Positions 1 through 64,000 of a stretch of 64,000 nucleotides of DNA are shown here, in pieces (within the stretch, counting starts at the first letter, position 1; the number at the start of each line of letters is the position of its first letter). Both the position numbers and the translations under genes were made by a program. The DNA comes from an uncultured Oscillospiraceae bacterium (GTDB lineage: Bacteria; Bacillota; Clostridia; Christensenellales; CAG-314), in the NCBI GenBank assembly GCA_964577535.1, contig CAZNZO010000003.1:69620-133619 (forward strand). The letters are read 5' to 3'. The notes beneath the pieces were generated by a model. It was given only the letters and a program-made list of their open reading frames with translations. It was not told where the DNA came from and made no database searches.

Positions 1-880
1 GTTTGAATATTTGGCAGTTTTCGAAATCTTGCGAAAACTTCAACAAGTTGTGGGCATCGGCACCACGCCAACTATAAATAGATTGGTCGTCGTCGCCCAC
101 AACGAAAATGTTGCCGTACTTTTCCCCCATCATTTTGAAAATTTGATATTGAACGCGGTTTGTATCTTGAAATTCGTCAATCAAAATGTACTTGTAGCGC
201 TCGCGATACTTTTCCAAGACGTCGGGGAAATTTGCAAACAATTTGTGAACGTAGTACAGCAGGTCGTCAAAATCCAAAGCGTTGTTTTCTTTCATTTTGG
301 CGCTATACTCGTCGATTATTTCCAACAAACGCTGCTGCGAAGCAACTTGTGCGGCATTGCGCATTTTATCAATTTCTTCGGCAATGCCTTCGTCCAAACT
401 TTCGGCAGAGGCCAAACCGCTATCCGGCAAATCGGGCAAATTGTTTTTCAGGTCGGAAATGCCTTCACAAAGATCATCCACCACTTTGGCATCGCCGTCA
501 TCCAACAAATCTTTGACTATCTTTTTTAGCAGGCTTTTCTTTTCGTCTTCCGTATAGATGGAAAAATTGCCTGTTCTATCCAGCTTGGATGCCTCGATGC
601 GCAAAACGCTTGCGCAAAAGGAGTGAATTGTTGAAACGTGCATGTACTGCGCGGCGCAGTCGAAATCGAACAAGCGGCGCTTCATTTCGTTTGCCGCTTT
701 GTTGGTGAAGGTTATGGCCAAAATTTCGTGCGGATTTACGCCACATTCGTTGACCAAATATAAAATTCTGTTGGTGAGCACGCGAGTTTTGCCACTGCCG
801 GCACCGGCCAAAACCAAAGTGGGTTTTAGCGGCGCGCAAACGGCCTGTAGTTGCTGCTCGTTTAGTTTTTGAAGGTTCAA
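1..880 (-). CDS. pcrA: UvrD/PcrA-family ATP-dependent DNA helicase, N-terminal part (gene runs off the left edge of the window)
   Basis: Not in the ORF track (TTG start, truncated by the window edge). My minus-strand translation from TTG 878-880 (GGAGAA SD 5 nt upstream) reads MNLQKLNEQQLQAVCAPLKPTLVLAGAGSGKTRVLTNRILYLV... Walker A GAGSGKT, motif II LIDEFQDTN and motif III VVGDDDQSIYSWRGA are present. Confidence 0.85.
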   Translation of the reverse strand, partial: MNLQKLNEQQLQAVCAPLKPTLVLAGAGSGKTRVLTNRILYLVNECGVNPHEILAITFTNKAANEMKRRLFDFDCAAQYMHVSTIHSFCASVLRIEASKLDRTGNFSIYTEDEKKSLLKKIVKDLLDDGDAKVVDDLCEGISDLKNNLPDLPDSGLASAESLDEGIAEEIDKMRNAAQVASQQRLLEIIDEYSAKMKENNALDFDDLLYYVHKLFANFPDVLEKYRERYKYILIDEFQDTNRVQYQIFKMMGEKYGNIFVVGDDDQSIYSWRGADAHNLLKFSQDFENCQIFK

Positions 881-894
881 AACTGTTCTCCGAA

Positions 895-1485
895 TTATCT
901 TTTCTTGTTGGGTTTGCGCCTTGTTAGCGTTGCCTTTTTCATATCCACCGAAACACCTTTGCCATGCTTAGCAATAAACTTGCGTTGAGCGGCAAAGCCA
1001 AAACGACCAAGCTGTTTGCCGTGTTGATAGTTGACTAGGTGCGCCAATTGATAGTTGATGCCACCATTTTCGTCCACGATGGAATCGTCGGCGTGCACCG
1101 CCAGGACGTCTGCCAAAAACATATCGTGCGAACCAAGGTTTAGCGTTTGAAAAACCTTGCATTCTAAGTTTATGGGGGATTGTTCGATGAGGGGCGCAGA
1201 TACAAAATCGGCGGCTACCTTTGTTAGCCCCATTTCGGCAAACTTATCTTCATCACGGCCGCTTCGAATGCCGCAGTAGTCGCAACAAGGCAGCAAATTT
1301 TCAGAAGTGAGATTGATAACAAACTCGCCAGTTTCGCAAAGCGTTTCGTAGGAAAACCTGTCGTGACGAATGGAAACGTAGACGCGCGGAGGATAGGAAC
1401 AAACAACACCCGTCCACGCAACTGTTATTATGTTGGATTTTTCCATATCCCCAACCGTGACCATAACGGCAGGCAAAGGGGGCAA
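895..1485 (-). CDS. flavin reductase-like FMN-binding protein; the N-terminus appears frameshifted (true start probably ATG 1517-1519)
   Basis: 196-aa ORF with family-typical LPAVMVTVG, NIITVAWTG and GIRSGRDEDKF. An SD-preceded ATG at 1517-1519 encodes MSKKLIKAGTLLAP in another frame, joined through the G5 run at 1478-1482. Confidence 0.8.
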   Translation of the reverse strand: MPPLPAVMVTVGDMEKSNIITVAWTGVVCSYPPRVYVSIRHDRFSYETLCETGEFVINLTSENLLPCCDYCGIRSGRDEDKFAEMGLTKVAADFVSAPLIEQSPINLECKVFQTLNLGSHDMFLADVLAVHADDSIVDENGGINYQLAHLVNYQHGKQLGRFGFAAQRKFIAKHGKGVSVDMKKATLTRRKPNKKR

Positions 1486-1561
1486 GCAGCGTGCCGGCTT
1501 TTATCAATTTTTTGCTCATTTATTCCTCCAAAAAATGTTTTTCGAATTTTTGCGTTTACAG

Positions 1562-2176
1562 CTAAAAATGGCAAAGCAACCGTTCTTTTTCGCAAACGGA
1601 CGCCTTTCCAAGGGTATTTTCCGATATTATGTCTAAAATAGTATTATACGAAAGTGTGGGAATTAGCAAAACCAGGGTGACTTTATCGGCATAGATGGCG
1701 TTTTCTTCCACCACTTTGCCAACAAGCGCACGGCGCAAAGTTTTTAGCAAAGTGTAGTCTACCGTCACTTCGAAGCGGGTGCAATCTGTCATTTGCAACT
1801 TGTTGCATTCGCCCAAAACTTTTGCTGCACTGCCGTTATATGCCCGAACAAGGCCGCCAGCGCCAAGCTTGATGCCGCCAAAATATCTTGTGACGACAAC
1901 GCAGACGTAATCTAGCCCCATGTTTTTGATGCATTCATAAATGGGCATGCCGGCAGTGCCTTGCGGTTCGCCGTCGTCGCTATATTTGACGCGATCGCCC
2001 ACCACGTAGGCAAAACAATTGTGCGTGGCATCAAAGTACTTTTTGCGTTTGGCATTGACAAAATCGACGGCAGCTTGAACGTCGCAAACGTGAACAGCCG
2101 AGGCAATAAACCGAGATTTTTCAATGACAACTTCCGCCGTCACTTCCTTGTTTTCGATGGTTACAAATTCTTTCAT
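1562..2176 (-). CDS. yigZ: IMPACT/YigZ family protein (UPF0029)
   Basis: 204-aa ORF with SRFIA, HNCFAY, DDGEPQGTAG and RYFGGIKLGAGGLVRAY motifs typical of YigZ. Confidence 0.8.
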   Translation of the reverse strand: MKEFVTIENKEVTAEVVIEKSRFIASAVHVCDVQAAVDFVNAKRKKYFDATHNCFAYVVGDRVKYSDDGEPQGTAGMPIYECIKNMGLDYVCVVVTRYFGGIKLGAGGLVRAYNGSAAKVLGECNKLQMTDCTRFEVTVDYTLLKTLRRALVGKVVEENAIYADKVTLVLLIPTLSYNTILDIISENTLGKASVCEKERLLCHF

Positions 2177-2197
2177 GCTGCAAACAATTGGTACAAA

Positions 2198-3403
2198 CTA
2201 TTTAACAATAACTTTTAGGTGATTCTTCTTGCCCTTGTGCAAAACAAATTCGCCTTTTTCAAGCGTTTCGGCACTAAGAGTCCAGCCGATGCTTGCAATT
2301 TTTTCGTCGTTGACGGAAACACCGCCACCTTCCACCAGGCGGCGAGCTTCGCCGTTGGATTTGCACAAACCGCACTTAACCAAAATATCAATTATGTTGG
2401 TGGGGTTTTCGATTGTGACTGTGGGCATATTTTCGGCATCTTGCGAGAATGCTGCGCGCACTTGTTTTAGCACTTCATCTGCCACTTCTTTGCAGTGAAC
2501 AATTGCCGTAACTTCATAGGCAAGGCGTTCTTTTGCGGCATTGATGCGTTCGTCGTTGTATGCACACATTTCTTCAATTTCTTCAACGGGCAAAAACGTT
2601 AATAGCTTCAAGCAAGTTTCCACTTTTACATCTTCAACGTTGCGCCAGTATTGGAAAAATTCGTAGGGGGTGGTTTTGTTGGGATCTAGCCACAAAGCGC
2701 CTTTGGCAGTTTTGCCCATCTTTTTGCCTTCGGACGTGGTTAGCAACGTGAATGTTGCTGCATAGGCAGGTTTTTGCAGTTTGCGACGAATAAGATCCAC
2801 GCCGGCAAGCATGTTGCTCCATTGATCATCACCGCCCATTTCCAAAATGCATCCGTAATCTTCGTTCAACTTCAAAAAGTCGTAGGCTTGCATAAGCATG
2901 TAGTTGAATTCCAAAAAGGTTAGGCCCTTTTCGAGGCGTTGCTTGTAGCATTCGGCTGTTAGCATTTTGTTGACGGAAAAACATGCGCCAACGTCACGCA
3001 AAAAGTCCACGTAGTTCAACTTGCACAGCCAATCGGCATTATCCACGAATATTGCCTTGCCGTCGGAAACGTCAATGAAACGCGCCATTTGCTTTTTGAA
3101 GCATTCCACGTTGTGCGCAACCGTTTCTTTGGTCATCATTTTGCGCATATCAGTGCGGCCACTGGGATCGCCGATCATGCCGGTGCCGCCACCAATCAAA
3201 ATTAGGGGGCGATGTCCGGCGCGTTGCATGTGCGCCATTGCCATAAGGGTGACAAAATGTCCGGCAGTTAAACTATCGGCTGTAGGGTCGTAGCCGATAT
3301 AAAAGGTTACTTTTTCTTTATCTAGCAGTTCATACAGCTCGTCGCCATACACCGTTTGTTTCAAAAATCCGCGTTCCTTCAATACGTCAAGAACATTTTT
3401 CAT
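2198..3403 (-). CDS. tyrS: tyrosine--tRNA ligase
   Basis: 401-aa ORF. It has a class I HIGH-type region (PTADSLTAGHF), a KMSKS-type KKMGKT and a C-terminal S4-like domain (ARRLVEGGGVSVN). Confidence 0.95.
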   Translation of the reverse strand: MKNVLDVLKERGFLKQTVYGDELYELLDKEKVTFYIGYDPTADSLTAGHFVTLMAMAHMQRAGHRPLILIGGGTGMIGDPSGRTDMRKMMTKETVAHNVECFKKQMARFIDVSDGKAIFVDNADWLCKLNYVDFLRDVGACFSVNKMLTAECYKQRLEKGLTFLEFNYMLMQAYDFLKLNEDYGCILEMGGDDQWSNMLAGVDLIRRKLQKPAYAATFTLLTTSEGKKMGKTAKGALWLDPNKTTPYEFFQYWRNVEDVKVETCLKLLTFLPVEEIEEMCAYNDERINAAKERLAYEVTAIVHCKEVADEVLKQVRAAFSQDAENMPTVTIENPTNIIDILVKCGLCKSNGEARRLVEGGGVSVNDEKIASIGWTLSAETLEKGEFVLHKGKKNHLKVIVK

Positions 3404-3445
3404 AACTAAAACTCCTTTATCTGATGCAACCTGCGTTGCAAATTT

Positions 3446-5152
3446 TTATGGTTCAATTCGGGCAAAATACCCGTGCGCTTTTGCATTCATCGCCTTGTAG
3501 GAAAGGGCTGCAAAAACAAAACAAGCTGCTAGCAAAACAATCCACATAAGCACTATTGCCCATATCGAAGCAGTGCCCACAAACCAAACAATGAACCCTG
3601 CGGACAATGCGGCAAGCGCAATGAAGATAATAAAGCCAACCAGCATGGCAATCCATGCGTTTTTGGCGTTTTTCAAACTTTGGTTGAAGTTTGTCCAGCC
3701 AAGTTTGGGCGACTTTAGATCCACCAAGGTGGTTATACACATTCCGCCAAAGCCGAGCAACAACATGGAAACTAGCATTGCTATGCCAAAATACCATTGC
3801 AAGCCAAACAGCAAAACGGAAAGCAAGATTGTTAGAAAGTCGACAACAAGCATCAACGCCGTGGACAAAATAACTTTGGAAAGCAAAATTTTGCTAAAAT
3901 CCACCGGCAAAGTTTTTAGCAAATACAGCGAGTTGTTTTCGCGCGAAATGGGATACATCCCCAAAACGTTGCTGCCAATGCCAAGCATGGACATATATGC
4001 CACAATAACTAGCGGCGCAACCACTTGATAGATCAAATTGCCTTGCAACACGCCTAGCAGATCGTAGCCGTCACCTTCGCCGGCATTGAACGCAAAGTAG
4101 AAAATTACTATCATTAGCGGCATCATTATTAGACCGGCAAAGGATTGGAAGCCAAGTTGGCTGTTGCGCAACGTTCGTTTTAGGTCGCACACCACCAATT
4201 CTTTTACCACGCCGCGATTGCTAACAACAAGTTGTTCGCCTTTGGCTTTTCTGCGTTTTGCGCCGGTTGTTTCGAGTGAAGAAGACAAAATCCACTTATA
4301 GAACGGCCAGGAAACAAGGGCCACAACGGCAAGCAGAGCGGCGTTTTCCGCCACGGATACGACAAGTGCAACAAGATAGTTGCCAAACGAACTTGCAATA
4401 AGCGCCGCCGAAAGCATAGCGTTGCAATGCAAAACGTTGAATTTTTGCCCAAGCAGTTGCAGTTGAGCAAGCATGGCTGTGATCATTTCCTCGGTGGAGC
4501 CAAATTCTGCGCCGCCTCCTTCTGATTGCAGTGCTGTGAAGATAAGCACGTAGGCAGCAAAGAATACCACGAAAAACAACACTTGTAGCACGGTGCGCAC
4601 CACGCTGTTTTTGCTTATTTTGGAAATGAGCGCCGAAAATGGCATTGCTAGCAAGCATCCCACAAGCAGTGGCAAAATGGGCAACAAAACAAGCACGAAA
4701 GGCAAAGTTAGGTAGAAACCAGCCGAAGCGCCTGCGCCAACGCCAAATGGCACTAGCAAAAATAAAATTGTTGCCGCAGTTGTGATAGCTTCGCTTATAT
4801 AGACCACTGTGAATTTTGCCAAGAACACCGTGACAGGGCTGATGGGCAAACACAAAAGACGATCGGCATCTTTGTTGTTGAACACGTTGGATATAAGCGA
4901 CATTGTGCCAAAAATCAAAACCAAACCTTGGCACACTGTTATTAGCAAGGTTAAAACGGAAAGATCCATTCCGCACACTTGCCCCAGCGTATAGGCAAAA
5001 ATTGCGATGCCAATTAGCATAGGCAAAAAGCAAATGCCAAGAACAATTATCAGCGCAACTGTTCCGCCACGCTTTTTCTTGCTATTTTCGGTTGGCTTTG
5101 CTCTGTATTGCTGAATGAGCAGCAATTTTAGTAGAGAAAGATATTTCTTCAT
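3446..5152 (-). CDS. polytopic membrane protein, putative permease partner of the adjacent ABC ATPase
   Basis: 568-aa ORF with many hydrophobic segments. It lies 12 nt downstream of the ABC ATPase gene on the same strand. Confidence 0.6.
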   Translation of the reverse strand: MKKYLSLLKLLLIQQYRAKPTENSKKKRGGTVALIIVLGICFLPMLIGIAIFAYTLGQVCGMDLSVLTLLITVCQGLVLIFGTMSLISNVFNNKDADRLLCLPISPVTVFLAKFTVVYISEAITTAATILFLLVPFGVGAGASAGFYLTLPFVLVLLPILPLLVGCLLAMPFSALISKISKNSVVRTVLQVLFFVVFFAAYVLIFTALQSEGGGAEFGSTEEMITAMLAQLQLLGQKFNVLHCNAMLSAALIASSFGNYLVALVVSVAENAALLAVVALVSWPFYKWILSSSLETTGAKRRKAKGEQLVVSNRGVVKELVVCDLKRTLRNSQLGFQSFAGLIMMPLMIVIFYFAFNAGEGDGYDLLGVLQGNLIYQVVAPLVIVAYMSMLGIGSNVLGMYPISRENNSLYLLKTLPVDFSKILLSKVILSTALMLVVDFLTILLSVLLFGLQWYFGIAMLVSMLLLGFGGMCITTLVDLKSPKLGWTNFNQSLKNAKNAWIAMLVGFIIFIALAALSAGFIVWFVGTASIWAIVLMWIVLLAACFVFAALSYKAMNAKAHGYFARIEP

Positions 5153-5164
5153 AGGCCACCACCG

Positions 5165-5893
5165 TTAGTTTGCGCCGTCGTTGGTGATGGTTAGGAAAAT
5201 GCTTTCCAACGAAACGTTTTCGTCTGCACGAATGTTATCCAAAGTGTCCACTGCAACAAGCTTGCCATGGTTTATTATGGCAATTCGGTCGCAAACCTTT
5301 TCCACCACGTCAATTACGTGTGAACTGAAAAAGACGGTGTTGCCGGCATCGGCGTGCTTGCGCATTAGTTGCTTCAATTGATATGCCGATTGCGGATCCA
5401 ATCCCGTTAGAGGCTCGTCCAAAACCCAAACTTTTGGGCTATGAATAAGCGCGGCAATAATCATCAACTTTTGCTTCATTCCGTGCGAATAGGAAGAAAT
5501 GAGGCTGGGCAACGCATCCGTCAGACCAAACGTTTGGGAATATTCTTCTATGCGGCTTTTTAGCACTTCCGGCTTGACGTCGTACATGGTGCCGATAAAG
5601 TTGAGATATTCGATGCCTTTTAGCGTATCGTAGCACTCGTGATTATCCGGAACAAAACCTATGCGACTTTTGGCAAGCGCCGGGTGCTCGGCCAAATTTA
5701 CGCCGTCCACTTCGATGGTGCCGCAGTTGGGAGACAAAATTCCCGTAATCATTTTTATTGTGGTAGATTTTCCGGCGCCGTTGGGCCCCAAAAACCCAAA
5801 AATTTCACCGTCCAAAATTTCCAAAGATAAATTGTCAACCGCAAGGGTTTTGGATTTGGCATAGGATTTTGAAACGTTAGTTAATCGTATCAT
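5165..5893 (-). CDS. ABC transporter ATP-binding protein
   Basis: Walker A GPNGAGKST, signature-like YSHGMKQKL and Walker B VWVLDEP. The start is placed at ATG 5891-5893 (MIRLTNVSKSY) behind a GGAGG SD; the longer ORF-track start has no SD. Confidence 0.9.
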   Translation of the reverse strand: MIRLTNVSKSYAKSKTLAVDNLSLEILDGEIFGFLGPNGAGKSTTIKMITGILSPNCGTIEVDGVNLAEHPALAKSRIGFVPDNHECYDTLKGIEYLNFIGTMYDVKPEVLKSRIEEYSQTFGLTDALPSLISSYSHGMKQKLMIIAALIHSPKVWVLDEPLTGLDPQSAYQLKQLMRKHADAGNTVFFSSHVIDVVEKVCDRIAIINHGKLVAVDTLDNIRADENVSLESIFLTITNDGAN

Positions 5894-5951
5894 ACAAACC
5901 TCCGAACTTGCCAAGCAAGGCCGTGGCCTTTTGGCACAATTGGCAAAAAAC

Positions 5952-6020
5952 TTAACGATTGTTTTTGCCAACAAAAACGAAAAAGAAAACTACAAACGCA
6001 ATCACAAAAACAGCTGCCAT
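5952..6020 (-). CDS. candidate 22-aa hydrophobic mini-protein (MAAVFVIAFVVFFFVFVGKNNR)
   Basis: ATG 6018-6020 lies 7 nt after a perfect AAGGAG. The peptide is a single TM-like helix followed by KNNR. It sits between rarA and the ABC ATPase gene and is too short for the ORF track. Confidence 0.3.
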   Translation of the reverse strand: MAAVFVIAFVVFFFVFVGKNNR

Positions 6021-6049
6021 AAATTTTCTCCTTGAAAACAATAAATTTG

Positions 6050-7357
6050 TTATTTCTTGGGCTTTTTGGGCTGTCTGCAACCAACGTCCAGACCGTTGCC
6101 GGTCGGGGTGAAAAATACTTGATCTTTCACTTCGTCGGGCAAATATTGCTGTTCCACCCATCCGCCATAGTTGTGCGGATACTTATAGGGTACGTTGTCG
6201 AGAGTTTCCGTATCGCGCGAATAGTTTTTATCCATCAGGTAGGAAGGTACCCTTGCAGTGGGATGCGAGGTGGCACATTCGGTTGCCGCCACTAAAGTTT
6301 CTTCCACCGAGTTGGATTTGGGACAATTGCAAATATACAAAATTGCTTCCGTCAAAGGCAAGCGGCCTTCCGGCAGGCCAATGTTTTGAAAGGCTGTTAA
6401 AGCACTGGTTGCCACCACTAGCGCCATCGGGTCGGCCAAGCCAACGTCCTCGGCGGCGTGAATAACAATTCGCCTTGCAAGTAGCAGAGGATCTGTGCCG
6501 GCTTCCAGCAAGCGTTCAAACCAAAACATGGCCGCATTTGCATCGCTGCCGCGCATGCTTTTGATGAACGCACTGATCATATCGTAGTACATGCCTGTAT
6601 CCACCGAAAGCGCCGGCTTTTGCATGGATTGCGAAGCAGTTAGCTTGTCGACGTGCACTGCGCCGTCGGCATCCATATCGGTTGTCATAACGGCCAATTC
6701 CAAAGCGTTGTAGGCGTTGCGCAAATCTCCAGCACTGGTTTCGGCAATGTATTCCAACGCATCGCTATCCACCTCGATTTTTCGTCTAGAAAGCACTTCG
6801 TCGCGTTGCAAGGCATCTGCAAGCCCCTTCAAAACGTCTTGTTTGGTGAGTGGCAAAAACTCGAACACTCTGCAACGGGAAACGATTGCCCTAGTCATGG
6901 AAACGTAGGGATTTTCCGTTGTGGAGCCAATAAAGGTGATGACGCCTTTTTCAATGGCAGGCAACATGCAATCGCTTTGGGCCTTGCTCCAACGATGGCA
7001 CTCATCCAAAAGCAAATAGGTTTTTTGTCCATAGGCATTGAAACGTTTTGTTGCTTCATCAATTATCTTTTTGGCATCGGCAACACCGCTGCTTACTGCG
7101 TTTAGTTTTTCAAAATGGCTGCCCGTTGTGTTGGCAATTATGTTTGCAAGAGACGTTTTGCCAGTGCCAGGTGCGCCCCAGAAAATGCAACTGCCAATTT
7201 TATCCGCCTTGATGGCGCGACAAAGCAACGAACCGTCGTAGATCAAATGCGACTGCCCGATGAATTGCGAAAGTACACGCGGACGCATACGCTCCGCCAA
7301 TGGAACGTTACCTGTTTTTTCCTGTTGAAAAATTGAATTTTGTTCATACTGTGTCAT
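6050..7357 (-). CDS. rarA: replication-associated recombination protein A (AAA+ ATPase)
   Basis: 435-aa ORF with Walker A GAPGTGKTSLA, Walker B LLLDECHRW and a MgsA/RarA C-terminal region (MFWFERLLEAGTDP). Confidence 0.95.
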   Translation of the reverse strand: MTQYEQNSIFQQEKTGNVPLAERMRPRVLSQFIGQSHLIYDGSLLCRAIKADKIGSCIFWGAPGTGKTSLANIIANTTGSHFEKLNAVSSGVADAKKIIDEATKRFNAYGQKTYLLLDECHRWSKAQSDCMLPAIEKGVITFIGSTTENPYVSMTRAIVSRCRVFEFLPLTKQDVLKGLADALQRDEVLSRRKIEVDSDALEYIAETSAGDLRNAYNALELAVMTTDMDADGAVHVDKLTASQSMQKPALSVDTGMYYDMISAFIKSMRGSDANAAMFWFERLLEAGTDPLLLARRIVIHAAEDVGLADPMALVVATSALTAFQNIGLPEGRLPLTEAILYICNCPKSNSVEETLVAATECATSHPTARVPSYLMDKNYSRDTETLDNVPYKYPHNYGGWVEQQYLPDEVKDQVFFTPTGNGLDVGCRQPKKPKK

Positions 7358-7363
7358 GATAGT

Positions 7364-7392
7364 AGTTTAACATTTTTTTTGCCGTATTGCAA
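7364..7392 (-). promoter_or_regulatory. sigma-A-type promoter of rarA: TTGCAA-17-(TGt)TAAACT
   Basis: On the minus strand the -35 is at 7387-7392 and the -10 at 7364-7369, with a TG extension. The -10 ends 6 nt before the ATG and there is no SD. Confidence 0.45.
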
Positions 7393-7477
7393 GGCAAATA
7401 AGCCCACAAATAATAAAATATTATTTACTATATCTAGCGAAAAAAGACATTGCACCAAAACCAGGCCGAAAAATTGA

Positions 7478-7877
7478 TTGCGGCGGCATGAAGATGGCAA
7501 AAATGGGATGGAAATTAATGCAAAACAATGCGTGAAAAAATATGAGCGCAAAGAAGGAACGAAAATGCTGTTGCGTGCATTTGGAATCAACCACAACCGG
7601 CAAAGCGAAAAAAAACAAAAAAAAAGCCCGATGATTCGAGCTTTTGATGGGTGAATTTTGGGATGCGCTTTTACTAAAAACTGACAGGTTTAGGGAAACA
7701 GATAAACTTGGCGGCGGCATGAAGATGGCAAAAATGGGATGGAAATTAATGCAAAACAATGCGTGAAAAAATATGAGCGCAAAGAAGGAACGAAGCTGCT
7801 GTTGCGTGCATTGGGAATCAACCACAACCGGCAAAGCGAAAAAAACAAAAAAGCCCGATGATTCAAGCTTTTGATGG
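7478..7877. repeat. two near-identical ~170-bp direct repeats (7478-7650 and 7708-7877) separated by a 57-bp spacer, period 230 bp
   Basis: Hand alignment shows only about 4 substitutions plus A-run length changes between the copies. Confidence 0.9.
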
Positions 7878-8242
7878 ATAGGTTGGTGAATGTATTTTGG
7901 TTGATAAACTACAAAAACTATGCCACAACCCGTTGCAAACTTCTTGACTGCTTCGGTATGTTTGGGGCGATGAACCTAGAAGCAATGCACGAGACAAACA
8001 AAACGTCAGATTTGAAATACGCCTCGAATACTAGAAACTTGCTAGATGCACTCAATAGTTTGGGCATTTTAGGCAGTTTCTTTGAAACGTGCTGCTATTT
8101 GTGGTGCGAAATTAAATTTGCAAACATTGATTGCAAAGGAATTTTACCGATTTTCAAAAATTGATATAAACATTCCCGTTTTTTTGCGCTGATTGCAAAA
8201 TGGTTTTTCGGCAATTTTTGATGCGATTTACTTAGCAAAACT

Positions 8243-8782
8243 CTATTTTTCTGCAACATATTGCAAAAATTCGGGCGTTTGACTCCAATATTTTATGCCC
8301 CAATTTTCAAAATTCCATTCGTCCATATAGGCATTACATTCGTAGTCGACGTAGACCATTTTGCCGCCAGTCACAACAAAATTTGTTGGGAAATAGTCCA
8401 CGTTGAGCCCGGCAGCATAAAGTGTTTTGCAAATTTCTTTCATTTGCAAAATTAGCACATCTACTTCGGCTTGGCGGCCATCGCGTACCAATTGGAACAC
8501 GGTGGGACCATCCACAAACTGCTTCAAAATTCTTTCGTTTGCCACGTCGCAATCCACTAGCTGCGGCAAAGGCATGCCAACTTCGCACAAACGCTTGTAG
8601 TCGCGAAGTTCCGATTGCAACTTGTCGCCAAAATTGTAGTAGCTGCACGGTTCGTGGTGAATTTGCTTCAAAACAAACTGATGCGCGCCATCCGTTACCA
8701 AATAGGAATATCCGCCCTTGCCGTGCCCCAAAATGCGCACCACTTCGAAGGGCTTGTTGTTTACACAAATGACCTCTGGCAT
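8243..8782 (-). CDS. small protein-kinase-like-fold protein (function unknown)
   Basis: 179-aa ORF. It has a Gly-rich loop GHGKGGYSY, a VLKQIH Lys, a catalytic-loop-like NVDYFPTNF and VYVDYE. It ends 3 nt after the LysR gene. Confidence 0.6.
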   Translation of the reverse strand: MPEVICVNNKPFEVVRILGHGKGGYSYLVTDGAHQFVLKQIHHEPCSYYNFGDKLQSELRDYKRLCEVGMPLPQLVDCDVANERILKQFVDGPTVFQLVRDGRQAEVDVLILQMKEICKTLYAAGLNVDYFPTNFVVTGGKMVYVDYECNAYMDEWNFENWGIKYWSQTPEFLQYVAEK

Positions 8783-8785
8783 AGG

Positions 8786-9664
8786 CTAATCCGAATATCT
8801 AAATTGCTTGGCAAACTGAATGAAATTTTCCGCATCGGAAAACAAACTGCCGCCCTTCGACCAAATTAGCACGATTTGCTGCGTGATCTTTTCGTCCAGA
8901 GGAATGCACACCAATTCGTCGTCCATTTCGGCAATTTGTCTATACAAAAATGCACCGGCCGTGCCGTAGGACAAAAATTGTTTGACTGTGTAGAGTTGCG
9001 AAGAATAAAGCAAAATGTTGGGTTCCACGCCGGCCGCGGCAAAAGCGTTTTTGATGACGACGTTTTGATAGCTATCCGCCTTGAACAAAATTTGCTTTTC
9101 GTTGGCAAGTTGCTTGAATGAAACAGATTTTTCCTTTGCCAAATGGTGATTTTTGTTGACACAATAGACAAGTTCTGTTGTGACAAGGGGCAAAATGTTG
9201 TAGTCGTCGGTTACGGCGCCATCCAAAATGGTTATGCCCAGGTCGACGGCGTTGGTATCCACAAGTTTGCGTGTTTGCAAGGACCCTGTTTCCAGCATTT
9301 CTAGCTGTACGTTGGGGAAGGCCTTTGTGTATTCATCGAACATTTGCGGGAACAAAAATGTGGAAATCATGGCGGGCACGGCAATTTTTACGTGGTTGCG
9401 GTTGGACGAAAGTTCTTGCATTTGCCTTTCCAATGCATCCACCGATTGCAAAATGTATTGCACCTTTTCGTAGAAAAATTGCCCCTCCACCGTTAGTTGC
9501 AACCTGTTGTGTTTGCGATGAAACAGCTTTACGCCAAACTCTTCCTCTAGTTCCTTTATGCAAAAGGAAATTGTGGGCTGGCTGACGAAGAGTTTTTCCG
9601 CCGCTTTTGTGATGCTTTCGTATTTGCAAACCGTTTGAAAATATTTTAGTTGCAACAACTTCAT
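8786..9664 (-). CDS. LysR-family transcriptional regulator
   Basis: N-terminal HTH region MKLLQLKYFQTVCKYESITKAAEKLFVSQPTISFCIKELE. The start is set at ATG 9662-9664 behind a GGAGG SD. Confidence 0.9.
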   Translation of the reverse strand: MKLLQLKYFQTVCKYESITKAAEKLFVSQPTISFCIKELEEEFGVKLFHRKHNRLQLTVEGQFFYEKVQYILQSVDALERQMQELSSNRNHVKIAVPAMISTFLFPQMFDEYTKAFPNVQLEMLETGSLQTRKLVDTNAVDLGITILDGAVTDDYNILPLVTTELVYCVNKNHHLAKEKSVSFKQLANEKQILFKADSYQNVVIKNAFAAAGVEPNILLYSSQLYTVKQFLSYGTAGAFLYRQIAEMDDELVCIPLDEKITQQIVLIWSKGGSLFSDAENFIQFAKQFRYSD

Positions 9665-9732
9665 GGCTGACCTCCGAACGAACCGCATAAATTTTGCCGA
9701 TAATTGCGGCGAGTTGATAAAAAATCTTTATA

Positions 9733-9761
9733 ATTATAGCAAAATAAACGAGAAAATGCAA
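9733..9761 (-). promoter_or_regulatory. sigma-A-type promoter of the LysR gene: TTGCAT-17-(TGc)TATAAT
   Basis: Minus strand; the -10 is at 9733-9738 with a TG extension and the -35 at 9756-9761. Confidence 0.5.
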
Positions 9762-10060
9762 CGAATAGCACCAGGAAAAAGAAATGTTTGAACAAATATT
9801 TCGCTATTGTAAAGTGAAAAGCGCAAAATAGAGCGGCTTGAAAAAGCTTGGGTGAACGAGCGTGCACACCTGACGACTTGTGCGCTGAGGTTGAAAGTTT
9901 TTTGAAAATTGAAATTAAATGTTCGGCAAGAGAATAGTTGCCGATAAGAAAAACGGAAAAGCAGAGAAAAATGTAGTGAGAATGTGAAAAATTGTGAATT
10001 TATTGACGGAGTGCGAAAACGGGTTGAAAGAAAAGACAAAACCCATTGTGCGGCACTAAA

Positions 10061-10680
10061 AACACACCAATATTTGAAAAATCTGGCGTAGAAAAAATAC
10101 AAGGATGGGCGTGAATGGCAATGTGAAAACGAGAAATTTTGAGCGATAAAATGCAACAGAATAGAAAAACGAAATGTACAAAAAGTCAAGGAATTTTGTG
10201 TGGCAAAAGAAATGGGCAACTTTTAGTAGAAATGCAGTTAATTGCAATGCTAAAAATGGCCGAAGTAAAAAATCTATTGTGACGAAGATAGGTGAAATAA
10301 AAAATTTGAAGTGAGATTGTGTAAAAATTTGCGAGAATGAATTTGCACGGCCATGAAATACACACCATTATTTGAAAATACAGGCGTGGCAAAAATGGCA
10401 AGGATATTGGCACAAATGACAATGCGAAAAACGAGAAATTTTGAGAGATAAAATGCACAGAATGAACAAAAATAGAATGCGTGAAAAGGCAAAACAATTT
10501 GTATGGCAAAAAATAAGAGACTTCCAGTTGAAAAACACAAAAATTGCAATGCTAAAAACTGCAAAAAAGCAATTTTCAGTGAGAAAGCCTGCAAAATTAC
10601 AGGCTGAAAATATAAAAGAAATGGTCAACTTTTAGTGGAAATGCAGGTAATTGCTATGCAAAAAATGGGCGAAGTGAAGT
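10061..10680. repeat. degenerate tandem duplication (period ~300 bp) inside a ~1-kb A-rich non-coding region
   Basis: Shared blocks are cacaccaWtatttgaaaa (10064 / 10362), aacgagaaattttgagMgataaaatgca (10128 / 10430) and caacttttagtRgaaatgcagKtaattgc (10217 / 10626). Confidence 0.7.
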
Positions 10681-10729
10681 GTGAATTTTTAGCGGAGAAC
10701 GTATGAAAATTAACGCTACAAACGGCAGG

Positions 10730-11833
10730 TCAATCGGGCAAAAGTTCCACCAAAATGGAATTTAGCACGTAGAATTTGTCGTCAGGAACAAACACGCGGC
10801 CGTTTTGGGAGCACAAAAAGCCCTTTTGCGCCAATTCTTTGGCTTTGGGGAATTTATCGAAAAAGTTGCAGTTGTAACGCTGTTGGAACAACACAAGATC
10901 CACCCCTTGTTGCAAACGCAAACCCACAATTGCACATTCGCAGGCTTGTTCGTCCTGGGAAATTGTTTCCTGGTATTGCTTTGCGGTTGCATTGGAAGAA
11001 ACGTATTCGTCAATGCCAAAAGCGTTGCCATAGCGCACATCGCCAACAAAGCCGCTGGCGGCGGCGCCAAAGCCAAAGTATCTGTCTTCCTGCCAGTAGG
11101 TCAAGTTGTGACGACATTCGAAGCCGGGGCGGCAAAAGTTGGAAACTTCGTAGCGACAAAAACCGTTTTCGGAAAATTTTTGACGAGCAAAATCGTAGTC
11201 GTCGGCAAGCTCGTCTTCCGTGCGGGCATAGGACTGGCAAAGCTTGTTGAATGCCTGGTTTTCGTGCAGTTCAAGCGCATAAAGACTGACGTGTGTTAGT
11301 GGCAATTTGCATACCTGTTCGACAGTGTTTTGAAAGTCGGTGCGCGTTTCTGGCAGGCCCAAAATGAGGTCGGCATTAACGTTGGTGAACCCTGCTTCAC
11401 GGGCAAGTTGCAGGGCTCGCAAAAATCCGTCGTAGGTGTGCAAACGCCCAATTCTTTGCAACGTGGCATCGCTAGTACTTTGCAAACCGAAACTAAGGCG
11501 GTTGACACCAATGCTATGGAAAAATTGAAAGAGTTCGCTGCTGGCACTTTCCGGGTTGCACTCCACTGTGAATTCGCAAAGTTCCGACAGATCGAATGTT
11601 TCGTTTAGCGCACGGAACGTTTGTTTAAGAAATTCAATTTTTACCGAACTGGGCGTACCACCACCCCAAAAGATGGTTTTTATTTTGCCGCAAGGTTTTG
11701 CGCTGCGAATCTCCTTTTCCAGCACGTCGAAATAGGTTTTGCAAGCAGAAAAATTTGTGCTAGAAGAAAAAGCGCAGTAAGCACACCGCGCTTTGCAAAA
11801 CGGAATATGAACGTAGATTGCTGTTGTTTTCAT
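10730..11833 (-). CDS. hemW: radical SAM heme chaperone HemW (oxygen-independent coproporphyrinogen-III oxidase-like)
   Basis: 367-aa ORF with the CxxxCxxC cluster CKARCAYCAF near the N-terminus. It lies downstream of lepA, as in other Firmicutes. Confidence 0.9.
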   Translation of the reverse strand: MKTTAIYVHIPFCKARCAYCAFSSSTNFSACKTYFDVLEKEIRSAKPCGKIKTIFWGGGTPSSVKIEFLKQTFRALNETFDLSELCEFTVECNPESASSELFQFFHSIGVNRLSFGLQSTSDATLQRIGRLHTYDGFLRALQLAREAGFTNVNADLILGLPETRTDFQNTVEQVCKLPLTHVSLYALELHENQAFNKLCQSYARTEDELADDYDFARQKFSENGFCRYEVSNFCRPGFECRHNLTYWQEDRYFGFGAAASGFVGDVRYGNAFGIDEYVSSNATAKQYQETISQDEQACECAIVGLRLQQGVDLVLFQQRYNCNFFDKFPKAKELAQKGFLCSQNGRVFVPDDKFYVLNSILVELLPD

Positions 11834-11942
11834 TTTTCCTCTGCTTTTTTCTTAAAAATTGTATGTTATGTTTGCCATAATACTCTACAATTTGCACAAA
11901 CTCGGCACAATTCGCTATTTTAGCGCCATTACACCGCTTTAA

Positions 11943-12177
11943 CTACACTAAAGACGGGAAACACAAAAATCGGTTGTTTATCTCCAAAATAGACCTGAGC
12001 GCTAGGCTGGGAACACTGACGGACCCCACCTGGCGCACGCGTTTTTCGCCCTCTTTTTGCTTTTCCAAAAGTTTCTTTTTGCGTGTTATTATCTGGTAGC
12101 ACGTTGCAAAAATGTTTTTGCGCAGTGCCTTGACAGTTGTGCGAGCAATAATTTTATTGCCCCACCACGGCCGCTTT
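11943..12177 (-). pseudogene. degenerate tandem copy of the last ~64 codons of lepA
   Basis: The minus-strand frame reads [63 protein letters not shown]. The LepA C-terminus reads [64 protein letters not shown]. The copy has no start codon or SD and is out of frame with the lepA stop. Confidence 0.8.
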
Positions 12178-12190
12178 AGCTAACACAAAA

Positions 12191-13990
12191 CTAGTCGTCT
12201 ATCTTTAAAATAGACATGAACGCTTCGCTGGGAACGCTGACGGAGCCCACCTGACGCATACGTTTTTTACCTTCTTTTTGCTTTTCCAAAAGCTTCTTTT
12301 TGCGTGTTATATCGCCGCCGTAACACTTTGCCAAAACGTCTTTGCGTAGCGCCTTGACTGTTTCGCGAGCAATAACCTTGTTGCCCACCGCCGCTTGCAC
12401 AGGAATTTCGAACATTTGGCGAGGGATGGCTTCTTTTAGTTTTTCGGCAATTTGTCTGCCTCGAGCATAGGCACGTTCTTCGTTGACAATGATGGAAAGC
12501 GCGTCGCACATTTCGCCGTTAAGTAGCATATCCAAACGCACAAGTTTGCCCGGCACGTAGCCTTTAAGTTCGTAGTCCAAGCTGGCGTAGCCGCGCGTGC
12601 GAGATTTCAACGTGTCGAAAAAGTTGTAGATAATTTCGTTTAGGGGAATGTCGTAGGAAAGTTTTACGCGCCTGGTATCCAAATAGGTCATATCCAAAAA
12701 GGTTCCGCGTTTTTCCTGGCACAGGCCCATAACGTCGCCGACATATTCCTTCGGACAAAACACTTCTGCCGCAACAATAGGCTCTTCAATGTGGTCGATG
12801 GCCGTTACCGGAGGCAATTTGGTGGGGTTATCTATCAGCAGCATTTCCCCTTGAGTTGTGTAAACTTTGTAGCTTACGCTGGGCGCCGTCGTTACCAAAT
12901 CCAAATCGAATTCCCTCTCCAAACGCTCTTGAATTATTTCCATATGCAACAATCCCAAAAAGCCGCAACGGAAACCAAAACCCAAGGCAACGGAGGTATC
13001 CGGTTCGTAAACAAGAGATGCATCGTTAAGTTTCAACTTTTCCAAAGCATCCTTCAAATCGTTGTATTTGCTGCCGTCTGCCGGGTAAATTCCGCAGAAC
13101 ACCATGGGCTTCACATCTTTGTAGCCCTTCAAAGGCTCCTTGCAGGGGTTTTCGGCATCGGTTAGCGTATCCCCCACCTTGGTGTCGCAAACCGTCTTGA
13201 TGCTTGCGCAAACGTAGCCAACGTCGCCAGCTTTAAGTTCGGCAACCGGTTGTGTGGAAGGCGCAAAAACGCCAACTTCCGTCACGTCGAAAACTTTGCC
13301 CTTTGTTTCGAACATTTTTATTTTGGTGCCCACTTTAACAGAGCCATCCACAATGCGAACAAAAATGATAACACCTTTGTAGTTATCGTATTGGCAATCG
13401 AAAATAAGCGCTTTTAGCGGCTGGTCTTCACTGCCCGACGGGGGCGGAACCAAATCGACCACGGCATCCAAAACGTCCTGAATGTTCAATCCCTCTTTGG
13501 CCGAAACCAACGGCGCCGCAGATGCATCCAAACCGATGGCATCTTCAATTTCCCTTTTGCAACCTTCCACGTCGGCAGAAGGCAAATCTATTTTGTTGAT
13601 GACGGGAATTATTTCCAAATCGTTTTCCAACGCAAGATAGCAGTTTGCCAGCGTTTGCGCTTCCACGCCTTGCGAAGCATCCACCACCAACAAAGCTCCT
13701 TCACAGGCGGCAAGAGAACGCGAAACTTCGTAGTTGAAGTCCACGTGGCCGGGGGTATCTATCAAGTTTAGTTCGTAGTCCACGCCGCCCTTTTGGTAGG
13801 TCATTTTTACCGGCGTAAGCTTTATTGTTATGCCGCGCTCACGCTCGATATCCATGCTATCCAGCATTTGCGCTTCCAAATCGCGTTTGGCAACTTGGCC
13901 GGTGAATTCCATAAGACGATCGGCCAAGGTGCTTTTGCCGTGGTCGATGTGGGCTATTATGCAAAAATTTCTCTTGTTTTTTTGTGTCAT
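12191..13990 (-). CDS. lepA: translation elongation factor 4 (LepA)
   Basis: 599-aa ORF with G1 [14 protein letters not shown] and NKID motifs and a LepA-specific C-terminal domain. Confidence 0.97.
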
Positions 13991-14074
13991 ACCGTCTACC
14001 GCTACTTTTGCAAACCTTTGTTTGCGCTAGGATTGCAACAAAAGGTGCAATTACTCATTGTTGCTTGTAGATAA

Positions 14075-14103
14075 ATTATAACCGAAAACTGCCGTTTTGT
14101 CTA
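14075..14103 (-). promoter_or_regulatory. sigma-A-type promoter of lepA: TAGACA-17-TATAAT
   Basis: Minus strand; the -10 is at 14075-14080 and the -35 at 14098-14103. Confidence 0.5.
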
Positions 14104-14131
14104 GAATGTTGCACATATTTTCGTCAAGCCC

Positions 14132-14160
14132 TTGATTTTTTGAGTTTATGAATATATAAT
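14132..14160 (+). promoter_or_regulatory. sigma-A-type promoter of the GDPD gene: TTGATT-17-TATAAT
   Basis: The -35 is at 14132-14137 and the -10 at 14155-14160. It is divergent from the lepA promoter. Confidence 0.55.
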
Positions 14161-14204
14161 TTAATATTGAAGTGGAAACTTCACAAAAAATAGGAAGTGA
14201 AAAT

Positions 14205-14957
14205 ATGATAAAACAAGAATATCGTTGGCTTACGGATACTTACGTGGCGCACCGCGGCTTGTTCAACAACGTGGACGTGCCGGAAAACTCCATCCCCGCC
14301 TTTGAAAAAGCAACGCAAAACGGATTTGGCATTGAAACGGACGTGCAAATGACGAAAGACGGCGTTTTGGTGGTTTTTCACGACGACACTTTGGACAGAA
14401 TGACCGGCGTTAGCGGCTCCATTTGTCAACTTACGTTTGACCAAGTGCGCCAGCTTCGCCTTGGCGGTACCGAACATCAAATACCCACCTTTGAAGAGTT
14501 TTTGCAAGCGGCCAACGGCACCAACCTTATTGTGGAACTTAAAAAACACAAGGAAATTGGCGAAATGGAAGAGAAGGTTGCAAAAGCACTTAGCACCTAC
14601 ACAGGCAACTATTGCATAGAATCGTTCGACCCGTTTATTGTGCGCTGGTTCAAGGTGCACTGCCCCAACGTTATTCGCGGCCAACTTTCGTGCAGTTTTG
14701 AAGGACAAAACCTTTCTAAACTTAAACGCTATTTGGCGGCCAACTTGAAACTTTGCAAATGGAACGGCAGTCAATTTATTGCATACGACGTTGCCACATT
14801 GCGCAATAACGCCGCAGTTGCAAAGTGGGCAAAGAAAGTGCCCATCATTTGTTGGACGGTGCGCAGCCAGCAGCAATACGACCAAATGCACGACTGCTTC
14901 GACAACATGATTTTTGATAGTTTTGTCCCGGAGCGCAACGACGTTCCACTTAAATAG
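14205..14957 (+). CDS. glycerophosphodiester phosphodiesterase family protein
   Basis: Contains HRG...ENSIPAF and ETDVQMTKDGVLVVFHD motifs. The start is set at ATG 14205 (AGGAAG SD 7 nt upstream). Confidence 0.85.
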   Translation: MIKQEYRWLTDTYVAHRGLFNNVDVPENSIPAFEKATQNGFGIETDVQMTKDGVLVVFHDDTLDRMTGVSGSICQLTFDQVRQLRLGGTEHQIPTFEEFLQAANGTNLIVELKKHKEIGEMEEKVAKALSTYTGNYCIESFDPFIVRWFKVHCPNVIRGQLSCSFEGQNLSKLKRYLAANLKLCKWNGSQFIAYDVATLRNNAAVAKWAKKVPIICWTVRSQQQYDQMHDCFDNMIFDSFVPERNDVPLK

Positions 14958-14991
14958 TTGGCAATAGCCAACTTTCACGAAGAGGTGAATT

Positions 14992-17559
14992 ATGGGAAGA
15001 AGAGTTTTAGCCTTTTTCTTGGGAATGATTTTTGGCATAATATTCCTTTTGGGCAGTTTGGCACTGGGGATATATCTTGCCATAACCGTGATAAAGCCTA
15101 GCGACATAAGCGCAGATGCTTCCACATACATGGGGGATTTGGCCGACATGTCCTTGCTGGATATGGTGCAAAGCGTACAGCAACTTTACACCGAACAACT
15201 GGGGCTGACGGACGAAAACGGCGACTATTTTAGCTTGGGCGATTTTTTGGACAACTACAACATCAATTGCGAAACGGCGTTTGGCATAGCGTTGCCACAA
15301 TCGGTTTTGGACGTTCCTGTGTTTGAATATTTCAACGAGGGCAGTGTAGACAATGCCTTGCAACAAATAAGCGTGGCAACCCTTCCGGCAATAATCAACA
15401 TGTTTGCGACGGAAGAAGGCGGCTACATTAGTGCCGAAACAATGGAAAAGCTGGATGCTTTCACCATGAAAGACCTGTTTGACGGCGAAAAGGGCGTTAC
15501 CTACGTTTTTGACGACGTGCGTTTTGCCGATTTGCTGGCAAATTCCTTCCCGGCGGCCGATTCGGACAACAAATTTATGTGGGCCATTGGGCAAGGTCGC
15601 ATTGGCCGGCTTTACGGCGCGCTTAGCGGTTCGGAAAGTTTATTTATGCAACTGAAGGAGGACGGAGGATTATCCGACCTGGGCAGTTTGCCTGTTACGG
15701 AAGTTTTGGGCGGCAGTTCCGGCGTGCTGGGTGCCATGCTTGGCGATGCATCTTTGGGTAGCATGGTGGACGAAAACGGCGCATTGAACTTTGACCAAGT
15801 GCTTGAAAAGACCTACGTTGGAAGCTTGCTTGCTTGCATTCGCAACGAAATTGAAGACGTTAGCGGCTACACGGAGGTTGAACTGGAAGGCGACACTATT
15901 CTTGCAAAAACAGAAAACGGCAAAACGCTTTTTGCCAAGGCAGACGGTGAAAAACACTTTGAAGTTGTGCAATATTGCACGGTGAAAGACATTGAACACG
16001 TGCACGATGCAAGTTGCTACGACTTTGCTTGGTACAACTCGATGGCGTTATCGGCAGGACACTCCAATTGCAAAGATAACGAACTTATTGCCGAAGACGG
16101 ACACCACTCTCGCATAAGCGGCATATACAAGGCGCTTGTTAACCTTTACGTAAGCGATTTGATGGGCGGTTCTTCTGCCGTTATTATGGAAGGCATGCAA
16201 AACGTTACCATAAGCGAAATGATGGACGGCAAGGTTAGCGGAGTTATGGCTAACTTCAAGGATATGACCATCCATGAAATGCTTAATGGTGGCGTTGACG
16301 AAATTTATTTGGGCTCGTTTATTGGTTACACTCGCACCACGGCCACCAAGCCGCAAGAATTTGAAAAACTTGGCGACGTTTACTTGGGCAAGAACGGAGA
16401 TAGATACGTTATGTCCGAAGAGGGCGCCGATTGGTACAACGCAAAACTTATTTGCGAAAACACCGATGCTTCCCACAAACACAGCCGCAGTTGCTATTCC
16501 TACGAATGGATGAACGGCACAAAACCTGCCAAAGGCCTTATGGCGAAACTATCCGAAAGCAAACTGGGCGAACTTAGCAATTTGAACGACATTATTCTTT
16601 CTAGCACCGTTAGCGACGTTTTGGGGGATAACCTTACCGGCATTATGGCGGAGCTGAAAGATACTCCACTTAAAAATTTGTCGTCAGAAATGAACAACGT
16701 ATATTTGGGCGCAGCAATGAACTTCTACCGCAAGAGCGTGGACGTTGCCGGCTACTCGAAGGTGGACGGAATATCCAACCTTATGCAAAAGGACGGACAG
16801 TTTGCCAAGAGCGACGACGGCAAAAAATGGTACCTTGCGGAACTTGATTGCGACAAAGATCACACTCACACCGCCGCTTGCTACGCATACGTTTGGTATA
16901 AAAACGCCGCAAGAACCATTCCCGTTACCGGCGTGCAAAAATGTTTTGTGAACTCTAAGCTGGGCAACTTATCCTCCACCATGGACAACCTGACGTTGAA
17001 AAAGCTAAGAGTTGGCGGAAACACCATTTTAAATGCAATGGGCGACGTGCCGTTGATGGCGTTGAACACCCAAATGAAAGTGATGAAACTGGGCGTTGTT
17101 TTTGATTTTGTGGAAGACAAAACCAGCGGCGTTAGCGTTTGGTATGAGCGTTGCAAAACAGGTTGCGGACACTCGGCAGGCCAACACGTGCGTTTGGAAG
17201 GAGAAACAGGCTACTTCACACCGGCAAAAGGCATAAACGCAAAGATGGCAAACATGACACTTTCGAACCTTATGACTGGCCAAGGCATGACGAGCATTGT
17301 TAGCGAATTTACCGTACGTGAAATGCAAGATAGCGGCATACTTTCCTTCACGGAACAGGACGAATACAAACTGGACGTTATTTTTGATTCCACAGGGGAA
17401 TGTTCCCTTGCCGACTACTTTATGCAACGAGCAACAAACTCGGCGCTGACCGCAAAACAATACTATCAAAGCAAGCACGGCGACGACCAGACGACGCGCG
17501 GAGAGTGGAAAGACGTTAAGTTTTCGGTATTTTTCAAAAAACTGTTGCAAGCAATATAG
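14992..17559 (+). CDS. 855-aa membrane-anchored extracytoplasmic protein with repeated Cys/His modules (function unknown)
   Basis: GAGGTGA SD and one N-terminal TM helix (VLAFFLGMIFGIIFLLGSLALGIYLAI). There are three full internal modules ending in C-x(5-6)-H-x-H-x(3)-CY-x-[FY]-x-W. Confidence 0.85.
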   Translation: MGRRVLAFFLGMIFGIIFLLGSLALGIYLAITVIKPSDISADASTYMGDLADMSLLDMVQSVQQLYTEQLGLTDENGDYFSLGDFLDNYNINCETAFGIALPQSVLDVPVFEYFNEGSVDNALQQISVATLPAIINMFATEEGGYISAETMEKLDAFTMKDLFDGEKGVTYVFDDVRFADLLANSFPAADSDNKFMWAIGQGRIGRLYGALSGSESLFMQLKEDGGLSDLGSLPVTEVLGGSSGVLGAMLGDASLGSMVDENGALNFDQVLEKTYVGSLLACIRNEIEDVSGYTEVELEGDTILAKTENGKTLFAKADGEKHFEVVQYCTVKDIEHVHDASCYDFAWYNSMALSAGHSNCKDNELIAEDGHHSRISGIYKALVNLYVSDLMGGSSAVIMEGMQNVTISEMMDGKVSGVMANFKDMTIHEMLNGGVDEIYLGSFIGYTRTTATKPQEFEKLGDVYLGKNGDRYVMSEEGADWYNAKLICENTDASHKHSRSCYSYEWMNGTKPAKGLMAKLSESKLGELSNLNDIILSSTVSDVLGDNLTGIMAELKDTPLKNLSSEMNNVYLGAAMNFYRKSVDVAGYSKVDGISNLMQKDGQFAKSDDGKKWYLAELDCDKDHTHTAACYAYVWYKNAARTIPVTGVQKCFVNSKLGNLSSTMDNLTLKKLRVGGNTILNAMGDVPLMALNTQMKVMKLGVVFDFVEDKTSGVSVWYERCKTGCGHSAGQHVRLEGETGYFTPAKGINAKMANMTLSNLMTGQGMTSIVSEFTVREMQDSGILSFTEQDEYKLDVIFDSTGECSLADYFMQRATNSALTAKQYYQSKHGDDQTTRGEWKDVKFSVFFKKLLQAI

Positions 17560-17842
17560 AAAAATTCAATTGCGGATAGCATGAATAACTTAAAATTCAA
17601 TTGCGGCTGATGCAAAAAATAAAAAGATTGGGCAAAATGATGCTCAATCTTTTTTTGTGATTTTTGTGCCGCAGTTGATAGACACATGAAAAACATTGAC
17701 TTTGAGTGATTAAAACCATGTACCACAGTTAATAAACATAAGTAATGTAAAAATATTCAGTCTGTGTTGTTTGGAGAAAACTGCAACAACCGTAGAGATG
17801 AACTAAACGGACGGAAGAGATAGATGAGAAATTGAATATTGT

Positions 17843-17874
17843 TCAAAAAACCAACCGCCACAGTTGGCGGTTTG
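17843..17874 (-). terminator. intrinsic terminator downstream of the flavoprotein operon
   Basis: Stem AACCGCCA/TGGCGGTT (17853-17860 / 17865-17872), loop CAGT, with a U-run on the minus strand (plus-strand A-run 17845-17850). Confidence 0.6.
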
Positions 17875-17982
17875 TGGCAAAGCAATTTTGTGCGCTTACT
17901 CGCAGAAATTGGTTTCTGCGCCAAATGGGGGTTTGGCTAGCGAGCAGGTGCGCAATTGCGTTACAAACGCAAGATGCACCAA

Positions 17983-19572
17983 CTAGCGGCCTTGCAAAAA
18001 GTTGCAAATGCTTTGGGCAACCTTCAAGCCGTCCACGGCCGAACTGACAATGCCGCCGGCATGGCCACCACCTTCGCCAACAGGGAACAAGCCTTGCAAC
18101 TTGCTTTGAAAGTTGGCATCTCGCAAAATTTTGACGGGGGAAGATGTTCGAGTTTCCACGCCAGTCAAAATGCCACATTCGGCAAAACCTTTCAATTTTT
18201 TGTTGAACTGAACAAGCGAAGTTTTTAGAATCTGGCAAATGTCTGCTGGAAGAAGATGGGAAAAATCGCAAAACTTTGTGCCGCGCGAATAGCTGGGCGC
18301 AACGTCGGCTTTTGTGCTGACTTTGCCTTGCAGAAAATCTACCACGTTTTGACAAGGAGCAACGTAGTTTCCGCCGCCCAAACAATAGGCCTGTTTTTCC
18401 AAACTTTGTTGAAAGCGCATACCACTTAGGGCATCACGACCGAAACCATAACGTTCCACATCGTCGGCGCCAACGGAAACAACCAGCGCGCTGTTGCTGT
18501 TTTGAGCATCGCGGGCAAAATTGCTCATGCCGTTGACAACGACAGTATCACGCTCGGAATTGGCCGGCACCACCACGCCGCCGGGGCACATACAAAAGGA
18601 ATAGCACCCACGGCCATCCACGTTGTTGACCAGTTTGTAGCTTGCGGCGCCAAGATCGCTGTGAGTGGCAAACAAATGGCCATATTGCGTTTGATTGATA
18701 AATTGCCGAGTGTGTTCCACACGCAAACCAACGGCAAAAGGCTTGAAAGCCACTTCAACGCCTTGTTTCACAACTTCGTGAAACAAATTTCGGGCACTGT
18801 GTCCACAGCAAAGAGCAACGCAATCGGCAACAATGGTAAAACTTGTTTGGCCACTTGTTGCTTCAACGCCGTGCACTTTTCCGCCATCCACAATTAGCCC
18901 TGTGACGGTGGTATCAAACAAAAATTGGCCGCCTTTCGCAACAATTTGGTCTCGCATTTGGGAAACAACGCCAACAAGCTTATCCGTGCCGACGTGCGGC
19001 AACGAACTTGTTAGAATTTCGCTAGGCGCACCACAGCGCACAAATTCGTTAAAGACGGTGGCAACAAGTGACGAAGAAATGCCTGTTGTCAACTTGCCGT
19101 CGGAAAAAGTTCCTGCGCCGCCCAAACCAAATTGAACGTTGCAATTTTCGTTGAAATCGCCACCATCGGCAAATGTTTTTACCGCTTGCACACGCTTTTG
19201 TGCATCGCTTCCACGTTCGACGACGGTGACTTTTGCGCCACAAGTGGTTAGGTATCGTGCCAAAAACAATCCGGCGGGGCCTGCGCCCACCACTATGCAC
19301 GAACCATTAACCTTGTTGAAGTTGCCTTGCAAAACGTCCTGCGGAGCAACGTAGGGCGTGGCGTTTTTGCGTGGTGTTTTGGTGCACTGCACCACGTAGG
19401 AACACACAAAATGCACGTCTTGCTTGTTGCGTGCATCCACACTTTGCTTGTTGAGAACAATTTTTTGCAGGCAGTTTTCGGCAAGGCCAAGATGTTTGGC
19501 AAGGCGAGGTTTAACGTCCAAAACGCTTGTTCCCAAAGGCACTTTTATGGGTGAAGTTAGAAATTCACGCAT
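17983..19572 (-). CDS. NAD(P)/FAD-dependent oxidoreductase (COG2509-type)
   Basis: Contains the dinucleotide fold VVGAGPAGLFLA. The start is set at ATG 19570-19572 (MREFLTSPIKVPLG) with AAGGAG 8 nt upstream, 1 nt after the upstream stop. Confidence 0.85.
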   Translation of the reverse strand: MREFLTSPIKVPLGTSVLDVKPRLAKHLGLAENCLQKIVLNKQSVDARNKQDVHFVCSYVVQCTKTPRKNATPYVAPQDVLQGNFNKVNGSCIVVGAGPAGLFLARYLTTCGAKVTVVERGSDAQKRVQAVKTFADGGDFNENCNVQFGLGGAGTFSDGKLTTGISSSLVATVFNEFVRCGAPSEILTSSLPHVGTDKLVGVVSQMRDQIVAKGGQFLFDTTVTGLIVDGGKVHGVEATSGQTSFTIVADCVALCCGHSARNLFHEVVKQGVEVAFKPFAVGLRVEHTRQFINQTQYGHLFATHSDLGAASYKLVNNVDGRGCYSFCMCPGGVVVPANSERDTVVVNGMSNFARDAQNSNSALVVSVGADDVERYGFGRDALSGMRFQQSLEKQAYCLGGGNYVAPCQNVVDFLQGKVSTKADVAPSYSRGTKFCDFSHLLPADICQILKTSLVQFNKKLKGFAECGILTGVETRTSSPVKILRDANFQSKLQGLFPVGEGGGHAGGIVSSAVDGLKVAQSICNFLQGR

Positions 19573-19573
19573 G

Positions 19574-20710
19574 CTAACGGCTCCTTTGGAATGCATAAAT
19601 TGCCGAAGCGGCGGCAAAAAACAGGTTGTAACCACCGCAAATTCCATCGACGTTCAAAATTTCGCCCAAGGCAACAACGCCATTTGGCAAACGAAGATTT
19701 TCGTCCACAAATTGCTCACCTATGCCGCCAGCCGTGACTTGACTTGCGGAAAAATCGCAAAGTTTTTGAAATTCACAGCAAAATTGCTTGGCAGTTTGCG
19801 CCAAACTTTGGGCGTTATCTGCACTGCGTTTGACAATACATTCGGCAATTTTGTTGTGCAAAATTCCGTAGAAATAGTTTTGTTTGGGAACATGACCAAC
19901 ACGCTGACTTAGAATTTGTTCCAGTTGCTGTTGCGACATTGTGGGCACAAGATCTAGCACAAAAGCATAGTTTTTGCGCTTGCCCAAAACCAAATCGCGC
20001 GCGATGATGGCAGACAAGTTGAACACGCAAATGCCCGAAAGGCCAAAATCGCGGAACTGCACTTCGCCACTTTCCGTTGCAACAACATTGCCGTCGGCAA
20101 CAAGCGAAACGTTTGCTTTGGCTCGCAAGCCGCTTAGAACCCGTTCCACATTGGCTTTTACCGGCACCAAGGAGGGCACACGCGGCGTGAAATAGCACTT
20201 TTCGACAAGGCCATCGACGCAATAGTTTTGCACGCTGCTGCTACTGCCACAGGCCAAAACAACTTGATCGAAAGTTTCCTCGCCACCATCCCAACGCACA
20301 AGGTAGCTTTTTCCCACCTTTTGCACCGAACGCACAAGGCAATCGCAACGAGTTTCGCCGCCCAATTGCGCAAAGGCAAAACGCAAGCAATCAACAACGT
20401 TGGATGCACTTTCCGAAAGGGGATAGATGCGCCCGACGGAATCGGCAAAAGTATAGATGCCACAGGATTGCAAAAAATTTAGATAGTCTTGCACGGTGAC
20501 GGCGTTCAAAACCGTTTGCACAATTTTGCTTTTGTTGTAGCAAGTGGCATCAACAAATTTGTTGCCCAAATTGCACTTGCCATTGCCGCTTACGGAAATT
20601 TTTTTGCCCACGCGCGAATTGCGTTCGCAAAGCACAACTTGGCCGTGTTTTGCCGCCAAAATTCCGTAGGTTAAGCCGGCCATACCGCCGCCGATAATCA
20701 ACGTTTTCAT
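19574..20710 (-). CDS. HI0933/aminoacetone-oxidase-family FAD-binding protein
   Basis: 378-aa ORF starting MKTLIIGGGMAGLTYG, with VSGNGKCN. It has an AGAGGT SD. Confidence 0.85.
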   Translation of the reverse strand: MKTLIIGGGMAGLTYGILAAKHGQVVLCERNSRVGKKISVSGNGKCNLGNKFVDATCYNKSKIVQTVLNAVTVQDYLNFLQSCGIYTFADSVGRIYPLSESASNVVDCLRFAFAQLGGETRCDCLVRSVQKVGKSYLVRWDGGEETFDQVVLACGSSSSVQNYCVDGLVEKCYFTPRVPSLVPVKANVERVLSGLRAKANVSLVADGNVVATESGEVQFRDFGLSGICVFNLSAIIARDLVLGKRKNYAFVLDLVPTMSQQQLEQILSQRVGHVPKQNYFYGILHNKIAECIVKRSADNAQSLAQTAKQFCCEFQKLCDFSASQVTAGGIGEQFVDENLRLPNGVVALGEILNVDGICGGYNLFFAAASAIYAFQRSR

Positions 20711-20917
20711 ATTGTACCTCTTTGCTAAACATTGTAAAACGAAAACGCCAATAAGTCAACCATAACTTTGCAAGCAAGGATGTTCGACCTGCTTTGAGTG
20801 TTTTTTATTTAAATTTTGATTTTTTTGCACTATGCGCCAACAAAAACTAGGTGCAATTTTACTTGTGTGTTTTTTACGTATAGCATGGACAACTTATTGC
20901 GTATTAAAAAACAAAAA

Positions 20918-21961
20918 CTAGCAGGGAGATTGGCGTTCAACGTTGCCGCTGAAAACATCGAAAACGCACTGAGCAATTGGCGCGGAGGAAAAAAATTTTG
21001 TTGTTTTGCCATTCAAAATTGTTTTGAAAAGCACAGCGCCTGTTTGTTGCAACTTGCTTGCAACTTGAAATGTGCACGATGATGCATCTGCCGCCAAAAG
21101 GTTGTGTAGCACCGTTGTTTCCGTGCCAACATGGCAAGGCTTTTGGCAAACGGAAATGAAGGGGAGTTGCGACGGACAAAAGGAAATTGTGGAAAACAAT
21201 TTGCAACTTTTGCTGTTGCCAACGGCAATGGGAATGCCGGATTTTTGGGCAATTTTGACGGCATCAGGGTGCAACACTTCTGCGCCGTTTTTGGCCAGCT
21301 GGTGCATTTGGTCGTAGCTTAGTTGGGTTATGGTTTTTGCGCCGAAAACGCTCTGGGGATTTGCATTGCAAATGCCGTCTACGTCCGTCCAATTTTGATA
21401 CATCTCACTGCTTGTGCCAACGGCGAAAATTGCGCCGCTAACGTCGCCTCCGCCGCGTGGAAACAAAGCTCGACCATCTGCCGAGCCGCCATAAAAACCG
21501 CCAACAACAGCCCTTTTAAGGCCGCAAAAGGCACTTTTTATGTTGTGGAACGTTTCATTGGCTGCAAATTTGCCGCATTTGAAGCGCACAAGTTGTTCTG
21601 CTTCCAAATAGGGACATTTCAAAAAAGATGCCACTAGTTTTGCCGTTAGCTCTTCGCCAAGCGACAAACAATGCGCCAACGTTTTGGCCTGCCTTTTTGC
21701 GTTGAAAAGCATTTTTTCCATATCCAAATTAACACCGCCAACTTCGGCCGCGCGCAAAAATTTTTGGCATACTTTTTGCCAAGCATCTTCCGAGCCGTAG
21801 TAGAATTTTTGCAACAAGTCGGTTGTTTTTTCGTCGCCACGCCAACTTTTGCCAATGGCGCTGACAACAATGCACTTGTTGCCATCACAAATCTCACGAA
21901 GGTGGCAAAAGTTTTCCGCCACAACCGACGAACCGCCCAGTTTTGCCGTTATCAAACGCAT
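20918..21961 (-). CDS. aspartate kinase (amino-acid kinase family), short form
   Basis: Motifs are KLGGSS, VVSA, RGGGDVSGA, WTDVDGICNANP and LSYDQMHQLAKNGAEVLHP. The start is set at the MRLITAKLGG ATG 21959-21961. Confidence 0.8.
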   Translation of the reverse strand: MRLITAKLGGSSVVAENFCHLREICDGNKCIVVSAIGKSWRGDEKTTDLLQKFYYGSEDAWQKVCQKFLRAAEVGGVNLDMEKMLFNAKRQAKTLAHCLSLGEELTAKLVASFLKCPYLEAEQLVRFKCGKFAANETFHNIKSAFCGLKRAVVGGFYGGSADGRALFPRGGGDVSGAIFAVGTSSEMYQNWTDVDGICNANPQSVFGAKTITQLSYDQMHQLAKNGAEVLHPDAVKIAQKSGIPIAVGNSKSCKLFSTISFCPSQLPFISVCQKPCHVGTETTVLHNLLAADASSCTFQVASKLQQTGAVLFKTILNGKTTKFFSSAPIAQCVFDVFSGNVERQSPC

Positions 21962-22249
21962 CTCCAAATTTTTTATTTTTGCCGCAGTTGCAGTTTTAAC
22001 TATGAAACTTCGGCAAAGCAGCAGCAATGCACTGCCCAGCCAAAACCAAGCAGTTGCACCGCTGTTCAAAACTATATGCCGTCTTGGCCAAAAATTTGCA
22101 AAAAGTCCGCAACAAAAGATGGGCATAATTGTGAAATTAGTCCCACCTTCATAAAAAAGTTATGGTTCATAAAACAGAAAAGTTTGATAGATAACGTTAT
22201 TAAAGAATTGAAATTAACAATATAGGAATTGGCGCAGTTTGCGTTCCAA

Positions 22250-22292
22250 ATAAAAAAGGTATAGCCGCAATTTGACTATACCTTGATTTTTT
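22250..22292 (-). terminator. intrinsic terminator after the cdaA unit (hairpin flanked by T-runs on both strands)
   Basis: Stem AAGGTATAG/CTATACCTT (22256-22264 / 22276-22284). It is followed by TTTTTTA on the minus strand and GATTTTTT on the plus strand. Confidence 0.6.
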
Positions 22293-22346
22293 AGAAAAAT
22301 AAATCCCTTATTTGAATCTTGTGAAGTTGTGAAAATTTTGCCTGGT

Positions 22347-22481
22347 TTACCAAACGCAAAGCCCAACCAAAACCACGGTTGCAAGTGCGCAGGAGAAAGC
22401 CAACACCAAATATCCAAAATAGTGCTTCATGAAGTGATTAAACTTCTTGCTGAAACTAACGTCGTTTTTAAGCCTTTTCAT
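22347..22481 (-). CDS. candidate 44-aa membrane mini-protein translationally coupled to cdaA
   Basis: ATG 22479-22481 overlaps the last 14 nt of cdaA, with a GGGGGTGGA SD 6 nt upstream. The peptide is MKRLKNDVSFSKKFNHFMKHYFGYLVLAFSCALATVVLVGLCVW (one TM helix). Confidence 0.4.
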   Translation of the reverse strand: MKRLKNDVSFSKKFNHFMKHYFGYLVLAFSCALATVVLVGLCVW

Positions 22482-23322
22482 CTACTGTCCACCCCCAAAT
22501 GCGTTCTTCGTCGCCTTCGTCCGAAAGACCGAAAGCGCAATACAAAATTTCGCGAAGTTGTTCTGCATCCAAATATCTTTTAACTTTTCTGTCGTGCATG
22601 GCCGAAATGATACCTGTTTCTTCACTGACAACAATGGCTGTGAGGCCGGGAAAGGCTTCGGATACGCCAATGGCGGCGCGATGACGTGTGCCAAATTCGC
22701 GAGGATAGATGTCTTCTTGCGTTAATGGCAAATAGCAACCGGCCGTTACAACTTTGTTGTTCATGATGACAACGGCTCCATCGTGCAACGGCGTTTTTGG
22801 GAAAAACAGCGTGCGCAACAGGTCGGCAGAAATTTTGGCGTTGATGGTTGTGCCACTATCCAAAATGCTGTCGGAAATTGTGTCGGCAATTAGAATTAGC
22901 GCGCCGGTATCCGTTTTGCTTAGACGTTGGCAAGCCTTGATAATTTCTTCAACGGAACTTTGCAATTCTTCACGGCCCAATTCTTCGCCGTCTTGCTCCT
23001 TTATGCGGCGTTTGCGAGCACGGCGGAACATATCTCTGCGAAAATCTTGTTCAAACAGCATAAGACAGGAAACAATAACCGTTCCCAGCGCTAGCAAAAC
23101 GTAAATTGTGAAGTTGGGAATATCGAAAAATGCCAAAACAACCAATACCGCTAGCGTAATGCAAACAAGCACGGTGAAAACGCCCAAGTTGCGTTTTTTT
23201 GCATAGTAGAACACCACAAAGAAAAGTGCCGTGACCAAAAGCAACAAAAGCACTTTGGCCACGATATTCGCGGCGCCACCTGCTGTGAAATATGATTTTA
23301 TAAACTGCAATACTTTTTCCAT
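22468..23322 (-). CDS. cdaA: diadenylate cyclase CdaA
   Basis: N-terminal TM helices followed by a DAC domain (GALILI, PLHDGAVVI, GTRHRAA, VVSEETG). The start is set at the MEKVLQF ATG 23320-23322. Confidence 0.9.
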   Translation of the reverse strand: MEKVLQFIKSYFTAGGAANIVAKVLLLLLVTALFFVVFYYAKKRNLGVFTVLVCITLAVLVVLAFFDIPNFTIYVLLALGTVIVSCLMLFEQDFRRDMFRRARKRRIKEQDGEELGREELQSSVEEIIKACQRLSKTDTGALILIADTISDSILDSGTTINAKISADLLRTLFFPKTPLHDGAVVIMNNKVVTAGCYLPLTQEDIYPREFGTRHRAAIGVSEAFPGLTAIVVSEETGIISAMHDRKVKRYLDAEQLREILYCAFGLSDEGDEERIWGWTVDEKA

Positions 23323-23490
23323 AAAATCAGCCCTAGTTTCACTGAAAATTTTTCTACAAAACATAATACAATATTTTTATAAAAAAATAAAGTAAAAATG
23401 CAAAATTACACGCAAATTTAGAAAATTTTTGCAAAAATGGGCCTGAAAATGCATATAAATTAGCACAAAGGTAGGCAAGGAGCATCCAAA

Positions 23491-24348
23491 TTGAAACTTA
23501 AAGTGGCCATTATTGGATATGGCAACGTGGGCAAACAACTGGCGGCACTGGCCGAGCAGGACGAACAACTTGATTTGACGGCGGTTGTTTCACGAAGAAG
23601 AATTGAGCATCCATTAGCCGTTAAGTGGCAAGATTTGCCCTGCGTGCGCGCGGACGTGTTGATGCTGGCGCTGGGAAGTTTTGACGATTTGCTGCCCAAC
23701 TTGCACCATTTTGCTCGCTTCGACACCGTGGATTGCTTTGACGAACACGACAAAATTTTGCCATACAAACAACTTTTGCAACAAACAAAACCCAACAAAA
23801 TTTCTCTTTGTGCATGCGGATGGGATCCGGGGCTGATGAGCGTTGCAAGGGGAATAGCGGCCGTTGGCGGCGCACCACCGCAAACTTTTTGGGGAAAAGG
23901 CATTTCGCAGGGACATTCCAATGCGCTTCGCAATTTGCCAGGCGTGCTGGATGCCGTGCAAGTGACCGTGCCGCCGGAAACGACTTGTGCCAAGGCGCAA
24001 CACAAACGCATTTGCTACGTTGCGTGCGTGGAACAGGACAAACAGGCAATTGAGCAGGCAATTTTGCAATGCAACTATTTTTGCGGAAAAGTGGAAATTG
24101 TGTTTTGCACCACGTCGGAAGTGAGAAAAATAAAGCAAGACACTTTCCACGCCGGACGAGTTGTTGCCCAAAACGATGGCTATTTTGCCGATTTTAAGTT
24201 AAAAATTGCCAACAACGCACAATTTACGGCGCAAATTATGTTGGCATGCGCAAAGGCAATTCCGCATTTGCGAAAGGACGGCTTTTGCGGCCCGATGGAC
24301 ATGTTTGACCTGCCCATTAGATACCTTGCGCCACACAACTTGTTGTAG
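23491..24348 (+). CDS. ddh: meso-diaminopimelate D-dehydrogenase
   Basis: TTG start 8 nt after AAGGAG. Contains VAIIGYGNVGK, GWDPG and SQGHSNA motifs. Confidence 0.85.
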   Translation: MKLKVAIIGYGNVGKQLAALAEQDEQLDLTAVVSRRRIEHPLAVKWQDLPCVRADVLMLALGSFDDLLPNLHHFARFDTVDCFDEHDKILPYKQLLQQTKPNKISLCACGWDPGLMSVARGIAAVGGAPPQTFWGKGISQGHSNALRNLPGVLDAVQVTVPPETTCAKAQHKRICYVACVEQDKQAIEQAILQCNYFCGKVEIVFCTTSEVRKIKQDTFHAGRVVAQNDGYFADFKLKIANNAQFTAQIMLACAKAIPHLRKDGFCGPMDMFDLPIRYLAPHNLL

Positions 24349-24368
24349 CAAAGCGGAAAAATTGCAAC

Positions 24369-24398
24369 AAAAAAGGACGCAAAAATGCGTCCTTAAAA
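24369..24398 (-). terminator. intrinsic terminator between convergent ddh and comEB
   Basis: Stem AAGGACGCA/TGCGTCCTT (24373-24381 / 24386-24394), with a U-run on the minus strand. Confidence 0.6.
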
Positions 24399-24428
24399 AC
24401 GTGCAAAATTTGGCGCGTTAAAACAAAC

Positions 24429-24881
24429 CTACAAATTGTTGTAGTTTTCCACCAAAACACCGGCTTCGTTTAGCAAATGCATGGCAAATTCGTCGGGGTA
24501 GCCTTCCTTATACACCACACGCTTTATGCCGGCGTTGATGATGATTTTGGCGCAAATTACGCAAGGTTGGTGCGTGCAATAGAGAGTGGCGCCTTCTAGC
24601 ACAACGCCAAGGCGTGCCGCTTGAATTATGGCGTTTTGTTCGGCGTGCACGGCATAGCAAAGTTCGTGCCTGGTGCCGCTTTGGATGCCCATTTTTACGC
24701 GCAAACACTCGCCACGTTCCTTGCAACTGGTTACGCCTTCTGGCGCACCGTTGTAGCCTGTTGTTAGTATTCTTTTGTTGCGAACGATGACGGCACCAAC
24801 TTGGCGATCTTCTTTGAAGCAGCTAGACCACCGAGCCACTTGCTCCGTCAGTTCCATAAAACGTTTATCCCACTTGTTCAT
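24429..24881 (-). CDS. comEB: dCMP deaminase (ComEB-type cytidine/deoxycytidylate deaminase)
   Basis: 150-aa ORF with zinc motifs HAEQNAI and PCVICAK. Confidence 0.9.
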
Positions 24882-24883
24882 AA

Positions 24884-25603
24884 TTAGTAGCGCAATTTGC
24901 GAATTTTTCCGTCAACTTTGTGAATGACCACGCGGCCTTCCTGATTTTTTGCTTTTTCTTTTGCAAAAGCAATGGCTTCGGCTTGAGTTTTGAACAATTT
25001 CAATGCTCTGCTGCCCTTGCCAAGCTTAACTTGCCACAAACCGTCGTCTCTGCGCAAAGATACGTGATACACCTTGGCCGTGGTTTTTGCGGCGGGAGTT
25101 TCCTCTTCTTCGCCGTCGTCTTCCACAACTTCCACTTCAACGTCGTCCGCTTCGGTGGCAACTTGCTCTTCGGCAGGTTCTTCCACAGATGCTGGTTGTT
25201 CCGCTTGCTTTTTGGGTGCGGCCTTTTTTGCACGAGGCTTGGACTGAGAAACAGGTGCTGGTTGTTCGGCAACTTCGGCGGTTGCTTCGGATTGGGCTTC
25301 GGCAACAGGTTCGGGCTGCTCTTCTGCAACAGGTTCGTTGGCAGGTTCTGCCGGTTGCTCTTCCGGTTGTTCTTCGGTGGCAACTTGCGGCAAATCGTCC
25401 GTTGCAACGTCCGTTTGTTCTTCGGGCAAAGCGCTTTCGTCAGGTTGTTCTTCGACAACTTCTTGAGCTTTTTTGCAGCGTTGTTTTTTGCAATATACGC
25501 AGGTGACAACGATTAGCGCAATGGCAACAATAAGCAATGCCAAGCAAACCAAATGCCAAACAAGCACGTTAAGAGAGCCAATTGAAAATACTAAATTATT
25601 CAT
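24884..25603 (-). CDS. membrane-anchored protein with an E/P/Q/A-rich linker and a C-terminal DUF2188-like domain
   Basis: N-terminal TM helix ([20 protein letters not shown]), then a low-complexity acidic linker. The C-terminus reads [40 protein letters not shown]. Confidence 0.75.
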
Positions 25604-26325
25604 AACTACCCCCCTCGCGCAGTGCGTGCGCGAAACAAATCTTTTTTTATTATATCATTCATGAATGAAAGTTACAATATTTTTTGCAAATTTTTTTGCA
25701 AGTATGGTGAATTTTTGCATACCGTTGCGCTGTTTTCGTGCAAAATTTGCCTGTTTGGGTGGCGAAATGCAATTCGGAAAACATTTTGAATGCGAGAGTG
25801 CGTGGTTTTGAAAAATTTGATTTCGTGAATGGAAAAAAAGTACAGCAAAAATGTGCAACATGGCTGCGTTGCGATTGAGCGGCAACAACTACCATACCTG
25901 ATAGCAAAGACACAAAACATATTGTTGAATTTTGATTTAAATCAATGTCGCATAGTCACACAAAATTGTTTGGAACAATGAAATGATAAAACAGAAAAAC
26001 AACAAGCAAAAGCAAACCCACAGTTTAATTTAAAATTGCAGCAAGGCAGGCACGGCAAACAACCTTGCAAAGCCAAGCGTGATACAAGAAAATTATTTTA
26101 GATGCAACAGTGTTGTGCGAGAACATAGATACAAACAAAAACAAGAACGTTGCACAACAAAACCAGTTGAAAATTGCGTGGCAAATAGCAATGTGAAAAC
26201 ATCAAGACAGGCAGCCATTTGCACTATTATAACCAAACTATCGCAAAAGGATATCGAAATTGTGCGAGGCGTGTTGGAAACGCAAAAATTCGTCAAAAAA
26301 AGTGATAAAAAACGCAACGGAAGTA

Positions 26326-26353
26326 TTGACATTTGGCGTTTATGGTGTATAAT
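26326..26353 (+). promoter_or_regulatory. groESL sigma-A promoter: TTGACA-16-TATAAT
   Basis: The -35 is at 26326-26331 and the -10 at 26348-26353, immediately upstream of CIRCE. Confidence 0.7.
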
Positions 26354-26357
26354 ATAA

Positions 26358-26384
26358 TTAGCAGTCGAAGCACGAGAGTGCTAA
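26358..26384 (+). promoter_or_regulatory. CIRCE operator (HrcA binding site)
   Basis: TTAGCAGTC-N9-GAGTGCTAA compared with the consensus TTAGCACTC-N9-GAGTGCTAA. It lies 35 nt upstream of groES. Confidence 0.9.
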
Positions 26385-26418
26385 AAAATTAGTTAAACAA
26401 TATTTTGGAGGCATATAA

Positions 26419-26703
26419 ATGACGTTAAAACCGCTTTTTGACAAAGTAGTGGTCAAACAAATTGAAGAAAAAGAAGAAAAAGTCGGCGGAATTTTCCTTC
26501 CGACGGCGGCAAAAGAAAAACAAGAAATTGCAACCGTTGTTGCTGTTGGCGATGGCGGCATCGTGGATGGCAAGGAAGTTAAGATGGTTGTGAAAGTTGG
26601 CGACAAGGTGCTTTACAGCAAGTATGCCGGAAGTGAATTTAAAATTGACGGCGAAACGGTTACTATCATTAAGCAAAGCGACGTGCTTGCCATTGTTGAG
26701 TGA
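26419..26703 (+). CDS. groES: co-chaperonin GroES
   Basis: 94-aa ORF starting MTLKPLFDKVVVKQIEEKEEKVGGIFLP, with a GGAGG SD. Confidence 0.97.
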   Translation: MTLKPLFDKVVVKQIEEKEEKVGGIFLPTAAKEKQEIATVVAVGDGGIVDGKEVKMVVKVGDKVLYSKYAGSEFKIDGETVTIIKQSDVLAIVE

Positions 26704-26714
26704 TTTGGAGGTGA

Positions 26715-28343
<1,629 letters not shown>

Positions 28344-28384
28344 AACCAAGTTGGCAGCGTTGAAACACAGCAACACTAAACACG

Positions 28385-28419
28385 ACAAAGGACACCACTT
28401 TTGGTGCCCTTTGTTTTTT
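28385..28419 (+). terminator. groESL intrinsic terminator
   Basis: 13-bp stem (one A.C mismatch) between 28385-28397 and 28402-28414, a 4-nt loop, then TTTTT. Confidence 0.8.
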
Positions 28420-28501
28420 ATGGAGACAAGGCATTGCACATTTATTTTGCATTTGAGACAACCTTGCGTAGAAGAATTGGCCTTATTTAGTGAAAATATG
28501 C

Positions 28502-28530
28502 TTGAAATCGTTCGTTGATCGTAGTATAAT
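28502..28530 (+). promoter_or_regulatory. sigma-A promoter of the lipoprotein gene: TTGAAA-17-TATAAT
   Basis: The -35 is at 28502-28507 and the -10 at 28525-28530. A leader of about 150 nt follows, with two short hairpins. Confidence 0.6.
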
Positions 28531-28690
28531 GGAAATATAATAAATATATTGCACATGCAAAAGCAAAATTTTGTGCGGCAAAACGACAAGCATGCCGTGC
28601 AAACAAAAGTTTTTGCATCTCTGCAAAAATGCAAACCTCGGGTTTGCTAGGCGCCGAAAACATGCGCCACAATTTGGGAGGTAACTTCGA

Positions 28691-28870
28691 ATGAAAAAGA
28701 AAGTTTTGGTAGGCATTCTTGTTTTGGCACTGCTTTCCTGCGTGCTGTTTGCCTTTTCGGCATGCAAGGGCCAAGTTCCCGTTTACCAAGGGATGACCAT
28801 TTCCGACGCATCAACGCACAGAAACGCCCATGCTGCAAACGGCAACATGGTGCGCAGTCGTCAAGATTAG
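28691..28870 (+). pseudogene. 5' fragment of the large lipoprotein gene (signal peptide with lipobox), ending at an in-frame TAG
   Basis: GGGAGG SD. The fragment encodes MKKKVLVGILVLALLSCVLFAFSAC|KGQ... and is in the same frame as ORF 29000-31987. The only stop between them is TAG 28868-28870. Confidence 0.7.
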
Positions 28871-28999
28871 GAAACTGCACCTCTGCAACACCGTGAAGAT
28901 CCTTTTCATGGTGACCACACCGGCCGCGACGACGACCTAGATAAGGACAATCCCTTCCCCGATGAAGACCAAACAATCGAAGAAGAAATAAAGTCGTCG

Positions 29000-31987
29000 T
29001 TGAACGTTGTTGGCCCTGTGGACGACATCTACTACGCAACGCCCAACCAAGATATTTACATTAGCATTCACATAGACAACCCCGATAGCTACGAAATATT
29101 ATCTTTCACGCTTAACGGCAAAAAATACACCGGCTACATGTTCGAAGAAGGTTCGGACATGGAAACCATAATTCTTAAATACAACGTGGGCAATACTAGC
29201 GGCATTGTTAGCTACACCATTGATGCAATTAAATACGTGGACGGCACTGCCATTAAGGACGTTCTTATTGACGGCAACAAAACGGTTATGGCCGGCATAA
29301 AAACTCAAGATCAAATAACCGCAAAAATTAGCGATTTTGCCGTGGAAACCAACTCCGTTTCCCTTGAAGCATCGGTAAAAGACAATGACAACCTTGTGGA
29401 ATTTTCATCCGGCACGCTTAAAGCAGTGTTATACGACGGCGAAAACATTGTTGAAGAAAAAGATATTTCCGTTGGCAAAAACCAAGTTTCCTTCCAAAAC
29501 CTTGGCACAAACACAATCTACCAATATGCAATTGTTGGATTTTTCGATGACCTTTCTGGAAATGGCTTCCAAATGCACGTGTTGCACAAGGATGCTTTCT
29601 TTACCGATTCCGTTTTGCTTTTTGATAACGTCAAGGTTACGCAAACAGGCATAACTTTTGGCTTTGTTTGGCACAAAAACCATGCAGGCAAAACCCTTAC
29701 GTCCCTTTCGCTTTATCAAAACCAACAACTTGTGCAATCGCTACACGCCGATGCAACAAGCATAGAAAACTTGCTTTGCAACAACACATATCAACTTGTT
29801 GCAGAATATCCCAACGGCAATGCAACGGAAAGCATCAGCATAGAATTCACCACCATTGCCAAGGCAACGCCGCAAGTGGAAATTAGTGGCACGCCCACAC
29901 AAACCAGCATAGACTTTGCAATTGACGTGACGGATACCGACAGCGTTGGCTCCATTACGGATATTGAACTTATCCACGGAGAAGACGTTGTTTCGGCACA
30001 ATCCACCGACCTTCGCACTTTTGCAAACTTGCTTAGCAACAACGCATACACGGTGAAAGTTACCTACACATACAACTTGAACGACGGCGAAGGCGACCAC
30101 GCTTTGACCAAGCAATTTGATACCACCACCATTGCCAAGGCAACGCCGCAAGTGGAAATTAGCACCCCCGAAGCAGGTGAAAAAACTGTGACGGCGGAAT
30201 ACCAAATTTCCGATGCCGACAATATTTGCATTGTTGATTCGGTGAAGATTTTGCAAGGTGAAAACGAAATTGCAAAGAACGACGAAAAGAAAATTGATTT
30301 TGCAAACCTTAACTACTACACGGAATATACCATTGTTGTTGCCTACACCTACAATCTTAACGACGGAACTGGCGATCATAGCCAAACGGTGCAAAACGTT
30401 TTCAAAACATTGCCGTACCTGGAATTTGATTCGTGCAAGGTGATAAACACTTCGGCAGTTAGCGAAGGGGAAACAATATACATTCAGGCAACGCTAGATA
30501 ACCCTTGCGCGGCCACTCCCATAAGCGCAGTGGTTAACGGAAAAACCTATACCTGTGCAGGCTCCACCTCCACTAGCAAAGTTTATCTTGAAATTGTGAA
30601 TGACGGCCAATTTGAAGGTGGCGACACCACTTTGAGCGTTGAAAAAATCAACTTGCAATTGGATGGCAACCCCTACACAGTAAAGACAGAAAAAAACAAT
30701 TCCGGCACGGTGTTTATAAACGGCAAATTGGAAGTTGCATCTTTCCAATTGGTGAATGGCCAAGGCGAGGCTGTTGACTGGTGTTTTGGGGACGACAATT
30801 CCTACGTTCTTTTGACACTTAAAAACAAAACTGGATACAGCATTGACAGTGTTGTGGTCACAAGCGATTGGAGTGAAATGACTCTTACGCCAACCCGGAT
30901 TGACGACGAACACTACAAAATTGAGTATGACAAAAACTACGGTTGGAACGGATTGGAATTGAAATCCATAAGTTACCACAACGAATACCTTAGCAAAACA
31001 ATTGCCATTGGAGATTGCTATTCGAATTGGATGTACATCCTAGATAACCATGTTGAAGAAATTTCAACACGAGAACAGTTGTTGAACACAACTTACAACC
31101 GCTACCATGGCTACTACAAATTGACTGCCGATATTGATCTTGGCGGAATGGAATGGACAAATTTGGGCATGCTTGAAGGTGTGTTTGATGGAAACGGCCA
31201 CACCATATCCAACATGAGCAACGTTTCCACTATAACAGATACAAATGCTGTTATAGGATTGTTCAGCAGCGTAGTTGGCATTGTGCAAAACCTGAATATA
31301 GCGGACGTGACCGTGTTGATAACAGTGACTTCGACCACAGAATCCAGCTATGATGCATATTTTGGTGGAATTTTTGCGCGAAAGGATAACTACAGACGTG
31401 TTATCGTATCAAATTGCTCAGTTACGGGCGACATTGGCATAAAGAATACAACAAAAGGTGAAAGCAACGTCGGTGGAATTATCGGACATTATGCCTATTG
31501 CACCTACATGAATGTTAAAAATTGCAATGTGGACACATCCATAACAGTAAGTGAAAATAGCACATGCTCGGTTGGCGGTTTGATTGGCTATACTCATTAC
31601 GGTACAACTGCTGTTACTGATTGCGAAGCAAAAGTTGACGTTACTGTTAACGCAACTGAATACAGTTATGTTGGCGGTTTGATTGGCTATGCTGATGGAA
31701 CTACTACCGCAACTGATTGCGAAGCAAAAGTGAATATTGACGTGAAAAACGGCGATACACCCGCAGGAACTGCCGGTGGCATAATTGGGCTAGCCGATTG
31801 GTATTCAATATGCAATGTTAATAATTGCAACGTGCAGGGAACAATAAAAGCCGCAAATGCCGAAGTTATTGGCACAATGTCCCGCAACGTATCTAGTTTG
31901 GAATTCAAGAACAACCAGTGCGACGTTTATATTAACGGAACAAAAATAACAGAAATTGCCGACGAAACATATAAGTATCAACGATAA
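29000..31987 (+). CDS. large surface protein body: Ig-like tandem repeats plus C-terminal GLUG-motif repeats (continuation of the lipoprotein gene)
   Basis: 995-aa ORF. It has two ~92-aa tandem repeats (TIAKATPQVEIS...TYTYNLNDG.GDH) and a C-terminal ADIDLGGMEWTNLG..FDGNGHTISN followed by repeated VGGLIGY/GGIIG units. The ORF itself has no signal peptide. Confidence 0.85.
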   Translation: MNVVGPVDDIYYATPNQDIYISIHIDNPDSYEILSFTLNGKKYTGYMFEEGSDMETIILKYNVGNTSGIVSYTIDAIKYVDGTAIKDVLIDGNKTVMAGIKTQDQITAKISDFAVETNSVSLEASVKDNDNLVEFSSGTLKAVLYDGENIVEEKDISVGKNQVSFQNLGTNTIYQYAIVGFFDDLSGNGFQMHVLHKDAFFTDSVLLFDNVKVTQTGITFGFVWHKNHAGKTLTSLSLYQNQQLVQSLHADATSIENLLCNNTYQLVAEYPNGNATESISIEFTTIAKATPQVEISGTPTQTSIDFAIDVTDTDSVGSITDIELIHGEDVVSAQSTDLRTFANLLSNNAYTVKVTYTYNLNDGEGDHALTKQFDTTTIAKATPQVEISTPEAGEKTVTAEYQISDADNICIVDSVKILQGENEIAKNDEKKIDFANLNYYTEYTIVVAYTYNLNDGTGDHSQTVQNVFKTLPYLEFDSCKVINTSAVSEGETIYIQATLDNPCAATPISAVVNGKTYTCAGSTSTSKVYLEIVNDGQFEGGDTTLSVEKINLQLDGNPYTVKTEKNNSGTVFINGKLEVASFQLVNGQGEAVDWCFGDDNSYVLLTLKNKTGYSIDSVVVTSDWSEMTLTPTRIDDEHYKIEYDKNYGWNGLELKSISYHNEYLSKTIAIGDCYSNWMYILDNHVEEISTREQLLNTTYNRYHGYYKLTADIDLGGMEWTNLGMLEGVFDGNGHTISNMSNVSTITDTNAVIGLFSSVVGIVQNLNIADVTVLITVTSTTESSYDAYFGGIFARKDNYRRVIVSNCSVTGDIGIKNTTKGESNVGGIIGHYAYCTYMNVKNCNVDTSITVSENSTCSVGGLIGYTHYGTTAVTDCEAKVDVTVNATEYSYVGGLIGYADGTTTATDCEAKVNIDVKNGDTPAGTAGGIIGLADWYSICNVNNCNVQGTIKAANAEVIGTMSRNVSSLEFKNNQCDVYINGTKITEIADETYKYQR

Positions 31988-32017
31988 CGGCAACAATTCA
32001 ACCAAAAACGGAACAAC

Positions 32018-32058
32018 AATGCGACCCCAAAAGTGAAAAACTTTTGAGGTCGCATTTT
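32018..32058 (+). terminator. intrinsic terminator after the surface-protein gene
   Basis: 17-bp stem (one mismatch) between 32018-32034 and 32040-32056, loop GAAAA, and a short T-run. Confidence 0.75.
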
Positions 32059-32302
32059 GGTGTGTGTAGTTTCTTTATCAAAAAAAAATTGGTTTGTAAA
32101 CACGCTTGCCACAAACCACTTCAAAAATGAAAAACGGTTTGAGTTGGTGCGTAAAATAAAAGAAGCGATGCTGAAGCAGGCAAAAGAAAAGCCGCCAGGG
32201 GTTGTTGGCGGCTAAAAACGAGATACAATTATTACAAAACACGGTGGCCTAGGCGGACAGGCAATGTTTGTTCAATTGACGACGTGCTGAAATTGTCGAT
32301 TT

Positions 32303-32481
32303 TTGACGTTGTTATAAGCAAGCAAGGCAACGTTAGTTGCAATTTGCTACGTGCTTTTGAAGTAGTTTCTCATCCCGACACAACAATAACTGCTAGTTCA
32401 ACTAGCGATGCGCTGATGGGATGGTTGACGTTGCAACAAACGGCAACGTTGGGTGCAACTAGCTGTGTGCTTTTGACGTAG
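32303..32481. repeat. two ~60-nt direct repeats (32303-32365, 32425-32481), period ~122 bp, each with an AACGTT-centred palindrome
   Basis: Both copies fit ttgacgttg...ggcaacgttRgKtgcaa...gtgcttttgaMgtag. A gctagttcaa motif also recurs at 32391 and 32508 (the latter overlapping the transporter stop codon). Confidence 0.6.
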
Positions 32482-32508
32482 CTATGGCAACAGCAATAAA
32501 CGCAATGG

Positions 32509-33429
32509 CTAGTTCAATCCAACCTCTGCAAAAGGCAACGTGAAGTAGCACACCACGCCCAGCAAAACGCCTGCGGCATACATTATGCCAACGATGCCAA
32601 AGTTTTTCCAATTTTTATCCTTGAACAAAATTGCCAAAGCAATGCCGCTGTTGCTGACAAGGCCGGCAAGCATGGCGGAAAAACTGACGATGCCTTCGGT
32701 ATACATTCCGGTGATGACAACACTGCTTGCGCAGTTTGGAATGAGGCCGACCAGCGCCGTCAAAAAGCATTGGAAGAAGCCAAGTTTTGACGCAAACTGC
32801 GTGATAGGTTCGCCAACGTAGTGCAACAACAAGCCAAACACCGTGTTGACAACAAAAACATAGCAAAAGATTTTTAGCGTGTGCAACAATGGGTGTTTTG
32901 CAAAAGACCAAACTTTTTGCCAGCGAGTTTGCTGATGATTGTGTTCGTGATTGTGATCGTCGCTTTGCTGATCGTTGTTTTGGTGGATTTCGTGGTGGCA
33001 ACAGCCTGTTTCCGTTAGGGCATATTCGGTGGCCAAGGGGCGCTTATCGAAAAGGTTGATTAGGTACCCAAGCGCCACGGCATACAGCACTTTTACCACA
33101 AGCACAATCCACACAACGCCAACGGTTTTTTGATTGGTTAGCAAAATGGGCAGGGCTTCGTCGCTGGTGGCAACAAAAAACGCCACCAAAGTGCCCAATT
33201 TTAGGTATTTTTGGCAATACAGGTCGGTTGCCATAACGGAAAATCCGCATTGCGGAACAAGGCCTACGCCGCCTGCAACAAGGGGCGCAAACCTGCCGTT
33301 CAAAAGTTTTACCGTTTTGTTGCGAGCCGTTACGTTGGTTTCCAAAAATTCTATGAACAAATAGATTATCAACAGAAACGGGGCCGCAATGGCGCTATCT
33401 TTTAGCGCATCTAACACTACTTCCCACAT
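32509..33429 (-). CDS. putative 10-TM heavy-metal/manganese transporter (ArsP_2-like) with a His-rich loop
   Basis: The N-terminus MWEVVLDALKDSAIAAPFLLIIYLFIEFLE is typical of this family as I recall it. The loop reads CCHHEIHQNNDQQSDDHNHEHNHQQ. The start is set at ATG 33427-33429. Confidence 0.75.
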   Translation of the reverse strand: MWEVVLDALKDSAIAAPFLLIIYLFIEFLETNVTARNKTVKLLNGRFAPLVAGGVGLVPQCGFSVMATDLYCQKYLKLGTLVAFFVATSDEALPILLTNQKTVGVVWIVLVVKVLYAVALGYLINLFDKRPLATEYALTETGCCHHEIHQNNDQQSDDHNHEHNHQQTRWQKVWSFAKHPLLHTLKIFCYVFVVNTVFGLLLHYVGEPITQFASKLGFFQCFLTALVGLIPNCASSVVITGMYTEGIVSFSAMLAGLVSNSGIALAILFKDKNWKNFGIVGIMYAAGVLLGVVCYFTLPFAEVGLN

Positions 33430-33502
33430 ACTTTTTATGTTTTTTTTGAGGTGACGTTTTGCCACAGAAGGGCAAATGCGCAAGTGATTTTTTTGCGTTG
33501 AT

Positions 33503-33619
33503 GCCCAAATTGGCAAATTACCGAATGATTTTTGTTTTTACGTTTAGCCAAAAAATTGGCAAACTTGTTTGGCATTTTGGGGTTTTGGGACTTGGATTGA
33601 GCCAAAATTTGCAAATGCC
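33503..33619 (-). promoter_or_regulatory. three spaced copies of a GCCAA-N(2-4)-TTGGCAAA-type inverted repeat (candidate operator sites)
   Basis: gcccaaattggcaaat is at 33503, gccaaaaaattggcaaa at 33547 and gccaaaatttgcaaatgcc at 33601. They lie 75-190 nt upstream of the metal transporter start. Confidence 0.3.
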
Positions 33620-33667
33620 AGGTTTTTTGATTAGATTTGGTTGAGAATCAACAATTCCAAACGTTTT

Positions 33668-34264
33668 TTACTTTTCTGGGCTTACTTCCAGGCCTAGATC
33701 TCGGCACAAATCTCCAAGCGACTGCGTTGGGCGAATTAGTTCTTCCAGTTCGATTACGTGCGCCGCTTGTTCCACCTTTTGGATGGGGTTGGCCAAATTT
33801 GTGGGGGCAGTTTGCTCTTCGCTGGGCAACTGCGCCACTATTGCTGCGGCATCCTTTGCCACGTCGCCGCCTTCGAAACTGTTTATAAGCCGTTCAATTT
33901 TGGCTTTTGTTTGGTTGAAAACCTTGACTTCTTCGTCCGACAAGGTGGCCACAAGCGTTTGCGCATAGGCGTGCCATGCGGCATAGAAAATTTTTGCGCG
34001 CAACAACGTTAGCTGCGAATACTTTTCGGCATCGTTTTGCGTTTGTTCGGCAAGTTTTTGCGATTCCACCAACGATTGGGAAATGGCATCTTCATCCGCC
34101 TTGTATTTTTCCACTTGCTTTCTTAGCGCCCAGTTTTCGTCGGCAAATTCGTCGATGCGCTGGCGCTGCAATGCCAAAGCATCGGCATGCTTTTTTTCCA
34201 ATTCGGATAGGTAGCTATCCACTTGCTCGGGGCTATATCCCCGAAAAACTTTGTTAAAGGTCAT
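33668..34264 (-). CDS. DivIVA-domain protein
   Basis: The N-terminus reads FNKVFRGYSPEQVDSYLSELEKKHADAL, followed by coiled-coil sequence. The ATG overlaps the pncB stop by 4 nt. Confidence 0.8.
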   Translation of the reverse strand: MTFNKVFRGYSPEQVDSYLSELEKKHADALALQRQRIDEFADENWALRKQVEKYKADEDAISQSLVESQKLAEQTQNDAEKYSQLTLLRAKIFYAAWHAYAQTLVATLSDEEVKVFNQTKAKIERLINSFEGGDVAKDAAAIVAQLPSEEQTAPTNLANPIQKVEQAAHVIELEELIRPTQSLGDLCRDLGLEVSPEK

Positions 34265-35706
34265 TTTTTCACCGATTCTCTTTCTTCACGAATTAGACGT
34301 TCTTTCAAATTGTAGAGGTCTTCCGAAAGGTCGACTTTATATTGATGCGGTTGGGTTAGGCGCTTATATTCGTCCCAAAAACCATCCAAACTTTGGCGAC
34401 ATTGGTCGGCAAGCTCGTAGACGTTTTGCGGCTTGTAGACGCATTTTCCGTCCACAAACACATCTTCGTAGAGTTCCTTAACATAGAAATTGGTGACGGT
34501 TTTGGACTTCCAGCGTTCCACGGGGTGGGTGATAACAAAATCGTGATCGCTATCGATTTTTTCACCTTCCATAGCAATTACGTCGGCAATGGCCTTGTTG
34601 GTATCCTTGCCAAACAGGCGGAAAACGGTTTTTTTGCCGGGGTTGGTCATCTTGATTGGGTTATCGGAAATTTTCATTTTGGGATAATCCACGCCATCCA
34701 CACGCAAGTTTGCCAGCTTATACACGCCGCCCAAACTGGGGTTGCTGTGGCTGGTTATCATTTTGGTGCCAACGCCAAAAATATCTATCTTTGCGCCCTG
34801 TTGACGAAGGGATTCCAAAACATATTCGTCAATATCGGAACTGGCAAAAATTTTGCAATAGTCGTAGCCAGCATCATCCAACATTTTGCGGGCTTCCTTG
34901 GAAAGGTAGGCCAAGTCGCCACTATCCAGCCTTATTCCAACAGGCTTATAGCCCTTTTGGGTTAGGTAGTCGAAGGCTTTTATGGCGTTGGGAACGCCGC
35001 TGTGCAAAGTGTCGTAGGTATCAACCAGCAGCAAACAGTTGGTGGGATAGGCATCGGCATAGGCCTTGAAGGCATCTAGTTCGGTGGGGAAAGCCATAAC
35101 CCAACTGTGGGCGTGAGTGCCCTTGGGGGGCATGCCGAACATTTTTGCGCAAAGCACGTTGCTTGTGGAAGAACATCCGCCAATTACCGCCGCCCTTGCG
35201 CCATAGATGGATGCATCGGGGGCTTGCGCACGCCTAAGGCCAAATTCTAGCACCGAAGCAGGACTTGCAGCGTGGCAAATTCGGCGAGCTTTGGTGGCAA
35301 TAAGCGTTTGGAAGTTCAAAATGTTTAGCAAAGCTGCTTCCACCAGTTGCGCCTGACAAATGGGCGCCGTTACAATCATCAACGGTTCGTAGGGGAACAC
35401 CACCGTTCCTTCCGGCACGGCTTTGATGGAGCCGGTAAACTTGAAGTTTTTTAGCCAAGCCAAAAAATCTTCGTTGAATGCGCCGGTTGTGCGCAAGTAG
35501 TTTATTTCTTCGTCGCCAAAGTGCAAACCGTTTATGTAGTCCACGGCTTGTTCCAAACCGGCAGCGATGCAAAAGTTGCTTTCTTCATACGGACGGAAGA
35601 ACACGTCGAATGTGGCTATTTGGTCGGTTTTGCCGTTCAAAAAATAGCCGTACATCATTGTTAGTTCGTAGAAATCCGTTAGCAAAGTTAAATTTCTCTT
35701 TTCCAT
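34261..35706 (-). CDS. pncB: nicotinate phosphoribosyltransferase
   Basis: The protein starts MEKRNLTLLTDFYELTMMYGYF. The start is ATG 35704-35706 behind an AGGAGGG SD. Confidence 0.9.
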   Translation of the reverse strand: MEKRNLTLLTDFYELTMMYGYFLNGKTDQIATFDVFFRPYEESNFCIAAGLEQAVDYINGLHFGDEEINYLRTTGAFNEDFLAWLKNFKFTGSIKAVPEGTVVFPYEPLMIVTAPICQAQLVEAALLNILNFQTLIATKARRICHAASPASVLEFGLRRAQAPDASIYGARAAVIGGCSSTSNVLCAKMFGMPPKGTHAHSWVMAFPTELDAFKAYADAYPTNCLLLVDTYDTLHSGVPNAIKAFDYLTQKGYKPVGIRLDSGDLAYLSKEARKMLDDAGYDYCKIFASSDIDEYVLESLRQQGAKIDIFGVGTKMITSHSNPSLGGVYKLANLRVDGVDYPKMKISDNPIKMTNPGKKTVFRLFGKDTNKAIADVIAMEGEKIDSDHDFVITHPVERWKSKTVTNFYVKELYEDVFVDGKCVYKPQNVYELADQCRQSLDGFWDEYKRLTQPHQYKVDLSEDLYNLKERLIREERESVKK

Positions 35707-35758
35707 ATACCCTCCTGTGTTAGTAGAAACATTTTGTGCCGCAATGCGCGGCAAAAGG

Positions 35759-37354
35759 CTATTCGCCCTGCGAATCGTCGGAATTTTGTGCTTCACCGCT
35801 TGTTTGGAGCGCTGCTTTGCGTTTTGCCGCCTTTTTTTCCTTTTCCGGATCCACCCACGGCTTCAAATTTTCCACGCCAAAATCCTTATAAACTTTTGGC
35901 GGAAACACAAACAACAAAAAGCTGTTTAGCTTAACTTTTTTGTTGTTGCCGCATTGGCAAAGATATTGATCGTCAAATTGCGTTTTGGAAGTGCCGCGCA
36001 AATTTTTGAAGGCCGGCAGCAACAAGCAGTACACAACGGCCGCCAAACAAAGCACTGCCGCCACTGCCAAAACGTAGCCGTTGGCAATGCCATCCACAAC
36101 GCCCCACTTAACGCATGAGAACACGGCAAGGCCAAGCAATGCAATGCAAATTGCCAAATAGCACACCGTTTGCGTGAAATACTTTTCGTAATCCGTTTGC
36201 CAACCGCCGGCAGGCAAGTTGCGTGTGTTGCAATTTTGGCAATAGAGTTTTAGCCTGTCGCAAAGCGACCAAATGCCCAGCGCCGAATAGATGCTGATAA
36301 GCACGGAGAAAAATCCGGCAATGAATTTGGATTCGCCGCCCAGCGCAAACATGACGATGCCGAATGCCATTGTTACGACGGAAACGCCCAACAGCACCCA
36401 GCGAGAAGCGGAAAGCTGCTGGCGCTCGCTATGGAACAGTTTGCTATACAGCCCGTGCAATTGCTTGCGATAAATGCGAGAAAGCAACAACAATCCGAAA
36501 ATTATTGTGAACACCGAAACAAGCTGGGAAATTTTGATATCTGTTTCGCGCGCGCCAATGAACAAATACAAACTGTCGCTACGCATGCCTTCGATGATTA
36601 AACGAACAATGCCGTAGTAGATGCCATAGAATGCAGAACACCAGCCAAGTTTGTAGTGCTTGGAACGCATCAAAATGCAAACGCACACCAAAAAGCCAAT
36701 GAAGGTGCAAACACTTTCGTAAAAGAAGGTTGCTTGATACCAACCGGAGCCTTGGTTTCCGTTGGTAATCCAAACGGCTATTCCGTTGAAGCCGTGATCG
36801 GGGTTGCTGCCCCAAAAGTTGACCATATCGCCAAAGTTTTTGGTGATAAGGTTGCCGTAGGCTTCTTGGTTGGCAAAGTTGCCCCAGCGGCCAATGCTTT
36901 GCGCCAAAAACAGGCCGGGCATTACGCAATCGGCAACAATGCGGAAATCTTGCTTTTTGATTTTGCTACAAATAAATGCCGCAATGTAGCCAATAATAAC
37001 GCCGCCGTAGATTCCCAAACCGCCACTGCGGAAGTTGAAAAAGGTGGACCAATTGGAAGTTTGCCCGCTCCAGGGGAAAATGTAGACGTAGAGCCTTGCG
37101 CCCAAAACGCCGAACGGAATGATGACCAAGGCATAGATGGTTATGTCGTAGGGGTCGTAGCCGCGTTTTTTGAAGTAGATGCCACCCACCAAAATGGCCA
37201 AGCACATGCCTGTGACGATGATGAGCGCATAGAAATAGATGGGAACGCCAAAAATGCAAAGCGCAGGACGCCCCCATTGGGAACCAACACCAAAATAGGC
37301 GTTGCCCCAAACAAGAGTCATACTTGTGGAAATTTCGGAAAGTAGGTTAATCAA
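35759..37354 (-). CDS. lgt: prolipoprotein diacylglyceryl transferase with a ~250-aa C-terminal membrane/Cys-pair extension
   Basis: TTG start 6 nt after AGGAAGGAAC. The Lgt core includes GGLGIYGGVIG, GRWGNFANQEAYG and RLIIEGMRSDSL. Residues from about 285 to 531 form extra TM helices containing CQNC and CQCG. Confidence 0.85.
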   Translation of the reverse strand: MINLLSEISTSMTLVWGNAYFGVGSQWGRPALCIFGVPIYFYALIIVTGMCLAILVGGIYFKKRGYDPYDITIYALVIIPFGVLGARLYVYIFPWSGQTSNWSTFFNFRSGGLGIYGGVIIGYIAAFICSKIKKQDFRIVADCVMPGLFLAQSIGRWGNFANQEAYGNLITKNFGDMVNFWGSNPDHGFNGIAVWITNGNQGSGWYQATFFYESVCTFIGFLVCVCILMRSKHYKLGWCSAFYGIYYGIVRLIIEGMRSDSLYLFIGARETDIKISQLVSVFTIIFGLLLLSRIYRKQLHGLYSKLFHSERQQLSASRWVLLGVSVVTMAFGIVMFALGGESKFIAGFFSVLISIYSALGIWSLCDRLKLYCQNCNTRNLPAGGWQTDYEKYFTQTVCYLAICIALLGLAVFSCVKWGVVDGIANGYVLAVAAVLCLAAVVYCLLLPAFKNLRGTSKTQFDDQYLCQCGNNKKVKLNSFLLFVFPPKVYKDFGVENLKPWVDPEKEKKAAKRKAALQTSGEAQNSDDSQGE

Positions 37355-37387
37355 TAGTTTGTTCCTTCCTGCAAAATTATTGAAAAT

Positions 37388-37416
37388 ATTGTACTCTTTT
37401 GCCGCCCACTTGTCAA
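37388..37416 (-). promoter_or_regulatory. lgt sigma-A promoter: TTGACA-17-TACAAT
   Basis: Minus strand; the -10 is at 37388-37393 and the -35 at 37411-37416. Confidence 0.6.
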
Positions 37417-37429
37417 TTATTATATTAGA

Positions 37430-37451
37430 TTAACAAATATATATTTGTTAA
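37430..37451. promoter_or_regulatory. perfect 22-bp palindrome TTAACAAATATATATTTGTTAA (candidate operator)
   Basis: Exact inverted repeat, located 14 bp upstream of the lgt -35 in the divergent lgt/acyltransferase region. Confidence 0.5.
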
Positions 37452-37731
37452 AGCCAAAACGCCTTGGCGCTTTTGAGTGCGACCGGCAGAGAAATTCACA
37501 CTAAACGCACAAAATTGTTTTGAAGGGGGCGGTTGCATAGAGCAAACACAAAAACGTGTAGCAAATAATAGCTGAGTTGCGTGTTTGCCGCTTTCACGGT
37601 TGTGCTTTGGCTGCGCATGCGCAAGTGGAAAATTCACACAAAAGGCGCAAAGAATTTGCCCCTAAATGCGCAAAAACTATACTACGTAGCAAATTTTTTG
37701 TGCAAAAAAACATATTATTTGCAAAATAGTA

Positions 37732-37760
37732 TTGTTGAAAAACACACAATGTGATACAAT
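37732..37760 (+). promoter_or_regulatory. candidate promoter of the acyltransferase operon: TTGTTG-17-(TGa)TACAAT
   Basis: The -35 is at 37732-37737 and the extended -10 at 37752-37760, about 30 nt upstream of ATG 37791. Confidence 0.45.
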
Positions 37761-37790
37761 GATTAGAAGAAACAAAAAGAGAGCAACTCT

Positions 37791-39221
37791 ATGAGCAAAA
37801 ATAAAAACAAAATAACGAGAGACGAAAAGCGCCTTGAAAAGCAGCAACGTCGCTTGGAACAAAAACAATCAAAAAAGGAAAAACGGCTTGCAAAAGTTGA
37901 CGAAGAAACTGTGCTTAACGACAAGCTTACAGCCATTGCCAACAAACAGCGGTACGAAAAAAAGTGGTATAAGCTGGATAACGCCGCACTGATGTATCCG
38001 CTGGTTGCACGCAAGGAAAGCATTTCGGTTTTTCGCATTGCCGCACTACTGAAAGAGCCGGTGGACCCCATCACTTTGCAACACGCCGTGAACGACGTCT
38101 ACGTGCGCTTCCCTTCCATTTGCGGATGCGTTAAAAACGGTTGGTTTTGGCCATACATTGACAAGCCTGCCGTGCCCATTGTGGTGAAAGAGCAAACAAA
38201 AGTGCCCTGCCGCCCCATTCCGTTGGATGCAAGGCGCAGTCAAATTCGCGTGAACTATTTTCAAAACCAAATTGCCGTTGAGTTTTTCCATTCGGCAACC
38301 GATGGCGCTGGCGGAGTTATCTTTTTGAATTCCCTTTTGCGTTGCTATTTTGCAAGGCTTGGCATAGAAACGGAAAAAGTTAACTGCTACGACCACAGAG
38401 ACGTGCCCATTCTGGCGGAGTTTAGAGACAATTTTGCCAACATTGCCGTGGCACACAACCCACCACCATTGCCGCCCATTGTCAAAAGCAAAAGGCTGCA
38501 TGGCACAACAATGAAAAACAAAAAGTTTGTTACCACCTTTGGCATTTGTTCGGCAAAACAACTGCACGAACTGGCGCAAAGCCACAATGCAACGGTAACC
38601 GACTTTTTGAGCGCAGTGCAAATGCTGGCGCTGGACAAACTTTGCCAAGCCACAAACAACCGTGACGAACGCCCCATTCGCATTTTGATACCTGTGAATC
38701 TGCGCAAGCGCTACGGTGTGGAAACGCTTAGAAACTTTTCCAGCTATGTGTTTTACCAATACAACGGCCAAACGGATTTGGACGAGATTTTGGCGGACAT
38801 AAAAAAGCAAAAGCAAGAACAACTAACCGACGACTACTTCCGTGGAATGGTTAGCTACAACTACAACAGCGGCAACAATCCCATTTTGAAAATTGTTCCA
38901 CTAGGCATAAAGCGCGCCGTTATGAAAATTGTTGTTAGCGGCCGTTGCGACGGCGTTGTTAACTGCTCGACTCTTTCGAACCTGGGAAAGGTTGAAGCAC
39001 CCAAAGAATTTGCCGACCACGTTTTGCGCTACGAATTTTTGCTGGGCAAGCCGGCAAAAGGCACAAACAATTTCACAGCCGTTACCTATGGTGACACTTG
39101 CGTTATCACAATCACTTCCAAATACCTAGAAAACGATTGCGAACGGCATTTCTTCACCACTTTGGCGCAAATGGGACTGGATTTGGCGTTGGAAAGCGAC
39201 GTTTGGGAGGATGAAAAATGA
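37791..39221 (+). CDS. condensation/CAT-like acyltransferase (HxxxDG; alcohol-acetyltransferase or WS/DGAT-like) with a basic coiled N-terminal tail
   Basis: 476-aa ORF with the catalytic-type motif FHSATDGAGG. The N-terminal ~45 aa are K/R/E/Q-rich. Confidence 0.8.
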   Translation: MSKNKNKITRDEKRLEKQQRRLEQKQSKKEKRLAKVDEETVLNDKLTAIANKQRYEKKWYKLDNAALMYPLVARKESISVFRIAALLKEPVDPITLQHAVNDVYVRFPSICGCVKNGWFWPYIDKPAVPIVVKEQTKVPCRPIPLDARRSQIRVNYFQNQIAVEFFHSATDGAGGVIFLNSLLRCYFARLGIETEKVNCYDHRDVPILAEFRDNFANIAVAHNPPPLPPIVKSKRLHGTTMKNKKFVTTFGICSAKQLHELAQSHNATVTDFLSAVQMLALDKLCQATNNRDERPIRILIPVNLRKRYGVETLRNFSSYVFYQYNGQTDLDEILADIKKQKQEQLTDDYFRGMVSYNYNSGNNPILKIVPLGIKRAVMKIVVSGRCDGVVNCSTLSNLGKVEAPKEFADHVLRYEFLLGKPAKGTNNFTAVTYGDTCVITITSKYLENDCERHFFTTLAQMGLDLALESDVWEDEK

Positions 39222-39934
39222 AATATTGCCCAAAATGCAAGGTGAACGTCCACCATCAACTGCAAAATTGCCCTTTGTGCGGCGGATATTTGGACGAAAA
39301 AGATAACAACGAAAATTGCCAAACCTACGTGAACATGGACGACTGCGTGGCATATCCCGTGCTGCACGAAATGAAAAACGAAAGCTTTTTCCGCTTTAAG
39401 TTTAACCGCTTTTTGCTGATTTTGCTTGCGTTTTGCGTTGTGCTTAACATACTTATTACGCCGCAATCGCATTGGAGTGCATACGTTGCAATGGGTGTTG
39501 TGTTCACCATCTTTTGCATTATGACACCCATCAACGTGAAACACCGCTTGGCACGCTACGTGCGCACCGACGTAGTTGTGCTGACGGCGCTGGCCATTGG
39601 CATGGAATTTGCCGTTTGCGACGGAAAATTTAACTGGTTCACAGTGGAATACGTTTTGCCGTGGTTCTACGTGGCGGCCATTGTGCTGACGGATATTTTT
39701 ATTGCATCTATGCACCGCCGCAACAAACAATTGTTTTCTACGCTTATTTTCTGCACCGTGTTTGCAATTATTCCGCAAATTGTGCTATGGATAACGTCGG
39801 CAACGGAAGTTTACACCCCAAAAACAGCAATTAACTTTGTTGTGTTTTTTGCATCCATTTTGAATTTGCTGGCCGTGTTCCTTATTTGGAGCCGCTGGCT
39901 TAAGGAAGAAATGGAACGCAACATGAGCGTTTAG
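39218..39934 (+). CDS. zinc-ribbon membrane protein (DUF6320-like)
   Basis: The N-terminus is MKYCPKCKVNVHHQLQNCPLCGGYL (CPxC...CPxC), followed by about 5 TM helices. The start overlaps the upstream stop (ATGA). Confidence 0.8.
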   Translation: MKYCPKCKVNVHHQLQNCPLCGGYLDEKDNNENCQTYVNMDDCVAYPVLHEMKNESFFRFKFNRFLLILLAFCVVLNILITPQSHWSAYVAMGVVFTIFCIMTPINVKHRLARYVRTDVVVLTALAIGMEFAVCDGKFNWFTVEYVLPWFYVAAIVLTDIFIASMHRRNKQLFSTLIFCTVFAIIPQIVLWITSATEVYTPKTAINFVVFFASILNLLAVFLIWSRWLKEEMERNMSV

Positions 39935-40237
39935 TTGCACCATGACTGGCCACAAAAGGCAAAAGGCTTGCCGCGTTGCGTTTTTGAAGAAGAGTTTTCA
40001 AGCGCGCGGTGGTTTCCGTACATGACAAGGCGCACGACAAAAATTTTGAAAAGACAAAACTGCAAGTGAAAATTTTGTTTTTGAAAAAATAGAGAAAGCA
40101 TTCCCCCAAAAAGCAAAATAACACTGCCAAAAAGATATATTTTGGGAAATAATAAAGAAAAATGGCCTTGCAATTGCAAAATTGCAGAAAACCATTGACA
40201 AAAAATTGAACTCAACAAAAGCAAACGAAGGTTGAAA

Positions 40238-40690
40238 ATGAGAAAAAAACTGACATTTTCGATAATCTTGATGGCATCTTCGGCAATGCTTGTTGCATTG
40301 TGCGTTGTTTTGCTGAACGTAAATTCGCTGGTGGCCAACCAAGATAACCAGGCTTCCACCGCCATTTTGTCGTGGGCTTTTTTGGGAATTGCACACTTCA
40401 TTTGGCCGATTTTGGCGTTGCTTTATTTGGTGCTTGCGATAATTGCACTAAAAACAAAAAGCATTGTCACAGCAAAATGGGAAAGTTTGTTGCTGATGGT
40501 TGTTAGCTTGGCTGCACTGCCGCTGTGCATTATTTCTTCTGCGCTGACATTCAAACTTGCGCCGTTTTCGGCCGTTATGGGCGTGTTTCAGGCTTTTGGA
40601 ATTGCCGCACACATTGCCGCAACAGTGACATCCATTGTGGTTTTTACCAAAACAAAAGGCAAACAAGACAAACAAAACGACCTGGAATGA
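40238..40690 (+). CDS. small 4-TM membrane protein (unknown function)
   Basis: ATG 40238 lies 6 nt after GAAGG. The protein is hydrophobic with a basic C-terminus. Confidence 0.7.
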   Translation: MRKKLTFSIILMASSAMLVALCVVLLNVNSLVANQDNQASTAILSWAFLGIAHFIWPILALLYLVLAIIALKTKSIVTAKWESLLLMVVSLAALPLCIISSALTFKLAPFSAVMGVFQAFGIAAHIAATVTSIVVFTKTKGKQDKQNDLE

Positions 40691-40714
40691 GCGCAGGCAT
40701 GCAATGTGATTGTT

Positions 40715-40746
40715 GAAAGATAGCGATTTTTCGCTATCTTTTTTGT
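40715..40746 (+). terminator. intrinsic terminator
   Basis: Stem GAAAGATAGCGA/TCGCTATCTTTT (40715-40726 / 40731-40742), loop TTTT, followed by a T-run. Confidence 0.75.
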
Positions 40747-40769
40747 TCCTACAAACTGCGCTCAAAAGC

Positions 40770-40822
40770 AAATAAAAATATTAGGGAGGGATAGTTTCGG
40801 CTATACCCCCCCCCACTTTTTT
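40770..40822 (-). terminator. G/C-rich hairpin terminator downstream of the SHOCT gene (T-runs on both strands)
   Basis: gggagggatag-tttcgg-ctataccccccc (40784-40814). The minus-strand RNA would be followed by UAAUAUUUUUAUUU. Confidence 0.55.
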
Positions 40823-40844
40823 TCTTTAACTACTAGAAGCCCAA

Positions 40845-41300
40845 CTATTCTTTCTTTTTAGTGTCGAATTCTTCTTGTGAAATTATTCCGCTATCAAGCA
40901 ATTCCTTGAATTTTTTCAACTCATCAGCAGGCGAAAGTGCTGCTGTGGGATTGTTTCGTTGCTGCTTGTAGTAGGCAATTCTATCCTTGATATATTGGTA
41001 AGCCTTTTCAAACTCTTCAATATCTGTCAAACCTTTCATAATGATGAATGTGTTTTCACTATCGAAGTTTCTTCTTCCATTATTGGATCCTGGATACTTA
41101 AATTGAATAAAGCCATTCACCAGTCTGGTCGCTTTCTTATATTGAACGGCTGTCAAATCGGAATAATAAAATTCTTTACTTCCGCTAAAAGCTCTACCGC
41201 CAAGGAATCCTAACAACGTTTTCTTTCCAGTTATAACGCAGTGATCTTCAAATACCGATAGTTTTGCAACATTTCCATCTAACTCAAATAATGCATCCAT
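40845..41300 (-). CDS. bacterial PH-like domain plus C-terminal SHOCT domain protein
   Basis: The start is set at ATG 41298-41300 (MDALFELDG) behind an AGGAG SD. The C-terminus ELKKFKELLDSGIISQEEFDTKKKE is a SHOCT signature. Confidence 0.8.
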   Translation of the reverse strand: MDALFELDGNVAKLSVFEDHCVITGKKTLLGFLGGRAFSGSKEFYYSDLTAVQYKKATRLVNGFIQFKYPGSNNGRRNFDSENTFIIMKGLTDIEEFEKAYQYIKDRIAYYKQQRNNPTAALSPADELKKFKELLDSGIISQEEFDTKKKE

Positions 41301-41318
41301 GTTCTCTTCTCCTCTTGT

Positions 41319-41354
41319 ATAAAATAAAAAGTGCGCCAACCGAAGTTAACGCAC
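41319..41354 (-). terminator. strong intrinsic terminator 18 nt upstream of the SHOCT gene's ATG
   Basis: The minus-strand RNA is GUGCGUUAAC-UUCG-GUUGGCGCAC: a 10-bp stem with 2 G.U pairs and a UUCG tetraloop. It is followed by UUUUUAUUUUAU. Confidence 0.8.
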
Positions 41355-41378
41355 CGAAAAACGCAAACCCCGATTGTC

Positions 41379-41535
41379 GCCAAACAAATCGAAGATAGAA
41401 GAGGGACGAATCCTTTGTGTCCTAACCCGCGGAATTTGCGCTTTTACCAAATTTCATCAAAGATTAGGTTGCACGAAAAAGATAGACTTATCCCTAAAAG
41501 AAACGTCCACCTCAAAAATATTCGATTTGTTTGGC
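41379..41535. other. 157-nt element closed by a perfect 15-bp inverted repeat (candidate structured RNA or MITE-like element)
   Basis: gccaaacaaatcgaa (41379-41393) pairs with ttcgatttgtttggc (41521-41535). The helix is extended by gagggacg / cgtc-ca-cctc. Confidence 0.6.
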
Positions 41536-41662
41536 ATATTCACTATATCACATACAAAGATTTTTCAAGTGCTTTACAAATAAAAACTCTACACCAACAA
41601 AACTTTGCGAATGAACACACGATGCAAAAGGCGTTGATACTCCACGCCCCTCGGGCGGCACG

Positions 41663-42004
41663 CTAGAAGCCAAGGCTTACTAGCAAAGCGTTATCTATTT
41701 TTTGCATAACTTCGGCGGGCAATTCGCCAATTTTATCCTTCAAGCGGCTTTTATCGATGGTGCGAATTTGCTCCAACAACACGACGGAATCCTTTGGCAA
41801 GGGCGTTTCCGCACGAGAAAGCCCAACGTGCGTGGGCAATTTGGCCTTATAGAGTCGCGAAGTTGTTGCCGCCGCAATCACGGTTGGGCTAAACTTGTTG
41901 CCGACGTCGTTTTGCAACACCACAATGGGGCGTATTCCACCTTGCTCGCTACCCACAACAGGGTTCAAATCTGCGTAATAAACTTCTCCTCGTTTAACTG
42001 TCAT
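41663..42004 (-). CDS. mazF: MazF/EndoA-type endoribonuclease toxin
   Basis: [43 protein letters not shown]...[13 protein letters not shown] closely matches B. subtilis EndoA as I recall it. The start is set at ATG 42002-42004 behind GAGGGG. Confidence 0.9.
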
Positions 42005-42698
42005 TTTAGTCCCCTCAATTTTGGGCAAACACTCTTTTGCACGAACAGCAGACATTTTCCGCGCCGCTTGTTTGCACGTGACAGCGGACATTAGCGCACT
42101 TGAAAATGCGTTTTGCCAGGCATTTTGACGTTAGCTGCGGCTTATTACACAATGCATAAAATTCTGTTTGATGCGCCGAAGGCACAAACACACAACGCTT
42201 TGTAGTTTTGCACAAGAAGTTAAAAGATAGCGGCAGTTCTTCAAAGATTTTGCAGAATGGCAAAATAGTTACTGCGAACAGCACACAATGCAATAAGTTT
42301 TGTTTTGCTTGCAGGCATGGAAAACTTTTTTGCTCTGCGTGTTTCAAGTGCCAAAACCACAGTTGTGCAAAGTTTTTGCTGCATGGCAAAAAATTTACTT
42401 TGGCTAGTATACACTATGTAACAATTGCAAAAAGTGTTAGCACGGTTATTGTTGCCAACAACACGTTTGCATATACTTAAACTAGAAAACCCGATCGCAC
42501 CACCTCCCAAACGTTTTTTGTTGAACACACCCCACACCGAAAACCACAAGCAAAACCGCAAAACAAACACGAAAAACAAACAATGTTGCAAAAATATAGA
42601 ATAAGCAAAAAGCGCAACTAATTAACAACGACAAACACAAACTAAAAAAGTTGCACGACTTTGCAAAATCAAAAGCCCAACAAACCGCAAAAAACGCA

Positions 42699-42736
42699 AC
42701 AAAAAAAGACGCACTGCACAGTAGCAATGCGTCTTT
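42699..42736 (-). terminator. valS intrinsic terminator
   Basis: Stem AAGACGCA/TGCGTCTT (42706-42713 / 42728-42735), followed by UUUUUUU on the minus strand. Confidence 0.65.
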
Positions 42737-42750
42737 TGACTGCAAAAAAA

Positions 42751-45366
42751 CTATTTAAGTTCGTCCAATCTTGCCAAAAGTTCCTTGTGCAAATCTTGGA
42801 ATTTTTGCAACTTCGCCTTTTCGTTTTCTACCAAAGCGGCGGGGGCTTTAGCAATGAAGCCGGCGTTGCTGAGTTTGCCGTTTGCACGAGCAATTTCGCT
42901 TTCGACGTTTTCCAATTCCTTTTTCAAACGCAAAATTTCCTTTTCGGCATCCACCAAATCGCCCAAGGGCACTTCGCAAGTTGCGGCGGCACACACCACT
43001 TTTACAACCTTTTCGCCCTGCGGAGCCACGCCGTGAACAACTTCTTCCAAGTTGCACAGTTTTGCCAAATACAAATCGCATTCGTTCAAGCGAGCATCGG
43101 AGGAGGTGAGATAGGTGCGAATGCGCTTAGAGGGCGCCACGCCATATTCCGTGCGAACGTTGCGCAGTTTTGCAACAACTTCTTTAAGTTCTTCCACCAA
43201 ACGGCAATCATCTTCAAAATTCAAGCTTTGGTCAACTTCGGGATAGCGTTGAATCATGATGCTTTCGCCGTGGAAAGGCAACGACTGATAGATTTCTTCG
43301 GTGATGAAGGGCACGAAAGGATGCAACAACTTCAAAATCTTATCCAGCACAAAGTTCAAAACGGAAAGGGTGTCGCAACGAGCTTGATCGTCGGTGCCAT
43401 ACAGCACAGGTTTGGTAAGTTCGATGTACCAATCGCAGAATTCGCTCCAAACAAAATCGAACAGTGTTTGACAAGCCAAACCAAGTTCGTATTTTTCCAT
43501 AAGGTCGGTAACTTCCTTGGCGACAGCGTTAAGTTTGGTCAAAATCCACTTATCCGCCAAAGTTAGGTGGCAGGTTGAAATATCTTGTTTTAGTTGTTTG
43601 CCTTCGCAATTCATCAAAACAAAGCGGCTTGCGTTCCAAATTTTGTTCATGAAATTGCGTGTTCCGTCAATTTTATCGGGCGAAAAACGAATGTCCGAAC
43701 CGTTTGCAACGCCGTTTAGCAATGCGAAACGCAAAGTGTCGGCGCCGTATTTATCGATGAAATCCACAGGGTCAACGCCGTTGCCCAACGATTTGCTCAT
43801 TTTGCGGCCTTGTTCGTCACGAACAATACCGTGCATCAAAACGTCGTGGAAAGGCACTTCGCCGGTGGCATAGAGGGAACTGAAAATCATGCGGGCAACC
43901 CAGAAGAAAATGATGTCGTAGCCGCAGGAAAGCACGCTTGTGGGAAAGAACGCTTTGAAATCGGGGCTTCCGCTGCAATAGCCTAGCGTTGAAAACGGCC
44001 ACAGTGCGCTGGAGAACCAGGTATCCAAAACGTCTTCGTCTTGGTGCAAATGGTTGCCGCCACACTTCGGGCAAACGGTGGGGTCGGTTTCTTGGCAAAT
44101 TTCGGCGCCACAATCGGGGCAATACCACACTGGGATGCGGTGTCCCCACCACAATTGACGGGAAATGCACCAATCCTTGATGTTTTCCATCCAGTTGTAG
44201 TAGATTTTTTCGAAACGTTCGGGGTGGAATTTGATTTCGCCCTTCTTAACTGCTTCGATGGCGGGTTTTGCAAGCACGTCCATTTTGACAAACCATTGCT
44301 TGGAAACAATTGGTTCCACTGTTGTGTGGCAACGATAGCAACTGCCAACGTTGTGTTTGTGCGGCTCTACCTTTTGCAAAATGCCCATTTCTTTTAGCTT
44401 GGCAACAATACGTTTGCGCGCTTCGTAGCGATCAAGTCCGGCAAATTCGCCGGCATTTTCGTTCATGGTGCCGTCGTCGTTCATAACGCGAATGACAGGC
44501 AAATTGTGTCTTACGCCCACTTCGAAGTCGTTGGGATCGTGCGCAGGGGTGATTTTTACCACGCCTGTTCCAAAACTCATATCAACGTATTCGTCGGCAA
44601 TGACGGGAATTTCGCGGTTGACAAAGGGCACGACAACAGTTTTGCCCACCAAATGTTTGTAGCGTTCGTCGTTGGGGTTTACGGCAACGGCGGTATCGCC
44701 AAGCATTGTTTCGGGACGAGTGGTTGCAAAAGTTACGGTAGTTTTGCCATCCGTTGTGGTATAGCCATAGTGCCAAAAATGGCCGTCTTGTTCGGCATAT
44801 TCCACTTCTGCATCGGAAAGCGCCGTTTGGCAGGTGGGGCACCAGTTAATGATGCGGTCGCCACGGTAGATTAGGCCTTGATTATACATTCTTACAAAGG
44901 CTTGGCGCACTGCTTTGCTGCAATTTTCGTCCATGGTGAAGGCAAGGCGAGTCCAGTCGCAACTGCTACCCAAATATTTTAGTTGTTCAACAATGCGGCC
45001 ACCGTATTTTTCTTTCCATTCCCAGGCACGCTTCAAAAAACCTTCGCGACCCAAATCGTGCTTGTCGATGCCTTCCTTTTTTAGCGCTTCGACAATTTTA
45101 ACTTCCGTTGCAATGCTGGCGTGATCCACACCTGGCAACCACAACGTGTTGAAACCTTGCATGCGCTTGAAACGGATAAGACTATCCTGAATGGCGTTAT
45201 CCAAGCCGTGACCAAGGTGCAACTGCCCTGTGATGTTGGGCGGCGGCGTGACCATTGAAAAGTGCGGTTTGTCGCTTTCCGCTTTGGGGGTGAAATAGCC
45301 TTGATCCATCCACCAGCGATACAAATCTCTTTCGAAAAGATTGGGTTGATAAGTTTTTTCTATCAT
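42751..45366 (-). CDS. valS: valine--tRNA ligase
   Basis: Contains HIGH (PNITGQLHLGHG), KMSKS (KMSKSLGN) and a C-terminal coiled coil. The start is set at ATG 45364-45366 (MIEKTYQPNLFE) behind GGGAGAA. Confidence 0.97.
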   Translation of the reverse strand: MIEKTYQPNLFERDLYRWWMDQGYFTPKAESDKPHFSMVTPPPNITGQLHLGHGLDNAIQDSLIRFKRMQGFNTLWLPGVDHASIATEVKIVEALKKEGIDKHDLGREGFLKRAWEWKEKYGGRIVEQLKYLGSSCDWTRLAFTMDENCSKAVRQAFVRMYNQGLIYRGDRIINWCPTCQTALSDAEVEYAEQDGHFWHYGYTTTDGKTTVTFATTRPETMLGDTAVAVNPNDERYKHLVGKTVVVPFVNREIPVIADEYVDMSFGTGVVKITPAHDPNDFEVGVRHNLPVIRVMNDDGTMNENAGEFAGLDRYEARKRIVAKLKEMGILQKVEPHKHNVGSCYRCHTTVEPIVSKQWFVKMDVLAKPAIEAVKKGEIKFHPERFEKIYYNWMENIKDWCISRQLWWGHRIPVWYCPDCGAEICQETDPTVCPKCGGNHLHQDEDVLDTWFSSALWPFSTLGYCSGSPDFKAFFPTSVLSCGYDIIFFWVARMIFSSLYATGEVPFHDVLMHGIVRDEQGRKMSKSLGNGVDPVDFIDKYGADTLRFALLNGVANGSDIRFSPDKIDGTRNFMNKIWNASRFVLMNCEGKQLKQDISTCHLTLADKWILTKLNAVAKEVTDLMEKYELGLACQTLFDFVWSEFCDWYIELTKPVLYGTDDQARCDTLSVLNFVLDKILKLLHPFVPFITEEIYQSLPFHGESIMIQRYPEVDQSLNFEDDCRLVEELKEVVAKLRNVRTEYGVAPSKRIRTYLTSSDARLNECDLYLAKLCNLEEVVHGVAPQGEKVVKVVCAAATCEVPLGDLVDAEKEILRLKKELENVESEIARANGKLSNAGFIAKAPAALVENEKAKLQKFQDLHKELLARLDELK

Positions 45367-45403
45367 AATTTTCTCCCGTGGCAGCAAAAACTGCCAAATA
45401 AAA

Positions 45404-45625
45404 TAAAAAAACGACCTTGCTCCATCAAAGGGCAAACGGTCGTTGCGGTACCACCTTCGTTCCGATTTTGGCATGCCAAAAATCGCTCGTTAAAGTTTTT
45501 AACGGAACAACCCGAGCAAAACTACTTTCGCAAAAATGCGCCGTTTCGTTTTGCCAACAAACAAACTACATTTTGCACCTTTCGACACGGAATTTTCACC
45601 ACAGTCCGCTCTCTTTAGACGAAAA
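45404..45625 (-). promoter_or_regulatory. T-box riboswitch leader of valS
   Basis: The minus strand has AGAGAG...GGTGAAAA stem-I elements (from about 45614 downward) and an AGTAG box. The T-box sequence is AACGAAGGTGGTACCGCAAC (core 45445-45455). It overlaps the terminator stem ACGACC/GGTCGT (45411-45416 / 45439-45444) followed by a U7 run. Confidence 0.85.
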
Positions 45626-45662
45626 ACTTGCAAAACCTTTTGTTTTTGGTTTTTACTATTTA

Positions 45663-45692
45663 ATTTTAGCACATTGCTAGGCAAATTGGCAA
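45663..45692 (-). promoter_or_regulatory. valS promoter: TTGCCA-18-(TGc)TAAAAT
   Basis: Minus strand; the -10 is at 45663-45668 with a TG extension and the -35 at 45687-45692. This gives a leader of about 290 nt. Confidence 0.5.
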
Positions 45693-46053
45693 GCGTTTTT
45701 TGCCATGCCGCAAGACACAAAATGCGCTTTGTGGCAAGTTGCAGATTTTCGGCTGAGTTGCAGCGGCCCAAAATGCACAAATGGGCATAGTTTTTGATGA
45801 ATAACTGCGCAGATGCAGCAGGTAGACAATGGCTTTTAGGAGAGAGGAAACACGTTTGTTGCCAAAAAAACTTTGTTACAAATAGGGAAATGATTTTTGA
45901 TGAGTGCACTAGCTGTTAGCTTCCCACATTGTTAGGTGGGCAATGGCTTTTTGGGGCGGGTGTGAACTAGCAGTGCCGGCGAATATCACGGCCAAAACAG
46001 CACGTTAACGTGGTTTTTGCAAGCCTCAATGCAAAAATGCCCCAAAACCACCA

Positions 46054-46335
46054 TTAGGCGCGGCACTCAGCAATAAGCACATCCACTATATCCCGAACTT
46101 CGGCGCGCAGTGCACTGCCGCTGTGGCCGTTGGCAAAGGCAGAACTGCGTTTGTTGACAATGGTATCCCAAACGTCAACGTCCAGTTTTGCGCCGCTTGT
46201 TTTGACAATGAGTTGCAAACCGTTGTGCAAATTTTGCGTGAACACCCAAACGCCCTTTTCGTTTTGGCAAAAGCCGTTTTGGGAAAGTTTTTCCGGAGAA
46301 AGTTGCACATTGGAAATTAAGTACGAATAATTCAT
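46054..46335 (-). CDS. hypothetical 93-aa protein
   Basis: ATG 46333-46335 lies behind an AGGTGA SD, with an extended -10 TGCTAAAAT just upstream. I do not recognise a family. Confidence 0.6.
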   Translation of the reverse strand: MNYSYLISNVQLSPEKLSQNGFCQNEKGVWVFTQNLHNGLQLIVKTSGAKLDVDVWDTIVNKRSSAFANGHSGSALRAEVRDIVDVLIAECRA

Positions 46336-46486
46336 TTTTATCACCTGCGTTAATTTTAGCACAAAAATTGTTTGACGTCAGCAACTTGCCAAAAAATTTA
46401 GAAACAATTTGTTGGGGCAAAACTTTTCACCTTTTTTGCGAAAAAACAATAGTATGCAGTATACAAAAAATAAAAGGGGAAAGTTT

Positions 46487-47476
46487 TTGAAAAAATTGGC
46501 AATTTTGGCGCTGATGATTTTGCTTGTAATGGCCGTGTTGGCGCTGGTGTGCGGTTGCAAAACCAGTGATGGCACTATTCGAGTTAGCGAAGTTACGCAT
46601 AGCATTTTTTATGCGCCGCAATATTTAGCAATGGCGCTTGGCTACTTTGAAGAAGAGGGCTTGACGGTGGAAATTACTAACGGTAGCGGCGCAGACAACG
46701 TTATGACGGCACTACTGACGGGGGAAGCGGATATTGGACTTATGGGATGCGAAGCAAACATCTACGTGTATTTGCAGGGCAAAAAGGACTATCCCAAAAT
46801 AATTGCACAACTAACCAAGCGGGACGGCAGTTTTTTGATTGCTCGAACGCCGATGGAAGGGTTTGATTATTCCCAGGCGGAAGGCAAAACGGTGCTTATG
46901 GGGCGAAAGGGCGGCATGCCAGCCATGATTTTGCAATACGTGCTTAACGGAAAAGGACTTGTGAACGGCACCAACGCGACAATGGATTATTCCATTCAGT
47001 TTGGCGCGCTTGGCCCTGCCTTTACGGGCGGAACGGGCGATTTTGTGCCTCTGTTTGAACCGGCCGCCAGCCAAGTTGTGGCAGAAGGCAAAGGGTACGT
47101 TGTTTCGGCCATTGGCATGGATAGCGGTGAAATTCCCTACACCTGCTACACCGCAACAGAAAAGTTTTTGAGCAGCAACGGCGAAAAAGCACAAAAGTTT
47201 TTGAAAGCCGTTTGGCGTGGCACAAAATATTTGTTTGAACATTCCGCCGAAGAGTGCGCACGGCTTATTTCGCCCTACTTCGACGGCACCGAGGAAAAAC
47301 TGATTGTTTCTGCCATTGGCAACTACAAAACGTACGACGTTTGGAACAGAACGCCGATTGTGAACAAGCAAGCGTTTGAACGCATTCAGCGCATTATGCA
47401 AAACGCCGGCGAACTTAGCCAAACGGTGGAATACGACAAGCTGGTGGACAACACCTACGCAAACGCAATTGGATAG
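46487..47476 (+). CDS. ABC importer substrate-binding lipoprotein (NMT1/THI5-like, NitT/TauT family)
   Basis: TTG 46487 lies 6 nt after AGGGGA and gives MKKLAILALMILLVMAVLALVCGC (lipoprotein-type signal). An alternative ATG at 46454 has no SD. Confidence 0.85.
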   Translation: MKKLAILALMILLVMAVLALVCGCKTSDGTIRVSEVTHSIFYAPQYLAMALGYFEEEGLTVEITNGSGADNVMTALLTGEADIGLMGCEANIYVYLQGKKDYPKIIAQLTKRDGSFLIARTPMEGFDYSQAEGKTVLMGRKGGMPAMILQYVLNGKGLVNGTNATMDYSIQFGALGPAFTGGTGDFVPLFEPAASQVVAEGKGYVVSAIGMDSGEIPYTCYTATEKFLSSNGEKAQKFLKAVWRGTKYLFEHSAEECARLISPYFDGTEEKLIVSAIGNYKTYDVWNRTPIVNKQAFERIQRIMQNAGELSQTVEYDKLVDNTYANAIG

Positions 47477-47491
47477 CAACGAGGCCACACC

Positions 47492-48238
47492 ATGCCCATT
47501 TTGAAATTTGAAAACGTAAGCAAAGTTTTCTACACACAAACGCAACAGACGATGGCAATAAAGGACCTCAACTTTCAGGTGGAAGAGGGACAATTTGTTG
47601 CGCTGATTGGCCCATCGGGGTGCGGTAAAACCACGATACTTTCGCTTGTGTGTGGATTGATTGAGCCGACGACAGGGAAAATTGTTTTTGACAAATCGGG
47701 CAGCGTGGGCTATATGCTGCAAAAGGACCAACTTTTTGAGTGGCGCACGATAGAGAAAAACGTGCTGTTAGGGCTGGAAATTCAAAAAAAGTGCACGGCG
47801 GAAAACGTGGAATTTGCGCATCAATTGTTGAAAAAATACGGGCTGTGGGAATTTAGAAATCACCTGCCGCATCAACTTTCCGGCGGGATGAGGCAACGGG
47901 CCGCATTGATACGAACGCTGTGCACCAAGCCGCAACTGCTGCTTTTGGACGAACCGTTTTCGGCGTTGGATTTTCAAACACGGCTGGGCGTTTGCGACGA
48001 CGTTTACGACATAATAAAGAAGGAAGGCAAAACGGCATTGTTGGTGACACACGACGTTTCGGAAGCAATTTCTATGGCGGACACAGTGATTGTTTTGACC
48101 AAGCGGCCGGCGACGGTTTTGGCAACGCATCAAACGCATTTAGAGCAGGTGCCAACTCCACTGAAACGGCGTGAAAGCCCTTCGTTTGCAAAACAGTTTG
48201 AATTGCTGCACGGGTACTTGACTGGGCAAAAAGAGTGA
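47492..48238 (+). CDS. ABC transporter ATP-binding protein (TauB/SsuB-like)
   Basis: Walker A GPSGCGKTT, signature LSGGMRQR and Walker B LLLLDEP. Confidence 0.92.
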   Translation: MPILKFENVSKVFYTQTQQTMAIKDLNFQVEEGQFVALIGPSGCGKTTILSLVCGLIEPTTGKIVFDKSGSVGYMLQKDQLFEWRTIEKNVLLGLEIQKKCTAENVEFAHQLLKKYGLWEFRNHLPHQLSGGMRQRAALIRTLCTKPQLLLLDEPFSALDFQTRLGVCDDVYDIIKKEGKTALLVTHDVSEAISMADTVIVLTKRPATVLATHQTHLEQVPTPLKRRESPSFAKQFELLHGYLTGQKE

Positions 48239-48418
48239 AAATTGGCAAAAAACGCATATTATGTTTGGCATAATAGTATACAAATTGCGATTTTCTGGCA
48301 AAGCCCGCTGGTTTTGGCGTGAAATTTGCTTAGGATAAGAACAACAGCACCGCCACCACTTGTGGAACAGGAACCATTCGGGAAACCAAAATAAATAACG
48401 TTTTCGGCGGCAAAAGGC

Positions 48419-48797
48419 GACAATTAAAAAACAAAAATTTACTGCAAAAGGCAACTGTTGAGAATAGAAAACTTGTTACAAAACAAACCGAAAAGCAAAC
48501 CGAAAAAGTGTGTAGATGAGTTTTGAATAGTGGTTGAAAAAGATTGAGCAATTAAACCCAAAACACTTGGAAGCATCAAATCTTTTCAACAAAAGCAGAG
48601 AGGTTGCCAAGGCATTTTTCCTTATGTTTGGAAAATGTACTACACCATTTTGGGCGCTAAAAAACAATTAATGAATACAAAACTCAATAAAAGCAATAAT
48701 GTTTTCGATAGTCGAATTTCACAATTAAGAAACCAAAACTTGTTGCGAAAGGCAACGATTAAAATCACAAAACTTGTTTCAAAATGAACCGAAAAAC
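48419..48797. repeat. diverged ~77-nt direct repeats (48419-48495, 48720-48797), period ~301 bp, inside the ATPase-permease gap
   Basis: The copies align as caattaaRaaac...gcRaaaggcaac...aaaacttgtt.caaaa..aaccgaaaa, about three quarters identical by eye. Confidence 0.6.
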
Positions 48798-48861
48798 AAT
48801 GGAAAGAAACAAGCAAAGCAGGCGAACAAAAAAGAAAAAATTTACATGCACGGAGGAAAAA

Positions 48862-49677
48862 ATGCAACACGCAAACACCACTTTCACCAAAGAACATTTG
48901 CAATTTTTGGCACGCAAAAAGCAACGAAAAATTTTGGTGCACGTTACGCAAGTGGGAGTGCTTGTTGCCGCTTTGTGCCTGTGGGAAGTTGCGGCGCGCC
49001 TGCAATGGATTGATAGCTTTATCACAAGCAGCCCGTCGCGAATTTTTGCAACTTTGTGCCAGCTGATTTCCGACGGCACGTTGATTCGCCACGCATGGAT
49101 TTCCACTTTGGAAACACTTGCCGGTTTTGCAATTGGAACGGTTGTTGGGTACGCCGTGGCAGTTGCTCTGTGGTGGAACAATTTTTTGAAAGACGTTTTT
49201 GAACCCTACGTTGTTGTTCTTAACAGTTTGCCCAAAATTGCGCTTGGGCCGCTGATAATAATTTGGGTGGGTACGGGCAAGGCGGCAATAATCACCATGG
49301 CAGTTCTGATTTCCGTTGTTATCACCACCATCACCATTTTGAACGGTTTTTTGAAAACAGATGCCGACAAAGTTTTGCTGCTGCTAAGCATGAAGGCAAA
49401 CAAACTGCAAATTTTTAGCAAGCTTGTGGCACCATCCAACTTACCAACACTTATGGCAACGTTAAAAATAAACGTGGGAATGGCGTGGATTGGCTCCATA
49501 ATGGGCGAATACCTTGTTTCCAAAGAGGGGTTGGGGTATTTGCTGGTTTATGGAAGCCAGGTTTTTAGGTTGGATCTTGTTATGACCTGCACTATTGTTC
49601 TTTGCGCGCTGGCCGGTGTGATGTATGCCGTTGTTTCCGTGCTGGAAAAATTGGCAACAAAAAACTTTGTGCAATGA
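48862..49677 (+). CDS. ABC importer permease (TauC/SsuC-like)
   Basis: The start is set at ATG 48862 behind a GGAGGA SD (MQHANTTFTKEHLQF...). The protein has six hydrophobic segments. Confidence 0.9.
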   Translation: MQHANTTFTKEHLQFLARKKQRKILVHVTQVGVLVAALCLWEVAARLQWIDSFITSSPSRIFATLCQLISDGTLIRHAWISTLETLAGFAIGTVVGYAVAVALWWNNFLKDVFEPYVVVLNSLPKIALGPLIIIWVGTGKAAIITMAVLISVVITTITILNGFLKTDADKVLLLLSMKANKLQIFSKLVAPSNLPTLMATLKINVGMAWIGSIMGEYLVSKEGLGYLLVYGSQVFRLDLVMTCTIVLCALAGVMYAVVSVLEKLATKNFVQ

Positions 49678-50608
49678 CTTTTGTAGCGGCGGCAAACACG
49701 CAAAAACCAAACAGGGAAACAAAAGCGTAGCCATATTTTAGGGCGAAATCGAACCCCAAAAAGGAAAGAGCGCAGGTTGAGCCAACCAGCAAAAAAGCCA
49801 ACAGATTTTTGTTGCCGACAAACACGCCTTCGGCCGCTTGCAAAACTGGCAGCAAATTGGCGCAAATACTTGCAACAACGCTGAAAAACACAGCAGAGCA
49901 CGCCAGCGCCACAAGAGGCACGCTGTTGTTGCGACCAAACAGCGGCAGGCTGAGGGAAAAATCGCTGCACCAAACGGCCAAAGCGGCAAGAATTGCAAAA
50001 ACTGCGGCGCAAATTGCCGATGGCAAACAACAACCGCCTTTTTGCTTCTGGCCAAGCGAAACCAGCACGCCCAAAATTGTGGCAACGGAAAAGGCGGCGT
50101 AGCCTACTGGATAAAACTTGCTGACGGTTGCAGTACCTGCTGCCTTGGGCAGTGTTGCAATGGCAACCAAATATGCAACAATAAGCACAACGGAAAGGGC
50201 GTTTATTGCCTTCAAAAAGGAAAAATTCGTGCACAAAACAACCAAACAACAAATGGCAACCACAGTGCTGCAAACAAATTTTGGCAAGCCAAGCGAATTA
50301 CGCAAGCAATCATCAACGCCGGCGAGCAACGTTGCGGCGCACACCAAACTGCACAAACAAAACAGCCAAGTGGCAACAGGCATACCTTTGCCAAAACACA
50401 CGGAAAAAAATTGCTGCACTGTTTTGCACTGCCGGGCTGCGCAGGCCTTTCGCACCACGAAACAAAAAGTGAAAAAGCAAATGGCAAAAATAAAGACGTT
50501 GGTGAAATTGCCAAAGAAAATTGATGCTTCCTTTCCGCTTAGAAAACCAACGCCTATGCAACTGCCCACAACTGTGGCACAATCAAAAAATACGTCGCGA
50601 ATTTTCAT
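49592..50608 (-). CDS. ykvI: YkvI-family membrane protein
   Basis: MKIRDVFFDCATVVGSCIGVGFLSGKE resembles the YkvI N-terminus (..IGTVVGAGFASGQE). The longer ORF-track start (50722) adds codons rich in TTA and ATA. The 3' end overlaps the convergent permease gene by 86 nt. Confidence 0.7.
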   Translation of the reverse strand: MKIRDVFFDCATVVGSCIGVGFLSGKEASIFFGNFTNVFIFAICFFTFCFVVRKACAARQCKTVQQFFSVCFGKGMPVATWLFCLCSLVCAATLLAGVDDCLRNSLGLPKFVCSTVVAICCLVVLCTNFSFLKAINALSVVLIVAYLVAIATLPKAAGTATVSKFYPVGYAAFSVATILGVLVSLGQKQKGGCCLPSAICAAVFAILAALAVWCSDFSLSLPLFGRNNSVPLVALACSAVFFSVVASICANLLPVLQAAEGVFVGNKNLLAFLLVGSTCALSFLGFDFALKYGYAFVSLFGFCVFAAATKVIAQSFLLPIFPARKQRHTSHRPARKEQ

Positions 50609-50708
50609 ACAGTATGGTATGCAATTCGCGGCGTATAAAGAAGTTGCGGCTGTTGCAAAATGAACGACTCGCCCAAAAACCGCAACTAAAAACAAAAGAC
50701 ATATTAAG

Positions 50709-51100
50709 TTGTTTTGCATCAAAATTGATGTGATTTAGGTGCGAAATGAGCACTTACATAAACATCACATTGATGCTGTTTTTTATAAAAAAAGCAAATT
50801 TATAGCGCAACGCCGGATGCGTTTTAGTGCAAAATTGATGCAAATTTAAGCGCCATATTGATGCTGTTTGCAACAAATTGACACATATTTTAACGCAGTG
50901 TTGATGTGTGTGAGTGGCAAACAGATTATAAAGCCACGCCGACGTGTTTAGTCTCGACACCGCATTTAAGTGTCTGGCAGAAAAGCACAATTTTAGCGCC
51001 ACATTGATACGTTTTCTTGCAAAATTGGCACGATGCAAACAAAAATTTGCACTATTTTAGCGGCCAAATTGTCGCAATTTTGGGGCTACGCATGCGATTT
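50709..51100. repeat. degenerate tandem array with a ~21-22-bp period, unit roughly TTTTAGCGC(C)A(A/C)AATTGATG
   Basis: The best units are tgttttgcatcaaaattgatg (50710), gttttagtgcaaaattgatg (50821), caaatttaagcgccatattgatg (50841) and tattttaacgcagtgttgatg (50886). Further units are attttagcgccacattgatac (50989), gttttcttgcaaaattggcac (51010) and ttttagcggccaaattgtcgc (51054). Confidence 0.7.
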
Positions 51101-51142
51101 TTTGCAACAAAACAAAATTTTGCACTTCAAAGGGCAATGCGG

Positions 51143-52009
51143 TTACTTTTGAAAAAGCTTATCCACTGCTGCTTGATCGTAGCAATATTTTTTGCCACAA
51201 AAATGGCAACAAACTTCAATTTGTCCCACTTCGTTAACAATACTTTGCGCTTCTTCTTTGCCAAGTCCCCGCACAAGTTTATCAATTTTGCGCTTAGAGC
51301 AATCGCACTTATAGGTTACAGATTTTTCCACCGTAAACACTGGATTGAAACGCCCGAAGAAACGTTGGATAACATCGCGCGCGGTACTGTTTTCGAACTG
51401 GTAGCTCATTTCGTCCATGGCGTACATAACAGTTTCCACGGCGGAAAGCAAGCTTTCGTCGCAGTTGGGCATCACCTGCACAAACACGCCTCCGGCCGAT
51501 TTACATTTTTCGTTTTGCAAGCCGACACCTAGCGTTACGCCGCAAGGTTGTTGTTCGCTGGTTGCGTAGTAGTAAGCAAAGTCGTTGGCAATTTCGCCAC
51601 TTATTAGCTCGGACGAACCAACGTAGGGTTGCTTCATACCGATATCCTTAACAACGGTTAGTTGCCCATTGTGGCCCACTGCCGCACCTACGTCTAAGTG
51701 GCCATTTTCACGTAAAACCGTTTCAACAACAGGGTTTTCCACCGTGCCTTTCACGTGGTTTTTGCCATCGGCACACACCGTTATAAGCCCGATGGGGCCA
51801 CCACCATCAATTTTGGCCGTTAGGTGATAGCGTTCGTCTTTTAGTTCTTCGCCCATAAGTGCCGCCATTGTTAGCGCCCTGCCCAGTGCGGCCGCCGCCA
51901 TAGGTGAAAGCCCGTGCGCTTTGATGGCCTTGTTGACGATATCCTTCGCTTCCACTGCGGAAATTATCAAAGAATTTTCTATTATTGCTTTTGTCAAAAT
52001 CGATGCCAT
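51143..52009 (-). CDS. hslO: redox-regulated chaperone Hsp33
   Basis: The C-terminal zinc centre reads CDCSKRK...CCHFCGKKY. The start is set at ATG 52007-52009 behind AAGGGGTG. Confidence 0.92.
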   Translation of the reverse strand: MASILTKAIIENSLIISAVEAKDIVNKAIKAHGLSPMAAAALGRALTMAALMGEELKDERYHLTAKIDGGGPIGLITVCADGKNHVKGTVENPVVETVLRENGHLDVGAAVGHNGQLTVVKDIGMKQPYVGSSELISGEIANDFAYYYATSEQQPCGVTLGVGLQNEKCKSAGGVFVQVMPNCDESLLSAVETVMYAMDEMSYQFENSTARDVIQRFFGRFNPVFTVEKSVTYKCDCSKRKIDKLVRGLGKEEAQSIVNEVGQIEVCCHFCGKKYCYDQAAVDKLFQK

Positions 52010-52010
52010 T

Positions 52011-52730
52011 TCAACACCCCTTTTTTGCATAGTAAGTTATTCGCAAGCTGTCTTCCCGAAGCGGTTTGCCATATTCGGCGGAAACTTGCAGCAAAGTGAA
52101 TCCCACATTTTGCAATGCGTTTGCAACATCTTCCTGCTTGTGAACATATTGCACGTGCCGTTCGTCTTGGCGACTGTAAAATTGGCCGACCTTTTCGAAC
52201 AACGACAGTTCCATTTGAACCTTTTCGCCCAAAAGTTTGTTTGTCCAAAGCAGCGTTGCTTCGTCACAATCGTAGAAAAAGGTTTCGTTGCCCAAAACGT
52301 TTTTTAGCTTATAGGGCGAAGAAACGTCGAACACAAAAGCGCCGCCATCCGTCAAATTGTTGAATATGGTGGCAAAAAACTGCGGCAATTCCTGCGGGGA
52401 AAGGTAGTTTACACCATCGTTGACAATTGTTATCATGTTGGCCTTGCGTGTTAGCGCAAGTTTGCGCATATCTTGCAAAACAAAGGTTGCTTTGCGGCAA
52501 TTTTGCGATGCTTCTTGCAACATTTCCGCACTGGAATCAATTCCCAAAAGGGAAAATCCGCCTTTGGCAAGCAGTTTTGTCATTTTTCCAGTGCCGCAGG
52601 CAAGATCGACAACGCTTTTTGCATTGCAACTTTGCGCAACAGCAAACAAATATTGCGACCAACTTTCGTAGTCGCAATCGTTGTGGGAAAACCTATCGTA
52701 ATATTTTGCCAATACGGAATAGTTTTTCAT
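52011..52730 (-). CDS. class I SAM-dependent methyltransferase
   Basis: 239-aa ORF with motif I VVDLACGTGK. Confidence 0.85.
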   Translation of the reverse strand: MKNYSVLAKYYDRFSHNDCDYESWSQYLFAVAQSCNAKSVVDLACGTGKMTKLLAKGGFSLLGIDSSAEMLQEASQNCRKATFVLQDMRKLALTRKANMITIVNDGVNYLSPQELPQFFATIFNNLTDGGAFVFDVSSPYKLKNVLGNETFFYDCDEATLLWTNKLLGEKVQMELSLFEKVGQFYSRQDERHVQYVHKQEDVANALQNVGFTLLQVSAEYGKPLREDSLRITYYAKKGC

Positions 52731-52948
52731 AGAATTTTAACTTCCCTAACGCGCGTTTTGCGCAAGTTTTTTGGTTTTGAGGCACGGCGTTGCAATTTTA
52801 CTACGCTCACCAAATGCCCTGTGAAAATGCTTGTCAGGCTAACGCAACAAACGCTTTTGGTGGCCTGTTGCACGTTTGGCCCGTACAAGCACAATGAAAT
52901 TCAACGCCGCAACGCAACTAGGCGGCACGGCGCTGTGTTTGAGCAAAA

Positions 52949-54106
52949 TTATTCGGCATCTTCGGTTGCAGGCGTTTCGGACGTTTCTTCAACTGGCGTT
53001 GCAACTTCTTCTGCAACTTGTTCCGTAGCAACCTCTTCTGCAACGGCTTCGGGCGCTTGTTCCACTTCTGCAACAGGTGTTGCGACAGTTTCTTCATGTT
53101 CCGATACTTTTTTGTGCTTGTTTCTTCTTGCTTCTCTGCGAGCGGCAGCCGCTTGTTCGGCAGCTTCTCTTGCTTGTGCCTCGGCAGCTTCTTTTGCACG
53201 CAGTTCACGCATAACGTCCTTTTTCTTTTTGACTTCCACAGGGTGGAACAATGCAAAAGTGCGCATCATAAACGTTTGCCACACCAAGGGGAAATACATT
53301 CCGCCGAACATGAACATTAAAATTAGCAGCAACATGCGGAACATGGACGTGGACGGAATGACAAGCATCAAAATGAGGGGAATGAGCGCAATAACAACGT
53401 GAATCAGGTTGGGGAACACGTTCATCCACAACAAACGCCACGAATCATCCAAGTTTTCGAAAACGGATTGCTTGTAGGTGACGGATACGGAGCACAAAAT
53501 TAGCAAATAGCACACCACAAACAGCCACAAAATGCTAAGCAAAACTGTTAGCACAATTGCCAGCCACAAAATTGTTTGTGCAAGCCAAGCGTAGAACGTG
53601 TAGATACCAAACACGCCAAAGGCAATGATGGCTGTGGAAATGAAAGCATAGCCTGCGTTGGACTTTATGCCCATCCACAAACTTTTTAGAACGCCCACTG
53701 TGGAAAGTTTTCCCGTCCAAAATGCGTCACGAATGACGGCAAAACCGCCGGAGAACACCACGAAAGTTATCAAAGATGCGCCAACCATCATAAGGCCGTA
53801 GGTGACGTTGGAATTGAAAACTTGTTGCTGGTAGTATTCTTCAACATCCCACCATGCACCGGTGGAAAAACCGAAAATGTTTTGGGTGGGCAACTTTTGG
53901 TAAACTTCGCTCAGTGCAGTTTGTCCCAAAGTTCCAACAAGAAAAATGGGCGCAATCATAATTAGCATAAGAATGCTGAAACCAAACAAACGCCAAAGGT
54001 TATCACGATACAAAACCTTGAAAAATCCCCAAGCTCCCAAACGATTGCGGCGTTTGATAACGTGCGCATTACGTTCGTTGTTGAGCCTAATTTTGCTGAA
54101 ATCCAT
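52949..54106 (-). CDS. YesL/DUF624-like polytopic membrane protein with a long charged Ala/Glu-rich C-terminal tail
   Basis: 385-aa ORF with 6-7 TM segments. The tail reads KKKKDVMRELRAKEAAEAQAREAAEQAAAARREARR...EETSETPATEDAE. Confidence 0.7.
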   Translation of the reverse strand: MDFSKIRLNNERNAHVIKRRNRLGAWGFFKVLYRDNLWRLFGFSILMLIMIAPIFLVGTLGQTALSEVYQKLPTQNIFGFSTGAWWDVEEYYQQQVFNSNVTYGLMMVGASLITFVVFSGGFAVIRDAFWTGKLSTVGVLKSLWMGIKSNAGYAFISTAIIAFGVFGIYTFYAWLAQTILWLAIVLTVLLSILWLFVVCYLLILCSVSVTYKQSVFENLDDSWRLLWMNVFPNLIHVVIALIPLILMLVIPSTSMFRMLLLILMFMFGGMYFPLVWQTFMMRTFALFHPVEVKKKKDVMRELRAKEAAEAQAREAAEQAAAARREARRNKHKKVSEHEETVATPVAEVEQAPEAVAEEVATEQVAEEVATPVEETSETPATEDAE

Positions 54107-54756
54107 TGTTACATCCTTCGAGGCGCATACCTCTAATTATTATATCACAAAGTATTATATCAAACTTTTGCAAATATTTCAATTATATTAAGCGTCATTT
54201 TTGCGAAGATTTGGCGGATGCGCACGTCAAAAAAAGCAAAAGCAACACAAATGCTATATGTATGCTAGGAAGTTTGCGCCGTGCGACGGTTTTTGAAAGG
54301 ACACAGGCAAAAGCACGTGAAAACGCTGAGTAAGCGAGCGCACCTGACAGGTGATAAAAGCAACGCTTATTGCAAGGACGAAAGCTACGATTGCATTTTA
54401 GCTGCGGTATTCTATTTTGTTATGAGCAACAACTTTGCAAGCAAAAAAACAACATGACGGACAACAAACTTGCCAAAAGTGAAAATGAATAAAACGAATG
54501 AATTAGACTGAAAAAGTGGCAACGTGGCGAAATGCTTCCAGAAAAATGCAACGTGGTTTTTGTTCGCAATGCAACAACTAACCCGAGAGTTGGCAAAAAA
54601 TTGCAGTACTCGGCCACAAATGTGGAAATTTGCTGCGACAGTGCAAACCGCACCACTTTGCAAAGAGATTTTTGCTGCGTAATTGGTACTAGCCGCAAGT
54701 AGCAATTTTGTTATTTTTGCACTCATTTTGCCATAACCTAGAAAACGGAGAACAAA

Positions 54757-55716
54757 ATGGCAACTATTGCCGTGATTGGCGCGACGGGGCTTGTGGGGCG
54801 CAAACTTTTGGAAATGCTTTCGCTAAAACTGCCGGATCACAAGTTGGTGGCATACGCAAACAATTCCGTCGGACAAAAAATTGACGTGTTTGGCAAAACG
54901 CTGACGGTGCAAAGTGCGCAAAAAATTTTGCCCTGCAAGTATGCAATGCTATTAACTTCCGACGAGGTTTCCGCACGGCTTGTGCCGGAACTAGCACGGC
55001 AAGGTACAATTTGCATAGATAACAGCGCGGCTTTTCGTCAAAAAAGTGGCGTTCCGCTGGTTGTTCCTCAAATAAACGGCGGCACGGTTGGGTGTTGCAA
55101 GATTATTTCCAACCCAAACTGCACCACAATTCAAATTGCCATTGTGCTGGATGCACTGAGGAGTTTGCAGCCGACGTCATTGAACGTTGTAACCATGCAA
55201 TCTGCAAGCGGCGCAGGGCGGGAGGGGCTTGGCGACCTTGCGGAAAATCGCACCTACGGCAAACTTAGATGTATGCCGCATCCGCTTTGCGACAACGTTA
55301 TTCCCAAAATTGGCGGCGCGTTGCAGGATGGTCAAACCACCGAAGAACAAAAAATTGCGCAAGAACTGCCAAAAATTTTGTCGACAAAACTGCAAGTGAA
55401 CGCACTTTGCACGCGAATTCCCGTGTCGGTTGCACACTGCGCAGCACTTAACGTGAAATTCGGGCAGGATTTCACCATTCAACAGGTGCAAAAATTGCTT
55501 AAAGACACGCCAAACGTGTTGGTTATGGACGATGCCGAAGCGGAAGTTTACCCCATGCCGCAAACGCTTAGGCACACATGTTTTGTGGGTGTTGGGCGGC
55601 TGAGGAAGTGCCCTGACGGCAGTTTGAACGCCTTTGTTGTGGCCGACAATTTGCTTGTAGGCGCAGCATACAACGCCTACCAAATTTTGAAAATTGCGCT
55701 TAAAAACAATGGCTAG
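54757..55716 (+). CDS. asd: aspartate-semialdehyde dehydrogenase
   Basis: Contains IAVIGATGLVG and the active-site region SNPNCTTIQ. It has a GGAGAA SD. Confidence 0.92.
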   Translation: MATIAVIGATGLVGRKLLEMLSLKLPDHKLVAYANNSVGQKIDVFGKTLTVQSAQKILPCKYAMLLTSDEVSARLVPELARQGTICIDNSAAFRQKSGVPLVVPQINGGTVGCCKIISNPNCTTIQIAIVLDALRSLQPTSLNVVTMQSASGAGREGLGDLAENRTYGKLRCMPHPLCDNVIPKIGGALQDGQTTEEQKIAQELPKILSTKLQVNALCTRIPVSVAHCAALNVKFGQDFTIQQVQKLLKDTPNVLVMDDAEAEVYPMPQTLRHTCFVGVGRLRKCPDGSLNAFVVADNLLVGAAYNAYQILKIALKNNG

Positions 55717-55738
55717 CAACGTGCAACAATCAAACAAA

Positions 55739-56560
55739 ATGCAACTCATGACGGCGCTTGCAACGCCCTTCAAAAACGGCAAACTTTGCCTTGATAGCTT
55801 CGAAAGACTGCTGCGGCGGCAAACCGGCCACGCCACGCAACTGCTGTGCGCAGGAACAACCGGCGAAGAGGCAATGCTTTGCCCTCGCGAAAAGCGGCAA
55901 CTTGTGGAAACGGCAAAAAGCACCGGCTTGCCTGTTTGGGTGGGCATAAGCGGACCGACAAAAATCGCCACACGGCAAGCAAAATTTGCCAAGCAATGCG
56001 GCGCTGACGGCGTGCTTATTTCACCGCCATCGTTTTTTAAGTGCACGCAAAAGGGCTACGTTTTGCACGTGCAAGAAGTTTTGCAAGTGGGATTGCCTGT
56101 GATACTATACAACGCACCGTCACGGTGCGGCTACACCATTTGGCCGGAGGCGGTTCTGCAACTTGCCGAGTTTGACGTAAGTTTGAAAGATGCCGGCGGC
56201 GACTGCCAATATGCGCAAAAAGTTTGCGGACACCTGCCAATTTTTTGCGGAAATGACGAAAATTTGCCCGAATACCTGCAAAAACGCCTTGCTTGCGGCG
56301 TTGTTTCGGTGGTTTCAAACGCTTTTCCGAGCCTTGTAGGGCAAGTTTTGCGTGGCCAAGCAACGGCGGAACAGTTGCAACTTTTTGAGGAGTTTAGCCG
56401 CATTGCCTTTGCGGAAATAAACCCGATTCCAATAAAATACGCACTATTCAGGTTGGGCGTTTTTGATACTTTTGAAGTGAGGCTTCCTCTGACACCTGCG
56501 GAGAGGCAAACGCAAATGGCAATTGATGAGTTTTGCAGTCGCCATGTCGAATTGTGCTGA
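55739..56560 (+). CDS. dapA: 4-hydroxy-tetrahydrodipicolinate synthase
   Basis: Contains ALATPF and GTTGEEAML motifs. The start is uncertain: ATG 55739 (MQLMTALATPF) or ATG 55709. Confidence 0.9.
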   Translation: MQLMTALATPFKNGKLCLDSFERLLRRQTGHATQLLCAGTTGEEAMLCPREKRQLVETAKSTGLPVWVGISGPTKIATRQAKFAKQCGADGVLISPPSFFKCTQKGYVLHVQEVLQVGLPVILYNAPSRCGYTIWPEAVLQLAEFDVSLKDAGGDCQYAQKVCGHLPIFCGNDENLPEYLQKRLACGVVSVVSNAFPSLVGQVLRGQATAEQLQLFEEFSRIAFAEINPIPIKYALFRLGVFDTFEVRLPLTPAERQTQMAIDEFCSRHVELC

Positions 56561-56597
56561 TGCTAAACAAGGTGCAAAAATCAACAAGGAGAATACA

Positions 56598-57209
56598 ATG
56601 AACATAGCGGTTTTTGGGGCTTGCGGCAAGGTTGGGCGCAAGGTTTGCCAAGTGGCCAAACAGCGTGGACACACAGTTTTCGCCATAGAAAAAAGCACGC
56701 CCTTGCCCAACGTAAACGTTGATGCTGTGATAGATTTTTCCATTCCTACGGCCACACAGCAGGTTTGCGACTTTTGCAAAACGCACCACTGCGCACTTAT
56801 TAGCGGCGTTACCGGTCGCTCGGAAGAGCAGCAACGTTTGCTTTGCGAGTTGCAAAAAACAAACGCCGTTTGCACTAGTTCCAATTTTAGCCAAGGCATG
56901 CCAACAGTGGAACAACTTTGCAAGGCGTGCGCAGCGCTTGGTTGGGATTGCGCCATAACGGAAACGCACCGTAAAGGCAAACTTGATGCGCCATCTGGCA
57001 CGGCGAAAAAACTTGCGGCAATAATTGCCCAAAACGGCACTCCCATTGTGGAAACACACAGTTTGCGACTGGGCGACACAGTGGGCACGCATCAAATAAT
57101 TTTTTCTGGCACCGGCGAAAGTATTTGCATTACTCATAACGTGCAAAATGCAACTTGCTTTGCGCTGGGTGCAGTGAAAACAGCAGAAAAGTTGGCGGAA
57201 AAATGCTGA
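56598..57209 (+). CDS. dapB: 4-hydroxy-tetrahydrodipicolinate reductase (short form)
   Basis: ATG 56598 lies behind AAGGAG. Contains IAVFGACGKVGR and the signature ETHRKGKLDAPSGTA. Confidence 0.88.
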   Translation: MNIAVFGACGKVGRKVCQVAKQRGHTVFAIEKSTPLPNVNVDAVIDFSIPTATQQVCDFCKTHHCALISGVTGRSEEQQRLLCELQKTNAVCTSSNFSQGMPTVEQLCKACAALGWDCAITETHRKGKLDAPSGTAKKLAAIIAQNGTPIVETHSLRLGDTVGTHQIIFSGTGESICITHNVQNATCFALGAVKTAEKLAEKC

Positions 57210-57513
57210 CCACCAGCGTGGAATTTGCAACTTTGGAAAGTTGTTGAGAAAAAGGCGTTTTAAAAGTGAAATTGAAAATTTGCGACAAGTGAAGTTATAA
57301 AAAAGCAAACTTAACAAAAAAGCAAAGTGCACAAATGAAAAAGAGTGAAAAAATATTTTTTTGAAAAAATGAATTTATGTGTTTGTTTTGAAAAAATGAA
57401 AGATGAAAGATTTGGGTTTTCACGAAATTGATACAGAGTGAAAAACACAAGTAATTTTGAAAAAAAGCCTGGAATTGTGCATTACTGCACTTTTTGCATG
57501 CGACAAAAAAGAT

Positions 57514-57552
57514 AGAAAAAAGCCGCCCTAAAAACAGGGCGGCACAATTTTT
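57514..57552. terminator. bidirectional intrinsic terminator between convergent dapB and the U32 gene
   Basis: Stem GCCGCCCT/AGGGCGGC (57522-57529 / 57536-57543), with an A-run on the left and a T-run on the right. Confidence 0.75.
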
Positions 57553-57555
57553 TGT

Positions 57556-58788
57556 TTAGTTTTTGCGGCGCAAAACATCGCCAACAGAAAGGTTGTAGGG
57601 GCAATTTATTGTTAAAATTTGCTGTACTCGGTTGGCAACTTCCACGGCGTTTCCGTCGGTATCGCAAATGCCTTCCACAACAAAAGTTTTGCTGCAATCG
57701 GCGCCGGCAGAAAGCGTTTCCAACGTGTCGCCAACGGAAAATTTGTTGCGCTGTTCCACAACAATTTGGCCGTCCAAAACTTGCTTAACCACGGCAATGA
57801 ACTTATATTCTTCCACGGCGCGGCTATCGGCGTAGTATTGGCGGGTTTCGTTTTCGTCAAAATAGAAACCGGTTGTGTATTCGCGGTGGGAAGCCTTGTT
57901 AAGTTCGGCGTTGAGAGTGTCGACAAGTTGACTATCGAAAGTGCCATCAGCAATGGCATCCAGTGCCCTGCGATAGGCGTTGACAACGGTACCAACGTAG
58001 AATGCCGATTTCATGCGGCCTTCAATTTTCAAACTGCACACGCCAGAAGGCAAAATTTGAGGCAAATATGCAAGCACATTCATATCCTTGGAATTGAACA
58101 CGTAGGTGCCTCGATCGTCCTCTTCAACAGGCAACGCATCTTGCCTGGAAACTTCGCGAACTTCCCACTTCCAGCGGCAAGCTTGCACACATTCGCCACG
58201 GTTGCTATCGCGGTTGACAAGGTAGTTCGACATTAGGCATCTGCCGGAATAGCTTATGCACATTGCGCCGTGAACAAACGCTTCTAGCTGCACGTCGGGG
58301 CAAGACTTATGAATTTGGGCAATTTCTTTTAGGGAAAGTTCACGTGCAAGCACTACCCTTTCGGCACCCAATTTGTGCCATACGCTCACAGCGTGACTGT
58401 TCAAGGTGTTGGCCTGAGTGGAAACGTGAATGGGCAAGTGGCTGTTTGTGCGAACAAAATCGAACGCACCAAGGTCGCTGACCAAAACAGCATCTACCTG
58501 CGCTTGTTCCAGCACGGCAAGGTAGGCGGGCAACTGGTCAAAGTCGCTATCCTTGGGGAACACGTTAAGCGTGATGTACACTTTCTTTCCCAAACTGTGG
58601 GCATACTGCACCGCTTCGGCAATTTGCTGATCATCGAAGTTGTCGGCATAGGCGCGAAGCCCAAACTTTTTGCCTGCAAGATAGACGGCATCTGCACCAA
58701 AATGGAATGCAGTTTTTAGTTTTTCCATATTGCCTGCCGGCGCAAGCAATTCTACTTTTTGGGCCAAATTCTTTATTATTTTATCCAT
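57556..58788 (-). CDS. peptidase U32 family protein (YrrO/TrhP-like, tRNA U34 hydroxylation factor)
   Basis: The N-terminus contains VELLAPAGN. It lies immediately downstream of the trmR-like gene, as in the B. subtilis yrrMNO operon. The start is either ATG 58788 or ATG 58851. Confidence 0.85.
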   Translation of the reverse strand: MDKIIKNLAQKVELLAPAGNMEKLKTAFHFGADAVYLAGKKFGLRAYADNFDDQQIAEAVQYAHSLGKKVYITLNVFPKDSDFDQLPAYLAVLEQAQVDAVLVSDLGAFDFVRTNSHLPIHVSTQANTLNSHAVSVWHKLGAERVVLARELSLKEIAQIHKSCPDVQLEAFVHGAMCISYSGRCLMSNYLVNRDSNRGECVQACRWKWEVREVSRQDALPVEEDDRGTYVFNSKDMNVLAYLPQILPSGVCSLKIEGRMKSAFYVGTVVNAYRRALDAIADGTFDSQLVDTLNAELNKASHREYTTGFYFDENETRQYYADSRAVEEYKFIAVVKQVLDGQIVVEQRNKFSVGDTLETLSAGADCSKTFVVEGICDTDGNAVEVANRVQQILTINCPYNLSVGDVLRRKN

Positions 58789-58863
58789 TTTACACCATTT
58801 TTGATATGTTATGTCTGTCGTAGTAGTATATATTTTGCAAAATTTTGCCATTCAAGGCATTTT

Positions 58864-59457
58864 TTAGCGCAGTTTTTGGGAAACAGTCACGCCATCGCCA
58901 ATTCTGTGCAAAGTTGTTTGGTACCTGCTGTCGCAAAGAATATCGTGCAAAAAAGCATTCATATTTCGAGCCACAGTTATGTGTTTGTGGCGCTTGTTTT
59001 CTGGCACGTGTTCCACCAAACCTTTGTAGAGAACGTTGTCGCAAACAAGTGTTCCGCCAACTTCCAATAGGTCGGTTAGAAACGGGAAAAACTTTTCGTA
59101 CTGTCCCTTGGGGCCATCCATAAAAATAAAATCGTAGGTGCCGTTTAGCAGCGGAACAATTTCCCTAGCGTCCCCCAAAAACAAATTTACCCTGTCGCTA
59201 TAACCGGCTTTTGCAAAATTTTCCTTGGCCATCTGCGCGCTGTTTTCGTCCATTTCCATCGTGTTCAAGGTGGCAAAAGGAGCGGCGGAAAGCATGACGA
59301 TTCCGCTGTAGCCAATGGCAGTGCCAATTTCCAAAATGCGTTTTGGGTTGCACTGCTTAACCGTTTGGAACAACAACTTTTTTGTGTCGTCCAACATGAC
59401 GGGTATGTAGTTTTCGCGAGCAAACTTTTGCAGTTGCTCCAAGTCGACGTTTAACAT
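58864..59457 (-). CDS. trmR: SAM-dependent O-methyltransferase, YrrM/TrmR-like
   Basis: Contains ILEIGTAIGYS, FMDGPKGQY, DNVLYKGLV and GDGVTVS, which match B. subtilis YrrM as I recall it. The start is set at ATG 59455-59457. Confidence 0.85.
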   Translation of the reverse strand: MLNVDLEQLQKFARENYIPVMLDDTKKLLFQTVKQCNPKRILEIGTAIGYSGIVMLSAAPFATLNTMEMDENSAQMAKENFAKAGYSDRVNLFLGDAREIVPLLNGTYDFIFMDGPKGQYEKFFPFLTDLLEVGGTLVCDNVLYKGLVEHVPENKRHKHITVARNMNAFLHDILCDSRYQTTLHRIGDGVTVSQKLR

Positions 59458-60511
59458 TTTTCTTGTTCCAATTTTTTGCACACGACAATGCCGTGTTTTG
59501 TGTGTTAACTCCCCGACCCCCTTGCACCACCGATGAGAAAAATTGAGAGATATATTTTGCAATTGTGCCGCCATGTTTTTTGACATCCAAAGCCACAACA
59601 GCATCAAGGCGTTTTTTTGAACACAAGCCACAACGAGATGATTGTTGCTTAATTTCAATTATCTGATAAGACTTTTAGAAAGTTTTTCAATCAAGATATT
59701 TTTTTGACTACTTTGGCTTTCTATTGCACTGCAAACAGAAAAATTGAATTGATACAAAAGACAATAATTTTGGCCATCCGTTTTCGCATCCCGCCTGCTT
59801 TTTGCGTCTTCTTAGAATACGATCGACCGCATGGCTACTCGCATTGTTGAGGGCTATCTGTTTTTGTTTAGAGAGTTATTTTCTGTTGAGGTTTCTGTTA
59901 TTGCTCGCTATGTTGAATTTAAGCCGTTACAGCCCATTGAAATTTTGTGTAGCAATGTGCCCGTCAAAACTCAACAATAAGCGATAGGTTTAAAACCCTG
60001 CACCACCGATGGGAAATGTTGAAGGGATACAAAAGCCAATGATTTGGGCCGTCAGATTTCGCATCCCGCCACTTTTAGCGTGTTTTGGCAAATTCGTTTG
60101 GCATTGTGGTTTTGCGAAAATTTTGGTTTGGTGGCGGCCAAATCGATTCCGTCTTTACCTGTTTTTTTCGATGCTTTTTTTGCGTTTTTCTATTTCAGGT
60201 TTTATTTTAGCGTTGCAAGTTTTTCGTTCTTTATTTTTATTCTTGAGTTTTTTGCTTTGTATATTTTTTTCTATTGCTGGTTTTGTTTGTGGTTGCAAAC
60301 TTTTTATTTCCTTGCAAGCCTTGGTTTTTCCAAATATTTATCCTAACAAGTTTTTTGTTTTGCGAATTTTGTATTTGCAAATTTTGCGTTAATTTTCGTT
60401 AAGTAACTTGCCGCAGCAGCGGGGTTTAGGTAGCTTGCACGCGAACACACAACTTTGCACAAAAGCCGCCAAAAGGCAAACAATGCCGCCAGACTGCACG
60501 TTTGCAAACAA

Positions 60512-60545
60512 ATTGCGGCAACAACAAGCAAAGTTGCCGCCGCAA
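60512..60545 (-). terminator. candidate rnj terminator hairpin
   Basis: Stem GCGGCAAC/GTTGCCGC (60514-60521 / 60532-60539). The minus-strand tail AAUUUGUUUG is only moderately U-rich. Confidence 0.4.
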
Positions 60546-60565
60546 AGCATAAAAACAATTGCAAA

Positions 60566-62476
60566 CTACAATTCTAAAACCAACGGCAACACAACAGGGT
60601 TGCGCTTAAGCTTAACACGGAAAAAGTGTTTTGCCGTGCGTTGCACTGCCGATTTTACCGCCGCAAGATTGTAGCCGCTTTTGAGTGTAGCGTTTATTTC
60701 CTGCGTGAGCAAAACTTTTAGTTGATCTAGGGGATTTTCCACCGCATCGTCTCCGGCAAAGAAACAACCGCGGCTGGCCACTTCCACTTGCGAAACAATT
60801 TTGTTGGATTTGGCGTTGATGCCAACGGCGCACACCAAAATTCCTTCTTCGGCAAGGGAAAGCCTATCCTTCAAAACAATGTTGCCCACGTCGCCAACGC
60901 CAAGACCATCCACCATAACGTTGCCGCTGACAACGGTGCCAGCCACTTTGAAAGTGCTCTTATCCACTTCCACACAGTCGCCGATATCGGGAATGATAAC
61001 GTTGGATGCCTTGTGGCCAAGTTTTTCCACCAACATTGCGTGTTGCTTCAGGTGGCGATATTCGCCGTGAATGGGGATGAAATATTTGGGCTTAACCAAA
61101 GTGTAGACAAGCTTCAATTCTTCTTGGCAGGCGTGCCCGGAAACGTGCACAGCCGACAGCGCGGAATATACCACCACTGCGCCTAAACGATAGAGTTTGT
61201 TAATTACGTTGTAGATATCCCTTTCGTTGCCTGGAATAGGCGTTGCGGAAATTACGATTGTATCGTTAGGGCCAATTTGCACCTTGTTGAATTCGCCACT
61301 AGCCATGCGGGTTAACGCCGACATGGGTTCGCCTTGGCTTCCGGTGGAAAGCACCACCAATTTGCCGTCGTCGATGTTGCCAATTTTGTCGATATCAACA
61401 AACATATCGTTTTCCACCGACATTTGACCAACACGGCAAGCCGTTTCGATATACTTAACCATGCTGCGGCCGGAAACGGCAATTTTGCGCTTGTAGAGTT
61501 TGGCAAGTTGAATTATCATGCCCAACCTATCCACGTTGGAAGCAAAGGTTGCCACAATTATTCTGCGGCCTTTGGCATCGTGAAAGACTTTGTTCATCGT
61601 GTCTTCCACCACCGATTCGCTCATTGTGTAGCCGGGCTTTTCCACGTTGGTGGATTCGCTCATCAGCAGCAAAACGCCCTGTTTGCCCACTTCCGCAATG
61701 CGGTTTAGGTTCATAATTTCGTTGCCAAGCGGCGTGTAGTCTATTTTGAAGTCGCCTGTGTGCAACACCACGCCAACCGGTGTGCGCAAACAAATTGCCA
61801 TGCTGCCTGCCACCGAGTGGGAAACGTGAATAAATTCCGCCGTGAAATCGGCAAGAGAAACCACGCTTTTATCCGAAACGGGCACAAAATTTACTTTTCC
61901 AAGCAAATTGTGTTCCAAAAGTTTGTTTTCTACCAGCGCCAAAGTTAGTTTGGTGCCGTAAATTTCCACCTTGCCGCCAAGTTTTCCCACCAAATAGGGG
62001 ATGGCGCCAATGTGGTCTTCGTGGCCGTGCGTTAGCAAAATTCCCTTGATCTTTTCGCGATTTTCCACCAAATAGGTGAAATCGGGAATAACCACGTCCA
62101 CGCCGGGCATATCCGACCCGGGGAAGGACATTCCAGCATCGATAACGACGATGCTATCGCCATATTCGAAAACCGTCATGTTTTTGCCAATTTCCCCAAC
62201 GCCGCCCAAAAACATAACTTTCAGTTTGCCTTTTAGCGGAACGTATTTCAAGGGGTTGGCCAAATTATTTTTGTTTTGAGCTTCGGGCGTTTGCGCAGTG
62301 TTTGCCGCCTTATTGGCCGGCTGCTTCTTGGACGAAGCCTTTTGCTTGGTCTTTGAAGCCTTGCTTTGCGCCTTTGCTCCCTTTTGCGCACCGCTCTTGT
62401 TGCCGCTTAGCGACAAATTTGTGGGCGCGGCCGTGTTCAACACGTCCGATGCGCGATTATTCTTTTTATTTTTCAT
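60566..62476 (-). CDS. rnj: ribonuclease J with an ~85-aa basic low-complexity N-terminal extension
   Basis: The beta-lactamase/beta-CASP core includes FLGGVGEIGKNM and LTHGHEDHIG. The start is set at ATG 62474-62476 behind AGAGGT. Confidence 0.93.
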   Translation of the reverse strand: MKNKKNNRASDVLNTAAPTNLSLSGNKSGAQKGAKAQSKASKTKQKASSKKQPANKAANTAQTPEAQNKNNLANPLKYVPLKGKLKVMFLGGVGEIGKNMTVFEYGDSIVVIDAGMSFPGSDMPGVDVVIPDFTYLVENREKIKGILLTHGHEDHIGAIPYLVGKLGGKVEIYGTKLTLALVENKLLEHNLLGKVNFVPVSDKSVVSLADFTAEFIHVSHSVAGSMAICLRTPVGVVLHTGDFKIDYTPLGNEIMNLNRIAEVGKQGVLLLMSESTNVEKPGYTMSESVVEDTMNKVFHDAKGRRIIVATFASNVDRLGMIIQLAKLYKRKIAVSGRSMVKYIETACRVGQMSVENDMFVDIDKIGNIDDGKLVVLSTGSQGEPMSALTRMASGEFNKVQIGPNDTIVISATPIPGNERDIYNVINKLYRLGAVVVYSALSAVHVSGHACQEELKLVYTLVKPKYFIPIHGEYRHLKQHAMLVEKLGHKASNVIIPDIGDCVEVDKSTFKVAGTVVSGNVMVDGLGVGDVGNIVLKDRLSLAEEGILVCAVGINAKSNKIVSQVEVASRGCFFAGDDAVENPLDQLKVLLTQEINATLKSGYNLAAVKSAVQRTAKHFFRVKLKRNPVVLPLVLEL

Positions 62477-62882
62477 ACATACCTCTGTTAACTGCAAAAG
62501 AAACCTTTTGCCAAACGGCGCAACGCGCGCCAGACGGGTGGCATTGCCACCAAACGCAAGAACGGTTCTTGCAAAGTTTGCACTCACTTGCAAACGAAAT
62601 TTCTTAGTTAGTTAGTTGCAAAAGCCTTTTTAATTTGCGAAAAACTGCAAATTGAAACTTTTATAGCAAAACAAATTGCGCCGCACATAAACACGACAAA
62701 ATTTGATTTGGGTAAGGCAATTAGTGTCCCAAAAACTTGCACAACATCGCCAAACGAAATGCGCAGCGCACTTCGACAAATCTACTCGCAAAAATTTTGC
62801 CCGTTTGTTTTGGCAACCGTGCAACGCAAAGTTGGCCCCAGGGCCACAAAAAGTGTTGCCAAAATTGAGCAAGAGCAAAACG

Positions 62883-63866
62883 CTATTTTTGTTTTGTCGC
62901 AGCCTTTGCTTTTGCCTTCATTTTTTTGTTGAAACGTTCGGTGCCTTCCACATCCACCTTTTTGCAGAAAAACGGACGATTGGTTGCCGTGAAATATTCC
63001 ACAAAGTTTACGCATTTAAGCAGGAAGAACAGCAGCAAACTGGGGATTGTGCTTGTTGCAATCGTGACAACGTTGCTTTCGCCAAACACTATGGACAAAG
63101 AAAAGCAAGCAGCCATTGTGCACACAATGACAAGGGTTTTCCAAAACACGCCCCAAAAACGATAGGGAATTAGCGATGCCGACCGTATTAGGCTTTTGCC
63201 AATGCCAATTTCTTCCGTTACGGCAACGGGAAGCCAAAAGGAAAAATAGGTTAGGCGTGCGGAATAGGCCAATAGCAGTACCACCATTGCCGGAACAATT
63301 GCCCACCACCCCATGAACACCGAAAGGGCCAAACAAATGCCAACGGAAGAAAGAATGACGAACAAATCTAGCGGCAAGGCCAGCAACGTTTGCAAAAACA
63401 CAAATTTTAAACTAGATGCAAATTTCTTGACAAAATACCACGAAAATGGGCGTGTGGCATTGGAAGTCATGAATTCTTGCAGTTGGTAGCCGGCGGAAAG
63501 GTCGGAAATGGAAACCAACATGCGGTACACCAAGAAAATGCAAACAAATGCCACGTAGGAAACTTCCACCCTGTTCCAAATGTTGGGGATGGATTCGATT
63601 GCATCGCCCGTTTCTTCAATTAGTTGAGCTAGCGTATCCAAAAATGCACGAATATTAAATTCGCCGTTTACAATGTTTTTGATGCTTTCGGCAAGAAAAT
63701 CGCTCCAATCCACCATTTCGAAAATTTGCAAGAAATCTTCAACAAGTCCGCCAAAAATCAAAAAGCAAAGCGCAGCAACCAATGCCAAAATAAGCACCTG
63801 ACAAATAAGTGCTTTTAGCATCACTTTCCAATTGTATCCAGCCAATATAAACGCTTTTTTTAACAT
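62883..63866 (-). CDS. polytopic membrane protein (unknown function)
   Basis: The ORF-track ORF is 62883-63974. I prefer ATG 63864-63866 (MLKKAFILAGYNWK) because the upstream 36 codons are rich in CTA and TTA, which real genes here avoid. Confidence 0.65.
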   Translation of the reverse strand: MLKKAFILAGYNWKVMLKALICQVLILALVAALCFLIFGGLVEDFLQIFEMVDWSDFLAESIKNIVNGEFNIRAFLDTLAQLIEETGDAIESIPNIWNRVEVSYVAFVCIFLVYRMLVSISDLSAGYQLQEFMTSNATRPFSWYFVKKFASSLKFVFLQTLLALPLDLFVILSSVGICLALSVFMGWWAIVPAMVVLLLAYSARLTYFSFWLPVAVTEEIGIGKSLIRSASLIPYRFWGVFWKTLVIVCTMAACFSLSIVFGESNVVTIATSTIPSLLLFFLLKCVNFVEYFTATNRPFFCKKVDVEGTERFNKKMKAKAKAATKQK

Positions 63867-64000
63867 AGTTAGCCCTACCAAATTTTGTAGCAAGCAAGGT
63901 TTTGCCTTGCCCTCAATTAACTTTTTGCCTGCGAAAAGGCATTTTGCAAACGGCACTAGGCATTGCGTGGCCATTACTTTGCCAAAGTGCGATCGTCATT

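Follow-up and report, generated by a model that had tools for sequence, protein, structure and literature searches.

Why should a fifth of a bacterial locus lie in long stretches between genes? The question is raised by the window analyzed here, a 64-kb stretch of DNA from an uncultured gut Clostridia bacterium, kin of Candidatus Fimimonas. A curated map of 48 genes (15 on the + strand, with two thirds on the - strand) leaves 13.0 kb (20.4%) non-coding, in line with the 12 kb that a preliminary description had tallied by hand. The 47 junctions have a median length of 168 nt; 19 are at least 300 nt long and 11 at least 500 nt (Table 1). These long gaps are real: database gene callers also leave them empty on identical DNA, in agreement with the earlier view that they hold no convincing ORFs. 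Taken as a whole, the preliminary observation is mostly real and was partly confirmed. The reading that we favor, with a probability of about 0.7, is that the gaps are neutral intergenic spacers inflated by local tandem duplication, followed by decay.

Table 1. Long gaps, repeats and candidate functional elements in the 64-kb window
Feature	Position	Strand	Description
Gap	7358-8242		885 nt; between 179-aa gene and MgsA-like AAA gene
Young tandem duplication	7480-7650 / 7711-7877		Period 231 nt; 171 nt; 94.7% identity
Terminator-like hairpins	7645-7622 and 7872-7849	-	One per copy of the 231-nt unit
Gap	9665-10729		1065 nt; between hemW and LysR-type regulator gene
Older tandem duplication	10058-10256 / 10356-10558		~300 nt; 75% identity
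Tail of ~300-nt unit	10205-10269 / 10614-10678		89% identity; shifted by ~110-nt indel
lepA relic	11960-12181	-	Tandem copy of last ~205 nt of lepA and stop region; 80% identity to parent
Gap	25604-26418		815 nt; divergent; no repeats
groES promoter, TTGACA-17-TATAAT	26326-26354		In gap 25604-26418; predicted from sequence
CIRCE-like operator, TTAGCAGTC-N9-GAGTGCTAA	26357-26383		In gap 25604-26418; likewise predicted
Gap	31988-32508		521 nt; convergent
Terminator hairpin	32013-32061		In gap 31988-32508
Weak direct repeat	32326-32365 / 32442-32481		83% identity; 116-nt spacing
Gap	42005-42750		746 nt; downstream of valS
Decayed repeats	42234-42273 / 42360-42399; 42147 / 42283		Period ~130 nt
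Low-complexity tract	42480-42720		A+C-rich
valS intrinsic terminator hairpin	about 42708-42733	-	
Gap	45367-46053		Gene-proximal third is T-box leader; weak repeat 45820/45934
T-box leader upstream of valS	45425-45656	-	Rfam RF00230; 84.2 bits (under the gathering score of 93); E 8.7e-17; full-length model match
Gap	48239-48861		623 nt; A-rich
Decayed duplication	48420-48498 / 48721-48799		78% identity; period 301 nt
Gap	50609-51142		420-534 nt; hsp33 to next gene; short decayed repeats, 88-146-nt spacing
Gap	54107-54756		650 nt; divergent; upstream of asd and 385-aa gene; no repeats
Gap	59458-60565		1108 nt; between RNase J and O-methyltransferase gene
~476-nt duplication	59520-59546 / 59996-60022; 59738-59810 / 60013-60084		81-85% identity
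A-rich tract	about 60100-60420	-	In gap 59458-60565
RNase J terminator	60545-60513	-	

Local Direct Repeats

Self-BLAST of the entire window returned eight repeats, all direct and spaced by 99-409 nt; six lie in the non-coding 20% and the other two within a repeat protein. The 64 kb yielded neither dispersed repeats nor, at E<1e-3, inverted ones, bearing out the absence of IS, MITE or CRISPR architecture noted earlier; inverted matches in the long gaps are mostly terminator hairpins. Direct self-matches exceeded all 60 dinucleotide shuffles in ten of the 19 gaps of at least 300 nt and no duplication was detectable by this measure in the remaining nine, so that the claim of repeats in nearly every gap was overstated. 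The repeat pairs originally named are all present, to within a few nucleotides; six of the nine gaps singled out beat the shuffles, with 45657-46053 marginal (0.02) and 25604-26418 and 54107-54756 showing no direct repeats beyond them. Periods are heterogeneous (99-476 nt), units of different gaps are unrelated, and pair identities are graded (95, 89, 83, 80, 78 and 75%). Short-read contigs of three samples all end at position 7816, within the 231-nt-period repeat.

One duplication has demonstrably copied the end of a gene. The lepA relic lies directly downstream of the functional lepA end (parent copy about 12182-12403), and the pair aligns over 11960-12176 and 12182-12396. Its reading frame matches Pfam LepA_C (3.6e-18) and TIGR01393 lepA (9e-20), and in a tblastn search with the window's own proteins lepA residues 536-599 align to 11973-12161 (73% identity). 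With L093 and L095 as outgroups, 44 changes fall on the relic and 10 on the parent; by this count the relic decays 4.4 times faster. It is missing from the sister species, where the gap measures 207 nt (357 nt in the window).

Repeats of the REP, BIME, MITE and CRISPR types also sit in intergenic regions, but those of the window are private to single gaps and are neither dispersed, palindromic, nor short and regular with spacers. That the gaps are what is left of small mobile elements, whether derived from MITEs or ISs or as scars of phages or plasmids, is highly improbable. Such an origin could accommodate the RNase J junction, where the window exceeds the sister species by about 800 nt, the dispersed repeats common to several gaps of a distant relative (L013), and an 11-nt direct repeat, TCAATTTTTCT, that flanks the ~200-nt indel by which the copies of the ~476-nt duplication differ; however, this last feature is equally explained by microhomology-mediated deletion in the other copy. 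The gaps hold no match to a transposase or other family, and for the two largest gaps single searches of one plasmid collection (with 59458-60565) and one phage collection (with 9665-10729) gave no match.

Divergence from Strains and Relatives

In a comparison with one other strain (L007), covering about 1,300 core sites in some of the gaps (those at 7358, 9665 and 59458, the largest with repeats, lie outside it), gap cores, defined as more than 100 nt from genes, diverge by 6.3% +/- 1.3 and gap edges by 4.6%, against 6.3% at four-fold sites, 1.1% at codon position 1, and 0.7% at codon position 2. Indels occur at 6.9 per kb in cores and 0.42 per kb in CDSs, a 16-fold difference. Two gaps are slower, 37355-37790 (2.5%) and 41313-41662 (0.8%), and may contain functional elements that escaped recognition. 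Gap 25604-26418 has one substitution past 26304 (a count from bin 7 alone) and 59 substitutions and eight small indels across its other 700 nt; function here is probably confined to the final ~95 nt. An 85-aa ORF called within this gap in L007 has substitutions spread evenly over codon positions (7:8:9) and is therefore not coding.

The sister species (L089/L093) has genes 81-89% identical to those of the window. Operon-internal junctions are unchanged in length (window/sister 3/3, 12/10, 42/42, 21/21, 14/14, and 34/33 nt); eight inter-operon junctions are 1.7-4.3 times longer in the window (1108/311, 1065/538, 885/395, 423/98, 423/225, 406/214, 357/207, and 346/138 nt). At these eight, edges alone align (124 nt and 41 nt in gap 59458-60565) and cores are unalignable, as in gap 9665-10729 against L093. 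Duplications are detectable in five of the eight; most of the gaps that exceed their sister-species counterparts in length carry repeats, which supports a local duplication process. Gap 54107-54756 is alignable with the sister species only over the 178 nt and 76 nt adjoining its two genes, and its junction measures 711 nt in L089, 459 in L009, 1580 in L010, 473 in L011, and 230 in L013.

Relatives with long gaps (L010, L011, L013, and L095) carry their own, unrelated local direct repeats, and none were found in relatives with short gaps. Of the earlier proposal of a lineage-specific duplication process, local duplication therefore stands, given direct, adjacent repeats and the lepA copy, but uniqueness to the lineage does not. 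At two junctions the gap is long in each of three species (885/395/974 and 1065/538/1530 nt), and length itself might be tolerated or favored there; in L095, the 974-nt counterpart of gap 7358-8242 has an unrelated repeat of period 191 nt.

Loss of genes still held by relatives is a further possible source of long gaps. That the gaps are pseudogene debris of this kind is nevertheless very unlikely. The lepA relic is a dead gene fragment, strains differ in whether they carry a 3.8-kb block with a 995-aa gene, and at the hsp33 junction L009 and L091 have an intact gene of 592-597 aa. This gene has left no trace in the window, however, and the junction is just 98 nt in the sister species; the window's extra DNA therefore arose after the gene was lost. 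The largest gap, between RNase J and the methyltransferase gene, has no gene in relatives, where it shrinks to 35-311 nt (the sister species has 311 nt, L091 has 114 nt, and L009-L011 and L013 have about 35-100 nt); the junction of gap 48239-48861 is about 30 nt in L009. Among 141 gap reading frames of at least 45 codons searched against Pfam and NCBIfam, the lepA relic was the sole match, and tblastn into the masked gaps with ORFs of at least 80 aa from six related loci and the window's own proteins recovered only the T-box region and the relic.

That the gaps encode small membrane proteins rich in F, L and K, or are genes written in an alternative genetic code, is barely credible. Most gaps do have open frames of 100-184 codons on their T-rich strand, but this is the A-poor strand, as stop-codon composition predicts, and the longest frame of gap 42005-42750 (42005-42413, - strand) is Cys/Phe/Leu-rich junk with no family match. 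No gap-spanning frame appears when TGA, TAG or TAA is reassigned, and all three stops are in use in the genes. ORFs are at times called in gaps (52-153 aa); on DNA 99.97-100% identical to gap 9665-10729 (a single base differs in each of L097 and L098) the calls vary among 60, 52 and 153 aa and are therefore spurious. Non-triplet indels are frequent.

Predicted Functional Rims and Probably Unconstrained Cores

Predicted functional rims were found where they were sought: a T-box leader, a sigma-A promoter with a CIRCE-like operator upstream of groES, and terminators. The earlier statement that the gaps fit no standard feature class was thus too strong. As expected of a T-box, the leader lies upstream of an aminoacyl-tRNA synthetase gene, and it is the sole gap sequence kept in the more distant L009 genome; it falls short of the gathering score, however, and covers only ~230 nt of one gap. 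Gap cores gave no protein-family, RNA-family, plasmid or phage match (the last two sought with one gap each), and Rfam yielded no other family in the gaps even at E<=10.

That the gaps as a whole are functional non-coding DNA (long 5' or 3' UTRs, sRNA genes, zones of Rho-dependent termination or insulation, or curved nucleoid-binding tracts), with the repeats as multiplied modules, we consider unlikely. The junctions long in three species, the terminator-like hairpin in each copy of the 231-nt unit, weak ~10-11-nt periodicity of A/T tracts (ratio 1.1-1.15), and the two gaps more conserved than four-fold sites are points in its favor. Against them stand the four-fold rate and indel density of the cores, their loss of alignment in the sister species, where junctions are up to two to four times shorter, and repeat units with neither a period nor a sequence in common between gaps; for the bulk of this DNA, the long UTRs, sRNAs, and binding or curvature tracts suggested earlier are not supported.

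Oligonucleotide Signature and Strand Asymmetry

With 420 matches, exactly nine of them in 42061-42480, GCAAAA and TTTTGC are the two commonest hexamers of the window, so the over-representation noted by eye is genuine; it is not a gap feature. GCAAAA is also the top hexamer inside CDSs, in all three frames and on both strands, and the density of the pair is somewhat higher in gaps (9.4/kb versus 5.8/kb) only because gaps are more A+T-rich. Observed/expected ratios are about 11-14 against base composition, 1.5-1.65 against a first-order Markov model or dinucleotide shuffle, and 1.0-1.05 against a fourth-order model; since GCAAAA lies 1.57-fold above dinucleotide shuffles, tri- and tetranucleotide biases contribute too. 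Dinucleotide odds ratios are alike in CDSs and gaps (AA 1.56/1.54, TA 0.51/0.50, AG 0.67/0.69), with AA/TT (1.56) and GC (1.57) favored and TA (0.52), AG/CT (0.67), and GA/TC avoided. Nine related loci, compact ones included, share this signature and its top hexamers, which are missing from outgroups. An oligonucleotide signature common to the clade acts on genes and gaps alike, and GCAAAA/TTTTGC is the hexamer that it makes likeliest. Relative abundances that are equal between coding and non-coding DNA and between relatives, and that explain the commonest k-mers, also mark Karlin's genomic signature; the window differs in the excess of GCAAAA over dinucleotide shuffles and in its dinucleotide values, which are extreme by usual yardsticks.

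The A-rich strand is usually the + strand, as first noted: A exceeds T in eight of the nine gaps originally listed and in about 20 of the 28 gaps of at least 150 nt. On this strand, gap cores have an AT skew of +0.134 and a GC skew of +0.091 (16 of 19 cores), whatever the orientation of flanking genes. Read on the - strand, which bears two thirds of the genes, the cores are pyrimidine-rich, and Bacillus subtilis Rho is described as targeting pyrimidine-rich RNA (PMC13323073). The purine excess would to this extent suit a functional role; in the three (+,+) gaps, however, the sense strand is itself the purine-rich one, contrary to what a Rho target would need.

A replication-strand purine asymmetry has been described for PolC-bearing Firmicutes (PMC4070872; PMC3174206). 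The window resembles it in an A+G excess on one strand over 64 kb regardless of gene orientation, and in a core sign that agrees with GC skew at four-fold sites. It differs in that the purine-rich strand carries the minority of genes, the reverse of the way in which purine asymmetry and gene-strand bias are usually linked, and in that the AT component is mirrored neither at four-fold sites (AT skew +0.014) nor in the substitution spectrum of the lepA relic. Firmicute AT skew has been ascribed to selection on coding sites (PMC3174206), an explanation therefore inapplicable to gap cores. Simple neutral decay would not be expected to produce this strand-consistent purine excess.

Origin of the Long Gaps

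Under inflation by tandem duplication, each gap would be an ordinary spacer between transcription units, with a thin functional rim (a terminator just past the upstream gene; a promoter, operator or leader ~50-300 nt from the downstream gene) and a core probably free of selective constraint and without function. In the window's species, cores would have grown when, now and then, a stretch of 100-500 nt was duplicated in tandem on the spot, likely through slippage during replication or through unequal exchange between short repeats; the low-complexity composition would supply such repeats in plenty. Duplication would copy whatever is present, gene ends included, and the copies would then erode by point mutation and microhomology-flanked indels until past recognition; private repeats at differing stages of decay are expected because local duplications arise and then erode. 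The nine long gaps with no detectable duplication may have the same origin.

Several features are those of tandem segmental duplication with neutral decay: the copies lie side by side in direct orientation, their boundaries fall at arbitrary points (one cuts through lepA), identities graded from 95 to 75% fit different ages, and a non-functional copy decays faster, with microhomology-flanked indels since. Pseudogenes lower the coding density of Mycobacterium leprae and Sodalis glossinidius, and long intergenic regions that of Trichodesmium erythraeum. The window, as far as 64 kb can show, resembles such genomes in its coding fraction of ~80% and its many gaps of 0.5-1.1 kb, but its pseudogene load is one relic, it has no detectable mobile-element load, and its cores are unconserved. 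Bacterial tandem duplications are usually unstable and soon lost; here, in contrast, several generations of non-coding duplications are kept, perhaps through weak deletion pressure, inflating the genome relative to the sister species.

Extent of Noncoding DNA

The window, with a G+C content of 45%, carries Firmicute housekeeping genes that include lepA, hemW, groES/groEL, valS, asd-dapA-dapB, hsp33, and the gene for RNase J. Proteins on short-read assemblies from a few sequencing runs match the RNase J at 100% identity, and those of uncultured gut Clostridia MAGs, a number of which are named Candidatus Fimimonas, match it at 72–86%; "Corallococcus sp." labels on proteins of such MAGs in public databases arise because NCBI taxonomy misplaces Candidatus Fimimonas in the Myxococcaceae. 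The species has no representative genome in the GTDB-based collection; the nearest there are L009, L010, and L011 (Ca. Fimimonas gallinarum), all in full synteny with the window.

A curated map of 48 genes, built from ORFs, Pfam matches, synteny, and the gene calls that databases give for identical contigs, leaves 13.0 kb (20.4%) of the window noncoding, in agreement with the fifth estimated by hand in the preliminary description, and the nine long gaps singled out there are all present as described. Nineteen of the 47 junctions are at least 300 nt long, and 11 are at least 500 nt. No tRNA or tmRNA was found in a search of the window, and literature searches yielded neither an account of such long gaps in the clade nor a cultured isolate. 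One convergent gene pair overlaps at its 3′ ends, and its counterparts in L009 are about 190 nt apart. A prophage-like block (P22-type portal and DUF7934, with a terminase in L089) adjoins a gene at the end of the window and is conserved in L089 and L091 (features with coordinates are collected in the table).

Features discussed in the text (window positions unless a related locus is named)
Feature	Position	Strand	Remark
lepA relic	11960–12181	−	decayed tandem copy of lepA 3′ end
Parent segment of relic	12182–12403		last ~205 nt of lepA plus stop codon
Strain-variable block	28423–32186		3.8 kb; 360 nt instead in L007
GLUG-motif protein gene	29000–31987	+	995 aa; internal DNA repeats
Repeats in GLUG gene	29848/30124; 31571/31670		first pair 100% over 39 nt
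Divergent gap	37355–37790		2.5% from L007
Inverted repeat in divergent gap	37548–37570/37713–37735		one of several
Gap downstream of PemK/MazF-like gene	41313–41662		0.8% from L007
Inverted repeat in that gap	41379–41396/41518–41535		18 nt; arms 121 nt apart
Segment missing in L007	41547–41650		104-nt indel between strains
PemK/MazF-like toxin gene	41663–42004	−	
T-box leader, full-length	45425–45656		upstream of valS; 84 bits, E 9e-17
Convergent gene	48862–49677	+	
Convergent gene	49592–50608	−	
Overlap of convergent pair	49592–49677		86 nt
Gene beside prophage-like block	62883–63974		
Prophage-like block	L001 1–8476		just past window end at 64000
55-nt repeats in L010	8836–8890/8991–9045; 12289–12343/12444–12498		exactly identical within pairs, 155 nt apart
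Shared repeats in L013, examples	3283–3338/4438–4485/11514–11569; 10976–11220/15710–15811		common to different intergenic regions

Gap Lengths among Relatives

The sister species, represented by two loci from one sample (L089 and L093), has the gene order of the window, with genes at 81–89% nucleotide identity. Spacing inside operons is frozen (window/sister, in nt: 3/3, 12/10, 42/42, 21/21, 14/14, and 34/33), whereas gaps between operons vary severalfold in length: eight are 1.7–4.3 times longer in the window (1108/311, 1065/538, 885/395, 423/98, 423/225, 406/214, 357/207, and 346/138), and five are about equal. Over 25 shared junctions, by our own sum over gene calls, intergenic DNA totals about 6.7 kb for the window and, for the sister species, about 4.0 kb (about 1.7-fold). 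Alignment of the gaps with close relatives, a check proposed in the preliminary description, shows conservation of the edges only: with the sister species just 40–180 nt beside genes can be aligned, and the cores are unalignable.

Among more distant relatives, the junction between the genes for RNase J and a methyltransferase measures 35–190 nt and the asd divergent region 230–1580 nt; the hemW-LysR junction reaches 1530 nt in L095. Relatives with long gaps (L010, L011, L013, and L095) have local direct repeats of their own, unrelated to those of the window, and relatives with short gaps have none. Variation in length between close relatives, seen at the eight longer junctions and in the 104-nt indel that separates strains in 41313–41662, is among the features that define duplication relics.

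At the hsp33 junction, L009 and L091 carry a gene of 592–597 aa, which has left no remnant in the window or the sister species. Intact genes of relatives at gap positions had been named as a sign of pseudogene debris; because this gene leaves no trace and the junction is only 98 nt long in the sister species, the 420–534 nt found in the window represent later growth rather than debris.

Local Direct Repeats

A BLAST search of the whole 64 kb against itself (E < 1e-3) gave eight nonself matches, all direct and 99–409 nt apart, six of them in gaps and two inside the gene for the GLUG-motif repeat protein; no inverted or between-gap match was found at this threshold. Gaps searched against the window at E < 1e-4 brought up two further matches, short and unlinked (42 nt at 81% and 33 nt at 88%). 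All eight repeat pairs first picked out by eye exist, at positions correct to within a few nucleotides; that nearly every gap contains such repeats is true of about half, the best direct self-match surpassing all 60 dinucleotide shuffles in 10 of the 19 gaps of at least 300 nt, and does not extend to the remainder. The best inverted matches in these gaps, assessed with the same per-gap shuffles, are mostly terminator-like hairpins.

Repeat periods span 99–476 nt, and identities are graded, from 95% (7480/7711) through 89%, 83%, 81%, 80%, and 78% to 75%, a spread to be expected if the duplications differ in age. Two gaps have copies that now differ by indels of 100–200 nt; in the gap 59458–60565, an 11-nt direct repeat stands on either side of the indel. 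Units begin and end without regard to genes or signals, one taking in the last ~205 nt of lepA and another a terminator hairpin. The copies are direct and adjacent, as in tandem duplications, and the gaps show the defining features of tandem-duplication relics; local tandem duplications, including those of gene ends and terminators, occur in these gaps.

Remnants of mobile elements (REP, BIME, MITE, or IS) would be recognized by unlinked copies and by a terminal inverted repeat, palindrome, or transposase, none of which characterizes the repeats within the 64 kb; Pfam and NCBIfam scans of the gap frames matched no transposase family. CRISPR arrays consist of short (about 23–50 nt), near-identical repeats with regular unique spacers, whereas the units here measure 40–220 nt, occur in two copies, and are 75–95% identical. 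The early impression that IS, MITE, and CRISPR architecture is absent was therefore correct, and with nothing dispersed, inverted, or transposase-like in the window, an origin of the gaps from mobile elements is highly improbable. The gap 59458–60565 had no match in a plasmid collection, and the gap 9665–10729 had none in a phage collection.

Contigs of the same species from three short-read samples (L005 and L096–L098), whose identity to the window is 99.97% or higher throughout, stop at one and the same base (7816), in the second copy of the duplication with the 231-nt unit. Young tandem repeats break short-read assemblies, and published MAGs of the clade may under-represent gaps that contain them.

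Other repeats were seen in passing. The GLUG-motif gene lies in a block that is replaced in L007, a diverged strain of the same species, and is therefore a strain-variable surface-protein locus. Unlike the window, the more distant L013 has repeats common to different intergenic regions, which could be a small dispersed element family. L010 contains two unrelated pairs of 55-nt repeats; a length like that of a k-mer points to artefacts of assembly, within MAG gaps that are genuinely repetitive.

The lepA Relic and Coding Content of Gaps

The relic of lepA abuts its parent exactly (12181/12182), and its frame matches Pfam LepA_C (3.6e-18) and TIGR01393 (9e-20). When the lepA ends of two relatives serve as outgroups, 44 lineage-specific changes fall in the relic, as against 10 in its functional parent. 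No such relic is present in the sister species. This evidence argues that gaps grow by tandem duplication of local DNA, the redundant copy then decaying.

Debris of former genes is what the relic is; such debris accounts for nothing else in the gaps and is very unlikely as a general explanation. The relic is the sole family match among 141 gap frames of at least 45 codons, the other 140 having no match in Pfam or NCBIfam. Searches with tblastn of relatives' ORFs and window proteins against the gene-masked window recovered only the relic and the T-box region, the latter through nucleotide conservation showing in several frames.

Hidden coding is extremely improbable. No frame comes to span a gap when TGA, TAG, or TAA is reassigned, and each of the three serves as a stop codon in genes. 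Gene callers place varying ORFs (60, 52, and 153 aa) on DNA that is 99.97–100% identical to the window, and ORF calls within these gaps are unreliable. An 85-aa ORF called upstream of groES in L007 was rejected, since its substitutions are distributed 7:8:9 by codon position, without a third-position excess; its end is the groES promoter. The PemK/MazF-like toxin gene has no recognizable antitoxin ORF upstream, the candidate frame in the gap 42005–42750 being Cys/Phe/Leu-rich junk.

Rates of Evolution in Gap Edges and Cores

Where examined, gene-adjacent parts of gaps carry ordinary signals. Intrinsic terminators directly follow valS and the RNase J gene, and a consensus promoter (TTGACA-17-TATAAT) with a CIRCE-like operator lies within 95 nt of groES. 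Of all gap sequences, the T-box leader alone is conserved in L009, a more distant relative. Rfam at gathering thresholds had no match in the window; at E ≤ 10 this 230-nt element was the sole credible match and the only structured RNA recognized, the others (such as snoRNA and miRNA models) being due to chance.

Rates were obtained from a single strain pair, the window and L007, which are 96.4–97.2% identical. Divergence is 1.1% at codon position 1, 0.7% at codon position 2, and 6.3% at four-fold sites; it is 4.6% at gap edges (within 100 nt of a gene) and 6.3% (83 of 1,312 sites) in the cores, which lie beyond 100 nt of every gene. Indel events number 6.9 per kb in cores versus 0.42 per kb in genes. 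In the 815-nt groES gap, one substitution falls in the promoter-proximal ~115 nt and 59 in the other 700 nt. A core rate equal to that of four-fold sites, together with the many indels, marks the cores as free of constraint and argues, as far as one strain pair can show, that they evolve neutrally.

These rates bear on the proposal that the gaps function as long UTRs, sRNAs, or structural tracts. Two slowly evolving gaps (37355–37790 and 41313–41662) speak in its favor, and the neutral rate and lack of conservation of the cores speak against it; as for curvature, phasing of A/T tracts is weak (~10–11 nt), and coding DNA has a comparably weak peak at a lag of 12–14. Overall, we consider such a function unlikely, though less so for these two gaps and for a role set by length or composition alone.

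The two slow gaps merit mention in themselves. The first, well under the four-fold rate, contains several inverted repeats and only a chance-level Rfam match (aceE-II); it may hold a regulatory element. The second, unusually conserved apart from a segment missing in L007, contains a widely spaced inverted repeat and could be an unrecognized RNA.

Oligonucleotide Signature

The two most common hexamers in the window are GCAAAA (214 copies) and TTTTGC (206 copies), and the nine or so reported for 42061–42480 were confirmed by count. As a feature of gaps, however, the hexamer does not hold up. Dinucleotide odds ratios in the window are extreme, being high for AA/TT (1.56), GC (1.57), and CA/TG (1.23) and low for TA (0.52), AG/CT (0.67), and GA/TC (0.68), with similar values in coding and noncoding DNA (AA, 1.56 vs. 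1.54; TA, 0.51 vs. 0.50; AG, 0.67 vs. 0.69); GCAAAA is simply a chain of favored steps. The pair is 11–14 times over the base-composition expectation and 1.5–1.65 times over a first-order Markov model or dinucleotide shuffles. The suspected excess over shuffled sequence is real at that level (420 observed vs. 268 ± 15, or 1.57-fold, genome-wide rather than localized in gaps) and vanishes under a fourth-order model (observed/expected 1.05 in genes and 1.00 in gaps). Density is 9.4 per kb in the more A+T-rich gaps versus 5.8 per kb in genes, where GCAAAA heads the hexamer list in each of the three frames and on either strand.

A discrete motif would show a compartment- or strand-localized excess beyond lower-order composition, which these hexamers lack. 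The same signature and top hexamers occur in nine related loci, including the short-gap sister species, and are absent from outgroup loci; common to relatives and alike in coding and noncoding DNA, they have the defining features of a clade-wide, Karlin-type genomic signature. GCAAAA/TTTTGC should not be taken as a motif in these genomes. Codon usage parallels the signature (GAA 854 vs. GAG 109; CAA 560 vs. CAG 128; GGC 751 vs. GGG 80; TTG 738 vs. CTC 47), and in every frame the DNA itself avoids AG, GA, CT, and TC steps.

Strand Asymmetry

Gap cores are purine-rich on the plus strand (AT skew +0.134, GC skew +0.091). A equals or exceeds T in 16 of 19 cores, among them those of divergent and convergent gaps, in which gene orientation cancels; an A-rich plus strand regardless of flanking genes, as originally proposed, is found in eight of the nine listed gaps and about 20 of the 28 gaps of at least 150 nt. 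By database gene calls, syntenic relatives have the same AT sign in 21 of 26 gaps, a comparison in which the common gene order does not separate causes, and within the window the sign is constant over one collinear 64-kb region. Four-fold sites agree with the cores in GC skew (+0.117) and do not match them in AT skew (+0.014). The plus strand carries only 15 of the 48 genes, which would be unusual were it the leading strand in a Firmicute of the PolC type showing purine asymmetry (PMC4070872; PMC3174206).

Two explanations were rejected. Mutational A-enrichment on the plus strand is not seen in the lepA relic, which gained 8 A and 12 T and lost 9 A and 11 T, and a Rho-avoidance or Rho-target logic (PMC13323073) does not fit the three gaps between plus-strand genes. 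A strand-consistent purine excess in unconstrained DNA is not what growth through duplication and decay would predict and poses a small question about strand asymmetry in Firmicutes.

A quite unlikely reading is that the clade maintains long, fast-evolving, strand-asymmetric spacers, renewed by tandem duplication, in which composition and length matter and sequence does not; possible roles are Rho-dependent termination or insulation of uncoupled ("runaway") transcription, or nucleoid-structuring tracts. It would explain why some junctions are long in three species despite fully replaced sequence, and why the same strand is purine-rich in most cores irrespective of gene orientation.

Origin and Significance of the Gaps

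We favor, at a probability of about 0.7, the reading that the gaps are neutral spacers that grow by local tandem duplication and then decay. Duplications would arise by slippage or unequal exchange between many short repeats, which the low-complexity composition would supply; microhomology-mediated deletions would take DNA out again, with gains running ahead of losses in this species. Tandem-duplication relics, Karlin-type signatures, and bacterial genomes of low coding density are the nearest known parallels, and the gaps are a real but largely ordinary, fresh instance of known genome dynamics in an uncultured gut clade.

Bacterial genomes have long been viewed as kept compact by deletion bias. 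If growth by duplication and decay is the true account, these gaps would be a natural case of noncoding DNA gained by duplication faster than deletion removes it; they would bear on that view and provide a system for measuring insertion and deletion spectra on neutral DNA. Their value lies in the question of why some bacterial genomes are less compact than others, and in a warning for annotation and assembly.

Follow-up and report, generated by a model that had tools for sequence, protein, structure and literature searches.

The spacer downstream of lepA in the stretch of DNA analysed here (64,000 nt, referred to throughout as the window) contains a second, decaying copy of the 3′ end of that gene, and the best explanation of this copy, which we hold to be very probable, is a single tandem duplication followed by neutral drift of the dead downstream unit. 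The parental gene is intact, and its homologues at 87–95% identity carry the name 'translation elongation factor 4' in their sources. The spacer that separates lepA from hemW is 357 nt long in the window and is made up mostly of the second lepA 3′ end. The features of the locus, all of them on the minus strand, are the following:

12191..13990, minus strand: lepA (elongation factor 4), intact, 599 aa, an ORF with Pfam domains GTP_EFTU, GTP_EFTU_D2, EFG_C and LepA_C
12391..12396, minus strand: AAGCGG microhomology at the start of unit 1, within lepA
12177..12396, minus strand: unit 1, 220 nt, comprising the last 68 codons of lepA, the TAG stop and 14 nt of 3′ flank, delimited by alignments and by edges set at AAGCGG
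12180..12182, minus strand: TAG in the frame of the copy, between the lepA stop and the copy, blocking read-in from upstream
12171..12176, minus strand: AAGCGG at the junction of unit 1 and unit 2
11940..12176, minus strand: unit 2, 237 nt, the decaying copy at 80% identity to unit 1, comprising the lepA-derived segment, the former stop region and the original 3′ flank
11973..12161, minus strand: lepA-like in-frame segment of the copy, 63 codons (GNKIIART...LEINN), recognized by tblastn, codon alignment and Pfam LepA_C
11943..11945, minus strand: TAG closing the open frame of the copy
11934..11939, minus strand: AAGCGG directly after unit 2, the original downstream site
10730..11833, minus strand: the downstream gene, HemW/HemN-like radical SAM (hemW), 367 aa, with Pfam Radical_SAM and HemN_C

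Unit 1 is the parental, functional unit. The two units abut head to tail with zero sequence between them, and their homology runs beyond the stop codon into the non-coding flank (TTTTGTGTT...A(G/A)(C/T)TAAAGCGG); the tail of unit 2 is in turn homologous to the post-stop flank of L094, a relative with an empty site. The hexamer AAGCGG occupies all three unit boundaries, and this m-U-m-U-m layout is the signature of tandem duplication at microhomology. In L087, AAAAGCGGTGCAAT lies 17 nt past the lepA stop, and can be compared with the AAGCGG that follows unit 2. The lepA-hemW spacer is 134 nt long in L094, 207 nt in L095 and 110 nt in L088; the duplication is what made it grow from about 130 nt to 357 nt.

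When the post-stop DNA is aligned locally with the lepA 3′ end, about 80% of the positions agree across some 220 nt. In the self-blastn of the window, 12182-12396 matches 11960-12176 at 80.0% identity over 220 nt with an E-value of 5.8e-48, a similarity far above chance. At the protein level, tblastn aligns the copy to LepA with 47 of 64 residues identical (73%, E = 1e-17), the codon alignment of copy and lepA has 47 of 63 residues identical and 36 nucleotide differences in 189, and the translated copy still matches Pfam LepA_C with an E-value of 3.6e-18. The repeat was measured by pairwise alignment and blastn because it was missed by Tandem Repeats Finder, from whose output it is absent. The first-pass annotation of this DNA had reported a tandem copy of the lepA 3′ end just downstream of the gene, and such a head-to-tail duplicate is indeed what the alignments reveal; its coordinates, its identity, its open frame with the terminal TAG at 11943-11945 and its offset from the lepA frame had all been given correctly.

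A spurious duplication made by the assembler is conceivable in principle, as the window comes from a metagenome-type assembly, and some contigs of a third strain break within the copy. The probability of such an artefact is nevertheless negligible. Four independent single-run assemblies (SRR14160767, SRR14160769, SRR14160763, SRR22923250) belonging to two run series agree at 100% over the 801 nt that reach from the lepA end across the copy into the start of hemW, and three further strains have diverged versions of the copy. Moreover, the units are 80% identical, and the longest exact word common to both is 20 nt; assemblers neither collapse nor invent repeats that share no word >20 nt. The misassembly against which the first-pass annotation had cautioned is thus answered by the four identical assemblies and by the short shared word. 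As for the broken contigs, those of L096-L099 stem from several runs and all have their first base within the copy, at one position in three cases and 13 nt further on in the fourth. The opening 33 nt of these contigs are identical to L093's parental sequence, and in a de Bruijn assembly a 31-mer shared in this way would cause a break here. In L086 a gene caller placed a partial 46-aa gene in the +1 frame of the copy. The lepA repeat is in this respect a warning to annotators and assemblers, with a frame that scores as LepA_C, a partial gene call and contig breaks.

The distribution of the copy among relatives dates the event. A genome scan with LepA at the species level yielded only relatives with at most 73% identity, with conserved peptides flooding the candidates, and a second LepA C-terminus within 4 kb was found in none of these 80 species-level relatives (0/80). 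Closer relatives were drawn from a protein search, from members of the 90% cluster and from exact-protein look-ups. Among these the copy is present in four strains: the window strain, L093 (LepA 99.2% identical to that of the window, lepA dS = 0.074), the L096-L099 group and L100. It is absent from L094 (LepA 98.5% identical, lepA dS = 0.42) and L095 (97.3%, dS = 0.59), and no echo of lepA was found in six loci with 90–95% identical LepA (L087-L092). In L094 the flank after the lepA stop aligns with the flank that follows unit 2, which identifies this relative as an empty site. All complete copies have in common a +4 nt insertion at the 5′ edge, a deletion in the GGCGGC patch and several substitutions, including GAA to AAA or ACA; these shared indels and substitutions point to a single origin. 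The copy branch amounts to about 0.14–0.19 substitutions per site (24–31 changes in 186 sites), a divergence smaller than half of the hemW dS to L094 (0.51/2). Comparison of this branch with the hemW dS, which is 0.17–0.24 among the four carriers and 0.51 to L094, places the duplication on the stem of the four strains, after the split from L094.

At codons 25 (ATA), 31 (CTT), 45 (GTG) and 47 (TCC), parent and copy agree in synonymous states that are derived with respect to five close relatives, and the copy retains an ancestral ATT (Ile) and an ancestral AAA that have since changed to GTT and AAG in the lepA of the window. At the nucleotide level the copy matches its own lepA most closely, with 80% identity, and none of 92 other lepA genes exceeds 78%. 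Judged from these sequences, the copy is a descendant of the adjacent resident lepA and not a foreign allele. Both observations count against a different history, in which the lepA 3′ end was the target of an integrating element, since lost by deletion, that brought a replacement end with it (like e14 in icd), or in which a foreign lepA allele was joined via homology-facilitated illegitimate recombination; in either version the old and the new 3′ ends would lie side by side, diverged from birth. Such a history would fit the 20% divergence of the units at a locus where relatives with 98.5% identical LepA have no copy, and it has a precedent in the 163-bp pseudo-icd′ duplicate left by the integration of e14 in icd (PMC6379469). 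We consider it highly improbable, however: no mobile element, integrase, element remnant or ORF was found between or beside the units, their only neighbours being lepA upstream and hemW downstream, and a bare AAGCGG forms the junction. The functional lepA 3′ end groups with those of the relatives of the strain, which argues against a foreign origin for that end. A past as a functional allele would also have concentrated changes at third positions, whereas those on the copy branch are evenly spread, and the age of the copy fits the strain tree without any pre-existing divergence. The likeness to pseudo-icd′ (e14 or phage 21 in E. coli icd, PMC6379469) lies in a gene 3′ end that is present twice, once intact and once as an orphan of about 160–240 bp. 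In E. coli the prophage separates the icd copies and the functional end is phage-borne, whereas the lepA copies abut, without a mobile element, and both derive from the resident gene.

On the tandem-duplication reading that we favour, a small group of related strains of an uncultured gut Clostridia species inherited one event of about 220–237 bp from their common ancestor. To judge from the junction, two AAGCGG hexamers, one within lepA, 68 codons ahead of the stop, and the other about 20–35 nt past the stop, would have been misaligned by replication slippage or unequal exchange at microhomology. The upstream unit would have stayed joined to lepA, under strong purifying selection; the downstream unit, with no start codon, would never have been functional and would have drifted neutrally since its birth, gathering substitutions at all codon positions together with indels that differ among strains. 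Short-tract gene conversion with the adjacent lepA end, as a few sites indicate, probably reshuffles a small part of the differences. A short-junction class is discussed for gene duplication and amplification (PMC1428787, PMC11721125), and short bacterial tandem duplications bounded by microhomology, of the kind made by RecA-independent slipped misalignment, resemble the present one in several respects: the units are head to tail, with a 6-nt direct repeat at every boundary here, relatives have an empty site, and single units are lost or gained between strains. The classic cases are, however, kilobase-scale, unstable and under gene-dosage selection; the lepA case is about 230 bp long, involves the gene end only, is fixed in its lineage and is 20% diverged.

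The frame of the copy (which begins LKRPWWGNK) is open for 78 codons, up to the TAG at 11943-11945. It is offset with respect to the lepA frame, and the TAG at 12180-12182 intervenes between the two. The only in-frame start in the copy is a TTG at 12068; by reading of the sequence, no ATG is present in the copy and no Shine-Dalgarno motif precedes this TTG. With a sole TTG start and an intervening TAG, the initial view that the copy has no start codon or Shine-Dalgarno motif, is out of frame with the lepA stop and should be silent at the protein level is supported.

The integrity attributed to the frame in the first-pass annotation fares less well. What had been described as a clean 3-nt deletion (GGD to QI) is really a net change of −3 within a complex patch, in which TACGGCGGCGATATAACA of the parent corresponds to TACCAGATAATAACA of the copy, so that the change takes either several indels or a single 3-nt deletion together with 6 substitutions spread over two codons; the net length change at this GGCGGC patch is −3 in the window, −4 in L100 and −5 in L093. 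Nor is it correct that the copy is without frameshifts or stops. In the window it bears a +4 nt indel at its 5′ edge (CGGTGGG to CCGTGGTGGGG) and an extra nucleotide immediately ahead of the former stop codon, and in sister strains it is both frameshifted and stopped: the copy of L100 has a −4 frameshift and its lepA-derived frame meets stops (…KCYEI*HAKRSF*), and that of L093 has three extra 1-nt deletions, which result in a shifted stretch and an early stop. The frame of the copy relative to the lepA stop varies among strains; in L093 it is in frame with that stop, with no other stop in between. Finally, the open frame is not the anomaly that it had been taken for. When the inferred ancestor was subjected to 20–36 random substitutions in a neutral simulation, the 63 codons remained stop-free in 26–60% of the runs, and the +1 frame of the copy, which was never coding, is just as open (about 70 codons in the window, about 63 in L093). 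The copy segment is simply stop-poor, and the unbroken frame in the window is a chance survival in one strain. A mutational bias of bacterial pseudogenes toward 3n deletions is described in PMC6054270. With regard to the order of events at the patch, an ancestral net change of −3 with later 1-nt deletions on the L093/L100 side would be the more parsimonious history, given the weak grouping of these strains by hemW (97.3% identity for L093/L100 versus 95.9–96.7% for the other pairs). An independent restoration of the frame in two lineages was considered as well, and rejected on account of the same weak pairing of L093 with L100.

These observations also bear on whether the copy could be functional, either as a small LepA_C-like peptide (with translation starting at the TTG at 12068 or running on past the lepA stop through readthrough or frameshifting) or as a structured 3′UTR or hemW leader RNA, in which case selection would keep the frame or the fold. 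The 78-codon open frame in the window, a translation that still scores as LepA_C and the stop-free path that places the copy of L093 in frame with the lepA stop can all be cited in its favour. A function of either kind is nonetheless very unlikely. No ATG or Shine-Dalgarno motif is seen and a TAG lies between lepA and the copy in the frame of the latter; the frame relation to lepA changes from strain to strain, with stops in L100 and a shifted stretch followed by an early stop in L093; replacements have occurred at invariant LepA residues, GGD has been lost, and the rate of change between strains equals the synonymous rate. As for the RNA, Rfam gave nothing relevant in 9500-12500 at E-values up to 1, the fold of the copy has a z-score of only −1.59 against shuffled controls, and a scan of the minus strand found neither promoter-like nor terminator-like sites within the copy.

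The way in which the copy has changed is that of DNA under no constraint. Polarised changes on the copy branch number 24 and are split 12:6:6 by codon position; those on the parent branch are five, of which four are at third positions, and the seven ambiguous changes are all at third positions. All 16 of the 16 replacements in the copy, as well as the loss of GGD, fall on residues that are invariant in relatives. Between the window and L093 the divergence of the copy is 15.7% plus 3 indels, compared to 1.9% for lepA, 4.5% for hemW and 7.6–8.7% for other spacers. The copy-copy distances among strains (0.15–0.23, versus 0.05 for the parental 3′ ends) match the hemW dS values of 0.17–0.24, and thus correspond to a neutral rate. 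A dN/dS check of the copy against lepA had been proposed. The pairwise value for parent versus copy is 0.33, not about 0.5–1, but it is uninformative alone, as it comes from only 42 synonymous sites and mixes a constrained with an unconstrained branch; it does not contradict neutral decay, and was supplanted by the polarised counts, the inter-strain rates and the frame comparison, of which the counts and the rates are neutral. On the evidence of its sequence the copy is a dead fragment evolving at the neutral rate, the product of a real but ordinary partial tandem duplication.

That the copy has lasted for about 0.15 substitutions per site counts against simple decay; this is a long time, as junk DNA in bacteria is as a rule soon purged (PMC6054270). 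The sites also form mosaic patterns among strains; the copy of L100, for example, is parent-like where those of the window and L093 share changes. With these mosaic sites a tree-like neutral history is incomplete, and gene conversion, inter-strain recombination or metagenome chimerism is needed in addition. In comparison with the bacterial pseudogene fragments of the PMC6054270 data set, the lepA copy has the same lack of a start, substitutions at all codon positions, strain-specific indels including a net 3n deletion, and a rate equal to the synonymous one. It differs in that it was born dead as a partial duplicate, rather than by the inactivation of a gene, and in that an intact parent lies directly upstream, permitting gene conversion.

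Signs of such conversion are seen in the part of lepA that lies inside the duplicated unit, which corresponds to the following positions:

12191-12396 in the window
4595-4800 in L093
1361-1566 in L100

Between the window and L093, lepA differs by 5.3% inside unit 1 and by 1.5% in the rest of the gene, i.e. 3.5 times as much (Fisher p = 0.0012). Codons 41, 43 and 49 of the L093 lepA are CGC, CGC and AGT, like those of the copies, whereas the lepA of the window and the outgroups have CGT and AGC. Parent and copy also co-vary by strain at alignment columns 149 and 173, which are C/C and T/T in L093 and T/T and C/C in L100. Together with the parental L093 sequence at the start of the L096-L099 contigs, these patterns suggest short-tract conversion in both directions, from a handful of sites and with chimeric metagenome contigs as another possible source. 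Concerted evolution of duplicated translation-factor genes via gene conversion occurs in tufA and tufB of enterobacteria. The lepA case resembles it in that parent and copy vary together from strain to strain at nearby synonymous sites, and differs from it in that one partner is a non-functional fragment, the tract is about 30–45 nt long and only a handful of sites are involved.

The first-pass annotation had seen in the lepA repeat a sign that tandem duplication of 220–300 bp operates at gene ends in this genome and lengthens its spacers. The second part of this claim is supported by three lineage-specific events within 5 kb; 'at gene ends' was an over-reach, as only the lepA event includes coding sequence. 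The second event has a unit of about 229 nt: self-blastn pairs 7480-7650 with 7711-7877, the copies being 95% identical, within the 885-nt spacer between a 179-aa gene (8243..8782) and a 435-aa gene (6050..7357). In L096 and L097 the same spacer has a single 229-nt unit and is 657 nt long. Both units, read on the minus strand, have a hairpin resembling a terminator (GCTCGAATCATCGGGC) with a T-run behind it. The third event has a unit of about 300 nt, with copies at 10058-10256 and 10356-10558 that are 75% identical, in the 1041-nt spacer between hemW and a LysR gene; L093 has the duplication too, whereas the spacers of L096 (754 nt) and L094 have one unit. Each of the two units in the window is closer to the single unit of L096 (82–85%) than to the other, and the spacer has a third partial match at 10614-10678 (65 nt, 89%).

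The three events are of different ages, with identities of 95% for the 229-nt unit, 80% for the 220–237 nt of the lepA repeat and 75% for the unit of about 300 nt. Of the three, only the lepA echo has a readable source and age. A scan with the terminal peptides of all window ORFs of at least 120 aa found no terminal echo at any other real gene, and self-blastn of the 64-kb window gave local direct-repeat pairs only, with no unit recurring elsewhere as a dispersed repeat or MITE family would. Two more local direct-repeat pairs, 78–81% identical, lie within or next to long spacers: 48420-48498 / 48721-48799, spaced 301 nt apart, and 59738-59810 / 60013-60084, spaced 275 nt apart. Within the 995-aa ORF at 29000..31987 there are direct repeats at 29848-29886 / 30124-30162 (100%, 39 nt) and 31571-31635 / 31670-31731 (83%, 65 nt), which are probably repeats at the protein level. 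It is possible, if rather doubtful, that the lineage has an unusually high rate or tolerance of 220–300-bp tandem duplications, building long repeat-filled spacers; if the size class reflected a specific mechanism, such as template switching at a fixed distance or a repair defect, this would be a new feature of genome evolution in the clade. A dead partial duplicate is mostly without wider importance, and its uses are modest. The lepA echo documents the growth of a spacer in this clade by short tandem duplication and not by mobile elements, and the copy is a built-in neutral yardstick beside a highly conserved gene: the synonymous sites of lepA change about half as fast as neutral DNA (dS of 0.074, versus 0.16 for the copy and 0.17 for hemW).

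Across the genus, the spacer between lepA and hemW varies greatly. In L089 a 107-aa hydrophobic ORF is inserted in it (4959-5282), and in L090-L092 (4801-5516) it is 690–720 nt long and unrelated to that of the window, with an internal 25-nt duplication in L092 relative to L090. At 11861-11885, some 30–50 nt before hemW begins, stands an inverted repeat, TAYTATG-N5-CATARTA (minus strand GAGTATTATGGCAAACATAACATAC). The lepA-hemW spacers of L087-L095 and L100 cannot otherwise be aligned, yet this repeat can be made out in them; in L093 it is a perfect one (TATTATGTCAAACATAATA), and it may serve hemW as a promoter or operator. Elsewhere in the window, at 14992-17559, an 855-aa ORF runs divergently from the GDPD gene; no strain has a Pfam hit recorded for it. 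Its N-terminus resembles a membrane anchor, and it has repeated Cys-containing motifs and a dN/dS of 0.14 between the window and L093.

Follow-up and report, generated by a model that had tools for sequence, protein, structure and literature searches.

A probable recent nonsense mutation in a strain-variable surface lipoprotein gene of an uncultured Oscillospiraceae bacterium

Introduction

The rpoS gene of Escherichia coli K-12, which encodes a regulator, has an amber allele (codon 33) that is polymorphic among stocks and keeps partial function through internal re-initiation or suppressors. The locus described here resembles it in having a single 5′ TAG in a gene that is otherwise intact, in being polymorphic between close strains, and in having a sense codon at that site in siblings; neither re-initiation nor suppression is in evidence here. 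A second parallel is inlA of Listeria monocytogenes, for which several independent natural premature-stop-codon (PMSC) alleles are described (PMC12427964, PMC5131979). In both cases a large Gram-positive surface protein gene carries independent nonsense alleles within one species with the rest of the ORF kept; inlA is intact in some strains, and here relatives are intact while no intact conspecific allele was observed. The PMSCs of inlA mostly remove the C-terminal LPXTG anchor and a secreted fragment is still made (PMC12427964, PMC5131979), whereas here the stops are at codons 17 and 60 and leave the entire body cut off from the export signal. The proteins differ too: inlA encodes an LRR internalin, the present gene a predicted lipoprotein with Ig/FN3-like and GLUG domains.

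Other known systems share single features with the locus. Pyrrolysine insertion and programmed UAG readthrough also present an in-frame TAG followed by an open homologous frame, but the TAG here is non-conserved and is the dominant stop, and neither pyl nor tRNA genes occur in the window (the whole 64,000-nucleotide stretch that was analysed; the features of the locus described below lie on its forward strand). As at phase-variable contingency loci, the expression state of a surface protein differs between close strains; the changes seen here, however, are substitutions of one base, which only back-mutation or recombination between alleles could reverse. The protein shares a Glug match with the GLUG-motif proteins (PF07581) and an N-terminal module with related Clostridia lipoproteins, in which that module is joined to other C-terminal domains (M23 peptidase, LRR_5, fn3, Flg_new). 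We know of no member of this family that has been characterised experimentally.

Results

The gene starts at the ATG at 28691-28693, which opens a 59-codon lipoprotein signal ORF closed by a TAG at 28868-28870. Beyond the TAG a further 1038 codons are open, in phase with the ATG, as far as the TAA at 31985-31987; the first 43 of them precede the TTG at 29000, from which the annotated 995-residue remnant ORF (P0001, 29000-31987) begins with neither a Shine-Dalgarno sequence nor a signal peptide. Ahead of the ATG are a GGGAGG Shine-Dalgarno sequence (28676-28681, nine-nucleotide spacer) and a sigma-70-like promoter, TTGAAA-17-TATAAT (28502-28530); with 11 of 12 positions matching, it scores highest among the promoter-like sites within 28300-32300. 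The 160-nt 5′ UTR gave no significant match in Rfam. A terminator-like hairpin (32013-32061; 22-nt arms, 86% complementary) follows the TAA and, like the promoter, lies within the variable cassette described below. Between the TAG and 29400 we found no in-frame start codon with a good Shine-Dalgarno sequence: the ATG at 29159 has only a weak AAGG 7 nt upstream, and the TTG at 29000 and the GTG at 29018 have none. Every sequence statement of the original prediction, from the start codon, Shine-Dalgarno sequence and promoter to the open frame ending at 31987, was therefore confirmed, as was its description of the 995-residue body as devoid of an export signal and having only a TTG start with no Shine-Dalgarno sequence.

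Direct reading of 28691-28765 gives a lipoprotein signal peptide with an MKKK n-region, a hydrophobic core and an FSAC lipobox ending at Cys25 (28763-28765); the product of the signal ORF starts MKKKVLVGILVLALLSCVLFAFSAC. Lipoprotein precursors follow a rule (PROSITE PS51257) of a charged n-region, a hydrophobic h-region and a lipobox [LVIF..][AST..][AGS]C with the Cys at 15-35. The arrangement MKKK, VLVGILVLALLSCVLFAF, S-A-C25 satisfies this pattern, and the product is a predicted lipoprotein. The modification machinery is present, as an Lgt gene lies within the window (ORF 35759-37354; Pfam LGT, E = 6.5e-50). The 43 codons after the TAG had been thought to look like a genuine linker, and alignment agrees: they encode an acidic post-lipobox linker, predicted to be disordered (28871-28999; homologous to the linker of intact relatives, GDHTGRDDDLDKDNPFPD..IEEEIKSSLNVVG).

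The 995-residue body is predicted to fold as an array of Ig/FN3-like β-sandwich domains followed by a C-terminal β-rich GLUG region, with pLDDT below 50 for residues 1-35. Pfam Glug (PF07581) matches two stretches at 40.1 bits, above the gathering threshold (cut-off 20.5), and the best-scoring motif covers residues 931-956 (31661-31738). A PDB sequence search with the protein found no relative, and a Foldseek search with the predicted body returned generic Ig/FN3 arrays only. On the predicted fold, the Ig/FN3-like array and GLUG region are an extracellular architecture that would require export. A repeat scan also located an exact 39-nt direct repeat internal to the gene (29848-29886 and 30124-30162), at which short-read contigs break (ends at 29877/29886 and 30133).

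Homologues of the protein are encoded by single ORFs that run from signal peptide and lipobox through a VPVYQGM motif and an acidic linker to the body. About 90 of 119 have the lipobox near residue 25 followed by VP[VI]YQGM, and the signal peptide, the motif, the acidic linker and an Ig-like stalk are common to hundreds of MAG proteins. In a related species (L008), the positional orthologue, located between groEL and ArsP_2, is likewise one ORF with its own signal peptide. Neither it nor any of 18 aligned homologues has a stop at the codon-60 site. Because the homologues and the positional orthologue are single ORFs, we conclude that the TAG splits one gene; orthologues organised as two separate genes, which would have spoken against the original prediction, were not seen. 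Nor is the two-ORF arrangement a matter of chance, since the residues flanking the TAG align to continuous ORFs in the homologues. Recurrent N-terminal truncation in the family was considered and rejected: two homologues are without a signal peptide, but in P0002 the gene caller placed the start wrongly, an intact MKKK...AC signal being present in frame upstream of it, and P0025 begins at a contig end.

The TAG was reproduced in the Logan assemblies of two runs, SRR14160763 and SRR14160767, with 100% identity over 7196 and 2935 bp. A third run, SRR14160758, has a sequence 99.8% identical overall to the window with TGG (Trp) at codon 60; it has instead a TGA at codon 17 (28739-28741, TGC for Cys in the window), inside the signal peptide. 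This Cys is conserved among the closest homologues (LLSCTLF in P0123, MLACTLL in L008). The population variation at 28868-28870 that the original prediction proposed to look for is thus seen between assemblies, and premature stops are polymorphic at the locus: W60amber in the window, SRR14160763 and SRR14160767, and C17opal in SRR14160758, with relatives intact. The stops of the two null alleles sit 128 bp apart. All four SRR141607xx runs (SRR14160758, -763, -767 and -769) are probably from a single study, and the samples may therefore not be fully independent; a literature search on the SRR accessions gave no match. The sibling contig (L005) covers the 5′ third of the gene only (396 codons), and its codons 17 and 60 were phased by a de Bruijn assembler, so the contig may be a mosaic if strains co-occur.

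Apart from the TAG, no lesion is found across the 1098 codons of the gene. The two alleles differ by four nonsynonymous and four synonymous changes (pN/pS ~0.27), and therefore most of their divergence was built up under constraint. Ten SNPs cluster in the 5′ 1.1 kb of the gene, in a divergent patch that extends over groES, groEL and the intergenic region and looks like a recombination tract. We rejected a diversity-generating retroelement or other targeted mutagenesis, as the substitutions are not adenine-specific and the patch spans groES, groEL and the intergenic region as well. No intact conspecific allele was found by protein search (best match 62% identity), in the metagenome-contig scan (best match 58%) or in the genome-contig scan, where ArsP_2 of the nearest relative is 89% identical at the amino-acid level. 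Partial products of other alleles did not turn up in the protein search either. The population may nevertheless also contain an intact TGC-TGG haplotype.

Comparison of Logan contigs with the window (blastn) places the gene in a strain-variable cassette of 3.76 kb (28423-32186), which comprises the promoter, the surface lipoprotein gene and the terminator. The whole cassette is missing from conspecific strains (96-97.6% identity) in six other runs, with identical breakpoints at 28422/28423 and 32187 (contigs L003/L040, L043, L045, L046, L048 and L049). In conspecific 'group II' strains, ~360 bp of unrelated sequence stands in its place, and a sister species (L006) is also without 28423-32186. 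The sibling null allele and the conspecific strains without the cassette show that the gene is dispensable and variable within the species.

Discussion

We conclude, with a probability of about 0.85, that a real G-to-A change has recently turned the TGG of Trp60 into TAG, a nonsense mutation in a large, single-copy surface lipoprotein gene of the accessory kind. A fresh nonsense pseudogene was among the options originally listed, and it is the one that is supported: the sibling strain has TGG as codon 60, and all 1038 codons after the TAG are intact. The locus is a recent loss-of-function allele in an accessory gene that has at least two independent null alleles as well as presence/absence variation. 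Because the sibling has a different early stop and other strains are without the gene, we regard this as ordinary gene loss and not recoding. RF1 would terminate after residue 59, and the product left would be the signal peptide and a 34-residue stub. The 1038-codon extracellular body would be untranslated, or weakly re-initiated and kept in the cytoplasm without an export signal. With such a stub and a body that is not exported, the strain would be functionally null, and the protein is presumably absent from it.

Past the TAG the in-phase frame stays open and the linker resembles a real one, as would suit amber readthrough, pyrrolysine insertion or suppressor decoding to give a full-length lipoprotein, but the remaining evidence makes this extremely improbable. 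TAG is the commonest stop in the window, ending 22 of 46 likely genes (groEL included), a count that also disposes of genome-wide TAG reassignment. The conservation of the TAG expected for UAG recoding is lacking: the codon is TGG in SRR14160758, no homologue has a stop there, and the TAG sits in a non-conserved, disordered linker. The sibling allele has TGA elsewhere, beyond the reach of any amber mechanism. No tRNA gene was found within the 64-kb window, and no stimulatory RNA structure was evident 3′ of the TAG (fold of 28850-28970, z = -1.06; no Rfam match). Selenocysteine at the sibling TGA was likewise rejected, as that codon falls within the signal peptide's hydrophobic core and TGA serves as a normal stop here (9 of 46 likely genes). 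That the codon is really a sense codon, misread through assembly or base-call error, is a natural worry for a metagenome-assembled genome whose 995-residue product is the single member of its 90% protein cluster. We consider it very improbable, as two separate runs assemble the same TAG; moreover, the third run has TGG at this codon, so that the data do resolve the base. Internal initiation at TTG 29000, GTG 29018 or ATG 29159, yielding a protein that has no signal peptide and serves some new or remaining function, would make use of the intact 1038 codons and of the weak AAGG before ATG 29159. An intact ORF is, however, expected anyway for a recent mutation, TTG 29000 and GTG 29018 have no Shine-Dalgarno sequence, the predicted architecture is extracellular, and the sibling allele is broken at another place; we judge this reading improbable.

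A refinement of the nonsense-mutation reading is that the knock-out is adaptive and convergent, with selection repeatedly favouring loss of export and so producing a population-level on/off surface antigen. Candidate pressures would be avoidance of a phage receptor, host antibody, some other surface-directed pressure, or the cost of a 1100-residue surface protein. Two different nonsense mutations fall in the first 60 of 1098 codons, both abolish export while leaving the body intact, and there are gene-absent strains besides. Codons 1-60 hold 4.9% of the single-base paths to a stop (15% of those within the 396 codons visible in L005), which gives a joint chance of ~0.0075, although only two alleles are known and ascertainment is biased, the case having been flagged for its N-terminal stop and L005 covering the 5′ third alone. 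A dispensable accessory gene that decays neutrally would be expected to show this pattern too, and we treat the adaptive reading as possible but tentative. The more specific proposal, that the gut population is under repeated selection for export loss, with independent early nonsense hits and cassette loss together making up a mutational on/off surface antigen, seems to us rather doubtful; under it, the two null alleles would act as a population-level off state because their lesions are only 128 bp apart, and function could come back through one recombination event or the reversion of one base. The on/off surface antigen of the original prediction survives only in part, in that the gene is highly variable (two null alleles, gene-absent strains) but no switching device was found. 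Both stops and their surroundings are free of homopolymers and short tandem repeats, and we found no inverted repeats flanking the promoter or other invertible element. Since there is neither a repeat tract nor an invertible DNA segment, the locus does not qualify as a phase-variable contingency locus, and its variation consists of ordinary point mutation and an indel.

In annotation, the 59- and 995-residue ORFs are best joined and labelled as a single pseudogene. The main value of the analysis is a clean negative, as an in-frame TAG that resembles recoding is an ordinary null allele, and a comparison of publicly available sibling-strain assemblies was enough to show this without reads. Between groEL and ArsP_2 lies a strain-variable slot that carries, in this Clostridia lineage, a surface lipoprotein which evolves fast, and the locus offers one small, testable case of possibly convergent surface-protein loss in a gut commensal population.

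Structure of the split gene

Direct reading of the sequence confirms the arrangement described in the original prediction, namely a promoter, an SD, a signal ORF, a TAG and a continuing open frame. The near-consensus promoter TTGAAA-17-TATAAT (28502-28530, + strand) agrees with the consensus at 11 of 12 bases, better than any other site within 28300-32300. The SD GGGAGG (28676-28681, + strand) lies about 160 nt 3' of it, with 9-nt spacing to ATG 28691. The leader of about 160 nt (28531-28690) contains many repeats of the motif TGCAAA/TTTGCA and has no Rfam match. From the ATG, the ORF MKKKVLVGILVLALLSCVLFAFSAC... runs for 59 codons to TAG 28868-28870, and its sequence reads as a textbook lipoprotein signal with the lipidation residue at Cys25; Lgt is encoded 4 kb away. 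Beyond the TAG, the same frame is open for 1038 codons (the body) up to TAA 31985-31987. TTG 29000, the first start codon past the TAG, yields a 995-aa product that is 100% identical to P0001 in the public NCBI record, and a convincing SD is absent at every in-frame start across the next 500 nt.

The conceptually fused protein, used as a query, gave hundreds of relatives in Clostridia MAGs, and about 90 of the 119 other listed matches are single ORFs in which VP[VI]YQGM follows a lipobox at about residue 25. In an alignment of 18 N-termini, QVPVYQGMTIS (5' of the TAG) and GDHTGRDDDLDKDNPFPD..IEEEIKSSLNVVG (3' of the TAG) both map to one continuous protein, and the TAG falls in a low-complexity linker of variable length. 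Judged by this homology, the segments on either side of the TAG belong to one gene, not two. Two apparent homologues without a signal peptide proved to be artefacts: P0025 begins at a contig end, and P0002 (contig L029, 1930-2182), the closest full-length homologue, has a mis-called start, its public gene call beginning some 85 codons late and losing a lipoprotein signal that is intact upstream as an in-frame MKKK...AC.

The body contains Pfam Glug (40.1 bits; cut-off 20.5). In an AlphaFold model of the 1038 residues (25-sequence alignment, mean pLDDT 81.6), the first 35, which form the linker immediately after the TAG, are disordered and are followed by a long series of beta-sandwich domains and a beta-rich C-terminal region with the GLUG motifs. 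Foldseek matches are generic Ig/FN3 arrays only (titin, receptor ectodomains and a Bacillus S-layer protein), and a sequence search of the PDB found no relative. The modelled architecture is that of an extracellular protein, which would be useless without export. Relatives P0128-P0242 carry the same N-terminal module (signal peptide, VPVYQGM, acidic linker and first Ig-like domains) before other C-terminal domains, which in many Clostridia MAG proteins include M23 peptidase, LRR_5, fn3 and Flg_new; the module appears to act as a general-purpose stalk for surface display. We note that an 855-aa ORF elsewhere in the window (14992-17559, + strand) has an N-terminal transmembrane segment, no Pfam match and a Cys/His motif that occurs three times, as HVHDASCYDFAWYN, HKHSRSCYSYEWMN and HTHTAACYAYVWYKN.

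Alleles and strains

Exact look-up of the 59-aa product returned three contigs, the NCBI one and the Logan assemblies of SRR14160763 and SRR14160767, the latter two aligning to the window at 100% identity along 7196 and 2935 bp, respectively, TAG included. Because both reproduce the TAG, these assemblies make an assembler artefact very unlikely; an exact 39-nt repeat within the gene (29848-29886 and 30124-30162) accounts for where both contigs break. Exact look-up of GroEL led to a contig from a third run, L005 (SRR14160758), which is 99.8% identical (15 substitutions in 7623 bp). Here, 28869 is G, so that codon 60 is TGG (Trp), and 28741 is A, so that codon 17, TGC (Cys), becomes TGA; the gene call begins at the GTG immediately after. 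As the closest homologues, P0123 and the orthologue in L008 (a contig of a related species), also have Cys at this position, TGC17 is ancestral, and we infer an intact ancestor with TGC17 and TGG60 from which one substitution, at a different site in each case, gives either observed allele. With TGG60 and TGA17 together in L005, the phase across 128 bp being that of a de Bruijn assembly, the comparison excludes that the TAG is used in a conserved or programmed way and shows two independent null alleles.

All 15 SNPs lie within 26583-29760 (3.2 kb), a stretch that takes in groES and groEL, the intergenic region and the first third of the gene, with zero differences over the 4.3 kb upstream; the last 1855 bp of the gene (30133-31987) are identical across SRR14160758, -767 and -769. 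This distribution suggests a recombination tract with its centre at the left edge of a variable cassette. In the first 1.2 kb of the gene, the two alleles differ by 4 synonymous, 4 nonsynonymous and 2 nonsense changes. With the stops set aside, pN/pS is about 0.27, so most of the divergence arose under constraint, and the stops are recent.

Strains of the species were grouped by exact look-up of DivIVA and blastn. Group I (SRR14160758, -763, -767 and -769; about 100% identity) has the gene, and group II (SRR20681298, SRR22923245, -246, -247, SRR14399407 and -409; 96-97.6% identity) has about 360 bp in place of 28423-32186 (promoter, gene and terminator), with identical breakpoints. A sister species, L006 (about 92% nucleotide identity), is also without the gene, and its slot weakly resembles the group II filler. 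Because these genomes lack it, the gene is accessory. The order DivIVA, ArsP_2, slot, groEL, groES is kept in 23 related MAGs (species-representative genomes scanned with the ArsP_2 protein), among which the slot is filled by a family member in L008 alone, as one ORF beginning MMKKKLFVSIIVAAMLACTLLTFAAC..KQVPVYQGM. Related MAGs with this Clostridia-type synteny (L009, L019, L010 and L013) bear the names 'Corallococcus sp.' or 'Candidatus Fimimonas', which the NCBI taxonomy copy puts in Myxococcaceae, and are probably mislabelled. The ArsP_2 call (32509-33516, - strand) differs in length: group I strains have 335 aa, L003/L040 have 334 aa and the remaining group II contigs (L043, L045, L046, L048 and L049) have 367 aa; a histidine-rich loop or the start varies among strains. 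Two homopolymers differ in otherwise identical assemblies, C9 between two convergent genes (40806-40814; two C shorter in L041, SRR14160767) and T8 near the 5' end of the ArsP_2 ORF (33440-33447; one T shorter in L044, SRR22923250), which could be assembly noise or slippage.

Discussion

Programmed decoding of UAG would have made the split frame a single functional gene. The TAG at codon 60 is polymorphic, TAG is the main stop in the window (22 of 46 likely genes, groEL included, against 15 TAA and 9 TGA), and the RNA 3' of codon 60 folds no better than shuffled sequences (z = -1.06), and we have rejected this explanation. Rfam gave nothing significant over 28300-29100, and the window contains no tRNA genes. 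That TAG is the commonest stop among the likely genes of the window is atypical of a Firmicute-like genome with 45% GC. Classical phase variation also failed, as neither a simple-sequence tract nor inverted repeats flanking the promoter were found.

We therefore favour simple loss of function. Translation would terminate at codon 60 to leave only the signal peptide and a short stub; the body would then not be displayed and the strain would be phenotypically null. The gene has a polymorphic stop codon and a second null allele, is absent from some strains and is intact in relatives. Its loss may have been adaptive or neutral. Codons 1-60, in which both stops are located, account for 4.9% of the single-base changes that would create a stop (joint chance about 0.0075, given L005 coverage); however, there are two alleles only and their ascertainment is biased, so the data are only suggestive of adaptive loss. 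The closest analogue is inlA of Listeria monocytogenes, for which a set of natural premature-stop alleles is described (PMC12427964, PMC5131979), and the split gene is a fresh instance of an already known kind of event. In annotation, the 59-aa and 995-aa ORFs should be merged as one pseudogene, and the locus is an example of an apparent recoding signal resolved through sibling-strain assemblies.

Follow-up and report, generated by a model that had tools for sequence, protein, structure and literature searches.

Gene context of the locus

The element described here lies on the minus strand of the window, by which we mean the whole 64-kb stretch of DNA that was analysed, and it lies between mazF and a gene for a SHOCT-domain protein. 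Genes and features around it are:

45474-42751, minus strand: valS, from the gene layout of the window
about 750 nt, minus-strand layout: gap between valS and mazF
42004-41663, minus strand: mazF (PemK_toxin match, E = 1e-35)
362 nt, minus-strand layout: intergenic region from mazF to the SHOCT gene
41626-41658, minus strand: two weak overlapping hairpins past the mazF stop, read from the sequence and outside the conserved family
41542-41568, minus strand: promoter of the leader, from sequence reading and family conservation
41314-41309, minus strand: SD sequence GAGGAG of the SHOCT gene, read from the sequence
41300 (ATG) to 40845 (stop), minus strand: SHOCT-domain gene, candidate for the controlled gene (151 aa, weak DUF4429 match)

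An earlier reading of this DNA, made from the letters alone (hereafter the sequence-only reading), had pointed out two small overlapping hairpins after the mazF stop. Both are present at 41658-41626 (CCGCCC/GGGCG at 41658-41645, and GGCGU/ACGCC followed by UUUU at 41648-41626), though they are weak and neither was flagged by the terminator scan. The region that holds them gave no alignment to other members of the leader family described below. In the near-identical strain L004, 104 nt are missing between mazF and the leader; the deletion takes most of the first hairpin and all of the second, removes the promoter -35 together with the TG part of the extended -10, and leaves the leader itself intact.

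Structure of the element in the window

The RNA read from the minus strand can be divided into a closing helix (P1), a structured core, a linker and an intrinsic terminator, with two further helices that make use of the linker, the antiterminator (AT) and a long-range pseudoknot helix (PK). In the direction of transcription the parts are:

41521-41535, minus strand: P1 5' strand GCCAAACAAAUCGAA, starting at the first base of the inferred transcript (inverted-repeat search)
41394-41520, minus strand: structured core, long form (MFE fold and 35 long-form homologues)
41513-41504 with 41408-41401, minus strand: P2 (MFE fold and homologue alignment)
41495-41489 with 41484-41478, minus strand: P3a hairpin, then a U-run (MFE fold and homologue alignment)
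41468-41461 with 41428-41421, minus strand: P4 (MFE fold and homologue alignment)
41453-41448 with 41438-41433, minus strand: P5 hairpin (MFE fold and homologue alignment)
41430-41445, minus strand: segment Y AAAAGCGCAAAUUCCG, the P5 loop and 3' strand; internal strand of the PK
41379-41393, minus strand: P1 3' strand UUCGAUUUGUUUGGC (inverted-repeat search and family alignments)
41378-41355, minus strand: linker of 24 nt between the P1 3' strand and the terminator
41366-41376, minus strand: AT 5' strand CAAUCGGGGUU in the linker, pairing with 41347-41337
41357-41372, minus strand: segment X' CGGGGUUUGCGUUUUU in the linker, distal PK strand, overlapping the AT 5' strand
41319-41354, minus strand: intrinsic terminator GUGCGUUAAC-UUCG-GUUGGCGCAC then UUUUUAUUUUAU, flagged by the terminator scan
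41337-41347, minus strand: AT 3' strand AACUUCGGUUG, formed by the upper 5' stem, loop and upper 3' stem of the terminator

P1 is a perfect 15-bp pairing of 41535-41521 with 41393-41379, recovered in the search for inverted repeats as I1 (18 nt, 94% complementary). It continues inward via AU/AU and then GAGG..GACG / CGUC..CCUC, just as the sequence-only reading had it with its 15-bp closing helix extended by 4+4 base pairs. Exact matches to the P1 15-mer occur in the 64 kb only at its two arms, and 4 matches were found when up to 2 mismatches were allowed (0.79 expected). The 176-nt stretch folds at -54.8 kcal/mol, compared to -37.2 ± 4.1 kcal/mol for shuffled sequences (z = -4.3), a value equalled by none of 200 shuffles. 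Further downstream, the linker of 24 nt, the UUCG-capped 10-bp hairpin (41354-41331) with its U-tract UUUUUAUUUUAU (41330-41319), the SD sequence and the ATG, 18 nt past the U-tract, all lie at the positions given in that reading. The terminator scan describes the hairpin with 11 pairs, a 4-nt loop and TTTTTATTTT, and assigns it to the intrinsic (Rho-independent) terminators.

A family of related leaders in gut Clostridia

Loci of relatives of the SHOCT protein were collected and searched at the nucleotide level with the intergenic region, which matched 12 loci. The matched genomes are MAGs labelled Acutalibacteraceae, Oscillospiraceae, Eubacteriales or Clostridia and stem from ruminant and other animal guts. 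Conservation among the 12 loci was strongest in the 3' arm, the linker and the hairpin (about 90% identity), and across the 3' 70 nt of the leader identity is about 85-92% where the downstream protein reaches only about 40%. Some of the matched loci share with the window protein only the SHOCT domain.

A degenerate pattern built solely from the 3' arm and the linker was then used to scan sequence collections and yielded at least 120 loci in metagenome contigs and 9 viral contigs, from which 118 distinct full-length copies were extracted (gut and rumen metagenomes, Clostridia MAGs). The copies fall into two size classes, a short form of about 153-190 nt (around 165) and a long form of about 190-245 nt (around 210), to which the window element belongs. 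All follow a common plan: a promoter, 5-7 nt later the 5' arm GCCAAACAA or ACCACACAA, the core, the complementary 3' arm, a linker with the consensus RRCAA..GGRG..UGCGUUUUUCG, and a hairpin with U-run. The hairpin and U-run are kept in all full copies, and some loci carry tandem copies of the leader. The plasmid database gave no match to the leader and the phage database two partial ones, both on unannotated uncultured faecal contigs. Contig breaks in three Logan assemblies had suggested a repeat; they fall in the terminator hairpin, and contigs from the mazF side span the element.

A search for homologous leaders upstream of SHOCT genes, as the sequence-only reading had suggested, thus did find homologues, but the family they belong to is not tied to PH/SHOCT genes (see below). 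Judged from these sequence comparisons, we regard the element as one copy of a conserved, widespread and previously uncatalogued family of structured leader RNAs of gut Clostridia.

Covarying helices in the short and long forms

MAFFT alignments proved inadequate, with RNAalifold recovering only P1 and a spurious linker hairpin. For this reason single representatives served as the basis of two covariance models, R1 for the short form (41 sequences) and R2, derived from the window, for the long form (35 sequences), and the family was realigned to these. The short form consists of a 13-bp P1, an asymmetric internal loop in which AAUA is conserved, and a P2 of 15-20 bp that is variable in sequence, followed by the hairpin P3 (UGCGUUUUUAC-UUYG-GUAAAAACGCA), a 3' bulge J of 13-16 nt containing CUCC, the linker and a 12-bp terminator. 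In the long form P1 and P2 lead to a three-way junction with P3a and a U-run, P4, and P5, a small hairpin in which the conserved GGUAAAAGCGCAAAUUCC makes up the loop and the 3' strand.

Both forms possess a conserved structured domain with covariation, as is expected of riboswitches (92-96% paired). In the alignments, which the covariance models fit to a nested structure so that pairing percentages are inflated, 95.8% of cells in the short-form core are paired compared to 76.8% after column shuffling, with 0 of 500 shuffles reaching the observed value and slid controls at 33-54%, while the long-form core is at 92.0% compared to 70.1%. Compensatory changes were seen in 38 of 52 short-form pairs and in 56 of 68 long-form pairs among the 35 homologues. 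P4 is 96% paired and all 8 of its 8 pairs covary in the long-form homologues; P1 covaries in both forms (GC/AU, CG/UA, AU/CG) and contains G-U wobbles; and the terminator stem is 98-99% paired in both forms, again with compensatory changes among homologues. Among the non-Watson-Crick cells of these structure-fitted alignments, G-U/U-G number 186 and 235, compared to 16 and 41 A-C/C-A, respectively, so that the constraint acts on the RNA of this strand.

Sequence variation is almost absent from the outer 9 bp of P1, which is unusual for the P1 of a riboswitch and hints at recognition by a protein or at a constraint at the DNA level. The invariant outer P1 and the AAUA would be compatible with a protein recognising them or with tertiary contacts. 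A conserved leader peptide was considered and dropped; none was found, since the region in question coincides with the variable P2 helix.

Mutually exclusive pairings of the linker

The AT forms between the 5' part of the linker and the terminator apex (41376-41366 with 41347-41337 in the window). In the short form 88.4% of the AT is paired, 7 of its pairs show compensatory changes and none of 500 shuffles does as well, the pairing being realised as CAAAUGG/CCAUUUG, CAAACGG/CCGUUUG or CAAGC.../...CUUG, and in the long form it is 94.9% paired. The PK is a long-range helix in which segment Y and the following UCC pair with X' of the linker (16 bp in the window, 41445-41430 with 41372-41357). It is 93-95% paired across the family alignments, and in the 35 long-form homologues its 14 core pairs are 93% paired, 5 of them with compensatory changes. 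Regex anchoring of X was noisy and only the table of Y and X' was used; it shows triplets that covary throughout the family, CGC/GCG being joined by UAC/GUA (7 copies), CAC/GUG (3 copies) and UGC/GCA (6 copies). Covariation of the PK and the AT is modest, since both strands are conserved in sequence, and in some measures a few shuffles do reach the observed values.

When not engaged in the PK, Y pairs locally, within P3 of short-form and P5 of long-form copies, and the local partner resembles X' in sequence. AT and PK are mutually exclusive with each other and also with the terminator or the local hairpins, which gives the leader the kind of expression platform, with a terminator and an antiterminator excluding each other, that is typical of riboswitches. 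The linker and hairpin noted in the sequence-only reading are therefore real but have to be read differently, the linker as a switching strand rather than a spacer and the hairpin as a conserved part of the switch rather than a generic terminator. In the window the calculated energies are -18.0 kcal/mol for the AT, -14.5 kcal/mol for the terminator, -21.2 kcal/mol for the PK duplex and -3.1 kcal/mol for the P5 hairpin. The unconstrained MFE structure of the window picks the AT over the terminator, and in 58 of 116 copies linker and terminator together have an AT-like MFE structure.

With regard to geometry, the PK links the tip of a rod of about 30 bp to a tail that starts 8 nt past P1, and so needs the RNA to fold back. 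A U.A-U triplex of two U-runs and the A-run was also considered for this region; it was set aside because the GC part of X' covaries in Watson-Crick fashion and the alternative pairing is simpler.

A conserved promoter directly upstream of the leader

Upstream of P1 we found a -35-like TTGAAA (41568-41563), a 15-nt spacer and an extended -10 element, TGaTATAGT (41550-41542). The -10 ends 6 nt ahead of the first P1 base, with G41535 as the inferred transcription start. The motif TGnTAnnnT ends 4-9 nt upstream of the 5' arm in 97 of 114 family members, and reading through the loci shows that promoters of the family are of this extended -10 type, often with a good -35. The promoter scan missed the window promoter because its 15-nt spacer is short. 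The extended -10 at 41550-41542 had also been overlooked in the sequence-only reading.

Between the terminator and the SHOCT ATG the promoter scan gave no sigma-70-like site on the minus strand, in agreement with the earlier claim that no promoter lies there. From this it had been argued that expression of the SHOCT gene depends on readthrough. That view holds insofar as the terminator gates the gene, but a conserved promoter of its own lies directly upstream of the leader, and expression is hence not dependent solely on readthrough from mazF. The gene beside mazF would accordingly represent a regulated promoter unit in its own right and not a mere readthrough product of the toxin gene.

Genes downstream of the leader

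For the analysis of neighboring genes we relied on the RNA-anchored loci, which were found through the RNA alone and are hence unbiased as to the gene. In 57 of 93 such loci (61%) an SD sequence and an ORF of at least 60 aa start no more than 60 nt past the terminator, compared to 7.5% of random positions, and the commonest spacing from terminator to ORF is about 20 nt. Like a riboswitch, the leader is thus a same-strand 5' UTR directly upstream of an ORF. A downstream ORF starts within 150 nt in 74 copies.

The 98 downstream proteins match 64 Pfam families. SHOCT accounts for 14 proteins, mostly from SHOCT-anchored loci, followed in the Pfam matches by BspA-type LRR (7 proteins), zinc ribbons (about 5), ECF sigma domains (4, including ECF sigma fusions) and DUF1413 (3). 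A hydrophobic segment is present in 62 of 96 downstream proteins, and many open with a lipoprotein-like MKK...L..C signal. The common theme is thus mostly one of exported, membrane, lipoprotein and surface proteins rather than of a metabolic pathway. The downstream genes share no pathway that would point to a ligand, and as a metabolic theme is missing, the gene content does not reveal a putative effector.

The downstream genes are heterogeneous, and the family is not tied to the PH/SHOCT genes upstream of which the sequence-only reading had suggested looking for homologues. A SHOCT-specific leader was rejected, since only about 6 of about 96 downstream proteins in the RNA-anchored loci carry SHOCT; the apparent association in loci L007-L086 arose because that search was anchored on SHOCT.

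Proposed mechanism and competing explanations

Comparison of the sequences establishes the promoter, the covarying and mutually exclusive helices and the link with a downstream gene. The proposal of a riboswitch-like leader whose terminator gates the gene finds strong support here in more than 100 homologues with compensatory changes, in the covarying AT and in the gene linkage (57 of 93). Our preferred reading is that the element is probably a self-contained cis-regulatory leader RNA which would control the downstream gene by conditional transcription termination, and we put the probability of this at about 0.7. Counting against it are the missing metabolic theme, the modest covariation of PK and AT, the inflation of the pairing percentages by structure-fitted alignment, the fold-back that the PK requires, the near-invariant outer P1, and the loss of the -35 and part of the -10 in strain L004.

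Transcription would start at about 41535 from the dedicated extended -10 promoter, and the nascent RNA would fold into a rod or a three-way-junction core closed by P1. The 24-nt linker could then pair in one of two mutually exclusive ways. Pairing with the terminator apex would give the antiterminator, with readthrough and the gene switched on. Pairing with the A-rich segment Y and the adjacent UCC would give the PK of 14-16 bp, an anti-antiterminator that would sequester GGRG and the next bases; no AT would then form, the 10-bp terminator would fold, and transcription would stop at 41330-41319 with the gene off. The outcome would be set by whatever stabilises or opens the local fold of Y (P5 for long, P3 for short copies) or occupies the linker. 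If the PK were blocked, the AT would form and transcription would read through. By energy alone the combination of PK and terminator is favoured in the window. We infer that the leader switches, in which direction and from which default state, and that an effector exists; on the energies, our best guess is a leader that is off by default and is switched on by an effector that blocks the PK.

Control would putatively be by a ligand or a protein, with about the same plausibility for a small molecule as for an RNA-binding protein as the effector. That the leader senses a small molecule is a tentative proposal, to which we would give somewhat less than even odds. The same holds for the more specific idea of a new riboswitch class, in which a ligand-sensing aptamer is coupled to a pseudoknot anti-antiterminator and responds to a signal not yet associated with any known riboswitch, which may relate to the envelope or be a second messenger.

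The own strong promoter and strong terminator, the high sequence conservation, which includes the single-stranded C-rich and A-rich segments, and the tandem copies in some loci would also suit a stand-alone small RNA gene with an RNA of about 210 nt acting in trans, e.g. via the exposed CUCC/UCC or the A-rich loop, or a terminated leader with a second role in trans. We consider this unlikely, since an SD sequence and ORF follow on the same strand within 60 nt in 61% of copies compared to 7.5% by chance, with a preferred spacing of about 20 nt, and a covarying antiterminator would be purposeless in a constitutively terminated small RNA, though a dual role is conceivable. Somewhat less likely still is a constitutive structured 5' leader, i.e. 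an insulating promoter-terminator cassette that provides a fixed low readthrough or stabilises the mRNA and senses nothing. The gene content, which suggests no ligand, and the thermodynamic preference for PK plus terminator would agree with it, but three mutually exclusive helices conserved with compensatory changes across two core architectures are hard to explain without switching.

Two further explanations start from the inverted repeats as DNA. If the 15-bp repeats were recombination sites, the orientation of the segment between them could decide on formation of the terminator, as in cwpV of Clostridioides difficile; the repeats are indeed conserved in sequence, lie between a promoter and genes for surface, lipo- or membrane proteins, and enclose a segment that pairs with sequence outside of them. 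However, the core has one and the same orientation in all 94 of the 94 scorable copies, which come from many independent assemblies (assemblies, not reads). In addition, helix mismatches are overwhelmingly G-U and not A-C, which speaks for selection on the RNA of one strand, inner helices without a role in the DNA covary, and in the gene list of the window no recombinase gene stood out beside the element, so that we regard inversion as very improbable. The least probable explanation, by a small step, is that of a mobile, MITE-like insertion with 15-bp terminal inverted repeats at its ends, the alternative that the sequence-only reading had offered on the strength of the perfect repeats, naming multiple identical copies as the test. 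There are many family copies in metagenomes, but the 64-kb window holds a single one, and the copies are divergent with compensatory changes instead of near-identical. Their position and orientation are always the same, between a promoter and a terminator-gene unit, the conserved sequence runs past the repeats into linker and terminator, and plasmids gave no match and phage records only 2 partial ones. The window sequence contains no target-site duplication, as had been noticed before. We therefore discard the mobile insertion and keep to conditional termination by a cis-acting leader.

If this reading holds, the leader would be an abundant orphan regulatory RNA of dominant, largely uncultured gut and rumen Clostridia (at least 120 metagenome loci). 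If it is a new riboswitch, its multi-gene regulon in uncultured Oscillospirales of gut and rumen would take in lipoproteins, membrane and zinc-ribbon proteins, BspA-like surface proteins, ECF sigma fusions and SHOCT proteins. As the leader fronts a poorly understood exported and surface proteome, it could offer a handle on the signal that coordinates envelope and surface genes. The design of the switch is directly testable because compensatory mutations are obvious from the alignment, and the covariance models R1 and R2 would permit annotation of the leader in MAGs.

Comparison with known regulatory systems

A covariance search against Rfam, as suggested in the sequence-only reading, matched no relevant family. 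With Rfam 15 there were 0 matches at the gathering score in the whole window. At E ≤ 10 the interval 41200-41800 gave only SR6_antitoxin (driven by the terminator, 16.4 bits compared to a gathering score of 55) and a snoRNA, and a permissive Rfam 15 scan of 5 short-form loci returned nothing relevant. 6S RNA was rejected as a candidate. This single-copy housekeeping RNA, about 185 nt long, has a closing stem, and its central bubble imitates an open promoter; there is no Rfam 6S match, and the leader occurs in tandem and is tightly coupled to downstream ORFs. No description of the motif was found in the literature searched, including the catalogue of Fremin & Bhatt 2021 (PMC8040213), although unnamed entries in large catalogues are possible. 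We therefore propose that the leader represents a putative new class of riboswitch-like transcription attenuators, absent from Rfam 15.

Several known systems nevertheless share parts of its design. The cwpV and flgB switches of Clostridioides difficile likewise have inverted repeats between a promoter and a surface-protein gene, and formation of a leader terminator sets the outcome; in contrast, the leader copies show no inversion (94 of 94 in one orientation) and the constraint is on the RNA. The c-di-GMP-I/II and c-di-AMP (ydaO) riboswitches of Clostridia and Bacilli also control varied envelope, surface and cell-wall genes via intrinsic terminators, and ydaO resembles the leader in its long closing helix and pseudoknots, but none of them was detected even at E ≤ 10, and conserved nucleotides and helix plan differ. 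In ZTP (pfl) and fluoride riboswitches, as here, a distal 3' strand pairs back into the domain and competes with the expression platform. Compared to these the PK of the leader is far longer (14-16 bp), A/U-rich and preceded by a P1 of 13-15 bp, and there is no homology (cmscan negative).

The overall order of elements resembles that of SAM-I (S-box) leaders of Firmicutes, which likewise consist of a promoter, a sensor closed by a long P1, an anti-antiterminator, antiterminator and terminator, an SD sequence and an ORF, with three mutually exclusive helices that use common strands. Unlike in SAM-I, the anti-antiterminator of the leader is not the P1 stem but a long-range helix joining an internal loop with the 3' tail, P1 is conserved in sequence, the controlled genes are metabolically incoherent, and there is no match in Rfam 15. 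Competition of antiterminator and terminator is also the principle of the PyrR, TRAP, BglG/LicT-RAT and ANTAR attenuators, in which an RNA-binding protein decides on the outcome. Inspection of the leader by eye revealed no K-turn, RAT, TRAP, PyrR or ANTAR motifs (no GAG/UAG repeats, no dual hexaloop hairpins), and no cognate regulator gene is consistently adjacent to the leader copies. The sequence-conserved RNA target of such protein-dependent systems would, however, fit the invariant P1 and the AAUA of the leader.

Sequence likeness and strain variation in the leader

In short-form members of the leader family (e.g. the homologous loci L088, L098 and L135), the terminator strands resemble the arms of the closing helix P1: the P1 5' arm GCCACACAA nearly matches GCCACACAC, the 3' strand of the terminator, just as the P1 3' arm UUGUGUGGC nearly matches GUGUGUGG, its 5' strand. 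A similar likeness was noted in the window, where GGUUGGCGCAC at 41340-41331 is similar to GUUUGGCGAC at 41388-41377. This could provide extra alternative pairings or reflect shared recognition. An AAUA (AATAT/AATAA in DNA, -10-like; ~41522-41517 in the window) is conserved across the family directly 3' of the P1 5' strand, roughly at transcript positions +13 to +19. It could make a tertiary contact, bind a protein or signal a promoter-proximal pause.

The near-identical strain L004 (4343-4600) has lost 104 nt that in the window (~41650-41547) separate the leader from the mazF stop. The deletion takes out the mazF terminator-like hairpins together with the leader -35/TG and keeps the leader itself whole; L004 probably transcribes mazF and the leader together. 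Independent Logan assemblies (L001-L003, L005 and L006) break in or beside the terminator hairpin (window ~41348-41378), with an 11-nt gap left in one sample. These breaks probably reflect either coverage or assembly trouble at the hairpin or strain variation; they do not point to a repeat.

Leader pairs and gene neighborhood

Tandem or closely spaced leader copies were found in three homologous loci:

L178, 1501-1674 and 2532-2704, minus strand: leader pair, with one gene behind each copy
L091, 67-286 and 342-498: leader pair
L189, 5513-5582 and 5658-5814: leader pair

This arrangement suggests multi-copy regulons and local duplication of the gene together with its leader.

Upstream of the window leader, valS and mazF are separated by about 750 nt (42005-42750, minus strand), in which neither a Pfam-recognizable ORF nor a MazE-like antitoxin ORF 5' of mazF was identified. 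The gap contains:

42147-42273 and 42283-42399: tandem direct repeat of ~126-136 nt, ~83% identical
42704-42737: terminator-like inverted repeat of valS

Across the 64 kb the motif TGCATYGTGT has three matches, which are all minus-strand and grouped around mazF (41617-41626, 42147-42156 and 42283-42292). At least three matches occurred in just 2 of 100 shuffles.

On its other side the SHOCT gene adjoins a convergent gene:

40232-40690, plus strand: 152-aa membrane protein gene

The product shows a weak match, below cutoff (E = 0.009), to the PspC/LiaI-LiaF transmembrane region, which fits loosely with an envelope-related theme.
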